From Vitrella brassicaformis CCMP3155 (lineage: Eukaryota > Protista > Chromerida), in NCBI GenBank assembly GCA_001179505.1, contig CDMY01000929.1, forward strand, positions 175,842 through 239,841: a stretch of DNA of 64,000 nucleotides, written 5' to 3'. The position numbers and the translations under genes are program-made. Positions within the stretch are counted from its first letter, which is position 1, and every line of letters begins with the position of its first letter. The notes under the pieces were generated by a model. The model saw only the letters and a list, made by a program, of their open reading frames with translations, had not been told where the DNA came from and made no database searches. Positions 1 to 64,000 of this stretch are shown one piece after another.

Positions 1-2
1 CC

Positions 3-462
3 GACCCTGTTTGGCTGGCCGCGATAATGCAGGCCTTCTTCAGCTTCTTCATGAAGCTGATGCCCTACCTGCCCACAGAGCACCCCGGCCACACAGAGGG
101 CGGCGGCGAACACGAACAGTATCAGCACGAGAGCGCCGGCCCCGGTGGGAAGAAGGGCAAGTGCGAGAGATCGCCCAACGTGTTGGTGGACCACCTTGAG
201 GGCCACGAGAGGGGACGCATGATCGTCTGGCGGCTGGCCCAGAAGGAGTTCGTCTACGATGCCTGGGTTTACCTCATGGCTGGGGTGCGCCATACGCACG
301 CACACACACACGAAGGCACACACACAGTGCACACGACGATGAAGCATGTGCGTGTTGTGAGCGCAGGGTCGCGAGGGTCTTGGCCCCGCCATGTTTTCTA
401 AGGCGCTGACGTACCGCCATCAGGTGCTGCACTCACAGGAGCTCAAAACAGGCGCGTGCTGA
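3..462 (+). CDS. 3' end of a hypothetical protein running in from the window edge (2 exons visible)
   Basis: Open frame from base 3 (DPVWLAAIMQAFF...YDAWVYLMAG); GT donor at 285; CA/GT-rich intron; after the CAG acceptor the frame continues GREGLGPAMFSKAL...GAC to TGA at 460-462. No family recognised. Confidence 0.5.
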
Positions 463-769
463 GCTGGCGGCCTGGCGCACCGGAAGAAGGAGACAGACAG
501 GCAGAGAGAATGTGCCCTACGTAAGGACTACAATACATTCATGAATGACACTCAGACTTGATTTGTCATGGCACACCAAGTCATGAAGCCACCACCATGT
601 CTGTCCACTGGGCTCGGTGCCATTCTTCAAGGCATGTACTCATTATTCTACAGACAGACAGGGCCATGCACTCACTCATTTGTCAGTCGGCAGCAGGCTA
701 GACTGACACGATTAGGTCGGTCAGAAGACCTTGATACAGGCCTACAAAGCCCTCAAACATCTCTCTGCC

Positions 770-1405
770 TCAATAGACCAATACAATCAGCTTCCAATTC
801 CGCAAGTATCTCCAAAGGTCAATGTTCTTGTTCTCCGTGGAAGTGAATCCGTCGGCTTGGCTGCCATCGACGAACAGCACACCAACCGCCTTATCGCACC
901 CGATCAGAGCAGCATTCAGCTTGCCAATGGCTGCCACTTGACCTGTCTTTTCCACTTCGTCTGTCATGGCGCTCCAGCTCACTTTGACGCCAACCAGCTG
1001 GTGCTTCTTGTTTCTTGATGGGCGGAATGGCAGTTCCCTGCTGACAAATGACTGGACGGTCCCATTGGAGTCCACATAAGGTCGGTGGGGGTAGGCTTGG
1101 AAGAGCTGCGTCACGTTGCCCCACGCATCGGCGGCTCCCTCCATGACGATGTCGACACCCATGTCGCGGGACCTGGTGGTGCGCGTCTTGTTCTCCTTCA
1201 TATAGTCGACTAGAAGCCCTATCAGCTTGATTCCCGTCTCGACCAGCTCCACTTTGTTGAGAAACTTAGAGTCCACGTTCAAATAACCCGCCTCAAGCAG
1301 CCGCTTTTCGATGGTGCTTTCCTGCTGCCCGTCAGGAGTGGTCAGGTGGCCTCGAGCCGCTGTCTGTCCCAAGGGCCTGACTGCCACATTGGCCTGCATG
1401 GACAT
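770..1405 (-). CDS. Uninterrupted 211-aa ORF with a possible PD-(D/E)XK / Mrr-like restriction-endonuclease fold; true 5' end uncertain
   Basis: Protein-like composition, no microsatellites. TTRSRDMGVDIVM, LVGVKVSW and LIGCDKAVGVLFV..GFT resemble, in order, the Mrr_cat motifs T..sgD.GvDi, (Q/E)xK and adkgifvT..FT (recalled pattern, not searched). Confidence 0.5.
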   Translation of the reverse strand: MSMQANVAVRPLGQTAARGHLTTPDGQQESTIEKRLLEAGYLNVDSKFLNKVELVETGIKLIGLLVDYMKENKTRTTRSRDMGVDIVMEGAADAWGNVTQLFQAYPHRPYVDSNGTVQSFVSRELPFRPSRNKKHQLVGVKVSWSAMTDEVEKTGQVAAIGKLNAALIGCDKAVGVLFVDGSQADGFTSTENKNIDLWRYLRNWKLIVLVY

Positions 1406-1755
1406 CCATACAACATATACACCATAGCTTGAGGGAACAACGGCCCGTCTTGTCTCCCAGAGGCGGACGGGCTCTCGTCTCTGATGCTGGGATTACCTGT
1501 GTGGCTGTCAGTGGGACCACTGGTGGACAGAAACCACTGCCAAAGGGCGGCACGGTCATCAGGAGCACCGAAAGAGGGACAAGCTGGAAGCTCATCTCAC
1601 GACGTGAGCGATGAATGACTAGACAAAAGGATGGCAAGATCCTTCCCCAATGAGTGAGGAGTCTCCAGACGATGTCGCTGTGAGGCGAGAAAGGCAAAAA
1701 CGACGGATCGCAGCTGAGCTCGCAGAGAAGATCTGATCATCAACAGCGACAGATT

Positions 1756-4247
1756 ATGCTGAAGCGTGCCGCATTGCGCGAGGACTCCCTCCGGTGCATC
1801 GCTCTCGTCAGCCCTCCCCCCTTCCATTCAGTGCGGCTCGCCAGACGCAATAAGGTTCTCTTCCACGAGTTCCGCAAGCCGCCGCCCGTCGGCATGAAGT
1901 TCAGGGAGCGCCGCGTCGCGTCTGTGACCGAGAACCTCATGGATCACCCGCTTGAAAACCTGGCTGGCGAAGATCTGGCCGAGTATGCGTATCGGCTGCA
2001 CAGGACGAAAGAAGCGGGAAGCGACGAGTGGGAGGGGCTGGTCGTGCGCATGACGGAGCTAGTGAATACGCCACTGCTGAAGGCCAACCACATTGCGCAG
2101 CTGCTCAAGTTTCTGGCGAGGGAGAAGGAAAAGCTGACGGATGACTCCCTTGCGCCGCTTTATGTTGCTCTTGGGGAGAGGCTGCCTTCCTTCGGCGCAC
2201 AGCCGGCCGCTCGGGCATTCATTGCTTTGTCGGGCCTTGCCGACCTGCCAGAAACAGGTAACAGGAAAACCACAGTGCGACGGCATAGTACATGCAGTGT
2301 GTGTGTTTGTTTGTTTGTTTGTCCCAGGTCATCCCCCATCCGAGAGCCCCTCCGGCAGTGTGTGGCGTCTGGTGGACACGCTGCTCGAGAGGCTTGAGGA
2401 CCATTACGTGCGACTGAAGCTGTCGCCACGGTAGGCAATAAGGCAGTGCAGCAGTGCGTCCAGAGGATGTAATGTGTTTGCTCTCTGTTCCTGATCAGTG
2501 CTGCCGCTCTGTACGCATGTGGCTGCGCCCGACTGGGGCTGCCGAGGAGCCCACATAAACAGCACAGCCAAGCACTGGTACACAGACAGACACGCTACGC
2601 TGTCCGTTTTGCATCTGGGTCGGTTTCTTCCTTCAGACCGTGTTGCGTGACCTGTTGCTGTGCCCCAAGGCAAAGCGGCTTGCGAGGATGGAGCCATCCG
2701 AGCTGCAAGACGTGGTACGGCGGGGCAAGGAAGATGGCGCTCGTTTCTTTCGCGGTGTGGCACTTGTGGGACTTGTGTGGCTGGGTGAATGTCTGGGTCG
2801 CTGGCTGGTTGGTCAGGTGTGGTGTTACGCGTTGGTGGTACCACCAGACCGAGCACTGTTCGATCACATCGTGTGGAAGGTACTCCAGGAGGGAAAAGGC
2901 TCCTGATGTATGCGAAAAATTACACTGTTCAGATCAAAGGCAGTGAGCATCGCCTGCCGCCCCACGTGTGCATCCACTTGGTCATAGGGTGAGTTCAGCC
3001 GAGCCGAGCCGCCTCTTGCAGTCGGTGTATTTATTGTGCTTGCACTGCACGTGTGTCTGTCATTCTCATTGTCAGCCTGCGTCGAGTTGGCCGCCTCAGA
3101 GAGGCCCTCCCTGCCCTGACCACACATCTTTCGACAGGTCGGTAGATAATGCACCAATCAATGGTCAGCAAGATGCCAGTGGCATTACTGCACGGTCGTC
3201 TGGTGTTTGCCGTGTCGTCTCATTCAGTTCAGTCTTTCGAGTGGTGCAGTGCCACGGACCTGGCGCGCGCCCTCCACGCACTCATCCCCACACCAGTAAC
3301 CCCTGATGGCGAACAAACACAATGATCAGCCTTTCACAGACAGTCATTCTCATTCTCTGTGTGCAGGCCGTGTCGGTGTCACTCCTCTGTCGTGTTGCGA
3401 GGGCTTTCGACGGAGAAGGACACTCGGCAGAAGCGTACGCCGCGAAGAGAGAACATGGGAACGGTTTCACGACCATCCGAACGGGCCTCTTTGTTTGTGC
3501 TCAGACTCGGTTGGGATCGCTGGCTCCATCTCCTTCTCAGAGCCGTCAAGAAGGTACGCAGCCGCGTGTTGATGGACTGTGCCGTGCCACTTTGTCTATA
3601 TCTCTGTGGGCTGTACAGGGACTTGCCACCGTCACTCGCGCATCAGCTGAGCAGGTCCTGCCTGAAGACCTCTCCTCGTTTGCTGATAAAGTCGATGTGG
3701 TGAACGAGCTCCTTAATGCCCTCGCATCTGAAACGGTCAGCTTTGACGCGGCAACGGATGAGGATAGCGAGGCGCAGAGGAAGATCGAGCTTGGACAGGT
3801 CAGTCAGTCAGGCAGCACAGGCTCGCGAAAAGGTCCCTCTGTGGTCATGTGCGGTGTGTCATGCAGCTGTTGCTGAAGCACCTGTCGACGTCATGGCGGG
3901 CCAGCAGGGAAGGCGAAAACGAGCCGGAAGAAACCTTGGCCTACAGGAACGGATCCGTGAGAGCGTCGGAGACCCAGGCACCCGCCGCGTCAGCCAGAGA
4001 GGGCGAGGCCATGATCCGAATGCAGCCTTCCGAGGAGGACCCTGATGACGATCCGTGGGCCGGTGCGCTCGGCAGGCTGCTGCAGAGGAAGGCACGTGAG
4101 CAGCGGCTGGCGATACAATCGGTTGATGAGAGTGGGGGTGATGAGTGTGTCGGTGAGGGGGAGGGGTTGGCCAAGTATGAGAGGAAGGGCCGTGTGGAGG
4201 CTTATGAGGTTGTTTTTGGCCCGGAAGAGGCAGACAGGCAGGAATGA
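1756..4247 (+). CDS. Multi-exon hypothetical alpha-helical protein with an Arg-rich leader (possible mitochondrial targeting)
   Basis: ATG at 1756; long first exon to a GTAAC donor near 2257; further GT-AG bounded coding blocks near 2327-2430, 2637-2880, 3368-3460, 3620-3800 and 3876-4247. One gene is assumed, not proven. Confidence 0.55.
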
Positions 4248-4460
4248 TGGATGGGAGGGAGGTGTGCGCGGACATGAGCTCATGACTTCTTGATCTGTCT
4301 GCATTTCATGATCGTGCTCAGGAGAATCGATTTATGCAGTGAATTGCATGGAGGATTCATTGCAATCAGTTAGCCATCACTCACACGCCCGCACACGGAC
4401 ATTATCCCCTGCAGAAGGCCATCGGACATACCATGTGGCAGCTTGTGTGGTCTTGTGGCT

Positions 4461-4550
4461 GACGTATTCAGGTAGCTCTTGACCCCCTTGGTCTCATGGC
4501 CAGACTTTTGGCTATGAGACCAAGGGTGTCAAGGGCTATTTGAATACATC
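4461..4550 (+). other. Near-perfect inverted repeat / hairpin (42-bp stem, 6-nt loop)
   Basis: Arms 4461-4502 and 4509-4550 give 36 Watson-Crick pairs, 4 G-T wobbles and 2 mismatches (counted by hand). Confidence 0.9.
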
Positions 4551-4953
4551 AATACGATGCCATACACACAAGCTAGCTCTTGCCACCAAGTGTATCTATG
4601 TAGCTCATAGCTATTTCTCTACACACTTTGGATGCCACGCCTCCTGTCTCCCTGTCACCCCAGTGCAGCGTACGCTTCACAGCTGGGCACTCGACCGCAC
4701 AGCAGTAAGACGTATGCCACTCGAGTGGAAGGAAGTCGGGAGGATCAAAGGCAGATATGCACCACTCAAGCGAATCCACACATCTCATAGATGGACGTAC
4801 GTAGGCAGCCCGACAGCTAGGTGGGGAAAACACAGATACGTACGTGTCGATCCGTGTGGTGAGCGACCAACCGGCCCCCTCGCTCACTGCACTGTGTGTC
4901 ACCGCATCCTCCCACCAGCCACTCCGCTCGTCCATGTATCTGTCGTCCATCGA

Positions 4954-7328
4954 TCAGGCATTTCTCGGCTGCACGGCATCGCTCCCGCGAATGTGCACGT
5001 AGATGGCATCGAACGCACGCTGCAACGAGTCCTCATCCTACCACCACACAACGCCCACAGGCCGACACAATGCTCTTCATAACAAAACCGCCCCGCTCTG
5101 CCCTGCCCTGCCCTGCCCTGCTCTGCTCACCTTGAGTCCGAACATGTGTATCTGTCCCAGCGGGTATATGAACATCTTCAGATTGGGCCTGTACATGCCG
5201 CCAGCTGTCGAGGGCGCCGCTGCGCCAGCGCCAACACCGGCAGCGGCAGCAGCAGCAGCAGCAGCTGCTGGTGCTTGTGCTGGCGGTGGTGGTGCGCTCG
5301 CCGCTGCGTCTTTGCCGCCCGCCACGGGCGCCTGGGATCGAGAGGGGCTCAACGGCCCCGCAGCCGAATCAGCCGCAGCCTGTGCGAATGCATTCATGGA
5401 TACAAACCAAAGACAGATGGCTGGATGGCTGGATGCGTGTGTCTGTCTGAATGCGCACCTACCTGTGATGTGGTGGGCTTGGCATCGTCTCTACCTGCGG
5501 TGGTGGCGCTGGCGGCCATCCGCGAGTGGCGCACGAAGATGGTGTCCTCACTGATGGTGCGGACGTCGGCCGGGTTGGCGTGGGCCGGAGGACTTGTGGC
5601 GAAGTGCGTCTGCAGCACTATCGCCGGCAACACCTCGGGATCGAACTTCTGATGAAAGCATGAGGACAAAACAGCACAGGAGACGGCGAGTGCGTCTGCT
5701 GCTGTTGCACGAGTGTGTGGTGTGGTGCACTCTGCGTACCACATCAGCGATTTCGATGAGGTCGACGGGCTCGTCATCGCGCAGACGCTTTTGGTATGTG
5801 TTGGTGAGGTAGCTGTACAGCTGCTGCAGGTGGACGCACCGCTGGCCATCCGCACTCAGATCGACCTCAGCTGAGTGAGTGAGGGAAGCACACACGCATC
5901 AGAAGACAAGATCGATGGCAACGTTTGCCTGCGTATGTGCAGAAAGGTGTGTAGGTACCGATTAGGTGGAGGGCTTTGAGCGACGTCGTGTCGATCGGCA
6001 CCTCGGGATGATACTGATCGCTGTACATCTCCTTGATATACCTGTGCACCCACACCCACACCCACACACACAAAAGGCGTGCAGGCTTAGTGTGTGAATG
6101 CGCTGTGTGTGTGCTAGACTTACTCCTCGTAGGCATCGACGGCGCTCTCGGGCGTCTTGGAGACAAACAGAGCCGATGCATTCTGATGGAACCACGAGGG
6201 CGTCTTGTCCCGGCCCAAACGAGCCACAACACGGTCGCCCTGCACTCATTCACATGTACACGTACAGTGAGTGCCACACGTCAGTCACAGCTGCGTCTGG
6301 CGGGCAGGTTAGGTGTTCGCTACCTTGGTTGATGTCTTGAAGAACGGCGCCTCGACATCCTCAAAGGGAAAGGGCCGCTCTGGGTCCACCCACGACGCGA
6401 AGTGGCCACAGATGAGATACCGCCTGATGGTCACTGCCGGGCCTTTCCTCTCCCTCTTGGCCGGGCTGCCGATGGAGACGAGACTGCCCGACCGGTCCAC
6501 ACGCATCCTCGGCGGCTCGCCTCCAAATGGCGGCATCATTGGGAAGGGAGGCGATGGCCACGGCTGCGTCAAGTGGGGGTACGGGGCGGCGCCGGCAGGC
6601 ATGCTGGCCATCGGACGGAATATGGGATGCATGTGGTGGGGAAAGCCCGAGGGGTAGGGGGCCTGCGGTGGGGGGCCTCGGAACTGCGCACACACAAACA
6701 GATACGTAGGAGGCTTTCGACAGTGACCGTTGGGTTGACAGTCACATCACATGCCTGCCGTACTTACCTGTTTCCTCTGCGGCGGCTGCATGCCCATCGT
6801 GCCGCCCCCAACGCCGACAGGCGACTTCTCGCGCTTGTAGGCCGACATGGCCGGAGGAGCAAATTGCCGCCCACCAGCGCCTGCAGGACCACCACCTCCA
6901 GCAGCTGCAGCAGCTGCAGCTGCAGCTGCAGCTGCAGCGGCTGAAGGGAACGGTGCTCCGGTGGAGAAGACGTTCCTACCGCCGCCGCCGGCATAGTGCT
7001 GCATCCCAGGGCCCCCTCCCTGCCAGTTTTGCAGGTTGACCGATGGGAAGGGCTGCACCCGTGCCTGTGGGTGCTGCTGCAGCCGTGGTTGCGGCTGTGT
7101 TGGCTGGCGGCCCGCCAAAGCGTTCCCCAGCGACGTCATCGGAGCTTGTGGTGGACGTGGCTGGTTGCCGCCCTGCTCGCTGGCAGCGTCTACATCCACA
7201 TCGATGACGTCGGCTTCCATGGGCGGCTGGCGTGACGCGGGTGGGCCGACTGCTGAAGCAGGAGGCCTCCCGTGGAACGTGTGGCGCGAACTCATGGGCA
7301 CCTCCTTCCCACTACCGCCGCTCATCAT
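4954..7328 (-). CDS. Highly divergent TBP-like (TRF/TLF-type) factor with a long Pro/Ala/Gly-rich N-terminus; 8 exons
   Basis: Exons 7328-6768, 6683-6324, 6239-6124, 6041-~5960, ~5870-5740, 5649-~5465, ~5378-5130 and ~5038-4954 join in frame at GT-AG sites. The product has KTPSWFHQNASALFVSKTPESAVDAYEEY (repeat 1) and HLIAEVDL...KFDPEVLPAIVLQ...PNLKMFIYPLGQIHMFGLKDEDSLQRAFDAIYVHI (repeat 2), which align with the TBP core. Confidence 0.75.
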
Positions 7329-7578
7329 CCTGAGGAAGCAACAGCGACAGATCTGCCTCTTTTCCCTTCAGCTCGCAAGCTAGGGTTCGTCGAGAAACCG
7401 CTCGTCGCAAGGGTGGTGTCTTGTTCAGGATCCAGAAGGCTCAAGATAGACTTCGCTTGTCGATAAGCAGAGACTTTTCGAGGCTTGTTTCGTCAAGCGA
7501 CTGTTGGTCTCTTGTCGAGTTGAGTGCCAGCAGGAGAGCCTTTTCTCTGTCGTCATAGTCTTTGTATCAGCGTATAAG

Positions 7579-8793
7579 ATGCCCGTTGCTGGAACCAGCG
7601 CCATCCTCTCGTCGCATGTCGCCCTGGGGCGGCTACAGGAGGCGTGGAAGCGCATGGACGACTCCCACCTGCGCGTGGACGCCATCTTTGGCCGCCCCTC
7701 CATCCAGCGCGCCAACTACACCGCCATGCTCACCAGCATCGCAGGAATGACCCCCGACAAGCAGGTAGTCCACCCCGATGGCAGATGCCCCCACACAGGA
7801 GATTTCGATTACCTGTCTGTCTGTCTGTGTGTGTCAGATGGAGGCCCTCAGCCAGCTCAAGCAGGAGGCGGCTGACGTCACCCAGACCATGGCGGGCATC
7901 GACGAGGAGTTCCGCCGGTCCAAGGACAACGGAATGCAAATAACCGTAGCTCATCTCAGTGGTACGCGGCCAACACACACCGAGCCACCGGTGCACTCCC
8001 ACAACGACAACTGCAACGTCCCTCTCGATGATCCGCACCTCCATATCGCTGGCTGGTATCTGCGTGTGTCAGGGAAGCGTTCGGTTCTGGATGTGACTCC
8101 GTACGACACTGTTGAAGAGGTCAAGGCCAAGATTCAGGACAGGGAGGGCATCCCGCCGGACCAGCAGCGGCTCATCTTTGCTGGGAAGCAACTGGAGGAC
8201 GGGCGCCTCCTCGCCGACTACAACATCCGACACGGGGCAACCCTCCACCTCGTGCTGCGACTCCGCGGTAGGGACACCTGCCTGTCTGCCTGCCTTCCTG
8301 CCTGCCTCCTACACACGCAGAGGGTCTCTGATGGATTTTGTCTCTTCATTCCATCTGCTCAGGCGGTATGTTTCACATCAGCAGTGGTCGTGAGGGCTGG
8401 GGTTCGGCCGAGATGACCGATGGGGAGCGCCAGAGGCAGGAGCAGCGGGTGGCCATGGCCAAAGAGCGGCTCGCCGACCTGGGCATCGACAACACGGGCA
8501 TCGAGAACGACGAAGAGCTCATCGACGAGGCCATCTTCAATGACCACGAGCTCGAGGCTGCCAAGGGCTGCAAGGAGGACGGCTACGGACAGGCCCTCGT
8601 CGATGCCTGGAGCAACAACGAGGAGGTGAGCCAGACGACACACACACACACACACTCACACACAGGGGGTCGTGAATGTGTGCGTGTGCTTCGTTGTCAT
8701 GGCCAGGTGCTAGAGATGGTTCGTGAGCTGACGGCGGCGTTCGAGACGATGAGCGCCACGAGCGACCGTCTGGTGCAGCGGCTCTCCATCTAA
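7579..8793 (+). CDS. Ubiquitin-domain fusion protein (N-terminal extension + Ub domain + C-terminal extension); 5 exons
   Basis: Spliced [84 protein letters not shown]; TAA at 8791-8793. Confidence 0.85.
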
Positions 8794-9549
8794 ACACACA
8801 ACACAACACATAAATATGGTGAGGGAATGGCATGCCAGCCACATTACACACGACACACACGCTCTCGTATGTATGTGCCTGTGTGCTTTTGTGTTTGTGT
8901 GTGTCTGTCTGCAGTAGAATGCGGTGCGCTGTCGGCACCGTGTACCACTGCTGTTTTTTCTATCTAAGGCGATTTGAGTCATCGACTGCATGGTCTGCGA
9001 TGCTGGTGTGCGTATGCGGGAGCTGCGGTCTGCTGTTGGGGTGCGGCAAATGAGAAGGGCTCGAGGCCTTCAATGCTCTCGAAGTCTCTTCTCGGCTCTG
9101 CGCTTCGAACGGCTTGGCGTGGGTCGATTGCACTCGTCCCGTCCGGCACTGCGTGTGGACATGGTGGCAAGTTTGCTTTCTTTCTGTGCGTTGAGAGAGA
9201 GTGCTGTGATCGATTGTGCACTGCTCTGTGCTCTGTATGGCGTATTGCATTGCATGATGTGTATGTTCAGGCCTCCCCCCTCCCCCTCCCCCTCCCGCCG
9301 CCCCGCTATCGTGCCTTTTGGACTGCTGGTAAGCAAAGTGAACAGTGCGTGCCTGGTACATGCATGTGTTGAGTTGAGAGGAAGTGGGCAAACGTTCATA
9401 AATGCATCCGTCTCATTCAATGCCTACTCAGCCAGAGTGGAAGCCCTGAGGCTTGTTTCATCCCTCCTTCCTTACACTCCCACACGAGACAGACAACCCT
9501 CCCTGTCCACCGGTCAAATGTACCACTAGCCCCCCTCACTCACCACGAA

Positions 9550-10579
9550 CACCCTCCCCCTCTCGATAACGTCACGCTCGAGACCGAATCGCTGCAGCGG
9601 ACGGCGGGCAGCACCAATCGAGTTAGGGGTCAGTGAGTGGATGAGACGCATCGGCAGGAGATGGCTCGGTCGTCCACAAATCGATGATACCATCTCACGT
9701 ACCATCTCTCGCCCACAGATGGGGAGAGGTGGTCTCGTTGGGCTGGAAGCCGTTCAGAATCACAAAACGATCATACCTCGTATCAAAGGCAGCATTCAGA
9801 TCGCCATGATCGTAGCGGTAGTCGACAGCAATGCCCTGATCCTCTGTGATGTCGTCGGTTGTCAGCAAACGGCCATAGCGCGGGTCGCCACGGCCGATAT
9901 GTGCAACGAGCACCAGCTTGCCCACCTCCTCTCCCTGCCACCGGTGGAGCACCCTCTCCATCACGAACGCCGAGAAAGAGCGACAAAGATAGGGGCCCTG
10001 TCGGATGACAGGATCGGTCCGCTTGTAGTCCTCAGCATAGCGATGGCCGCCCGGCAGCTCACCCAACGGCACCACACGAAATGACTCATCATCGACCTGA
10101 TACTGTCCGTCGTCGGTTTGCTGCAGCTCCAAGCTGCCTTTCGTCCATTTCCTTGTGAGCTGACAGCCAATGGTGGCGTATATGGCCATGGCGAGTGGCA
10201 GCTGGTGGAAGACCGTTGCTGTGGGCAGTGAGTCGGCCGACAGACGGAGGGGCCGGCCCGTGCTGGGGGTCAGCCGGTAGATGAAGGCCAGTCGAACGAA
10301 CCGCCCCATCGCCCGCCACTCCTCACCGATGCCCTGCTCCAACAGCCAGACGACCCTCAAGCTGCCCTCCACGTCACCATCAATGTCGAAGGCCAAGACG
10401 TCCTCCAAGCCGAGACGCCTGATGGCCTTGTTGATGTGCTGCTGGACGGCGTTGAGCAGGGTGCTGTTGACGGTCTCTGTAGTGTGGCCCAGCAGCTCCT
10501 GTTGCCGAGTGCGGGTGACGATCTGTGAGCGGAGAGCGGCTCGTTTGGCAGCGTCAGTCGACATGGCCATGGCAGCCAT
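9550..10579 (-). pseudogene. Intronless member of a lineage-expanded hypothetical family (recalled as Vitrella-specific); C-terminus disrupted
   Basis: MAAMAMSTD...LAFDIDGDVEGSLRVVWLLEQGIGEEWRAMGRFVRLAFIYRL... ends at TGA 9695-9697 inside a 12-bp-period duplication. Family-like text continues past the stop (IIDLWTTE) and, after a frameshift, LQRFGLERDVIERG. Confidence 0.6.
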
Positions 10580-10799
10580 CTTGCTGATGGGCAATGACAG
10601 GTCAAAGAGGTCGGCGGGCTGGAAGAGGGCAGGGCTGGGGGGACGGGACGAGGGCGCTGCACCAGTGGGCTGCATCGGTCCGATTCGGTCGTGACTGCTG
10701 TGGAAAGGTCCCAGGGAGGCGTGATGTGCGTGAGAAATCTGCAGGCACACAGCAGTCTGCGAGCTTGGCAGAGGGAAACGAGAGTGAGTAGGCGGCAGC

Positions 10800-12704
10800 A
10801 TGGTGAGGCTATACGACGGCATCGACGACAGCCAGGTGGGCGATACACTGACGTATTGATTGCACGGCTGTCGTAGATGCATTGATTGCATTTGGCTGTG
10901 CCGTTGGCCATGCAGCTCACGACAGAGCAAATCAGGTGGGCGAAAAATGGCCGCATGATGCGTCCGTACAGTTCACGTGGCTGCAATTTGTCTTTTTGGC
11001 TGCCCAGGGCGTGTCTGGCGGAGGAGGAGAGGCGCATCGAAATCCTGCAGCGATACCTCATCAACGAGTGAGCAACACGACCGCACACAGACACGCGGAG
11101 ATGCACTCATCGATGTGAATGCGTGTGTGTGTGTGTGTGTGTGTGTGTGCATGTCAGGGGTGTGTGTCATCCCAGTGAGTTCCCTTTGGTGCCTCCCGTC
11201 CACGAGCAGGAGTGGCAGCGACAACAGCTGGAGCGTCAGCAAGAGCAGCAGCAGATAGAGTCTGCCACAGCAGCGGATTACGCATACCAATACAATGACC
11301 GAGGTGAGTGTTGTGTAATTCACCAATCGAGAGAGCGCATCCCACTCATCCACCCGTCTGTGACCTTTGTGTGTGCACAGGTGAGAGCCCTCAGCGCAGT
11401 GGCGGCTTTGGCAACTTCGGCAACAGCGATGAAGGCAGCCCCACCAGCAGATCTGGATACAGAGGACAGCGATTCGGTAAACCACCACACGCACACAACG
11501 ACACCCCTTCCCCCCCCCACACACGTGAATGATGTTTGTTTCCGTCTGATGGGACACGTGGATGCAGGCCCGTCTCCCGAGCCGTACACCAAAGACACCA
11601 GCAGTGTGGATGGGGCCAAGAAGGAGGTGCCCCTGACGCCGCCCACCCAGTCCACCAGCATGGGCTCGCCACCGGAGAGACCGGTCTGGCCGCACCAGGG
11701 CAGCCATGACTACGTGGTTGGGCCGCCTGTTCGCCAGGTGTCTGAGAAACAGGTAAATTAGTACCTGACCTGACAGTGTGTGTATCCACCAGAATTCACT
11801 TGCACACGTGTCACTGACACGTGCAATTGCGTAGGGCGAAGAGATACTGGCTTCGTTCGCTGGCGGTGTTGAAAGCTGCGATGACGTACGGCAGACAGAC
11901 AGACAGACAGACAGGGATATGCACTTATGTGTGTGCGTGTGTGCGTCTGTGTGCGTCTGTGTGTGTGTGTGTTGATGGGATGCGTCGTCAGTTCTTCAAG
12001 CAGTTCATGGGCGTGACCACCATGTCATCTCAGGTATGAGACTCCACCCACCCACATACACACATGACATGAAGCAATCCAATCCGGGTGAGCACACGTG
12101 TCGTGTGTCTATGAATATGTGTGTTGGTGCCTGTGTGTGTACCGACCGTACAGGCCGACGAGATACTCGCGGAAAAGTTCAACCAATGGCGGTCTCTGTC
12201 GAGAGGTACGGTAGGCACCTGCCTGAATGAGTGGATGGATGGATGGATTCTGTACTTGCACAATCATTCACGTGTTTGTGTGGTCTGTCTGTCCATTGCT
12301 CACTAATCTAATCAGTGCCCCAGCTGCGTGAGAAGTTCTCGGCCATCTACGCCCGCCTGCATACCGTGAGCGACGGACCGACCGATGCTTCCACGTCTCT
12401 TCCACACGTTTCTCTCTTTGTGTGGATGGGCTGGTGGCGTGTGTGTGTGTGTGAACTGAAGAGCCGCCCTGAGAACTGCCGCACCCTCGACACCGAAGCC
12501 GACCAAGCCACAAACACTTGCAGTACGGATGCGATCGATGCGTGTGTGCAGGTGTGCAAACGATGCTCCTGACTGTCTGAGTGTGTGTGTGTGTGTGTGA
12601 CTCTGGTTGCTGCAGGTGGTAGCGCGTACCTCAGCCCATTCATCCGGTTTGTGCGCGACTTCTTCATCGCGCCCTACGTCCACGTGCGGATTTGCACACT
12701 GCAC

Positions 12705-12735
<31 letters not shown>

Positions 12736-13982
12736 AGCGATCTGGGCGCACCTTACCCATAGCGCATTCGTTTTTGCAGGTTGGAGCCGTCACAGTGGAC
12801 AACTCGCGTCACTCTGCTGTGGACGAAATGGTCATCAGAGTCGACGAGACGCCTTTGCTCGACGAACAGCGTACGACAAGAGACAGGCTGTGACTGTGCT
12901 GTGTGTGCTGTGCTGTTGTGCGATGTGTGTATGAATGGATGTATGTCTGAATATATTTGCGTGTGGCGTGCTGTGCTGTGCAGATCTGACGGGCGAGAGG
13001 CACACAGATTGGGTGTGGAAGGCCTTCATGAAGCAGGGCAAGTACACACAGGTATCGATCGTATTAATAAGGCAGGCCTTCATGTGCTGCATGGTTACGG
13101 TCAGACCACTGCGTACGGTACGCATCTGTCTGTGTGTGTGTGCAGGTGGTGTTCATCAAGACCCAGTGGCCGCACGACATGCTGCAGCAGGTGTGTGACA
13201 AGTTTGCCGAGGTGGTCAATGAGTTCATCAAGAAAAAACACAACTTCAAAGAGCTGCCGAGGCGAGTGAGCGAATGAATGAGTGAATGAGTGAATGAGAC
13301 GAGACGCCCACACGCAAAGAAACCCCACGTGTGTCAGTCATATCATGCGCCGCTGATGGATGGATGGATGGACGGCAGGCACTGGACCGTGCACAGGACT
13401 TGTCAGTACCTGATCGTCACCTCGCCCACACTCAGGAACTGGGACACACTGGTACTACGCACACACGTGCCACATGCACTCCCTCACTGACTGAGGCACA
13501 CTAACTCATTCATTCACGATGGATATGTGTGTGCAGCAAGTGTGGGCGTGTTACTATCGGCAGCTCTTCAGACCTGAGAACTCCGTTTATCACCCCTACG
13601 GCAACAGGCCTGGGGCCTACAGAGACCGTGGGGGGTACAACAAGGTCCGTGAGACAGACAACGTACACCAGTGCACCCCCGGCGACACGTCCGTCCGTGT
13701 GTGTGTGTGTCCAGGGCGGCCGTGGTGACTATGATCGGCGGGACAGCTATCGGGTACCTACCACACAGACATACACACCACACCCACCCTGCACGGCACG
13801 CACTGCACACACACAGACCCCGATGGATGTGTGGTGTGTGGTGTTGTGTGTCTATCCATCAGACTGGCAGCGGTGGTCGTGGTGGCGGTGGTGGCGGTCG
13901 TCGGTTCGATCGGGGCGGAGGAAGTGGCGCGGGTGGGGGCGGGTCCAGAGGCAGGGGCAACAGCAGCAGGGGCATCCTCTGA
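10800..13982 (+). CDS. Multi-exon hypothetical protein with a C-terminal RGG-rich tail (paralog A)
   Basis: Exons MVRLYDGIDDSQ|LTTEQIR|ACLAEEERRIEILQRYLINE ... VVFIKTQWPHDMLQQ|VCDKFAEVV ... GNSSRGIL*. Exon-by-exon match to the gene at 24826-27629 supports coding status. Confidence 0.75.
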
Positions 13983-15069
13983 CCGACTGGCCCACTGACT
14001 GACTGGCACGTTACACGTGGTGCAGGAGTGTGCGTGTGCGTGTGTGTAACCGATCACTTGACGGCGGGTCTTTGTCTGCCTCGTTTGTGTGAGTAAACCG
14101 GAGCCTGTTTGTCAGTCAGCCTTGTGTAACACAGAGCGAGACGCCTGCAATGACACGTTTGTGAGGCGGGCTCTCGCTCGCTGGAAGCCGATTCATGAAT
14201 AAGGCCACCCTTGTAGACTCTTCACAGGATGGATGGATGGATGGATAGGGGGCGGTGGCGTGTGTGGATGGTATGCTATGTGTGGATACGTGACGACTGG
14301 CGGCTCAGGGTGAGAGAGTCGCTTGACGCGTGTGTGTCCTGGACGGTGTGTTGCGTGCGTGGGCTTCCTCGTGCGTCAGGCCGTCAGCTGAGACCACGAC
14401 TGCATGTCGGCAGTGCTGGTGTGAGATGACGGCGAGGAGTCAGGGAGGCCCACGGCCATGCAGCGAGCGACACAATGCATTGTGTGGATGGAAAACTGGC
14501 TAAATGGACGCATGTGTGTATCTGTGTATGTATGAGACGTCAATGGCCAGCGATATCATCCTGCGGGTGGGCTGGTGGCTTGTGCATGGATCCACAAGTG
14601 AGGGCCGGGAGGCTGCAGGAAGGACCCTGACTTGTTGGACAAACCATTCATGTTGTCAGAAAACGATGTGACCGACCCACAGCACACCTGTACACTGACT
14701 GTTCTGTGTCATCCACGCGTTGGCTCCGTGTGGTACCCGTCTGTTGAATAGAGCTGATGGCCCGATGCAATCAATGGCCATCAGTCCAATCCGACGGACG
14801 AACACGACCAAGAAACCAAGGAACGGTTCCACAGACGAAGCACATCTTGATCGAGGCCGTGAAAAAATGGCGACACGCCGACCGAAAGTCAACCAACAGC
14901 AAATCAGACCGACACACCCTGCAGCTGCCCTTCACGCACTTCATTAATGGGATGAATGCATGGCTATCTACAATGCATCAGAGCCACGATAAACCACCCA
15001 CTAGCCTCCGCCCCAGCTCACTTCGTCTCGTCTCGACTCGACTCGCATCACTCGTTCTCAGAAGGTCAG

Positions 15070-16178
15070 TCAGTAGATGAAGGGGAAGAACTTGTTGGTC
15101 TCCTGCGCGTACTGCTCATAGTCCTGGAACGTGTCCACCAGCTGCCGCTCCTCGTAGTTGGCTTTGTTCTCCAAGATCCAGAACAGCAGGCCACACAGCA
15201 CCAGCCGCTCGATTGACTTGGTCGCAAGAGCCAAGCCAAAGGACGCTATCAGCAGCCCTGAGTACATTGGGTGCCTCACGTACTTGTAGATGCCTGATAT
15301 GATTGGGGCAAGGGCGAGAGGGATGGCGAAAGCAGACAGACATTGTATGTTGCAGTTTCTGATTCTTCTTGGTGTGTGTGTTGGGTACCCTCTTTCTTGA
15401 GTGTGGCTCCCTGGATGGGTTGCGGCCATGGTGAGATGTCCTCGCCCATCTCAAGCACACCAGTCAAGATGAACAGCAAGCCTGCGCATACACACACACA
15501 CAGATGTAAACACACACCAAAACGTGACATTGTAACCCCATCCATGTGTGTGCATTGTGGCACTCGGCCTATTATGTACCGACCGAGTGATATGAACGAG
15601 GGCCCAAGGCCGTATTCCATGAAGTCGCCGACAACCGGCACTTTGCCAATGATGACAGCCAGGACGCCAAACACCTGGAGAAACGCCCACGCCTCGCCCT
15701 CACCGAATGACGTCTTGTTCCACACATTGGCCTGGACGAATATCAAACCACACCAAGACACACAGGCAGAGCAGGACACACGCTCGCTTGTTGCTCCATC
15801 CATCCATCCATTCGGTGGTCGCCTCACCCTCAGCTTCTCTCGCAGTCCATCGGCCTCGAGCTTGTCGGGCAGCTCCTTCAGCTTCTCAGCATATCGGCCG
15901 AACAAATCAGCCACCTGACGATGCACAGGCATAGACAGCAGAGGGAGCCCAGCCCGTTCACGCGTCTCTCAGTCCATGTCAGGTGACGCGTCAGTGCCTA
16001 TAGCGAACCTCGGCCACTGGGCTCCTCCCCTCCTCGGTCCTTGTCTGCCTCTCCTGGACGGCTCGTGTGAATGAGGTGTCCCTCTCTCTGTCACTGTCGA
16101 AACTCTCCCACGCTGATGGCGTCCTCGAAGCCCTGACAACACAGAACACGCCGATGAACGCCCAAGTGAACCACTCAT
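15070..16178 (-). CDS. Isoprenylcysteine carboxyl methyltransferase / PEMT-like membrane methyltransferase; start uncertain
   Basis: C-terminal signature GIYKYVRHPMYSG...EERQLVDTFQDYEQYAQETNKFFPFIY; upstream hydrophobic exons and GLLFILTGVLEMGEDISPWPQP. Confidence 0.85.
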
Positions 16179-16234
16179 GGGCTGCGTAGATGAGGTGATC
16201 CTGGCGCACCTTAGAGCAGTACTGGACCTCTGAG

Positions 16235-17898
16235 GATCGTGTCTCCTCAGAATGCTTTCCTTGTCTTTCCTTGTCTTCTCCTCTCTCCACCCGTTACACA
16301 GCAATCTACCCTAGCTCACAAGCTCGCAGTGGTTCGTCTTCCCAAGCTGGCAATCCTGACAGATACGCCACCCACTGCCCTCTTTCCAGCTTAGCTCGCA
16401 GTCTTCTCCCCTTCTGAGCTCGCATTGTGCTGGGCATTGCAGATCTTCTTCGAGATGTCGTTTGCCGACCACTGGGTGTCGTTTGAGTCGAGCTGCAAGG
16501 CCAATCTGCAGGTGCTGCTTCTGGCTGTCGTCGGTTTCCTCTGCGGATACTACCCCACCGAAGAACGTACGTGAGAGAGATGCACTCATGGGACGCACAC
16601 CACACCACACGATACGATACGCACTGATACGTACACGCTGATCGATTCATGTCATGATTGTCGTCCTTTGTGTGGGTTGTGCCTGTCGCGGTTTCAGCGT
16701 TCATTGACACACGTGCAGCCAAGAAGCTGAGCCGCATCGCCCTCTATGTGTTTCTGCCGTGCTTGTGCTTCTGCTCCATCGGCTCACGGCTGACTCTCGA
16801 TGACATGGCCACACTGTGGCCACTCATCATGTGGAGCTTCCTGCAGGTCGGCAGGGCAGACAGACAGACACCGCTTGATCCTGCTGTGCTGCCTTCCCTC
16901 ACACAGATCTATGTCTNNNNNNNNNNNNNNNNNNNNNNNNNNNNNNNNNNNNNNNNNNNNNNNNNNNNNNNNNNNNNNNNNNNNNNNNNNNNNNNNNNNN
17001 NNNNNNNNNNNNNNNNNNNNNNNNNNNNNNNNNNNNNNNNNNNNNNNNNNNNNNNNNNNNNNNNNNNNNNNNNNNNNNNNNNNNNNNNNNNNNNNNNNNN
17101 NNNNNNNNNNNNNNNNNNNNNNNNNNNNNNNNNNNNNNNNNNNNNNNNNNNNNNNNNNNNNNNNNNNNNNNNNNNNNNNNNNNNNNNNNNNNNNNNNNNN
17201 NNNNNNNNNNNNNNNNGATCGTGTCTCCTCAGAATGCTTTCCTTGTCTTTCCTTGTCTTCTCCTCTCTCCACCCGTTACACAGCAATCTACCCTAGCTCA
17301 CAAGCTCGCAGTGGTTCGTCTTCCCAAGCTGGCAATCCTGACAGATACGCCACCCACTGCCCTCTTTCCAGCTTAGCTCGCAGTCTTCTCCCCTTCTGAG
17401 CTCGCATTGTGCTGGGCATTGCAGATCTTCTTCGAGATGTCGTTTGCCGACCACTGGGTGTCGTTTGAGTCGAGCTGCAAGGCCAATCTGCAGGTGCTGC
17501 TTCTGGCTGTCGTCGGTTTCCTCTGCGGATACTACCCCACCGAAGAACGTACGTGAGAGAGATGCACTCATGGGACGCACACCACACCACACGATACGAT
17601 ACGCACTGATACGTACACGCTGATCGATTCATGTCATGATTGTCGTCCTTTGTGTGGGTTGTGCCTGTCGCGGTTTCAGCGTTCATTGACACACGTGCAG
17701 CCAAGAAGCTGAGCCGCATCGCCCTCTATGTGTTTCTGCCGTGCTTGTGCTTCTGCTCCATCGGCTCACGGCTGACTCTCGATGACATGGCCACACTGTG
17801 GCCACTCATCATGTGGAGCTTCCTGCAGGTCGGCAGGGCAGACAGACAGACACCGCTTGATCCTGCTGTGCTGCCTTCCCTCACACAGATCTATGTCT
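16235..17898. other. Assembly gap (300 N, 16917-17216) flanked by an apparently identical 682-bp duplication; probable contig-overlap artefact
   Basis: 16235-16916 matches 17217-17898 (offset 982); both copies abut the N-run. Confidence 0.9.
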
Positions 17899-19654
17899 AT
17901 CTCTTTTTCGTTTTGCAGACCGTCATCGGTTGGGTGACCTCCCAGGTGCTGTGTTGGCTGCTGCGGGACGTCATCGACCGTCCGTCCCTCAGCAAGGAGG
18001 AGCGGCGGGCGGTGGGGCCGTCACTCATCTACTCGCTGCTGCCGCTGGCGGTGACTTGGCAGAACTCGGGCGTGTTCCCCCTGGTCATGATGGAGGCCAT
18101 CTGCGAGCAGTACCCCACTGCACACTTCAGCCAGCATACACACCCTGTATGTCCGTGAGTGAGTGGGCACAGAAACAGCGAGGAGGGGGCGGGGCGACCA
18201 AGGGGGGCGTTGGAGTGCGGGGTGTGTTGTTGTTGTGTGTACTGGGCGTGTCAGCACTACACGACAGACGCTGGCGAGGATGTGATCATGGAGGACCCCG
18301 TGACATCGTGCTTTGACGATGCGGCCATGTTTGTGTTCGTGTACGGTGTCGGGTGGGGCATCTCATTCTGGAGCGTCGGTCAGTGCGAGCACAGGCGGGA
18401 ACACATCGAAAGGCCACAACGCCGGTGGGTATTCACAGGTGTGTCTTGTGCGGTGCGTGCAGGTTACAGCAAGCTCAAGTCGGCTCGTGACCAAGTGCTC
18501 AGACGAGAGCCATCAAAAACGGTAAGGACTTGCGTGTGTATGCGCTGTACCTCGCCTGTGTGAGTCTATCCGTCTTTGCCCTTTCGTTTGCAGAGGATCG
18601 AGGCAGCGATGCGTGTGGCTGAGGACCTCTTCAATCCCGCCATCATAGCATTGCTGGTCGGCATCCTCGTCGGCTGCCTCCCAGCCGTGCAGTCGTTCAT
18701 ATTCCAAACCAAGTAAGGGAGAGAGACCACAGAAGTACAAAAGACACCAACACGAAACCAATGTGTGTGTGCAGCGGTGGGTTCGTGTCGTCGTTCACCA
18801 AGACGGCTCACGTGTTGGGTCAGCCCACGGTGGCCGTCATGACCATGCTCATGGCCGCATCGCTCGCACACAACGTGAGGAGCATGCAGGAGGCCGCGAC
18901 CGGTGACAAGACTGGGGAGTCCTTGGCCAACGCACCGCTGGCCGGCAGCAAGTGAGCAGCCATCGATCGGCCGGTGGCTGTCTCGCTTGTGTGTGTGTGT
19001 GGGGGGGGGGGGCGTTTCCTCACGCGGACTATGTATGTCTGTGTCAGGGATATCATAGCGGCTGATGACATCGGCGAGCCTGAGGCGCCCAACTGGCGGA
19101 TGGTCACACTCGCAGTCATGCTCAAGCTCTGCATACAACCGCTGATCGGTGGGGACCACAGCAACCACTACTAGCAAGGAGCCATACTTGTGTTGTGTGT
19201 GGTCTGGCTTCAGGCATCCTGCTCATGTGTGGCGCGGAGAGGTATTTCGGCCCGAGCAGTGTCTTTCTGCCGAACAAACCCCTCGTCAAGTAAGGACGCC
19301 AGACGCATAGATCGGCGACAGAGCTGCACGGCTGCATGGCTGCCTGCTGTCTGTCCTTACTGGATGGGTGGGTGCAGGGTGGTGATCTTGGTGGAGTTTG
19401 CTGCTCCGTCAGCACAGACCCTCGTGCTGGCCGCACAGAGACTGAGTACGCTCAGATGCACACACACGCACACGCATGAGACCACACGCCTCTCCATATT
19501 GTGCCACGTGTTGTGCCGTGGGATGTGTGCAGGCATGTCTCGTTTGGCCGGCAACCTGACCTATATCTACACGTGGATGTACATATTCAGCTTCCTCTTC
19601 GCCACCGTCTTCTGCTCCGTCGCCATCGAGATGTTCCTGCAACACGCCAAGTGA
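17437..19654 (+). CDS. Auxin-efflux-carrier / PIN-LIKES (PILS, Mem_trans family) transporter; multi-exon
   Basis: MSFADHWVSFESSCKANLQVLLLAVVG; KKLSRIALYVFLPCLCF; WQNSGVFPLVMMEAIC; LFNPAIIALLVGILVG; VEFAAPSAQTLV; TGA at 19652-19654. Confidence 0.88.
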
Positions 19655-20329
19655 ATCAGCGGAGCTCGCTACAGGCTGGTGTGCATATTGCTCGGTGCCA
19701 AGAGAGTATGATGTTGAGCGTCGATCGAGAGGCGGGTTTTTCGCGTGTGTACATGTGATATATTGTGTGTAGCGTATTGGCTAAGAGGCGGGCCGTAGTG
19801 ATGGCCAGTCGGAAAGACAGACACCTTTGTAGAGGCGCCACTGATGCTCGCCGTCGTCCTCATCCTCACGACCACGCTGCTCGAACATCATGAGCATCTG
19901 CTAAGAGAGCAAGGTGGTTATGATGTCGGGGACGACGGTCGAGCGGGCGGTGCGCTGTCCAGTCACGATTAAGCCGAGGGAGTCTTCAGCAACGGTGTAA
20001 TGATGATAGTGTGGCGAGATGCATATAGGTCCTCGGATTTGTCGGCTTTGCTGGACTCGTCATTCATCCGACAGAAGCATTCTCACTGAGTCTGTATGTC
20101 TCTCATGGCATACAACCACTACGCGAACACCGCACCACACGATGCAAACACGGTCTGGTCTGTCCGTTCTTCCCAGTTAGTGGCATGTGTGGAAGAGGTC
20201 GACGAGAAGTGCGTCGATATGATGCAAAATGTAGGCAGCGATGATTCATCTGTAGGACACCACACGAGTAGAAAAGAGACTTGACATGAGTGAGACATCT
20301 TCAGATGCAGACATTCCTGACAACTTCAC

Positions 20330-23300
20330 CCTCTCCATCAGAAGAGGACAGTCCCGGGACATCGGAAATTGAGTTTAAAAATGTCGAAATATAAAATGTG
20401 GGCAGCGATGACCGATCTGTAAAGGCACACGAAGAGAGAGGCGCATGACAAGATACACGTTTAGTGAGACGCAGCACACTGAGCACATCCTACCTTCTGA
20501 CTCGGTCCTTGGAGACGCCATGCGTCCAAAAGCCTCACGCGGCTCGCATCGAGGTTTGAAACTCGGCCTCGATCGGTAGTGGCGCTTCTGTAACTCGAGT
20601 ACTGGGCCATGGCTGGACCATAGCATTCACAGCGAATGAATACGCAGACAGAACACGGGAAATGAAGGCGGCGATGCTCTTCATTGATGAGCATGCGTTC
20701 GTTGTTCCTCCCTTTCCAGGCCCTCTCTCTCTGTCCCTTCCTCGGATTCTCTCCTCACCCCTCTCAATCATCTGCACCTTCACATGGTGGTCTAGAGTCG
20801 ACAAAGTGCACAGACGCAGTGAGGTGAGGGAGGGGGCGGGAGGCGCGCGTTGAGCGTTGAGGCTGCCAAGAGCTGTGTGCGGGGTGGTGGTGCATCGGGG
20901 GGTGCTGGGGGGCCATGGCGGAGTGGGTGGTGTAGGTGGGCTGCAGGGGCGGCATGCCCTGGTACGGCCTCGTGATGGCGGCAGGGGCGTGGCCCAGAGT
21001 GCTGAGGGCCTCCTGACGCTGGTAGACCTCAGCCTTGGCGCGGAACTTTTCACACTGCGCCCTCACACCAGCTAGTTCCTCCTGATGGATGGATGAAGGG
21101 ACGCCACACACACACACACACACACGCACAAACGCATCCAGGGTGTGACGAATGGATGGATGGATGAGTGTGAGGTGGGGCGAAAAAGAGGCTGACTAGC
21201 TGACCTTGACGGTGGCGAGCTCCGCATTGTCGCTCCTGGTTCGCTCCAGCTCGGCCTGCGCTTGCTGGTCGACGACGCCAAGACGTCCTGCATACACACA
21301 TGCACCACACACATGCGTCTCTTGTTCATGGCCCTGCCGTCCTCTTCTCCTTCATGGCTTCTTGGGTGTGCGCGCTGCAATCGAAGGGACACATAGCGGC
21401 ACAGAGAGACAATGCCGTGTGGATGATGCATGTAAGAAGGTTGGCGGCTCTTACTGAATTGCGGGGCCCTTGGCCCGTAGCCTTGGCCTTCAGCGGCATC
21501 CTCCACCTGTCTGCAATTTGACAATAACAAATTGAGCTCAATGCCTTCCTGTCTGTGCGTTTCCGTGCGCGAGAATCGGAAGAAGAGACCCCAGAATATA
21601 AAAAGTAGACAACGATTTTGCCCCCGACTGCCTGCAGACGGACAAGCATCTCAGTACTGTATCTGTATGTCTCTGTCCTTTTTTGAGCGGTGAGCCACAT
21701 ACAACACATACACACACAAAGCACGAACCACGGAAGATAAGTGTGCCACACCTTCCCAGGCCCTCTCCCTCTCTGTCCCTTCCTCGGGCTCTCTCCTCAC
21801 CTCGCTCAATCATCTCCATCTTCACATCATGGTCTCGAGAGTCGCCAGGGTGCACAGCGATCCATGTGCAGCACCTCATACCTGTTTGTTTGTTTGTTTG
21901 GTTGGTTGGTTGGTTCCACACACACAGGCAGAGCAACACACACACACACACACAGCGTGTCTCTCTGCCTCTCTGTCTGTCTGTCTGTCTGTCTGTCTGT
22001 GTCTGTGTGTGTGTACATACATTGATGGTGACGCCGTGGCAGTGCGACACCGACACGCTGGGCCATGTCACGTGTGGCGCGTCTGGGGGACTGGTGGTGG
22101 CCATGTTGAACTGATTGATGCACACACAGTGAGTTGGCGACGTCTTGGTGGACTGACTGGACACTCTGCTGACTCACTGAATGACTCGCACGTGTGCTTA
22201 CATACATTGATGGTGACGCCGTGGCAGTGCGACACCGACACGCTGGGCCATGTCACGTGTGGCGCGTCTGGGGGACTGGTGGTGGCCATGTTGAACTGAT
22301 TGATGCACACACAGTGAGTTGGTGACGTCTTGGTGGACTGACTGGACACTCTGCTGACTCACTGAATGACTCGTACGTGTGCTTACATACATTGATGGTG
22401 ACGCCGTGGCAGTGCGACACCGACACGCTGGGCCATGTCACGTGTGGCGCGTCTGGGGGACTGGTGGTGGCCATGTTGAACTGATTGATGCACACACAGT
22501 GAGTTGGTGACGTCTTGGTGGACTGACTGGACACTCTGCTGACTCACTGAATGACTCGTACGTATGCTTACATACATTGATGGTGACGCCGTGGCAGTGC
22601 GACACCGACACGGTAATCGGCAATGCCTGCAGAGGGCCAGACCCAACACGGACATACATGTCTGTCTGTCTTTGGCACCTTTGTTGCTGTGTGGGGTCGA
22701 GTAGTCTACTCATTCACCTGCAGCTGCCGGATCGTGTTGGTCAGCTCGGCCTTCTCCCACTCGTGTCGGGCCCGCATGGCCGCCATTTTCCCCTGATTGA
22801 TAGATAAATGGAGAAAGGAAGGAATGCCACATTGAGTCACTTTGGGCATCAAGGAGTTGGACACCGACACGGTGGACCTCCTTGACCACCTTGCTCACGA
22901 TACCAGAGCGGCGCAGCGACCCAATGGGCACCCATCCATTCGTCTGCTCACTTCCACTCCTACTGCCGCCGAACTCAACTGTCGGCGTCTCCATCGCACG
23001 CCGGCGCGTTCAGGAGGTGCGTGAGGGTCGAAAGAAGATGCCGACGAATATAAAATGTAGGCAACGATTTTGTGGCCCCGACTGCCTGCAGAGTCAGTGC
23101 AGACGGACAACTATCTCAATACGTGCAGGAGGCGGAGCGGGAAACGTCGCCTGCGATGCCCATCTTCGTACCTCTGTGTGTGTGTGTGTGTGTGCCGTCT
23201 GGACCTTCTTGAGCTGTGCAACGGCGGGTTCCTTGCACCTCTCGAGCTCCTGCAGGCACAACACGCACACACGTCGCAATGGAATGGCACCCACCTCCCG

Positions 23301-24230
23301 TGTCATCCCCCATCCATCCATCCATCCATCTATGTATGTATGTGTGTATGTATGTATGTATGTATGTGAGCATACCCGTCGGCTGTTGCGGAGGCCGGAG
23401 TTCTCGCGTGTCACTGTCGCCAACCGCTCGCGCGCCTGTAAGTGCACGGACCGACACATAAACACACAGGCAGGCAGTCAACACACGAATGTCCATGAGC
23501 CCGCCCAGCGCCACGTTGCTCACTCTTGACACATTCTGCTGGTAGGCCTCACACTTGGCGCGGAAGTCGGCCGCCTCTTCCTCCTGGCTGGTCAGCCGCT
23601 CCTTTAGCTCCTTCTTCTCGACTGCCGGCATGGATGGCGGATACGCACAGACATGCCGCAAAGAATCGATCAAGGAACTGCCTCTCTCTCCTCGTGTGTG
23701 GCTGCTCTGCCCCTCTTGTGCAACTGACACTCACCGGTGATTTCGCGGATGTGTTCTTGCCGGAGGTCGCGGCTACTCTGGTCCCTATGCATCTCCCCTG
23801 CACAGATAAATACACACCGAGAGCAAAGCCGCGCATGTGTGTGTGTACTTGACGATACAATCAATGCATTGATTGTGGGCGGTTTGCTCACTCTTGGCCC
23901 AGTCCCGGTCCGCTATCAGCGCCTCGATGTCCTCAATCAAAGCCCTGTAACTCGAGTACTGGGCCATGGCTGGACCATAGCATTCACAGCGAATGAATAC
24001 GCAGACAGAACACGGGAAATGAAGGCGGCGATGCTCTTCATTGATGAGCATGCGTTCGTTGTTCCTCCCTTTCCAGGCCCTCTCTCTCTGTCCCTTCCTC
24101 GGATTCTCTCCTCACCCCTCTCAATCATCTGCACCTTCACATGGTGGTCTAGAGTCGACAAAGTGCACAGCCGAAGTGAGCTCAGGCAGGAGACGGGAGT
24201 CCCGACTGCTGCTGCTGCTGCCGCTGACAT
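20330..24230 (-). CDS. Head-to-tail cluster of 2-3 related, partly rearranged coiled-coil genes or gene fragments
   Basis: ATG at 24230 (MSAAAAAAVG...MIERGEERIRG...YSSYRALIEDIEAL). Recurrent modules: MIERGEER (x3), FRAKCEAYQQ/FRAKAEVYQR (x2), and KIVAYILYS/KIVVYFLYS/VIAAHILYF. Gene boundaries unresolved. Confidence 0.5.
20588..20813. repeat. 226-bp direct repeat, copy 1 (copy 2 at 23945-24170; diverged partial copy near 21750-21860)
   Basis: ctgtaactcgagtactggg...gacaaagtgcacag reads identically at both places. Confidence 0.92.
22015..22612. repeat. Tandem repeat, 185-bp unit x ~3.2
   Basis: Unit starts at 22015, 22200, 22385 and 22570 (partial); only a few substitutions between copies. Confidence 0.97.
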
Positions 24231-24825
24231 TTTTGGAAGCAGCCTTTTCGTTCTGCTCTCTGGGGTTTGTCTTTGACGCCGACTTTCCATATGGGTGCAC
24301 CTACAGCCAAAGTTGGCTGAGGGAGGGGGCAGGAGGTGGGATGTGGGAGGTCGAGGGAGGGCGGATACAAAGAACAACAGGTGAAGGGAGTCACAAAGGG
24401 AGGAGATGCGGAGAAAAACAGCGCGAGCTGTGGCAAATCTGCTCAAAAAGGATCACTGAATATGAATCACGGCGTCTCTGTCTCCCGGCGAGAATTCTCG
24501 ACAAGCATCCGAATTCGCTCGGAAAAGGCACTGAGCGATTGACCACAGGTGGCTCTGTGCCTGTCATGCCGTCCGAAGCCAGCCATCAGTTGAAAATGAA
24601 GACGATTTGGCGAAACACTTTGGCAGGAGTCAACATCGAGGGTGATGTGCCGCTCCATCGTCAGTAGTACAGATCAGCACACCAGACAAAAAGGGCATGC
24701 ACAGATGGATATCAATGACACACTCAGTGGCACGTATATAGAATACACTTGCATTAGGCACAGGAAAACGCTTCTGTGTTGCCTTGAGGTACTCGATCAT
24801 TCACACTCTCTCTCTCTCTCTCTCA

Positions 24826-27629
24826 TTACCAGAGGATGCCCCTGTTGCCTCCCCTGCGTCCGCCTCCGCCACGGCCGCCACCACGACCACCACACTGACA
24901 CACACAATAGACAGATGTGCACGAAGGCAGCCATGTGTATTGTAGGTACACAGCAGAGAAGGCGCGTGTACGCCACTCACCCGGTTGTACCCTCCACGCC
25001 TGCTTGGCCTGCTGCTGCTATTTCGGCTGCTCAACTGAGGGGGGGGTGGCCTTCGGGCTTGTAGGACGGCCGACGAGAGGACGCCCACACTTGCTGCGTC
25101 GGATGGATGAGTGAACGAATACACACAGTGCAGACGGACGGATAAACGTCTGTTGGGCGTGAGAGAGCACTTGTATGGTCGGTCGGTACATACCAGTGTG
25201 TCCCAGCTTCTGATTGTGGGCGAGGTGAAGGCGAGATAGAGAGCCGTCCTGAGGTTGTTCCACACCCTGACACATATACAGGTGTGGTGGGGGTGGGGCT
25301 GGGAGGGCGTGTGGGTGTCTCGCTTACTTGGGGGGTTCTTTGAGCAGTGCTTTCTGGCTGATGAAGTCATTCACCACCTGGGCGAACTTGTCGCACACAG
25401 CCTGCACACACACAAGAATGAATGCGCATATGGATGGATGCACGTGTGCATATTTGTCTTCGTGGTGGTAGTGGTGGTTGCCTGCAGCATGTCGTGTGGC
25501 CAGTGGGTCATGATGAAAAAGACCTACAGACAGACAGACAGTAAAAAACATCCTCACCCACGCAGCACGTGGACACGTGTGTGATGCGTACCTGCGTGCA
25601 GTTGCCCTGCTTCATGGCGGCCTTCCACGCCCAAACGAGATCGCCCTTGTGGCCCAGCAAATCTGCAAAGTCAATGCAGACAGCCAACCAGATGTGACAG
25701 AAGTGTTTGTGCGTACAGTGGCCCCTCTGTCTTGCGCTGTTCGTCGAGCACGGGAGTCTCCTCGACGTAGATGCTCACCAGGTCCACAGCAGAGTGGCGC
25801 GAATTGTCCACAGTGAGGGCGCCCATCTGACGAATGCATGTTCACAGAGGGACTCGTGGATGCGTCCGGGGTCTGTGTGTTGCGTTCTCTGCGTACGTTC
25901 ACATATTTGGCGATGTGTAGATCGCGCAAGAAGCGAATGAATGAGCTGTCGAAGTCGCACCGGGGGTCGTCCTCTGCGCACAGATGAGTAGAGCACACCC
26001 AGGTACGGATACACACATCCGTCCATCCCATCCCATCCACGACTGTGTGTGTGATGTGCGCACTTGGATGTTTGGAGGTCTGGAGGTCACTCGCCTCCAG
26101 CTTGCGGCAGTGGTTGGGGGGCCGCTGATACTCACACACGGGTCCACACAGCCTTTTCTGGGTCGCCGTCTGTGTGGTGTGTATTTGTTTGCTCTGTGGA
26201 TGTGTGTATGGCCACTCACATGGTACAGGTGTTTGCTGAGGTCCCTGTACTTCTCGCGAAGCCGCGGTACTGAAATACACACGCGGCCCGTCTGGTTGGT
26301 TGTATTTGTGTGCCAGTGAGCTCACCGTTCGACAGCAGCCGCCACTCGCTGCACTTGTCCGTCAAGATGTCATCCACCTGCAGACACACACACGGGTGCA
26401 GCAGTGCATGCGTATCGCGTCGCAATGGTGTGTCTGACCTGATATGCCCAGGCAGCGGCACCCTGATGCCTGATGAACTGACCAGACCAACAACAGGCGA
26501 GCACGTCTAATACTGGTTGGTGATGCATCATGTGCCCACACACGGACGTACGTCTTCGTATGTCCCGGCACCATTCAGGAAGGTCTCGAGGAGTCGATCC
26601 CCCTGCACACACACACACAGACACACACAATCGTTGACGTCCATGGATGGTGTGTGTGAAGGCACAGTAGCGCACCTGTTCCTCCTCATGTTGATGGGGT
26701 CCGCGGGGCGAGCCGGCGTTGTCTGCACGTGCAAGTGAGCGTGTGGAAGCGCGCTTCCATCAACACGTGTGTGTGTGAGGGGGCGGGGGAGCACCGTGCG
26801 GCGAGTCCATCGCGGCGGTTGCGGCAGTGTGGGGGTGCGGCATCACCTCCACATTGCTCTAGTTGTAGTTGTATGACTGGTGAGAAGGCGCTGCATCACG
26901 TTACGCAGCAATCGACCGATAAAGGGTAGGAACGTGTGTATCGGTGTGTCTGTCTGGAGTAAACGTACAGAATCTCTGTCCTGTGTAGTCTCCTGCCGAG
27001 ATGGGACTCCCTCCGTCACTGCCAAAGTTGCCGCGGCCGTCATGGCGCTGAGGGCTCTCACCTGCACACACTCACACACAGGTTGATTAATCCACGGTAG
27101 CCACCAACACCAATGCGTGTGAGGAGGTACCTCGATCGTATTGGTGTGAGTAATCGGGTGGCGGATATGAAGGCTCTCGGCGCCGCCACTGCTGCAGCTG
27201 TTCCAGCTGTTGTCGCTGCCACTCCTGCTCGTGGACGGGAGGCACCAAAGGGAAGTCATCGGGATGACAAACGCCTCTGACACAGACAGACAGACAGACA
27301 GACACGCGCATGCACATCGATGAATGCATCTCCGCGTGTCTGTGTGCGGTCGTGTTGCTCACTCGTTGATGAGGTATCGCTGCAGGATTTCGATGCGCCT
27401 CTCCTCCTCAACCAGACACGCCCTGTCCACCAGCACATGGACCCGTGTGGATCAGCAGATGCATCATCCTTCTGCTGATGCATCCACTTACCTGATCTGT
27501 TCTGTGGTGAGCTGCATGCAACAAACACACGCAGACAGACACGGAGTGTGATTCACTTGCATCTCCGTCCGTGTGTTTCGATGTGGGCGTGCACACCTGG
27601 CTGTCGTCGATTCCGTAGAGCAACACCAT
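24826..27629 (-). CDS. Multi-exon hypothetical protein with an RGG tail (paralog B of 10800-13982)
   Basis: MVLLYGIDDSQ|LTTEQIR|ACLVEEERRIEILQRYLINE ... VFFIMTHWPHDMLQ|AVCDKFAQVV ... GGNRGILW*; early intron positions match paralog A. Confidence 0.75.
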
Positions 27630-27807
27630 CCCAGCTGATCTGCGAGATCTGGCAGACTGCGAGCTCAAACTTGGTGGTCACTCCAATTTTGACTGCAAGA
27701 GTCAAAGGAGCGAAGAGAATGTAGCATGGCGACGACAGAGGCGTGCAGAGCCCGTTGAAACCAGAAAACAGCACTCCGATTCATAGCTTTCGCTGTTTCG
27801 GTGCACG

Positions 27808-29772
27808 ATGGCTGCCAGTGCCGCCGCCCAGGTGAGAGAAGAGGGAGCTGGAGGCCAAGCAAATCCCTACATCATGACGTGAACTATTTGTGCTGTCTGT
27901 GTGGTTTGTCGTCCGGCCTGGTGCAGATGAGCGCAGTGATTCAGGCGCAGCTGCTGCCTCAGGTACAAGGCTATCGGCTGAAGCAGGCTCAGGTAGCCAG
28001 CTAACCAACACACATACCAACTCGTCCATTCCATGCGGTGCATCCAAAGCTCATCGGCTGCTTGTGTGTGTGGTGTGCAGGTCAACAGCTGCATTGATCA
28101 ACTCCTGCAGATGGACACCGCAGCTTCGATGGCACCACTGGTGCGGCAGGCTGCCAAACAGCACACTGACAACCGGAGCACAAAGGCCTCTGTGTCATGT
28201 TGCTCTCGTCTTGGTGAGTTATTCGTCAGATGGTGGATAAGGTGAGTCGTCAATTTGCTGCTGCGTCCGAGCTGCTGGCCGAGTTGACAGACACCATCAA
28301 CTCGACCATCGCACTGACAAGACATCGCCGCACACAGGTGAGTGGGGGAGTGACCACAGGCAGGCACAAGCACAAGACCCACACTGATGTAGTGCGCACG
28401 TCGCATGTGCTGTGTGTGTGCATGTCTTTCTGTTTGCAATCAGGCGCGACGGTGGCACCTGACTGACATCCCTGCCAACCCCATGAGCATCATCCTGGCA
28501 CTGTCTGACCTCATCACGATCGCCCACCTCAAGTCGGCAGCCCGACCCATCAGAAATGCCCTCCGACCGATCGTCCGCCGCCTTCGGCTGCCGAAGGCCA
28601 TCAAGCGGGTGGGGGTGAGCGGTGTGGTGTAGTTCGACGATCAGCTGAGCCACAGCGATGTGGTGAAGGCCATGTGGGTGGTTGAGGAGGGGGGCGAGGG
28701 CGGCTGGGGGGAGGTGGGCGGCACGCTCAGACTCGCTGAGCATTGCGGCTCTTGTCAGCTGCCGGTCACAGTGGGTGCTTCTGACCTGCAGACACACGCC
28801 ACCAAAGGCGGTAAGCACGACACACAGAAGAGGCAATGGGTGAGCTGCTGGATGGGTGTTTGGGTGCAGGATTTCTTGGCGCTGTTCCGTGTGTTTGCGC
28901 AGTGGATGCTCGTCGGCCGCTATGTGGCCTTCCGCCGCCCCACCGGCCAGCAGGACGGCACACTAGAGCTGTTCCGCCACACCAATGAGATCCGCGTCAT
29001 CCGCAGCGAGCCCACCTTCACCATCGCCATCAACCCGCCCCTCCCCCTCCCCACCGGCCGCCCCGTCCATCCCTTCTCACAGCACCCCTTCACCCACCAC
29101 GCCAAGCCACACGACCCGCCAGTCCGCAGCCGCATTGTGTGGCATGCTGGTGTGGGCTGGGGGACGGTCGGTGCCAACGACGGGCCTCTTTACGCATCAG
29201 CGAGCTCCATGCTGAAGGGGCTGCTGCTGAGTCACCGGCTGCTGGCTGTGGGCGGCTTCACCGACTCGCCAGCAGTGGTGGTGGACCGGTCAGTGGAAGG
29301 AAGGCGCGCAGTGAGAGGGCGAATGGCTATGTGGTGCGTCATTGATGTGTGTGTCAGGCGTGTGCGTGGTGGCCACCTCGACCGCATCATGACCCAATCG
29401 CTGCACAGGCCCCTCGACGAGTGCTCACTCGTACTGGCGTTCGAATGGGCCAATGGGGTGTGTGGGCACTCGCACGTGCTGACGTCATCCAACGACCCAT
29501 TCATCGCATGGATTCTCTTTCGTATCCAGCCGGGCGACCACCGAAACGGTACGCATACACATTGACAACACATCCATGCTGTCGTGTCGTTTGATCATCC
29601 GCTCTGCTGTTGTCTTTGTGCAGTGCGCGTCATCATCAGTACCAGCGAGGCTGCAGCAACAGGTGTTGCCCATGACGCCCCCTTCGCCCAGCGGTTCCCC
29701 CTGACGGCCGCCAGGGTGCGTCCGGCCCTCGACCCCATCGCGGCCATCGTGCTCGACGGCCAGGCGCCTTAG
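27808..29772 (+). pseudogene. Lineage-expanded hypothetical family member with an internal nonsense codon
   Basis: Multi-exon; GVV*FDDQLSHSDVVKAMWVVEEG has TAG at 28630-28632 where the paralog reads AAG (K); ends LDGQAP* at 29772. Confidence 0.75.
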
Positions 29773-30524
29773 GTACAGGGTGGGAACCACCCAGATGATG
29801 CACACCGTACCTGGTGATACGGATTGTGTGGGTATTGGGGTGTGTTCTGCAGGCTGACTGGCGTCAAGGAACGCCACAGAAGTAGCTGACTGACTGACTG
29901 ACTGACTGTCGGGCGGGCGGGCGGGCAGTAGGGCGGGCTGCGTGTCTGGTGGTGTGTGCATCTCATATCTGCTGTTGCATGAGGGACTCATCCGGGGACG
30001 TCTAGTGTGCGGACAGACAGACAGGTGCGGAGCGGTGCGTGAGCAGATTCTGGTGCGATGAATGATGCATGTGTCTAGAATGTGGTTCGCGCATGGCATG
30101 GCACATCCCACCCGTCACAAAGTCGTCTTTCTGTCTGACAAGCCAGGCCATAAACTACATCCCCTCCCCCTTTCCTCTCCCCAACTACCACAGCCATCTG
30201 AAAGCTTCGTCGATGGTGGATAGATCTACATTGGGTATTTCCATGACCTTTGTCCATCCATGAGATTCAACACATGCATGTATGATACGTCCACAAGCGC
30301 AATGGAGACACACACGTAAGGTCCAGCACCACCCACGCGAGTGCCACAAGGTCCCGGTGAGCCAGCTACTTGGCTCCTTCCTTCAACGTATCCAACCACC
30401 AAGCCACCCTACATAATGCACACCAACACACGCCACATCACACACACACAGGCAGACACATCAGGTCTCAGCGTCGTCATAGTGTGCGGCTCTGACCTTG
30501 GTGTGTCGATCGATGGTCGTGAGT

Positions 30525-32678
30525 CTATGGTGCCTCCCCGTCCAACACGATGGGGCCGATGGGGCCGAAGGCGAGACGCACCTTGGCGGCCGTCAGAGGA
30601 AACCGATGCGCGAAGGGCGCATCGTGGGCCATACCTGCTGCTGGGGCCTCGGTGGTACGAATGTGGACGCTCACTGCATGTGGACACGAGAAGATGATGA
30701 GACAAAACGACAGCATGGTCATCTGTTGTGGGGTTGTGCCGGTCCCTCACGTATGCGTACCGTTCTGACTGTCCCCGGGGGGCGTAAGAAAGGTGATCCA
30801 TGCGATGAACGGATCATCGGACGTCGTCAGCACATGCAGCTGCGCACAGGCCCCATTGACCAGCTCAAGTGCCATCACGTCCGGGCACTCGGCGAGGGGC
30901 GTATGTGGCGATTGGGTGATGATGCTGTTCAGGTGGCCACCACGCGCACCCCTGACACACACATCAATGACGCACCACATAGCCATTCGCCCTCTCACTG
31001 CGCGCCGTCCATCGACTCACCGGTCCACCACCACTGCTGGCGAGTCGGTGAAGCCGCTCACAGCCATCAGCCGGTGAGCCAGCATCAGCTTCTTCATCAG
31101 GGAGCTCGCCGATGCGACAACGGCCCCGTAGCTGACGCCACATGTCGCCCAGCCCACACCAGTATGCCACACAATGCGGCTGCGGACTGGCGGGTCGTGT
31201 GGCTTGGCGTGGTGGGTGAAGGGGTGCTGTGAGAAGGGATGGATGGGGCGGCTGGTGGGGAGGGGGAGGGGCGGGTTGAGGGTGAGGGTGAAGTTGGGCT
31301 CGTTGCGGATGATGCGGATCTCATTGTTGTGGCAGAACATCTCGAGATTGCCGTCTTGCTGGCCGCCGGAGAGCTGGAAGGCCACATGGCGGCCGACGAG
31401 CATCCACTGCGCACAGAAACGGGGCAGCGCCAAGAAATCCTGCAGCCAACACACACACCCAGCAGCTCGCCCATTGCCTCTTCTGTGTGTCGTGCTGACC
31501 GCCTTGGTGGCGTGTGTCTGCAGGTCCGCAGCACCCACAGTGACCGGCAGCTGGCAATTGCCCCACTGCTCGGCGAGTCTGAGGGTGTCGCCCACCTCCC
31601 CCTAGCCGCCCTCGCCCCCCTCCTTCAACACCCACATGGCCTTCATCACATCGCTGTGGCTCAGCTGGGCGTCGAACTTCACCACACCGCTCAGCCCCGC
31701 CCGCTTGATGGCCTTCGGCAGCCGAAGGTGGCGGGCGATGGACCGCACAGCATCTCTGATGGGTCGGGCTGTCGACTTGAAGCTGCCGACGGTGGTGACG
31801 TCAGATGCTGCGATGACGGTGCCCAGGAGCTCGGCGGGGATGTTCTAGAGATGCAACAGTGGGGCCTGATGACACACAGGCAGACAGACACACACGGAGG
31901 GAAGCGGTGCACATGGCGAAGTCCGTCCGTTTGTGTGTGTGGGGTCACACACCTGTGCGTGACTGCCGGTCGTGTTGTTCTGTGTGGCCTCTTCGGTAGT
32001 GTCCTCACCTGACAAACAACCACCCACACACACAGAGAGAGAGAAGGCCGTGTGTCGCAGGTGTGTGTTCCATCTTGCTTGACGTTGTGTGTGTGCAGGC
32101 TCACCCTCATGTGCTGTCTGTGCGATGGTGGTCTCGATGATGTGTGCCAGCTGGGCCAGGTGGTCCGACGCCGCCGCAAGCTGACGGTTCACGTCGGTGA
32201 CCATCTGACGAAGAGGCGCCAACAGCCAAGACACGACCCAAATGTGCCGATTGGTGTGCGTCTGTCTGTCTGTCTGTCTGTCTGTCTGCTTTGCCTTCTT
32301 CGCACACCTGTGTTGTCAGCTTAGCGGTGTCCGTCTGTGAGAATCGTCCGATGGAGTTGTTAACCTAGACACACCACAACACAGACAACCAACAGGCAGC
32401 ACAACCAAATGCGCTATGAGCAATGAGTGTCTGAGTGAAGCAGTGAGTGTGTGAGTCGGCTACATGCCCGAGTCTGGTTCATCTTGAGGATGCCGATGAG
32501 TCCGGGAGTGAACTCAGGCTGCGGCAGCAGCTGCTCCCTCAGACGCAACGCAATCATCTGCACCACATCGACCGCAGGACGACACAGACAGCACACAGAC
32601 AGCACAGCACATCCCACGTGATGCATGCCGTCATTCACATGGCTTCTCTCCGCTCACCCGAGTGGTGCTGAGGTCCAT
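30525..32678 (-). pseudogene. Inverted paralog of 27808-29772 with two internal nonsense codons
   Basis: In-frame TAG at 31845-31847 (LHL*NIPAE) and 31602-31604 (EGG*GEVG; paralog has TGG); ends LDGEAP* at 30525. Confidence 0.75.
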
Positions 32679-32879
32679 TGTGAATTAAGATGGATGAATG
32701 GCAAGGCTGTTTTAAGGCCTCAACAGACTCAACACGCCTCACTCGCTGCCGTTCCTCTCCTCTTCCCCTCCTTCCCCTCTCCCTCTCCATCTCGCGAGCT
32801 TGTGATCCGTGGCGAGCCTTTCGTTTGTTCTTGGTTTTCACAAAGATCTATCTCTCCGTCGCCCAGCCCTTCGCCTCCC

Positions 32880-35149
32880 ATGACCGAATCAAACACTGTC
32901 CGCCAGCGCAGCAAGGGCGCCAGCACTCGCACAGAGAAGCCCTCAGGCGATGACAAGAGAGATGAGCAGCACGGCGCAGATGCCCATGCCCCTCACGAGG
33001 CGCCCAACCAGGCTGCAGCCTCTGATCAGCCGCCCAAGGCCGCCCCCAAAGACGTCCCAGTGCTGGTCTCATGGCCGACGTTCTTTCTCATCGGGTTCTT
33101 GGTGGTGACTGCAGTGGTGATCCACAAGCACTGGGTGAGGGACTTCTCGGCGGGCAGCAACTTCGGCCTTCTGACCTACCGGCTCCGCAAGCTGCTGACT
33201 TCCCGAGTCGACACACACTTCTGGGAGCAGAACAGCATGGACAGATACCACCTCAAGGCCTCCATCATGGCCAGGTCAGTCAGACACACAAGGGCAGTCA
33301 GTGCACACAGACGCCCAGACAGGAGCGTATGCGTCCATGCATCTGTGTGTGGCCTTTCTTCAGCGACTTTCGTCGCCTGTTTGCGGAGGTGGAGCCCGTC
33401 AGCGTGGTTTCCAAGCATGCCATCCCCGCTCCGATAGTGGACGACACGCCGCGCATGGAGCAGCCGGTGCATGGGGACATCCCCGACCTCCCCCTCAACC
33501 CCCCACCCTGCCTCTACACGCGATGTGGCCGCAACGAGTCCGGCAGCAACATGGACTTCGACCTGCTCACACCCGACTCAGCCGATGCTGGACCTGGCCT
33601 GCGCTCGTGCTGCCCGTCCGGCTGCTGTGTGGTGGGGTGGACGCCCATCCCAGACGCGCCCGTTAACATCACCTTTTATGTGTCGAGGGCGATAGGGGCG
33701 CGGTATCCCGCCCTGACGCGGCTGCTGAGAGCCAGACAGAGCGACGAGGTTGAGCTGGATGATGCGACGGAGGTCGAGAGGAATGAGACTGATGTGAGGG
33801 CGATGGGTGCAGGGGTGCCTTTGGTGTTTTACGTGCACGGCGGCGGGAGTGCCTTTCTGAATGTGGAGGCGTACGACCATCTGATGCGGTACCACGCCAA
33901 CAGAGTGGATGGGGTCGTGGCGGCCATCGACTACCGGTACCTATGGATCGAGGGATGCAGACACCCACACACGCGCACATGGGGAAAGGGAAGGCATCCA
34001 CCCGACGTGTTTGTTCTGGGTGTTGTTATTTCGCGTGTGTCAGATTGGCGCCGCAGTGGAAGTTCCCCTCTGGTATAGAGGACAGCATTGCCGCCGTCAC
34101 CTGGCTCTACAAACATGCAAGCGACTTCGGGCTCGACACAAACAGGTGACTCAACAAAGTGACGCATGCACACACCACAGCACAGCCCAGCACACCAGCA
34201 ACAATGGTCTGTCTATTGTATGTGCTGTGCAGGTTTGTGCTGATGGGGGACAGTGCTGGTGGCGTCATTACCCTGAGCATGATGGGTATGGCGATCGTGC
34301 GTGAGCTGCCATGGGTGCCGTCGATCAAGGCACTGGGGCTCATCTATCCGAGTGTGTCGGGCTGCATGATGACACAAAGCCTCGCCAAGTGAGCCAGGCA
34401 GGGAGGGAGGGAAGATGGAGTCTGTCTGTGGTCTATGTGCGTGTCCTACGTCTGTCTGTCTGTCTGCCTGTGTGTGTGTGTGCTCTGCGTGTGATCCCCT
34501 TCCTCAATCATTAAAACAAACAGGCATTCTGACTTCCCTGCGATCAACGTGCACAGCATCTTCTGGTTCAAGATGCTGGTGAGACCCCACCTCCCTCCCC
34601 GCAGACACACACCCACACGATGCCCAGCAGGTTACAGTGTCTGCTCCCTCCCTCCGTCCCTCCCTCCCTCCCTCGTGTCGTGTGTCAGTACTGGCGCAGC
34701 CCCAACGAGTGTTTCGACTGGCGCGCCTCCCCACTGCGAATGCCGCACTCACTGCTGCAGAAACTCCCACCTGCCGTCATGTGTACGGGCCCACACACCA
34801 CACAGACAGACAGACAGATGCAGGTATGTACCTGCACCTGTCTGTGTTGGTGTGTTGGTTGGCTGGTTCAGTCCAGTATTCGCATGACCCTCTGAAGGAC
34901 AGCGGTGTGCTGCTGCATCACATGATGGAGGACGCCGGCAACCAGGGACAGCTCGTCATCATGCCTGGTACGTACTTACACACAAACACACACACACACA
35001 CACACATCGGCACACATGGTGCACCACCGAGACTCACAACGACTGTGGTTCCTGCAGGTGTGCATGGGATTTACGGCAGCGACCGTTTCCCCTACGGCAT
35101 GGAGGCCATGGACACCGTCATGCAGTTCGTCACAAAACACCTCGAGTGA
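32880..35149 (+). CDS. Alpha/beta hydrolase, hormone-sensitive-lipase family (AADAC/NCEH1-like) with an N-terminal membrane anchor
   Basis: YVHGGG, IDYR|LAP..KFP..IED, VLMGDSAGG (nucleophile), HDPLKD (Asp), VHGI (His); TM segment TFFLIGFLVVTAVVI. Confidence 0.92.
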
Positions 35150-36524
35150 CAGACAGGCTTTTAGAGCTCTTTTTGCGTCATCCTTTGGTGGGGGGGCGGG
35201 CGAAGGAGGGCAGCGGTGAGATGGGGAGAGAAATGAGGCGGGGCATCTCGATTCGGTGGCTGTTTTGCCCACTAATACGACTGTCAGCAGCCCGACCCAG
35301 TGATGCCTTCCTGTCTGTCTGTCTCTCTGTGTCTGCCTGCCCGCGTGTGTCTCTTCCGTGGCGTGTGTGTGGATAGAGGGCGCCCCTTTTGCACCCCCTC
35401 TCTCTTGCAATGCGACTGACTGACTTGTGAATACGTACATTTGTCTGGCCGAGGGCGTATATCTATGTTTATTCGTGACTGACTGACATGATGCGATGCT
35501 GTCTTACCTGCATCTGGCTCTGTGGGTGAGTACGGGTGTGTGTACCGTATCGCTCGATTTGACTTTTTGCCCCTCCCTGACTAGCAAGTCGACGGACTAC
35601 TTTTTGGTGCCCTGCCCCTCCCTGCCTAGCATTCATTATGCGCGTGTGTCTGTGGACGGTGACGGCAAGCAGTCACGTCAACGCAGGTACCTTGTCGTCA
35701 GACTTTGATGTCCCCCAGTCCTCAATCCATGCATCCATCCATCCATCGAGCTCCACACGACACTCACAAGAGGCAAAGGAGTTGTTTTCGCTCACGGAGC
35801 AGCCAGGCACACACACACACACACACTGGTCCCCCCCCCCAGCGCACCCGTCCGCCCGTCCATCCATCCCCGTAGGTAGACTACAACTACTTACCTTCGA
35901 AAACTGTCGAATTCTGTTACCCCTCTGTTATCCAGTGGATTCCCTCCCCGTCAGAGTCAAAGTGCGGCGCCGCACCACTCGTCACCGACTGGGAGTCCCC
36001 GAAAGGACAGACAGAGGGACGAGTAGGAAGCAGGCACGATTGATTGATTCCACCATCCGAGCATCTTTCTCCATCCTCTCTGTGTGTGGTGTCTCGTCTC
36101 TGCTCGACCCGCCAGCCCCAACGCAGTCCCCTGCATCCTCCAACAGACGCAGGTTTCGGCGCCGGATGACGCAGGTTGAGCAGGGATCAAGACACTGCAA
36201 GAGAAGACATCAGTCAATCTGGCGATATGATCTGTGGGCCAAAGATCTGCACACAGGGGAGGGCAGCCGTAGGTAGGTAGCTGCTCTCTTCTACGCGCTA
36301 CGAATGCAGCCACCTATACTCATCCAGCCATGCTCCACAAATGAATAAAGAAAACCACACATCCATCCATTCATCATCGAAAGTAGGCCCACCAAAAAGA
36401 CGCACAGATAAAAAGAAACAAACGCAGACACACACCCACCCAGCCATGTATACCGGTAGGGTACCTACACCTATCTATGTTAGTTCGTACGGACTTGTGA
36501 GTGTATGTGTGTGTGGTGTGTGTG

Positions 36525-39036
36525 TTATGCAGCCGTCATGTCGGCATCGGGGGCGCCCGCAGCGGCAGCACCTGGCTGCTCGACGTCACCACCAGCAGGA
36601 GCATCCCCCTCGCCGCCCTCGGCCTTGGCGGCAGCCGCTGCTGCTGGCGCACCATCCTCTGACAACAGCACCGCGCACAGAGGGACAGAGCAATGAATGC
36701 ATGACACGTTGCGTGAGGCCGTTCGTTTCCTTTCCCACCGGTAGTGTTGCCGGTGACGGTCCTAGCACGCTTGGCCTCGGGCTCCTCGGTGCCCTCACCC
36801 TCACCCTCACCCTCCTCCCCTCCCTCCTTCTTGGCGGCTGCCTCGGCCGCCCCGGCCTTGGCCTCATCCGCTTGCTCCTCCTCCTCGCCGCCCTCATCCT
36901 TCATCTCCTCGTCCTTGGCACCGCCACCACCACCACCACCAGCGGCAGCGGCGGGCTCGGCTTCCTCGTCCTCGTCCGTGCGCTCCTGATAGCGACATCC
37001 ATGGACACACAGACAAATGGGCGATGGGGTGGTGGTCGTGGTCGTGTTTGTTGTGTTACGTTTTCGTCTTCCTCCCCCTCGTCCTCATCGTCTTCGTCGC
37101 CCTCGCCCTTCTTGCCCTTCTTGGACGAGGAACCGCCGCCAGTGCCTGACAAACATGACAGGACACGACACACACAAATGAACACGCGTGTGTGGTTGTG
37201 CGTTGTCGGACGGTCTGTCGGCCCACTGACTCTGCTTCCAGGCAGCGAGCAGCTCCTCAGCCTTGTCCTTGTACGGCTGACAGCCACAGAACACACACAC
37301 AGGACACGGTGCGGTGCACCATGTGAGCGTCCATCCATGTGAGCGTCCATCCTCTCCCCGTCCGTCCGAAGTCACCTTCTTTTCGTCATCGTCCATGTCG
37401 TTCCACTCCTCCCCGAGCCGTTTGTTGATTTCCTTGGGTGCGGCATCGACGCCCTCGGCCTCCATCTCCTGCTTCACGGCCGCGCGACGCTCGTTGCAGA
37501 ACAGGATGAACTTGCCGGGCGGGCGCTTCACACCACTGCCGCCCTTCTGATATCATTGGAGAGAGAAGACGACACACGCACACGAGTGGAGTGGATATCA
37601 GATCTGTGTTCGGGGTGGGTGTGGTTTACCTACCGATTTGGCTGACGATGCCTTGGACGAGGTCTTGCCGCTCTTCTTGCTAGACTGCACACACAAAGAC
37701 ACAAGACACCACCCAAGCAGCTGTACACAGCACAGGTGGCCCCTCCCTCCCTGACTGACCTTTTTGCCCCCGGTGCTGTGGAGTTTCTTTCCGGCGAAGT
37801 CCCCCTTGGGGCACGACAGAAACTCAGCCAACTCACTCGACAACTCATCTGCACAAAAGGATGATGATTTCGTCAGGTTTGTTGTGTCGGCGTGTTGTTT
37901 GTCGCTCCGTTCCCTCCCCCACCCTTACCCTTGGTGCCCGAGTGTGTGAGGCCCACGATGGTGCAGATGTCCTGCAGCTGCTTCACCGTGGCCGTCTTCA
38001 AACGCCGCTCCAAATCCTCTTGGGTCTGACAGACAGACGGGCGGATTGACATCACCACACACACACAACGACAAGATGCATTGCATGCATTGCCACCGTT
38101 TCGTGACCGGGCTGGTTTACCGCTGTGCCCTTCTCGCCACTGATGCCCGTCCACTTGCTGATCTCAGGCTTGCGAGTGGTCTTGGTACCGTCCGTCTGCA
38201 CACACGCAGGCACAGAGAAACACGCACACAAATGGATGTCCGCCCTGCCCTGCCTTGGTCGGTAGGTGAAGTGTGTGGTGTCACGTCATACATTGTAGAG
38301 GCAGCGGTGGAACTTCTTGATGTTCTCGTCAGCGATGTGCTTCCACGCCTTCGGGTCCATCAGACTGCCCAGCTTCTCGCCCTTGCCCTGATACACACCG
38401 TCCGTCCACCCACATCGTCCACCCATCACACCACATACAGGCAGCAAGTAAGGCCGTCTGTAGGTACTACACCCCTCCCGCCACCGATTCCGTCCGTCAC
38501 CTACCTTGGGTATGAGGTGTCCCTTCTTCTCCTTGGGCTCCTCATCCTCATGAAGGCCACGGGCGACCTGTGCAGACTGATAAGTAACATACACACATAA
38601 ACAAGCACACACACAGGAGAGATTAATCAGATCATAGCGTGGCACCACCCACCCCTCCACCCACCCCACCTACTTACCGGTTTGTAGAACCCCTCAGCTT
38701 TTTCCTTGCCTCGTCGCGGCCGGTCGCCCTTGTCAGCCACAGCCGCAGCTGCCGCACTGCTGGCTCCGGCGCCCTCTGCCGCCTTGCGCTTCTTCTCGCC
38801 CGCCGATTTCTTGTCCTCCGTCCCGTTCACCATGGCTGCAGGAGCCTCAACCGACGATGTCTCGGCCGCCTTGGCCTGCAGACAAAGTGAGGATGAAAGC
38901 AGAGGGGGGTGAGGGAGCCGCCTGTGAGGCAGATCTGTGCCTCCCTGGCTGAGCCACGAGTGAAGATCGCTATCATTCAAGCTCTTGCACTGGCTTTGCT
39001 CACCTCCGTCTGTTTGGCCTCGTCGGCGCCCTCCAT
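36525..39036 (-). CDS. DEK-like chromatin protein (pseudo-SAP/SAP) fused to an HMG box and an acidic tail
   Basis: GKGEKLG...DENIKKFHRCLYN...TVKQLQDICTIVGLTHSGTK...LAEFLSCPK (DEK core); KRPPGKFILFCNERRAAVK...EINKRLGEEWNDMDDDEKK|PYKDKAEE (HMG box). Confidence 0.82.
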
Positions 39037-39378
39037 CTCAACACGCTACCGCTAGATGGATGGGGATGCACGTGCGGGCTGTGTCCGTCCTATCCTAGGT
39101 ACCTGCAAGGCCGGTGGACACTCAGATGACCGCCGACACACAGGTTGATGCCGCCAACTCAAGAGAAGCACAGCCACAGCTACTGCGATACTCCGAAGTC
39201 GTACTCTCTGCGTCGTTTCGCCTCCCGAAATCACTCTTCGCCAATGCGAGCTTTTGCGAGCTTATAACTGGCTGAGTGGGAGAGAAGGAGAGTTTGGATC
39301 CCTGAAAGATCTGCAGCCTTAACCGACACGTGTCGTCTCTCCCTTTCCTGTCGAACGAGAGCGAGCGTATCTCGCTTG

Positions 39379-43540
<4,162 letters not shown>

Positions 43541-45034
43541 ACAGACAGACAGACACAGACACCCTACACACACTGACTGACTGACTCACCAACTCAACTG
43601 GGCTCTTCCATGTCAAATCTCGCTATCTTCTCCTTTCCCCGTGGCCGTCTGTATGTATTGTGTGTGGGTTTTGTTCATCGTGGCCTTTCAAGGAAACACA
43701 CACCTGCCTCTCGTGAGTGAGTGATGGACCGACCAGTCAATTCTCTTTCCTCCCCCCATGTCTGTCTATCTATCCACTGCGTCTGTGTGTGAATGCCTCG
43801 GCGGCCGTGCGTGTGGTTCACTCACAGTGAGTGACGTGAGCGGTCAGCTGGTGACAGCTTTCACTTGCTGACCGCTCTCGCTTCCCCCTGGGTGACCCAC
43901 ACTCCCGCCTGGCCTGCAGGTGCGTGCAGTTTTGGTAGGGTTTTTCCGTGCTCGTCCTTGTACTCTTGCGTTGCGCGTGGGGCTGGGTGAGTGAAGGGAT
44001 GGGTGGAGGGAGGGATGCATGTGGAGTTTTGTCCATGTGTGTCGTGGGTGGGTGTGGGTGCGGTCGAGACCAGGCGAGACAGGACACCCACCAGCCAGCC
44101 ACCCTTCCCTCCCCCATGATCACATACATCCATACAGACGTAAGCAACGTAGATGCATTGGTGCGATGCAATTGTGGGGCGGGCGCGGCGTGCGTGCTGT
44201 GTGATGCCGCCCCCCGTGTGTGTGATCGCTCGCTCCGCCCGCCCCACTTTTTGAACAGGTAGGTAGCGCTGCCCGCCCCAGGTGTGCTGCGCCACCCCTC
44301 TACTGACTCTCTGACTCAGGAAAGGTGAAGGATGTCTTCTCTGCGCAGGTTGTGTCGTGTTGTGTTGCCCATTCACTTGCCGGCCAATAGACAGACAGAC
44401 CGATGGACAGGGGCGTGTTCAGGCACGCCAGCGAATGCAAGACAGGTGCTCTGTATGTCTGTGTATGCGATGCGATGCGATGCCTGCGGTTTTAGAGAGA
44501 GATAGCTGCTTGCCTTCCTGTCTGGCTGGTCCGTCGGGTCGGTCGGCGCGGGCTCTGCGGCCCCGACCTCACAAAGTGATCAAGTAGAGATGGCTGGCAG
44601 GCGGGCAGGGACGCAGGCAGGGAGATAGACAGACAGCAGGTGGGCTGTGTTTTGTCGCTGGCTAGCTGCTGTCGTCGAATGAAAGCAGGCAAGACGGTGG
44701 TGGGATTTTGCATCCGGTGCACATACAAAACGGGCATGCATACTTGCGTGCGTGCGTGCGTACTCATTGAATTGAGTGAGACCTCTCTGATATAATACCA
44801 TACCGATCGATCAATGAGTGACAAATGGCTGTCTGCCTGGCTGGCTGGCTGGCACATCAATTTTCGGCACAGGGGAGACCGGTAGGTAGGTAGATGCGTA
44901 CACCGATACATACCATACCATACACAGAGAGGAGAGGAGACGAGAGGAGAGCTGTCATTTAATGTGTGTCCGTGTGTGTGGGTGTGTATGTGTGTGTGTA
45001 TGTGCCCGGGGAAAGCACTGCTGAGAGGAGAGCT

Positions 45035-45067
<33 letters not shown>

Positions 45068-45939
45068 GACACACACATGGCCGTGTTTTGTCATCAGCAT
45101 GATGATCCATCCATCCACCATCTATCTATCTATCTCTGCTTCCTTCCTTCTTTCCTTTTTGTCACTTTGCTGCGTGGCCCTGCAGCGCCCCACCTCACAC
45201 AATGACATTCATTGATGCGTTGCGTACATACTTACGTAATGTTCACAGGTAGGTAGGTAGGCAGGTGTGCCTGCCTCTCAGGCTGGCTGGCTGTCCGTCG
45301 GGAGGCGGGAGGCGGGGGCGGGCTTTTGTTAAAAACAGGCCGGCTCACTGTGTCACTGTGTCTGTCGGGTCATTCATGTTCATTGGTTCATGTCCCCAAT
45401 TGCATACTTACCATGCCATTCCATTCCATGGATACACATACCATACTGTCGACGGCCGGCCGCCATCTGCTCGTTTTGAAGGGCTGACCGGCTGGCTGCT
45501 GGCCATCCTGCTCGCTCCCTCCCACCTCTCCTCTCACCTCACCTCCCTCCCTCCCTCCCTCCCTCCAGATGATTGTTTGTCTGTTCTTGGCGGGAGCCTC
45601 TGTCTGCCTCTCTTTCTCTATCTCTTTCACGCCGACTCTGTGACCACTCACTGACAATCGAATAGTCTGCGTGCGAGAGCGAGGGGCGCGCTATGTTCCG
45701 CCGTCAATGAATGAACACGGGAGGCGGGCGGCGAGGGGGAGAGGGAGAGAGGGATCTGTATTCGCGGCCTGTTTTCCCCATACGGTGCCATGCGTTGTTT
45801 CCCATTGTTTGCCATTGTTTTGTTGAAAGGACTCGCCCGTAAAAGGACTCGGCTTTTCAAGGAAATCTGTATCATTCGTTTTGCATGTCTGTGTGTGTGT
45901 GTGTGTGTGTGTGAATGCAGCAAGGGGGAGGTTTGGGGG

Positions 45940-46239
45940 NNNNNNNNNNNNNNNNNNNNNNNNNNNNNNNNNNNNNNNNNNNNNNNNNNNNNNNNNNNNN
46001 NNNNNNNNNNNNNNNNNNNNNNNNNNNNNNNNNNNNNNNNNNNNNNNNNNNNNNNNNNNNNNNNNNNNNNNNNNNNNNNNNNNNNNNNNNNNNNNNNNNN
46101 NNNNNNNNNNNNNNNNNNNNNNNNNNNNNNNNNNNNNNNNNNNNNNNNNNNNNNNNNNNNNNNNNNNNNNNNNNNNNNNNNNNNNNNNNNNNNNNNNNNN
46201 NNNNNNNNNNNNNNNNNNNNNNNNNNNNNNNNNNNNNNN
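45940..46239. other. Assembly gap (300 N) bordered by G-runs on both sides
   Basis: ggggg before and gggggggg after the Ns. Confidence 0.95.
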
Positions 46240-46423
46240 GGGGGGGAGAGTTTCTGCGTATAGCAAACGCACACACGCACTTACGGGCTGCCCCAAAAGC
46301 TCGTTCCTGGCGTGTCGCGTCATATCAGTGCACTGCATGACTGTGTGTGTGGGCGGGCAGGTTGGCTGGCGATTTCTATCTGTCCCTCTGACTGACGTGT
46401 CCACTGTTTTCTACCTCCTTGCC

Positions 46424-46454
<31 letters not shown>

Positions 46455-48726
46455 TGTATGTGCGTGTCGAGTGAGTCAGGTGAGTGCCTCAAAAAGTGGC
46501 GGGCACGGCAGTGGGTCAGTCAGGCAGGAGGGCGACAGTCAGTAATGATAACGGTCAAGACGCGAGAGCGACGAATTAGCTGGGAACGATGTGTCCCTTT
46601 CCTGCCTGCCTGCCTGCCTACATTGATCAACCTTTCTTATACCTAACGCTGCCTGCTACTTATGCATAGATAGAGACAGACATATACTCAATTACTGCCT
46701 GCCTGCCTGCCTGCGGTCGGTCAGCACGCTTACCTCACGAGGGGAGGGACAGAGCGTCCTAAGCCTGCTCGCTCTGTACTGCGCCGCCTCTGTCTGTCTT
46801 TTGTGATGGTTTGTCCCCTACGTATGACTGACTACACATCCATCCATCCATCCCTCCGTCCGTCGATCGTCTTGCATCGCATCGCCATGCTCATCCATCC
46901 CTTGATTGTGGCCTCGCATCCCCACCTGACGAGGAGGGTGGCTGACATGACAATACCCATTCTCGGGACAGACTGCCGGATTGATGGACTGGCTGCTGCG
47001 TGGCGTTACGTGAAGACCTGACTGTCTTGTCTGTCTGTGAGTCGGGGCGATGAGATGAAGTGCGATGAAGTGAGAGAAGCTGGCTGCTGTTGTATGTATC
47101 TATCTACCCGGGCGGGCAACGGGTGGGTAACAGGTGGGTGGGCGGGCTGGTGTGCTGTGCTGTGCCGTGCCTGGCTGACCTGACTTGAGACACACTGGTG
47201 GTGGACAGATAGATAGAAGACGTATCCCTGACTGTACAGAGACCGGCCGCATTTCCACCTGCTACAGGCGGGCTTGCTGACCGACCCAAGTACACACGCG
47301 ATGCGATAGATGGGGTGGCGGGGGTGTGATGGGCCAGGCCACTGGCTGGGCTGGCTGATCCAGAGAGGCTGCATTTTCCCTCCTGTGAGCCGCCTTGCGT
47401 GCTGTCGGCTCTCCGGCGCGCGGGCGGGAAGAGGGGACGACGGGCGGGATGCCTGTCTGTCTGTCTCCTCTTAAGTCTGGGGGGCAATGGAATGATGATT
47501 CCCACGTCTGTCGGTCGGTTGCTTTGTCCGATCTGGGAAACGACACGCGCCTCGCCTGGCCTGGATCGGACCAATGAATGAGTGTATCAGTCAGTCAGTC
47601 AGGTCAGTCAGTTACCTGCATAGCTCTTGCCTCGCCTTTTGCTAGCCTAGCTTGGCTGCCGTGCCCCTCCGTCTCTCTCACTCATTCACTCATACACATA
47701 GATCAAATTGGCCCGTCGCGCCCTTCTGAGGCGCCCCGTACTGCTGGCTGATGTGTGTGAGAGGCTTGAACGGACACGCGCTCATAGACTGACTGGGCTG
47801 CGTGTGATGTGAGAGTGAGAGAGTGAGCAACGAACGGGACAGATAGATGTGTCGCGTGTGTACTGTACAGCGGTCAGACAGGACAGACAACACAAACAGA
47901 CAGGGGCGCTTTCCGGCGCTCCTCGTGCCGGTCTCTATCTGTGTATGAGTGTGAGTGTGAGTGTGTGTCCACCACCCAGCCATTGATTGATTGCATGATA
48001 TGCGTCTGTGGGCTCGCTCCCCCTTTTCCGCCCGCCCACCTTGTGCTGTGCATGACCAGGGACTGCAACAAACGCGACGGATGCCACGGACGGTTGCCTG
48101 CCCGCCCGCCTGATTGTGTGCGTGCAAGCCGTGCTGACTGATGCTTCATATCTGAAGTGGAGCTATTTGTACTCGCTGCCGTGCCGTGCAGGTGCATGTG
48201 TGTGTGTGGACTCATTCATGGCCCCCCATCTTTGCCTGCCTGCCTGCCTGCCTGTGACCGATTGTACCAAGTTGTTCATGCTGTCAGTGTTGAATGAAAC
48301 CAAACCCTTCTTCCGCAGTGATCCATACACACATTCAGGAGTGCGTACGCATTTGGGAAATTCTCTCTGTGCAGCCTCCCTGTGTATCTTTCGGCCGTTT
48401 CTGTAGAGGTAATCCGATGCTGCGGTGTTGTGACAGCACTAGATGACCTCTACAACATCGAGACACAGAAGGAGACGCAGAGCAAACAGCCCATCACAAG
48501 CCCAACAAGCTCCATTCAGTCTGTCTGTCACTATTGAGCATTACTCGTCCGTCGCTCAGGCGGAGAGGTAAGTCAGTCAGTCAGAAGACACTCGAAAAAG
48601 CCCATGCGCTCGCACGGGTTGACCCACTTAACCATCCCACCCATCCCACCCACCGCATATATACATGAGTCAGTCAGTGAGCCACTCCCTCCCCCATCGC
48701 AACCAACGCAGCAGCCGTCCCGTCTG

Positions 48727-49500
48727 TCACAGCTTGTTGTAGTTCAAGAGTATGGGGTAGAGGTGTCGGAAGGCCATGTGCAGCTCCTCCTCAGACCTCG
48801 CGCCGCTCAGCGACACCTTCCCCGACACAAACACCAGCGCCGTGCAGCTGCACGCCTTCTCCCCCCCCTCAACCCTCTCGTCCTTGACCTTGAGCACATC
48901 CCTGAACCGGAACACGCAGCCCGAGAAGAGCTCCGGCTCGTAGCTGCACCGCTCCCGGTGGTCGAAGGCCAGGCCCTCCAGCCGGACGGGGAAGCCGACG
49001 TCTGCCGATGCGATGACGTTCTCGACCTTGAAGTTGGCGAAGACCACGTCGGGGAAGCCCACCTTCTGGATGATGCGGGCCATCCTCTTGCCGCCCAGCT
49101 TGGCGTCCTTCTCCGTCTTGCTGCCCGATATCATCATGCGGCCCGTCCGGAACACCAATGCCGTGCACCGCGGCTCCCGTATCCGCATGACCACTGCGTT
49201 GATCTTCTTGGGGTTGAACTCAGAGTTGCGCGTGGACAGTGCGATGGACTTGAGGTCCAGCTCCCTCCCCAGCTGCACAGACGCTATCAGGTTCTGTACC
49301 CTGGGCTTCATCTCAGGCGGCGGCTCGGCGGAGGGGACCAGGGCGCTCTCTGAGGAATCAATGGCGTCAGCTGCGGCTGCCGAGGCGCCGGATGGGACTG
49401 CGAGGGCGAGGGAGCTCTCCGGTGAGGGCTCCTTCTTGGGAGGGATGGGGAGAGGGATGGGAACGGCAGGAGGCCCATCAGGATCCAGCAGGATGCTCAT
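48727..49500 (-). CDS. TBP: TATA-binding protein, apicomplexan type, intronless
   Basis: VQNLIASVQL...EFNPKKINAVVMRIREPRCTALVFRTG...FKVENVIAS...YEPELFSG...LVFVSGKV...IL. The KIN motif replacing KRF matches my recollection of Plasmodium TBP. Confidence 0.95.
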   Translation of the reverse strand: MSILLDPDGPPAVPIPLPIPPKKEPSPESSLALAVPSGASAAAADAIDSSESALVPSAEPPPEMKPRVQNLIASVQLGRELDLKSIALSTRNSEFNPKKINAVVMRIREPRCTALVFRTGRMMISGSKTEKDAKLGGKRMARIIQKVGFPDVVFANFKVENVIASADVGFPVRLEGLAFDHRERCSYEPELFSGCVFRFRDVLKVKDERVEGGEKACSCTALVFVSGKVSLSGARSEEELHMAFRHLYPILLNYNKL

Positions 49501-49762
49501 GACGTCAAATCAGAATCCGCGGTGTGCTAGTCGCCTTTGTTTTAGTGTTTCGAGGCTGTTTCGTCGCCTCATCTGAAGCATTTCACGGAAGAAGAACCAT
49601 TTCACGCAATGTCCTAGGCCCTCGACCGGAAGCGAGGGCAGGGCTGTCTATTCTCTCCCCGTTAGCTTTATCGTAGTGCTGAAACGCAGCAGCAGCTCGA
49701 CGGAGATACGCAGATCTAAGCGCTGCTGAGGATATCGCTTCACACAGCGTCGACATAGCAGC
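49501..49762. promoter_or_regulatory. Putative bidirectional promoter between TBP and RAN
   Basis: 262 bp between divergent ATGs; AGCTCGA at 49694 and AGATCT at 49712. Confidence 0.6.
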
Positions 49763-51200
<1,438 letters not shown>

Positions 51201-52280
51201 ATGCTGACGGTGGATGGATGGCCATGCATCGTCATCGCTTCCCTAGTCACTGCCTGACTGACCGGCTTTCGCCTGCCCCCCCTCTCTACTCACATAACCT
51301 ACCTACCTACTTACCTACACGTGTGTGTCTGTCTGTGTGCCGTCCCACCACCCACCCCCTCCCCCAGCACCCACCGACCAACTGCCCATCCATCCATCCA
51401 TCCATCCGCTTACATGCCCACACCATCCGGCCGCCCGTCCCTATTCTACGTGTATGCATTCCGTGGGTGGTGATCGATCACGAGATGGTGGGCCACTGTG
51501 CAGTGTGTGACGTTTTAAGCTGTGGGTGGAGTGGAAAAGTGGAGTGGACTGACCGGCCGACGGACCTACCTGCCTACGGGGTGGGGGATGCGATGCGATG
51601 CACAGGCGGACACACGTCTGGCTGTCTGTCTGTCTGTCTGGCTGTCTTGATTTCTGCCTGCCGTTCTTTTTGGCCTGCCTGGCCTGCACGTCTGTGTTTT
51701 TGCACCCATACCCATCCACGGGCCGGGCCGCCTGGGCCGGGCGTGTGTGCGTGTACGGTGGGTGTGGTATGCATACAGCGTGTTTCACCATAGATTGCAA
51801 TGACTGACAGTGCAGTGGCAGTATGATGATTGACGGATGGCTGGCCGGAACAGACACACAGGATGGAGGGATGGGAGGGATGGGACTGCTAGCTAGGGGT
51901 GGGGGCGAGTGTGTGAGCAGACTGTCTGTGTATGCCTTTGTACCTGCCTGCCTGCATGGATGCGTGGATGCCATGACTATCTTGGTTCGTGTAAAGCTCT
52001 ATCTTTACTCACGCATCGCGTGCTCTCTTCCATTGACTGCATCAACCAACGTGACGACACGTCAAAAAGACCAACCAGACCAGCCCCCACTCCCACACCC
52101 CTCCCCAAAGGCACACACGCACGCAAAGCCCACTCACTGAACACAGGCAGACACCCGCACCGCATCCCCCTTTCTGCTTGCACTGCACAGTGTCTTCATT
52201 CAGGAAGTGTATGCTGCACGAATGTCTCTGCCCCGGCCCCTCCCGCATGTCCCTCCCTCCCTCCCCGTTGCTGGAAGCAT

Positions 52281-54925
52281 TTATTGTCTGCCTTTGTCCA
52301 GCATTTCTTCCTTGAGTTTTCGTGTGAGTTCTTGTCGTCTAAGCATCTCTTCGAAGCCCAGCAGCTCCTCGTCCTTCTCATCCTTCTTGTCGCTGTCTGC
52401 CGCCATCTTGAGCAAACTCTCCTGCACCGACTGCAGCTTGGCATCCACGCTCTTGTCTCCCGACTCAGGGCGCTGTGGGGTCTTGCGCTGCTGGTACAGC
52501 ACCAGCTGCTTCTCGCGCTCCTCCTTCTTCTTCGCCAGCAACACATCACGTTGTCTACAAAAAACAGCGCAGAGGTAATAAGTACTGGGTGTCTGTCTCC
52601 TTTTCTTGTGGCTTCTCCCGCTCTCAACACCCACTTACCTTCTGAGGTGCTCCATCCTCTGTGCGAGTTCCTCAGCTGTCGGCTCCTTCCTGTCGCCCGC
52701 GTCACGTCTCGCGTTGAGCCCCAGGGAGGCGAACAGGTCCTTCGGCGCACCCGACGGCTCGCTGCGGTCTACCCCCAAATGCCCGTCGATGTGACTGCAG
52801 TGCAGAAAGAGAAAACCTGTGCACAGAAAAAAGGACTCAGCTCGTCCACGTACCTCTGCATAGCCTCATGAGCTCGCTGACGTCGCTGGTAAGCCTCTTT
52901 AGAACAAAGGATAAGGAGAGGAGAGAGAGACACGGAAAATGATAGACATTGGTCGGTCGATCGATGCCTCTTTCCTTACCTCCTTGCAACATGGCGATTT
53001 CATGTGGCGTCAGCTTCGGCAACACAATCCCCTCCATCCCATGACCCCCAGCCCCCTTCAAAGGCGGCAGCGACGGCTCAGCAGCGCTCGACGACAACGG
53101 CTCATCGGGCGCAGATGAGGGCGTCAGCGGACGGGGGCTCTTCTTGCGCTTTTCTTTCTGCAATCAACCAGAATCATAAATATATAACGATGTCGACAGA
53201 CACGCAGGAGCCCAACCCACCCACTTTTGTCTTTGGTGGCTTGAGCTCATTGTCCTCTCCCAGAGGCACGGGAGGGAAGGAGGCGTCGACAAATGTGTCG
53301 GGCACCGCGGCTCGTGCAGAGACAGCAGCAGCAGCGGCAGCGGCAGCGGCAGCAGGAGGAGGAGAGGCAGGTGCATCGCCGGCCTCCTCCTGCTGCTGTT
53401 GCTGTGCCGCTTTGCGCTCCTCTCTCAGTATTCTCTCCTCCTGACAGACAAGAGAAAGTTGTATGTTCGTTCCGCTATGTATCTTCATGTCTCGCTATGT
53501 GTGACCTCGTCTCTGATGGATTCCTCCAGTGCCCGCTGCAATTCGTCATCCTCATCGTCGTCATCATCGTACTCACCAGAGTCGTCGTCTGGAATAGCCA
53601 GCAAACACAGGCGGAAGAGAGGGAGGGTGGAGATGGAGGAGCTCCCTTGTGTGTGTTGGTCAGCTTCTCACGGTGGTCCTTCTCGTACAGCTCGCGCGAA
53701 AGCCTCAGTGCCTCCTGCAGTTCTCTCTCCTCGTCCTCCTACACAACATGGGTACGTACGTATGTGTGTATGTGTGTCTGGATATGTCCTCAACTAGCTG
53801 GCTTACATAGTAGTGCCATTCGTCCTCGACGGCCTCGCCCTTGACATCCTCTCCTTTCCCCTTCCCAGGCTTCTCAGGGGCATCGGAGGGCCCCGGAGTA
53901 TCGTAGCCCTCACCCAACGCATACTCACGGCGCAACATGCTACACGCAAGTCAGCAGCGAGAACGTGATGCATGTTCAGTGGATGCGGGCTGTGTGTCTC
54001 CCTCACTCGAGTGCCTGGCACTCCAGCTCCATGTTACGGCGAACCATCATGGCCTTGAAACCTGAATGAGCCCAGACCAGACAACACGAGGCCCCGGCTC
54101 CTGTCTGTGTCTCATCGCCTGTTGGCCGGCTTACACAGGAAGTCATCAATGGACAGCAGCTGCTCGACCAGCAGCTGATGCAGCCTGTAGTGGCGATAGT
54201 TGCGAATCAGCTCGGGATTGTCATCGGGCGACGGAGGGGCCAGCGGTGCGGACCTCCGCTGTGTGAACTCGGCGTGGGCGGCCATCATCTTGGCGCACAC
54301 CTTCTCAAACTGCTCGGCTGTGATGCCAACCTCGCCTGCAAGAGACACACCCACACGTGGGGCTCACACACGCATGTGTGTATGCAGGCCACAAGAAGAG
54401 ATGACAGACAGTACCCATGAGATGGTTGGTCAGCAGCGTGTCCACCAGGTTCTGAAAGTCCTGTAGCAAGAAAAACGCAATGACGTTCATACAGCGTCCT
54501 TCCCCTGCTGTTTCCCTCTGACGCACCTGGTGGCACTGCGTGTAAGTGAATTTGTTCTCCTCCTCATTGTCAAAAATGATGCATTGCTGAACACACGCAA
54601 CATCAGTCCAGCCATCGACTGCATACAGGCCCCAAGTGACCCTCCTGACCTCATCGATGAAGTTCTGCAGCGGGATGATCCACTCGGGGGACTTCAAAAA
54701 CTCGACGATGTAATCAGCGACCCAGTCCAGCTCCTCCGCCTCTCCACCCTTCTCCTGGCCTCGTCTTGGATGCCGGGGAGGCGCCGCGGATGCCGGCACG
54801 AGGTGTCCGGGAGCAGGGTGTCTTGGACCGGTGCTCTGGGGTGGAGGAGGTGCTGACGGTGCATTGTCTGAAGTTGGAGTGGCGGCACGGTTGCCGCCAC
54901 GGCCTCGGAAGAAGTTGAATCGCAT
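52281..54925 (-). CDS. CFAP36: CFAP36 (CCDC104)-like BART/ARL2-binding-domain ciliary protein
   Basis: DWVADYIVEFLKSPEWIIPLQNFIDE|QCIIFDNEEENKFTYT...SIDDFL|CFKAMMVRRNMELE; UIM-like ELQEALRLS and ELQRALEES; C-terminal RMEHLRRQRDVLLAKKKEER. Confidence 0.85.
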
Positions 54926-55023
54926 CTTCGCATGCGAGACTGGCCTTCCCCCACTTGCCCCACGCCACAGCTCGCGAGACTCGAGCTCTTCGAATGGAAG
55001 GCGCTTATCCCCTGACCCGCAAC
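54926..55023. promoter_or_regulatory. Putative bidirectional promoter between CFAP36 and the CFAP97-like gene
   Basis: 98 bp between divergent ATGs; AGCTCGCGAGA at 54969-54979. Confidence 0.6.
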
Positions 55024-56760
55024 ATGGGTCGTCCTCACCAGAAGCAGAAACAAACCATGTGGCACGTAAGATGCCGCTCTCAGAAAGCCCCTTTTCATGA
55101 AACGACGGTTCATGTCATGGGTTCTTCCCGGATGTGTGTGCTCAGCTGTATCCGCCGAATCGCCTGTGTTACGAGTATCACGAGAAGGATCGGCAGCAGA
55201 AGCACATCGTGGCCCTCCTCAACGTGAGACCGCATCCCCTCGACAATGAAATAGAGGAGGAGAGAAGGAGGCCGCCCCACCTCTTCCCACCTCCCGTCAA
55301 AGTCTCGGTCAAGAAGCGGAGCGTGCGGGGGACGGGCAGCTCCGTCGGCGCCTCGCAGAGCACTGCATACGGCGAGGGCACACTGCTACTCGTCAAGCCC
55401 AAGTCCAAGTCGTTCAAGCGCGAGAACGCTCGCAATGCGGTCATCACGCTGGAGAACAAGATTCTGTTGGAGAAGATGCTGAGGATAGACTCCACACCGA
55501 GCCCCTACAGCCCAGAGGCCATCGTGTATCAAGACAGACACTTCAACGGGTGGGTGGGCAGAAAACTGTAATGATGCGTGGCTCGGCATGGTGCAGTCGG
55601 TGTTTGTCTGTGTCAACAGCACAAAGACCAAGTCGTTGAATTTCGACTCGCGCAAGAAGGAGCTGGATCGCATCACCTTCGAAAACAGAGTTAGTGGACC
55701 ACGGGGAAATAAAAAAGGGAATACACCACTGGACGCGCCCATTCTCGTGTCGTCAGAGGCTCCTTGAGCGGCTAGGGGATGTAAAGCCCTCAGTGAAGCC
55801 CCAACAGTGGGAAAAGGAGAGGCAGCATACCGAGTACATCGCAAAAAACATCCTCAAGAACTCCATCAGGGGCAAACCGCCTAGAGGGCTCAAGTAAGAC
55901 ACAAGATAAGCAGGAGAAACCGACGGAGATGGGCTGTCTCCCATTTCTACAGTCCTCCCCCAGCACGGCAACAGCAGCTTGCCATTGTGCCCCTTTCGGT
56001 CAGCGACCGTGGTCCTCGCGGGTCACCAGGTCAATCGTTGCCGGCCATCGGCCCCTATTCGGAAGGCGGCGATCCCAGTGCACAACCATCGGCCACCTAT
56101 CGGAGTGTCTCAAACCACACGAGCGTGAGAGGCTCAGGCGCTGCCCCCGTCTACTCCTCTCCGAAGCCCGTGAAGCAGGACTACGGCAGATCGCCCTCCA
56201 AGGAGAGAAGGCCTTCCTCCGCTGCGGAGCTGCCCCTCCCCCTTCCTCTACCCTACATACTGCCCGGAGACACGCAGAAATCGGCCGAGGGTAAGAAGAA
56301 GAGGAGACCGTCAAAGGAAGAGAAGAAAAAAGAGCAAGAGAAGGCAGAGGACAAAGAGACTGACGACACCGTCCAGGCACCTGAGCCTGCTGCAGAGGCT
56401 CAAGCTGAGGGTGTTGCAGAGGCTGAAGAGAAGCCACCTATCGATGAGATGCCTCAAGACGAGACCAGCACCGCGTTGGTTCCCGCAGAAGCTGTGCCAG
56501 AAGATAGTGACCGTCAGGAAACAGTGGAAGCACCGGCAGCAGAGGACGCGGGAGCTGCAGAGGTGGTTAAGGAGAGTCTGACCGAGCCGCCAGCGGCAGC
56601 ATCTGCTGACCACGCCGATGGGGAAATTGCTGACGAGACCGAGAAAGGGGAACAGGTTGGGGATGAGCAAGAGGTGAAGGAGATAGAAGACGCGGTTGCT
56701 GAGCCTGTCGAACCAGTTGAAGAGACACAGATGCAAGGGGGGCAGGTAGAAGAGGATTGA
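55024..56760 (+). CDS. CFAP97/Hemingway (KIAA1430)-family flagellar protein with an acidic tail
   Basis: ATG at 55024 or 55057, intron to 55145; ITLENKILLEKMLRI, SLNFDSRKKELDRITFENR|RLLERLGDVKPSVKPQQWEKE. Confidence 0.8.
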
Positions 56761-57224
56761 TATTTCTTTGCGTGCATTCGTGCGTGTGTGTGACTGCGCT
56801 GCAAGGACTTTGCTGATCGAGCCAGCCCGTCCAGAAATCATGGATGAAGACATTGATTGCATTGCTTTCACTCATAGTGTGCTTCAATGAGTTGGAATAT
56901 CAGCATGTACTGGGTCTCTAAGCCCTAGGAATTGACAACACGCGTCACGCACAGCTGGCCAACATTGTGTATACATAAACTGCGATTGACTACACTGCAG
57001 GACATGGATCCCCATCCGTCTCACCCTTTTGTAACTCTCTCGGCTGCAATCGGAAAGACAATGCCGAAGAAGGGGATTTGGCTCATGAGTTGTCTCCTTA
57101 CCTATGGATGAGACAAACCCCCGCAGCACTCTTGCCATCTTCGGATCCTGTAGGCACAAAACGCCGGACATAAACGTCCTGAGCCGGGATGGACTACTGC
57201 TTCTATTTGACCAGTGAGCTGAGT

Positions 57225-60200
57225 TTATCGATGATTGGTGCTAACATATCCACGGCTTGCAGAGGGTCGACAGACACCTAAACACCAAAGAAGGGCAATG
57301 TACCCGTGTTGCAGTCGTCTGTCCGCAGGCTGTATCACCTTGTCTTGAATGAGCGCCAACACGTTCTGCGTTGACGGTGTGCGACTGCGGAAGTACTGCG
57401 TTAACGCTAAGATACACACAAACAAAAGAGAGCAACCATAGCGTGGCCTTGACTTATGCCAACGGTCTCGAGCTTACCATCAGCTTGTGTCTCGGTGTCA
57501 GCTGCTCGACTGCTCCGCGCCCCCCCGTTCTCAACAATGAATCGCCGCACAACGTCCTCACCCTTGTGGGCTTGTGTGGCTCCATCGGAAAGGTACCCCA
57601 GGTACAAATTGCCGTTCGACGGAGACGCGCGATCGACGCTGACGCCGTACGCTGGGGCCGCTTTTGTCCTGTCATCGCTTGCAAAGGGGCTCTTTGACGG
57701 AAGAGCCTCCAGAATGCTCATACTGACATGCAGCCGGAAAGAAAAGGAGAGGGGAGTTTGTGTTTCTGTGTCTTTCTGTGCTAACGCCTGAGCCGCCTTT
57801 CCCTCGTCTCCATTAATGTGTTGCGGGGGGACTCCGTTGACGGAGTCCTCCATCTGCTGCGCCATCATCGACAGCTTGCCAAACGTCTCTTCGTCCAGAG
57901 ATCTGGAGACGCAAAGAGAATGGCGAAGAGTACTTGGATGTGTGACAACTGTGTACCTGAGGCGGTCTAAGATCGGCCGCAATTTGATAAGTTTGTCCTC
58001 CGTGTCCTCACTAGGTAAAAGTTGAAGCAGCACAGCCATGCACAGGACAGAGATAATTGGTACAACACATTCTTTTTTGTCCTCCTCTTCTACCGTGCGG
58101 GAAGCTCTTTTGAGCGGTCTGCAGCAAGACATCGGCGGCCTGGCTCTTGGCATGGCGCAATTCGGTGGAGAGCTGCACATGACTGCCCGAAACACCGGCC
58201 AGGGCCTTTTGAATCGAATTGAATGCTGACATGTCCTGAACAGACAGACGAGACACGTGAAGAAAGCTGGCATTCCTTTCCTGCTTTGCCGACGAGGCTT
58301 GAGAGTTCTGTTAGAACTGGCGTCAGCTCTGCCATCAGGGAGGCGGTGTCCATAGGCTTTTCACTGCTCTCTTGCAAGAGGGATGGTCTGACACCCCGCG
58401 CGTCTTCTTTTCTCCCTTTCTTGGTCAGGACCGAAGCAAGGCCAGACTTGCCAAGCAGCCCCTGGACACACACAGGCAGCCGGAAGTACACAGCACAACT
58501 GTACGAGAACGGTTGGTGTACCTTGACGATCGAGTAGGCGGCCGGGTTGGCTGCCTTGAGTGCTGCCAGTGGGTCTGCCCCTCCATGTGCGCGATGGGAA
58601 TTGATTTGCAGCAAGAGATTGCCGAAGAAGGAGGCCCTTAGCAGGCGCTTCACGGTGGCATATAGACCTGAGAACAAAAAGGGGATAAAGGCGCTGGATA
58701 AGTTGGTGTGGTTTGGTCGCGACGACGTGCCTTCGACGGTGGACGGCGGCTCCTGGTGTGAGAGGCGAATGGCCATCGATCGCTGAAGAAAGGAGCGGGC
58801 CTGACACACACCGACGCATTGGAGAGAGGCGAATGCCCAGAGCGAACGGCTGTACCTTTCCGCTTGGATTTTTCTGATGTGCCCACATGTTGGCCAGCAG
58901 TTTTGCGACGAGGGCATATGCCGCAGGGTCCGTGCGCTGCAACAAAGCGGGGCCAGATCATGAGAACGGCATCAGGTGCAATTGCCTTGCCTTCAGCGGT
59001 GCAAGCTCCTCCAGATTCGGGACGTTCACCGATGAAATATTCGCGCCCATCTACAGTGAGACGCATCGAAGACATGAGATGGCAACACGTAGTGGCAGTA
59101 CCGATGGCGCCCCTGACCTGCAGGAGAATATTAGGCCGGTGCCTGGATAAGTTGAGACCCAGTTGAGACTTCATCAGCAGCGCCTAAATTAACATGTCAG
59201 CTTGATATTCCCAAGACGTGTCTCTGTGCGTGTGTGTGGGCGTACTTTGACTATGGCATAGGCAGCAGGATTAGCCTGCTGCAAAGGGGCGAGGGGATCC
59301 GTCGGGTCAATGACGACACTGCAGAAGGCGGCAGGAACTGTTACGTGTCAGCAACTGTGTGCACGTCTGCTTCTACCCTTTTCGTTGTAAAAATGCCGGA
59401 GGGCTGAGGAGCTTGCCCAGTGCGCTGTTCCGCAGGATTCTTTCAACCAATGCGTACGCCTGAGGGTCGTGGGCCTTGAGAGGCGACAATGGGTCGGCCG
59501 TCACTGGAAGATGGAAGCAGCGACTTAAATGAGGGTGAAATGCCCGTATTTTTGTTCGCCTTACACTGCAAGAGGCTCTGATACTTGATCCTATCGGCTG
59601 ACATCCAGAAGAAAACGACGAAGGAAGTCATCCTGCGAGGCGCTGATCACATTTGTGTGTACCATAGATAGTTGCCACGTGGGATTTGGAGCTTTTTAAT
59701 GCGGCAATGAGGGCGTCGAAGGCTTTCGGGTCCACCAAGCGGATGGCTGCCATCGGATCGTCCGTGACTGCAAAGGCAGAAGGGACATCCAGCACACGTA
59801 ACCGGGAAGCCGACGTGTGTTACTTTGCAGGAACGACAGATCATCGTGTTCGACGCCGTGCCTCTTTGCAATGGGGTCGAATCCCATCTCCTGCTTCAGC
59901 AGAAGGGAGTGAACGATAGAGTAGGCGGACGGGTTCTCCTGAGGACCCGCGAACAAACAAGATACCATTGAATGCAGTAAAAGACACACTTGCACTCACC
60001 CGCCTCAGCTCGGCAAGAGGGTCGCCTGTGGCTTCATCGTGGTCGGCCTCTTGGATGAAAGCGGTCTCGATCTGGCCTTTGCGTTCGTGGCTGTCATTGT
60101 AGAGGAGCCCCAGATCAGACTTCGCGAGCAGCGCCTTGACGAGCTGGTATGCCGCAGGATTCGCCTGACACAATGAAAGCAGCAAAAAGTAAGGCCAATG

Positions 60201-60400
60201 TTGTGTGTTCGGCTGAGATCTACTTTTCTGAGAGGCTCAACAGGGTCCGCTGACGCCTCTGTTGCACCGCAGAGATGACACCAACAACCTACAACAACCA
60301 CGCCAAACAGGCGTGCAGTGGCAAAAGATCTGCAAGATCTGCAGGGGAGTGCAAGTTTCTCTTCCTGCAGCCGTACCAGGCCAACAAAACGCATCGTCAT
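57225..60400 (-). CDS. Repeat protein (one or possibly two genes) with ~8 copies of DP(L/M)xxL(K/R)xxNPxAYxLVxxLL and a helical C-terminal region
   Basis: Repeats recovered by in-frame splicing at ~60250, 60030, 59770, 59500, 59300, 59010, 58650 (partial) and 58570; hydrophobic N-terminal stretch; 3' end uncertain. Confidence 0.65.
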
Positions 60401-60513
60401 CTGGCCAGTCCTCGCCTAACGGTCAGCCCGGCCAGCCGTTGAACACCTTTTGAACCGATTGCTAAACTCCGACGAGGCCATGAAATAGCACCCACCCACG
60501 CACAAGTGGTGCA

Positions 60514-61926
60514 ATGCAGGGATGCCTCAGCGCCATCTCGACAGACGTGAGTGCCCCTTCATCTCGAGAAGGCTCGTCGTCCTCCCTGCCTCCCCTCGCG
60601 TCGCCCGTTCCTCCCCTCTCACTTGCGCGATTCCATGAGGACAACAAGCTGCCGCCGCCGTGGCCGTCAGTAGACCCACCGGCTGAATATCTGTCGCAGC
60701 TGTCGAGGGCTCTCAAAAGCCTGAGAGAGGGACAGCGAAAGGAGATCACCAAGCGCAGGCAGTCATCCCAGCTCGTGCCGACACTCCCGCCGTGCCATCC
60801 AGACCCCTCTCGGGGCACCGTCCCGACCCTTCCACCACCGTCTGCCATTCTGCCCCTGCCGCCCCATCGGAGCACCAACTGCGCCAAGCCCACAAAGCGG
60901 CGAGAAGACAACGGCGGCAGCAGAGAGGCGATGGGGCGTCATGCAAAGGTGCCACGTCTTGATGCGCCCCAGAAGCAGCGTGCTGGCCCTTCCACTGGTC
61001 GTCCCGAGTCCCCATCGGTTTTCTACGACCAGTCGGTTCGTGCGTGGATCGTGCCTGCAGCGGAGAAGGGCGGTGGCGAGCGCGCGTTCAGTGTGGATGT
61101 GTACGGGTCGGACGCGCGGCGACTGGCGTGTATGGAGTTGCGAGAACAGCAGGACAAGAAGCGCGCGGAAGAGAGTGCTGTGGTGAGCCGTGACGATGAC
61201 GCTGCGCCGTCTGGCGAGGCGCAGGATGGGGTTGAAGGGGAGGGGAAGGAGAGTGCAGTGCCGACGATGCACACCAGCCGGAAGCATCGCTTGCCGCCTC
61301 AATTCATTAGTGGTATGGCACAAGATGACCAATTGGCTGGATGGACCTCCCACGGCTGTCTGTCTGTCTGCTTTGCCGTGTGACGTGACGCTACAGGTGT
61401 GCCTGGCGTGCTGTGGCATTCGAGACAAAGATACTGGTAGGCGTGACGCACATGGCCACATACGACACGTATGCCCTGGTGGTGACCTCGCTTGATGCGT
61501 GCTCTTCAGGTTCGCGCAGTGGCGTGAGGGCGGGAAACAGAAGGCCAAATTCTTCCCCACGTGGCGTTATGGCTTCGAAGGGGCCAAACAAGGTAAGCAG
61601 CAGCGAGACAACCGCTTCTCTGCTCACTGATGTGTGTGTGACATCCATCAGAGGCCGTCAAGTTTCGGCGAGCGATCGACCGGGCGAAGCTGCAGAAGCG
61701 CCTCAAGATTGCTGAGGGTGAGGAAGGCACGTCCACAATGGACCAGTCGCTGACGGAGATCGCCAACTCGATCGTGGCGTCCACCCCACCAGCATCGCCT
61801 GTGCACGATGGAAAGAGGGATGGGGGCGACAGTCGTGAGGAGACGGAGGCGGCACTGATGCTGGTGGAGCTGGTGAGGGACATGAGGAGGGAGAAGGCAG
61901 TATCGGGGGAGGGCAACAGTGGCTGA
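60514..61926 (+). CDS. ApiAP2 transcription factor with two AP2 domains; 4 exons
   Basis: VFYDQSVRAWIV...ERAFSVDVYGSDARRLA; spliced SGVPGVLWHSRQRYWFAQWREGGKQKAKFFPTWRYGFEGAKQEAVKFRR. Confidence 0.88.
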
Positions 61927-62588
61927 GGGATGAGAGTCAGCGTTTGGGTTGGTTGGTTGGGTGTACATATATCCATCATGATATGATGTATATATACGTG
62001 TGCACATGTCCACACGTGAGTGCATGTGATATGTGCGTACAGTACAGTACTGTCGTGTGTTACACATGAGGAGGAAATGTCTTGGTATCTCTGATATCTA
62101 TGTCTCTGTCTTGCGCCCTGGTTGCTGTCTGTCTGTCTGTCTGTCTGCACAAGAGGGAGGGATGTACACACCTGTGTCAGTCGATCAATGTATACACGTG
62201 TACAGTCCCATTTTCTGTGGTTTCTTTGCTGTCGCCCTATTTGACCGACCGGTGTGCACGTACACTCATTGCTCTCGGCGTGCTCATCTATTTCCTACAC
62301 ACAGAGGTGAGAGGAGGAATATTTTGATCGACAGATATTATACTACCGGTGCAAGGAATTTTAGGCTTCCCTTTTGTGAGCTGGTTTCATTCATTCATCA
62401 TCACGTGACAGCCCTTTTTGCCTCTGGCTGTGCGTCAGTGGACGGACGGACGGACAGGATGGGTGCGTGCGTGTGGCGAGAGATGCAGTACTTGCTGAGA
62501 GCCCAACGCAGCCAATGGACACAAGACATACATGAATCGGTCCAAATGCACACTGAGTCTGACAAAGGCGATGCATCACACAAGCACA

Positions 62589-63442
62589 TCACTCTGTCCT
62601 CTCATCTCTCCTCAGCCCCTTGGCCATGAAGATGACCCCATGGCCATCATTTGCCTCTTCATGAAACCCCCTTTTCTCGTACCACCGCCGTGCACTCGTG
62701 TTGCTCTCTTCCACAGCAAGATAGATGCTCTCATGGCCTTGCGAGACCGCATGCGAACACACCATGGACAGAAGAAGCGAACCAAGACCTGAAACATACA
62801 TACGCACCATGCGCCCGAATCACTCACTCAGCCGTGCTGCTTGCACTCACCCACCGTGGTTTCGATGAGCGGCATCCACGGCCAGATCAGCCACGTAAGG
62901 CAGCTTCTCGTCCGCTCTCAGCTGACCACAGCCGTCCCGCCCTTTCAAGTCGCCTAAATCAAAGCCGACGTTCGCTGTCGGCGGCCTTTTCCTGCTGTCA
63001 TAAGCCACGTGGCCGACGATGCTGTTGGTGTCTTGGTCAGTGGCCACCAAGCGGACAATGTCTGACTGCTGGCTCTGTGAGGTGTCGACCTCGGCCTTGT
63101 CGGCCTCTTGGATGATCTCCAGCACTCTGTCAGCCGGCGGTGACGATGTGTTGGTGAGCGGGAGGGCCTCTTGCAGGAAGAAGGCAACTGATGATGGCAC
63201 ACACACACACACAGACCGATGACCATGTGCACATGGATCTCATTCCTCTCACCAGCGTAGCTGTCCTGCGGCCTCATTCTGCGGATGCGATAGCTCTTGC
63301 TGCCAATGCGATGAGTCGCTGACAAGGATGCGGGACGGGGTCGGTGAAGCGCAAAAGAAAGCACGAGAGGAGGCAGGCAGAAAAGAGCCAGAACAGCCCT
63401 ATCAACTGGATGCGGGATGGCCGTGCTGCTGAGCGGACTCAT
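62589..63442 (-). CDS. GNAT-family acetyltransferase with a hydrophobic + Ser/Arg-rich leader (possible plastid targeting); 3 exons
   Basis: SIVGHVAY, YVADLAVDAAHRNHG|LGSLLL (acetyl-CoA motif A), YLAVEESNTSARRWYEKRGF (motif B). Confidence 0.9.
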
Positions 63443-64000
63443 GCCGGATGGCAGCTACTCATTGAATTGCCCTCCTCTGGTCAGGACACCACCAACGCCG
63501 TGCTGACCGTCTCGGTGATTTGTCCATGTGCTTCAGCTGCTCTCCATGTGTCAGGCAGCTCATAGATCCGGCCCTCGTGCTCCCCAAGCCCTATGCGAGC
63601 TTGCAACACACAGCTGCTGAATGGAGAAGCAGTTCAAAATATAATGCTGTTCACGACACACGGCTCTATTCCTAGCGCAGCTCCGGGAGCAGCCGCGAGC
63701 TTGTTCTTGCGAGGCGAAGATTTCCGCCTACGATGAGCCATCTCTTTGATTCACTGGGCTGACGGACACAGCGGAGGCAGCTGAAGGGCTGCACGGTCGT
63801 TCAGGCCGGCGGGCAAAGGAGAGAGGTCGCCACGCCGGTGAGCACAACTGACTGGAGGAGAAAGAGAAAGGAGTGTAAGAATAGGTGGGAGAGAGTCGGG
63901 GAGAATGGTGAAGAGAGGATCTGCCGGGCGGTCAGTCCCGGATAAAGGATTAAGTCAATGCAACGTAAGGTCTGTGGATTTTGTGGAGAGTCCACGTAGG

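Follow-up and report, generated by a model that had tools for sequence, protein, structure and literature searches.

AGCTCGC(A/G), a putative start-site-proximal promoter element of divergent genes in the chromerid Vitrella brassicaformis

Judged by analogy, the closest known counterpart of the sequence described here is the vertebrate CGCG element or BANP motif, TCTCGCGAGA; the likeness would be one of function and not of descent. Like the Vitrella box, that element is a short CpG-containing word near the starts of TATA-less promoters, found in either orientation, in single or multiple copies and with divergent transcription, and its authors did not decide between a core promoter element and a factor site (PMC6192621; PMC2920758). 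In Toxoplasma gondii, gCATGCa occurs in 44% of promoters, with a peak ~82 nt upstream of the start (PMC7854901). Among free-living organisms the chromerids are closest to the apicomplexan parasites. On this subject their genome paper records no more than that head-to-head genes are in excess (PMC4501334), and the literature searched contained nothing on chromerid promoter definition. No description of the box was found there either; the heptamer AGCTCGC as a literal string led to primer lists only.

The window analysed is 64 kb of nuclear DNA from Vitrella brassicaformis, the final 64 kb of contig CDMY01000929.1 (GCA_001179505.1). Spacer counts cover nine divergent spacers of 2,357 bp in all. 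Five of them are confirmed by NCBI CDS calls (27630–27807, 32679–32879, 39037–39378, 49501–49762 and 54926–54993), and spacer 7329–7578 was redrawn from a spliced transcript that places the ATG at 7579, not at 7778. The remaining three (1406–1755, 10676–10859 and 15933–16454) are defined only by open reading frames (ORFs) or homology. Exact look-ups of ORFs 770–1405 and 7778–8413 gave no match, the sole look-up match of ORF 60514–61380 was an unspliced Logan contig, and a homologue search with ORF 9698–10930 led to a large Vitrella family in which the window's own gene was not among the matches; the regions 1–17.8 kb and 59.5–64 kb are therefore without independent annotation. A search with the ubiquitin-domain ORF drew so many polyubiquitins that it was uninformative, and self-trained codon-usage gene finding was too weak for defining genes.

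Both sides of an N gap at 16917–17216 carry an exact 682-bp duplication (16235–16916 = 17217–17898). This is an assembly artefact, overlapping contig ends having been joined via Ns, so the AGCTCGC and AGATCT matches at 17303, 17375, 17399, 17423 and 17887 are copies. Without the duplicate, the window holds 22 unique AGCTCGC and 22 unique AGATCT sites. A second gap, at 45940–46239, lies in a poly-G run and holds no motif; no duplication of its flanks was found. Every motif position given in an earlier note on this DNA proved correct. The features are as follows.

1717–1724, + strand: AGCTCGCA box, 32 nt ahead of the ORF start at 1756; spacer from ORFs only
1729–1734, no strand: AGATCT, with others at 7349, 16441, 27645, 32844, 39307 and 49712; 8–66 nt from a start codon
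7370–7377, + strand: AGCTCGCA box (heptamer 7370–7376); the spliced transcript of the + strand gene begins at 7391
7391, + strand: 5' end of JGI/MMETSP transcript L015, 15 nt past the box at 7370–7376; ATG at 7579
10758–10765, - strand: AGCTCGCA box, 83 nt ahead of the ATG at 10675 that homology suggests for a member of a multigene family
16321–16424, + strand: three AGCTCGCA boxes (16321, 16393, 16417) before the ATG at 16455 of a Mem_trans gene; repeated in the artefact at 17217–17898
17217–17898, no strand: exact duplicate of 16235–16916 across the N gap; motif matches there are not independent
24422–24429, - strand: AGCTCGCG box between two tandem genes, 456 nt away from the ATG annotated at 23967
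27658–27665, - strand: AGCTCGCA box, 29 nt ahead of the annotated ATG at 27629
32789–32801, no strand: near-palindromic box ATCTCGCGAGCTT; exact heptamer 32794–32800 on the - strand
32813, + strand: here a 3,252-nt contig of run X7 (RNA-like) ends and depth steps up from ~6 to 119; gene ATG at 32880
39245–39262, - strand: two tandem AGCTCGCA boxes in the spacer between an HMG-box gene and a 798-aa gene
49694–49700, + strand: one-mismatch copy AGCTCGA in the TBP/Arf spacer
54969–54976, + strand: AGCTCGCG box with core CTCGCGAG; its spacer measures 68 bp, with ATGs at 54925 (-) and 54994 (+) on either side
63594–63701, - strand: two boxes, 63595 (followed by A) and 63695 (followed by G), upstream of ORF 62954–63442 (-)

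The nine spacers contain 11 exact matches to AGCTCGC where 0.38 are expected (Poisson 4e-13), and eight of the nine carry at least one. The ninth holds the one-mismatch copy at 49694, as had been reported. The earlier count of 8 in 10 divergent spacers stands as 8/9 of those that could be checked in the window; it overstates the genome-wide rate, for which the unselected estimate is 3/8 (see below). Four of the five annotated divergent spacers carry the heptamer, whose density there is 4.8 per kb as compared with 0.21 per kb in genes. Annotated upstream DNA holds six copies compared with 0.5 in Markov-1 simulations, none of 300 reaching six, and the whole-window count, duplicate copies included, is 25 versus 10.3 +/- 2.5 in dinucleotide shuffles. 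An unbiased scan of upstream against remaining DNA returned AGCTCGC as the top 7-mer and AAGCTCGC and AGCTCGCA as the top 8-mers.

For replication we used four unselected Vitrella loci from other contigs, bringing the total DNA sampled to ~150 kb, a part of the genome. Here AGCTCGC was found seven times in 6.3 kb of upstream DNA and 12 times in 73 kb elsewhere (p = 4e-4), a result that persisted after dropping the anchoring gene family (p = 0.008). With composition controlled, the heptamer was enriched upstream of genes over genic and 3' intergenic DNA both in the window and in these loci. AGCTCGCR was enriched 12.6-fold in the independent loci (p = 8e-5), where no enrichment of AGCTCGCY was found. 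The unselected prevalence of the box is 3/8 divergent spacers and ~5/17 promoter-bearing intervals.

The flanking letters point to a functional word that is longer than the heptamer, namely (A)AGCTCGC(A/G). A purine follows AGCTCGC at 20 of 21 upstream sites and at 7 of 20 internal ones (p = 5e-5), and an A precedes it at 11/21 and 1/20, respectively (p = 0.001); promoter copies can thus be separated from chance copies inside genes. The form AGCTCGCA accounts for 14 of the 21 upstream sites, none of these 14 having a second CG. Most one-mismatch variants were not enriched, and the idea that such variants are equally functional was dropped: position 2 alone gives a hint (ATCTCGCR, AACTCGCR). 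The box is present in both orientations, and some copies form the near-palindrome CTCGCGAG or inverted or tandem pairs. In the independent loci the palindromic core CTCGCGAG was not enriched (none upstream, two elsewhere). No orientation rule emerged from tandem gene contexts, where three sites point toward the gene and two away. Membership in a repeat family or transposon was rejected on the differing flanks of the sites. An RNA gene was likewise dismissed, no Rfam family and no tRNA being found within the window.

Transcript evidence is available for two motif-bearing genes, and in both the RNA begins shortly beyond the box. The transcript starting at 7391 is spliced (exons 7391–7764, 7835–7962, 8072–8268, 8362–8628, 8705–8818 and from 8914 onwards), and the contig end at 32813 lies 13 nt past the box at 32794–32800. 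The resulting range of 13–15 nt is derived from n = 2 assembled contigs, whose terminal bases can be missing and whose ends do not imply a cap. The second contig comes from one of four read runs compared; three proved to be DNA, and X7, which alone showed splicing, was taken as RNA by inference from its spliced joints (it gives no coverage of the spacer at 27.6 kb). Two degenerate-pattern scans of metagenome contigs for transcripts of four motif-bearing genes found none. The TBP mRNA has its 5' end at 49563, with no box nearby. Distances from box to ATG are mostly 18 to ~270 nt. The boxes at 54969, 27659 and 1717 lie just 18–32 nt from an annotated or inferred ATG, which implies either very short leaders or wrong start codons.

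The box had been proposed to be a lineage-specific promoter or 5'UTR element. The promoter half of this proposal is supported for TATA-less divergent promoters. An element of the 5'UTR acting at the RNA level is contradicted at the two genes with transcripts, where both mapped RNAs begin past the box; in addition, the box occurs on both strands. The remark that TATA boxes are lacking was borne out, no TATAWA being present in the nine spacers.

The earlier note paired the box with the palindrome AGATCT, and this partner is the weak part of the original claim. In the window AGATCT occurs in 7 of the 9 checkable spacers (the note had 7 of 10), for which the Poisson probability of 9e-7 is uncorrected for word choice. 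Compared with random positions the sites are nearer to start codons (p about 0.004), and they lie 5–44 nt from a box; these findings speak for a two-part code, with AGCTCGC and AGATCT acting jointly in the order box, AGATCT, ATG. Within 80 nt of a promoter box, GATC-containing words are also 3-fold commoner than at that distance from an internal one, and GATCTG, a word picked post hoc, shows 2.5-fold upstream enrichment in the independent loci (p = 0.018). Against this, the window enrichment of AGATCT fails in the four unselected loci: the word occurs twice in 6.3 kb where 1.6 are expected, in 1/8 divergent spacers, and within 100 nt of no start codon. Nor is it one of the top-ranking words in the unbiased scan. 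The order itself is uninformative, as a divergent spacer has start codons on both sides, so that an ATG always lies beyond AGATCT. At 7349/7370 the two words are on opposite sides of the mapped + strand start, and no AGATCT is near the boxes at 10759, 24423, 54969 and 63595/63695 or near any of the seven boxes of the replicate loci. We therefore regard the ordered code as quite improbable. AGATCT is not a required partner; at best it is a GATC-containing word of less weight in 5' leaders and promoter DNA. The palindrome at 32844 is transcribed, 31 nt into the mapped 5' leader.

For the box we consider it likely that (A)AGCTCGC(A/G) is a genuine lineage-specific, start-site-proximal, putative promoter element of compact, TATA-less, often bidirectional Vitrella promoters. 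An explanation by chance or base composition, in which words ordinary in GC-rich spacers were selected by eye, could draw on the choice of words after the window was seen and on a window-wide excess of only ~2-fold. For AGCTCGC it is refuted and carries next to no probability: simulated upstream DNA never matched the observed count in the window or in the independent loci, the heptamer leads the unbiased scan, and it was confirmed in the independent loci as a pre-specified hypothesis. For AGATCT alone chance may apply. It is rather unlikely that the box marks a regulon, as the target of a single, ordinary gene-specific transcription factor, and lies close to the two mapped starts by coincidence. 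The partial prevalence in unselected DNA, the TBP promoter without a box and the wide spread of box-to-ATG distances are in line with such a site, as is the precedent of Toxoplasma gCATGCa, which is prevalent yet proximal at about -82 and not a core element (PMC7854901). A narrow regulon is, however, disfavoured by the unrelated functions of the neighbouring genes (HMG-box, carboxylesterase, CFAP97-like, membrane transporter, ubiquitin-domain protein, ATG14, multigene families), and the two box-to-RNA-end distances are nearly equal. Alternatively, the box could be an initiator, with transcription beginning in AGCTCGC(A/G), at its 3' edge or within its reverse complement G|CGAGCT, and the contigs missing the first dozen bases or starting at a second, degenerate copy. 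Terminal bases frequently go missing from random-primed RNA-seq assemblies, each of the three mapped 5' ends opens with CGA (CGAGAAA, CGAGCCT, CGAAACA), position 32813 falls within the degenerate reverse copy GGCGAGCC, and the boxes closest to an ATG would also suit this reading. Two assemblies from different data sets nevertheless end 13 and 15 nt past the box and are not scattered, a contig starting at 32813 fully explains the X7 depth of the bin with the box, and the TBP mRNA starts with CGA yet has no box nearby, all of which makes an initiator improbable.

With the CGCG element the Vitrella box shares a CTCGCG core, some sites reading AGCTCGCGAGA or ATCTCGCGAGCT (32789–32801, 54969). It differs in its non-palindromic consensus, (A)AGCTCGCA, and in a flank of AG/AT-CTCGC instead of TCT; a palindromic 10-mer with TCT/AGA flanks around CGCG does not describe a box whose upstream sites are mostly AGCTCGCA and whose form CTCGCGAG is absent from replicate upstream DNA. 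BANP, the reader of the CGCG element, is an animal BEN-domain protein, and CpG methylation abolishes that element's activity. Toxoplasma, a related myzozoan with many bidirectional pairs, likewise uses one short word in a large share of promoters; its sequence is another one, and it is positioned ~82 nt upstream whereas the Vitrella box is 13–15 nt from mapped RNA ends. TATA box, Inr, BRE, DPE and the Drosophila DRE/Ohler motifs resemble the box in their location near the start, and a start-fixing role without TATA is plausible for it. There is no sequence similarity to TATA, Inr (YYANWYY), BRE or DPE, and in contrast to the classical core elements the box is found in both orientations, its fixed position being seen in two genes only.

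On the preferred reading, a sequence-specific DNA-binding protein would recognize the box as double-stranded DNA and fix the start position of RNA polymerase II. Boxes in either orientation, near-palindromic, inverted or in tandem, could then serve one or both of two head-to-head genes. The element would be common and not universal, as the TBP promoter illustrates, and, given the unselected prevalence, it may belong to the commonly occurring factor sites and not to the general core elements. Regarding the reader, a GATA-type factor at AGATCT was suggested previously and does not fit, the word having GATC on both strands and no GATA, hence no WGATAR core. As to an ApiAP2 factor, the other reader suggested, no paper pairing the box word with ApiAP2, Chromera or Vitrella was found in the literature searched. 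A bolder version, very doubtful in our view, takes AGCTCGCR as the TATA-box substitute of chromerid algae, a core-promoter element with a lineage-specific general factor and a CGAR start ~15 nt downstream. If true, a myzozoan lineage would have changed the rules by which RNA polymerase II locates its start sites. Dinoflagellates reportedly use a TBP-like factor with altered specificity.

AGCTCGC(A/G) ~15 nt before the RNA start is probably an undescribed promoter signal. Such a short, strict, start-proximal word would offer a handle for isolating the factor by DNA-affinity purification or DAP-seq, and with it one could ask if the promoter logic of apicomplexans (gCATGCa, ApiAP2) is inherited or a later invention. 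The box should further be useful in the design of expression cassettes and for correcting annotated 5' ends and start codons; one start codon was moved here, from 7778 to 7579.

We placed all features in coordinates obtained by subtracting 175,841 from those of the record, the window being the final 64 kb of CDMY01000929.1 (GCA_001179505.1). An exact match of the intronless TBP gene (48727-49500, minus strand) anchors the window, nuclear DNA of Vitrella brassicaformis CCMP3155, to that contig; the organism is also named in the protein matches. So that the choice of spacers would not depend on the motif, the NCBI CDS calls (window 17808-59500) were used, whose start and stop codons all checked out. 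Nine divergent spacers, i.e. short gaps between the start codons of head-to-head genes, were considered:

27630-27807, backed by NCBI CDS calls
32679-32879, backed by NCBI CDS calls
39037-39378, backed by NCBI CDS calls
49501-49762, backed by NCBI CDS calls
54926-54993, backed by NCBI CDS calls
right of 7328, with the ATG of the plus-strand gene at 7579, not 7778, as corrected by the spliced JGI/MMETSP transcript L015
1406-1755, based on ORFs or homology
10676-10859, based on ORFs or homology
15933-16454, based on ORFs or homology

An exact 682-bp duplication (16235-16916 = 17217-17898) borders the 300 Ns at 16917-17216 on both sides, which indicates two overlapping contig ends joined with Ns. 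The matches at 17303, 17375, 17399, 17423 and 17887 thus duplicate those at 16321, 16393, 16417, 16441 and 16905. The membrane-transporter gene from 16455 is artificially interrupted by this gap and the duplicated contig ends. A second gap (45940-46239) shows a poly-G run and no flank duplication, and the surrounding stretch is motif-free; independent DNA assemblies break around it too, near 46439 and 46968. No Rfam family or tRNA was matched within the window. Two ORFs at positions lacking an NCBI gene, 44495-45121 (-) and 35638-36273 (+), occur as exact proteins in JGI/MMETSP transcript sets and are probably unannotated expressed genes.

On re-scanning, every motif coordinate listed in the earlier note proved correct. 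Counting both strands, the window holds 25 copies of AGCTCGC (the box), 22 of them unique, compared to 10.3 +/- 2.5 in dinucleotide shuffles. Its proposed concentration in divergent spacers is borne out: eight of the nine (2,357 bp) hold 11 exact matches, where 0.38 are expected (Poisson 4e-13). For a replicate we used four annotated loci of ~22 kb each on other contigs (L006-L009), retrieved through matches of one window ORF to a multigene family restricted to Vitrella, and picked without regard to the motif. DNA up to 300 nt 5' of start codons ("upstream") was compared with all remaining DNA.

Occurrence of the box upstream of start codons and elsewhere
AGCTCGC, window: 6 upstream in 1.9 kb, 8 elsewhere in 39.5 kb
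AGCTCGC, independent loci: 7 upstream in 6.3 kb, 12 elsewhere in 73 kb (p = 4e-4)
AGCTCGCR: enriched ~30-fold in the window and ~12.6-fold in the independent loci (p = 8e-5)
AGCTCGCY: no enrichment in the window or in the independent loci

In an unbiased scan covering every 6-, 7- and 8-mer, AGCTCG, AGCTCGC, AAGCTCGC and AGCTCGCA came out on top. The signal persists when the genes of the anchoring family are left out together with their promoters (p = 0.008), and in Markov-1 simulations of upstream DNA the observed counts were never reached, neither for the window nor for the independent loci. The total sample was ~150 kb of Vitrella DNA, in which the upstream enrichment holds after control for composition. 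In the unselected loci the box was found in three of eight divergent spacers, which is below the window rate.

The word proper is longer than the heptamer, (A)AGCTCGC(A/G). In an alignment of 21 upstream and 20 internal AGCTCGC sites, a purine directly follows the heptamer in 20/21 upstream versus 7/20 internal sites (p = 5e-5), and an A directly precedes it in 11/21 versus 1/20 (p = 0.001). In the window, every one of the 14 upstream sites reads AGCTCGCR. Most internal copies are AGCTCGCC or AGCTCGCT and lie in paralogues, within their coding or conserved intronic sequence. One-mismatch variants are mostly not enriched, with a hint for position 2 alone (ATCTCGCR, AACTCGCR). The box is found on both strands, as near-palindromes (ATCTCGCGAGCTT at 32789-32801 and AGCTCGCGAGA at 54969), in tandem (16321/16393/16417 and 39246/39256) and as an inverted pair (in L009). 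Membership in a repeat family was ruled out, because the flanks beyond the box are unrelated between sites.

Four public sequencing runs were aligned to 27400-33100. Three are DNA; the fourth, X7, contains spliced joints with CT..AC ends and hence behaves as RNA. X7 yields an assembled contig of 3,252 nt for a carboxylesterase-like gene (ATG 32880). It stops at 32813, where depth steps from ~6 to 119, 13 nt past the box at 32794-32800. Transcript L015, spliced over five introns, has its 5' end at 7391, 15 nt past the plus-strand box at 7370-7376. Both distances (n = 2) come from assemblies. The 5'UTR (RNA-level) role suggested earlier is contradicted by these two starts, which fall past the box. 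L015 (7391-10074) encodes a 284-aa ubiquitin-domain ORF followed by a separate 179-aa ORF (8990-9529) and extends into its convergent neighbor. This leaves two readings: a second ORF within a long 3' region, or overlapping transcripts that were merged.

The TBP gene (48727-49500, -) is canonical and intronless, has a 63-nt leader and lies head-to-head with an Arf-family GTPase gene. No box lies near the starts of its transcripts L013 and L014 (49563/49562), which shows that the element is not universal. The three mapped 5' ends all open with CGA (7391 CGAGAAA, 32813 CGAGCCT, 49563 CGAAACA), which may reflect an initiator-like preference, n = 3 being too few to judge. A tandem AGATCTGCA AGATCTGCA pair lies at 60326-60343, with no AGCTCGC box near it; an unspliced Logan contig (SRR505714) begins between the copies, at 60332.

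Taking the evidence together, AGCTCGCR is best read as a candidate DNA-level, start-site-proximal element of TATA-less, often bidirectional promoters, which would be recognized by a putative sequence-specific protein. The absence of TATA boxes remarked on in the earlier note holds, as none of the nine spacers contains TATAWA. One less probable rival reading makes the box itself the initiator; both mapped ends lie outside the exact box, and assembled contigs may lack terminal bases. According to another, the box is an ordinary factor site without a part in start-site choice. Its limited prevalence in the unselected loci would suit such a site, and the similar spacing at the two mapped starts would favor the start-site-proximal element.

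A third rival is the two-part code of the earlier note, in which AGCTCGC is paired with AGATCT. On its side, AGATCT occurs 24 times window-wide (22 unique; 13.3 +/- 3.6 in dinucleotide shuffles), with seven sites in seven of the nine spacers (Poisson 9e-7 before correction for ~2,000 possible hexamers), and its sites in the window lie nearer start codons than random positions (p ~0.004). The spacer association stands for the window but did not recur in the four unselected loci, where AGATCT was found in one of eight divergent spacers and at 2 sites in 6.3 kb upstream (1.6 expected); nor was it among the top words of the unbiased scan. The order box, AGATCT, ATG is uninformative, since divergent spacers are bounded by start codons at both ends and one follows AGATCT whether it lies left or right of the box. 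At 32844 the word lies 31 nt inside the X7 contig end and is therefore transcribed; at 7349 it lies on the opposite side of the box from the L015 start. Upstream DNA shows a mild excess of relaxed GATC words. In the replicate loci the upstream enrichment of GATCTG is 2.5-fold (p = 0.018, post hoc choice), and GATC is 3-fold commoner around promoter boxes than around internal ones. AGATCT, or a GATC-type word, is thus a possible weak second word. The GATA-type reader once considered is ruled out for AGATCT, a word that contains GATC and no GATA.

The closest functional analogue of the Vitrella box is the vertebrate CGCG element TCTCGCGAGA, which works in both orientations, with a copy-number effect, to direct divergent transcription at promoters lacking TATA (PMC6192621). 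The Vitrella consensus is not the TCTCGCGAGA palindrome, and we regard this as resemblance rather than membership. The prevalent Toxoplasma promoter word, gCATGCa at about -82 (PMC7854901), shares neither sequence nor position with the box. Head-to-head genes are in excess according to the chromerid genome paper, which gives no promoter word (PMC4501334); in the literature searched, no paper links the box string to Chromera, Vitrella or ApiAP2.

Two further words were observed upstream: the telomere-like (telo-box-like) AAACCCT, with four copies in upstream DNA of L006-L009 and none elsewhere there, and CAAACAAA, enriched upstream in both the window and these loci. The Vitrella-only family used for fetching has at least 45 members without a Pfam domain (window 27808-29772, + and 30525-32678, -; ~10001-12100 in L006-L009), whose copies share 75-83% DNA identity in exons and introns alike. 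In the NCBI annotation the minus-strand copy appears as two genes (30525-31403 and 31602-32678), yet paralogues align across both halves and an RNA joint from 31438 to 31499 connects them. Another family restricted to Vitrella (at least 70 matches) has a copy at 9635-10675 (-) that is missing from the NCBI protein set. Its homology continues beyond the ORF stop at 9695, so this copy may be a pseudogene or hold an unrecognized intron.
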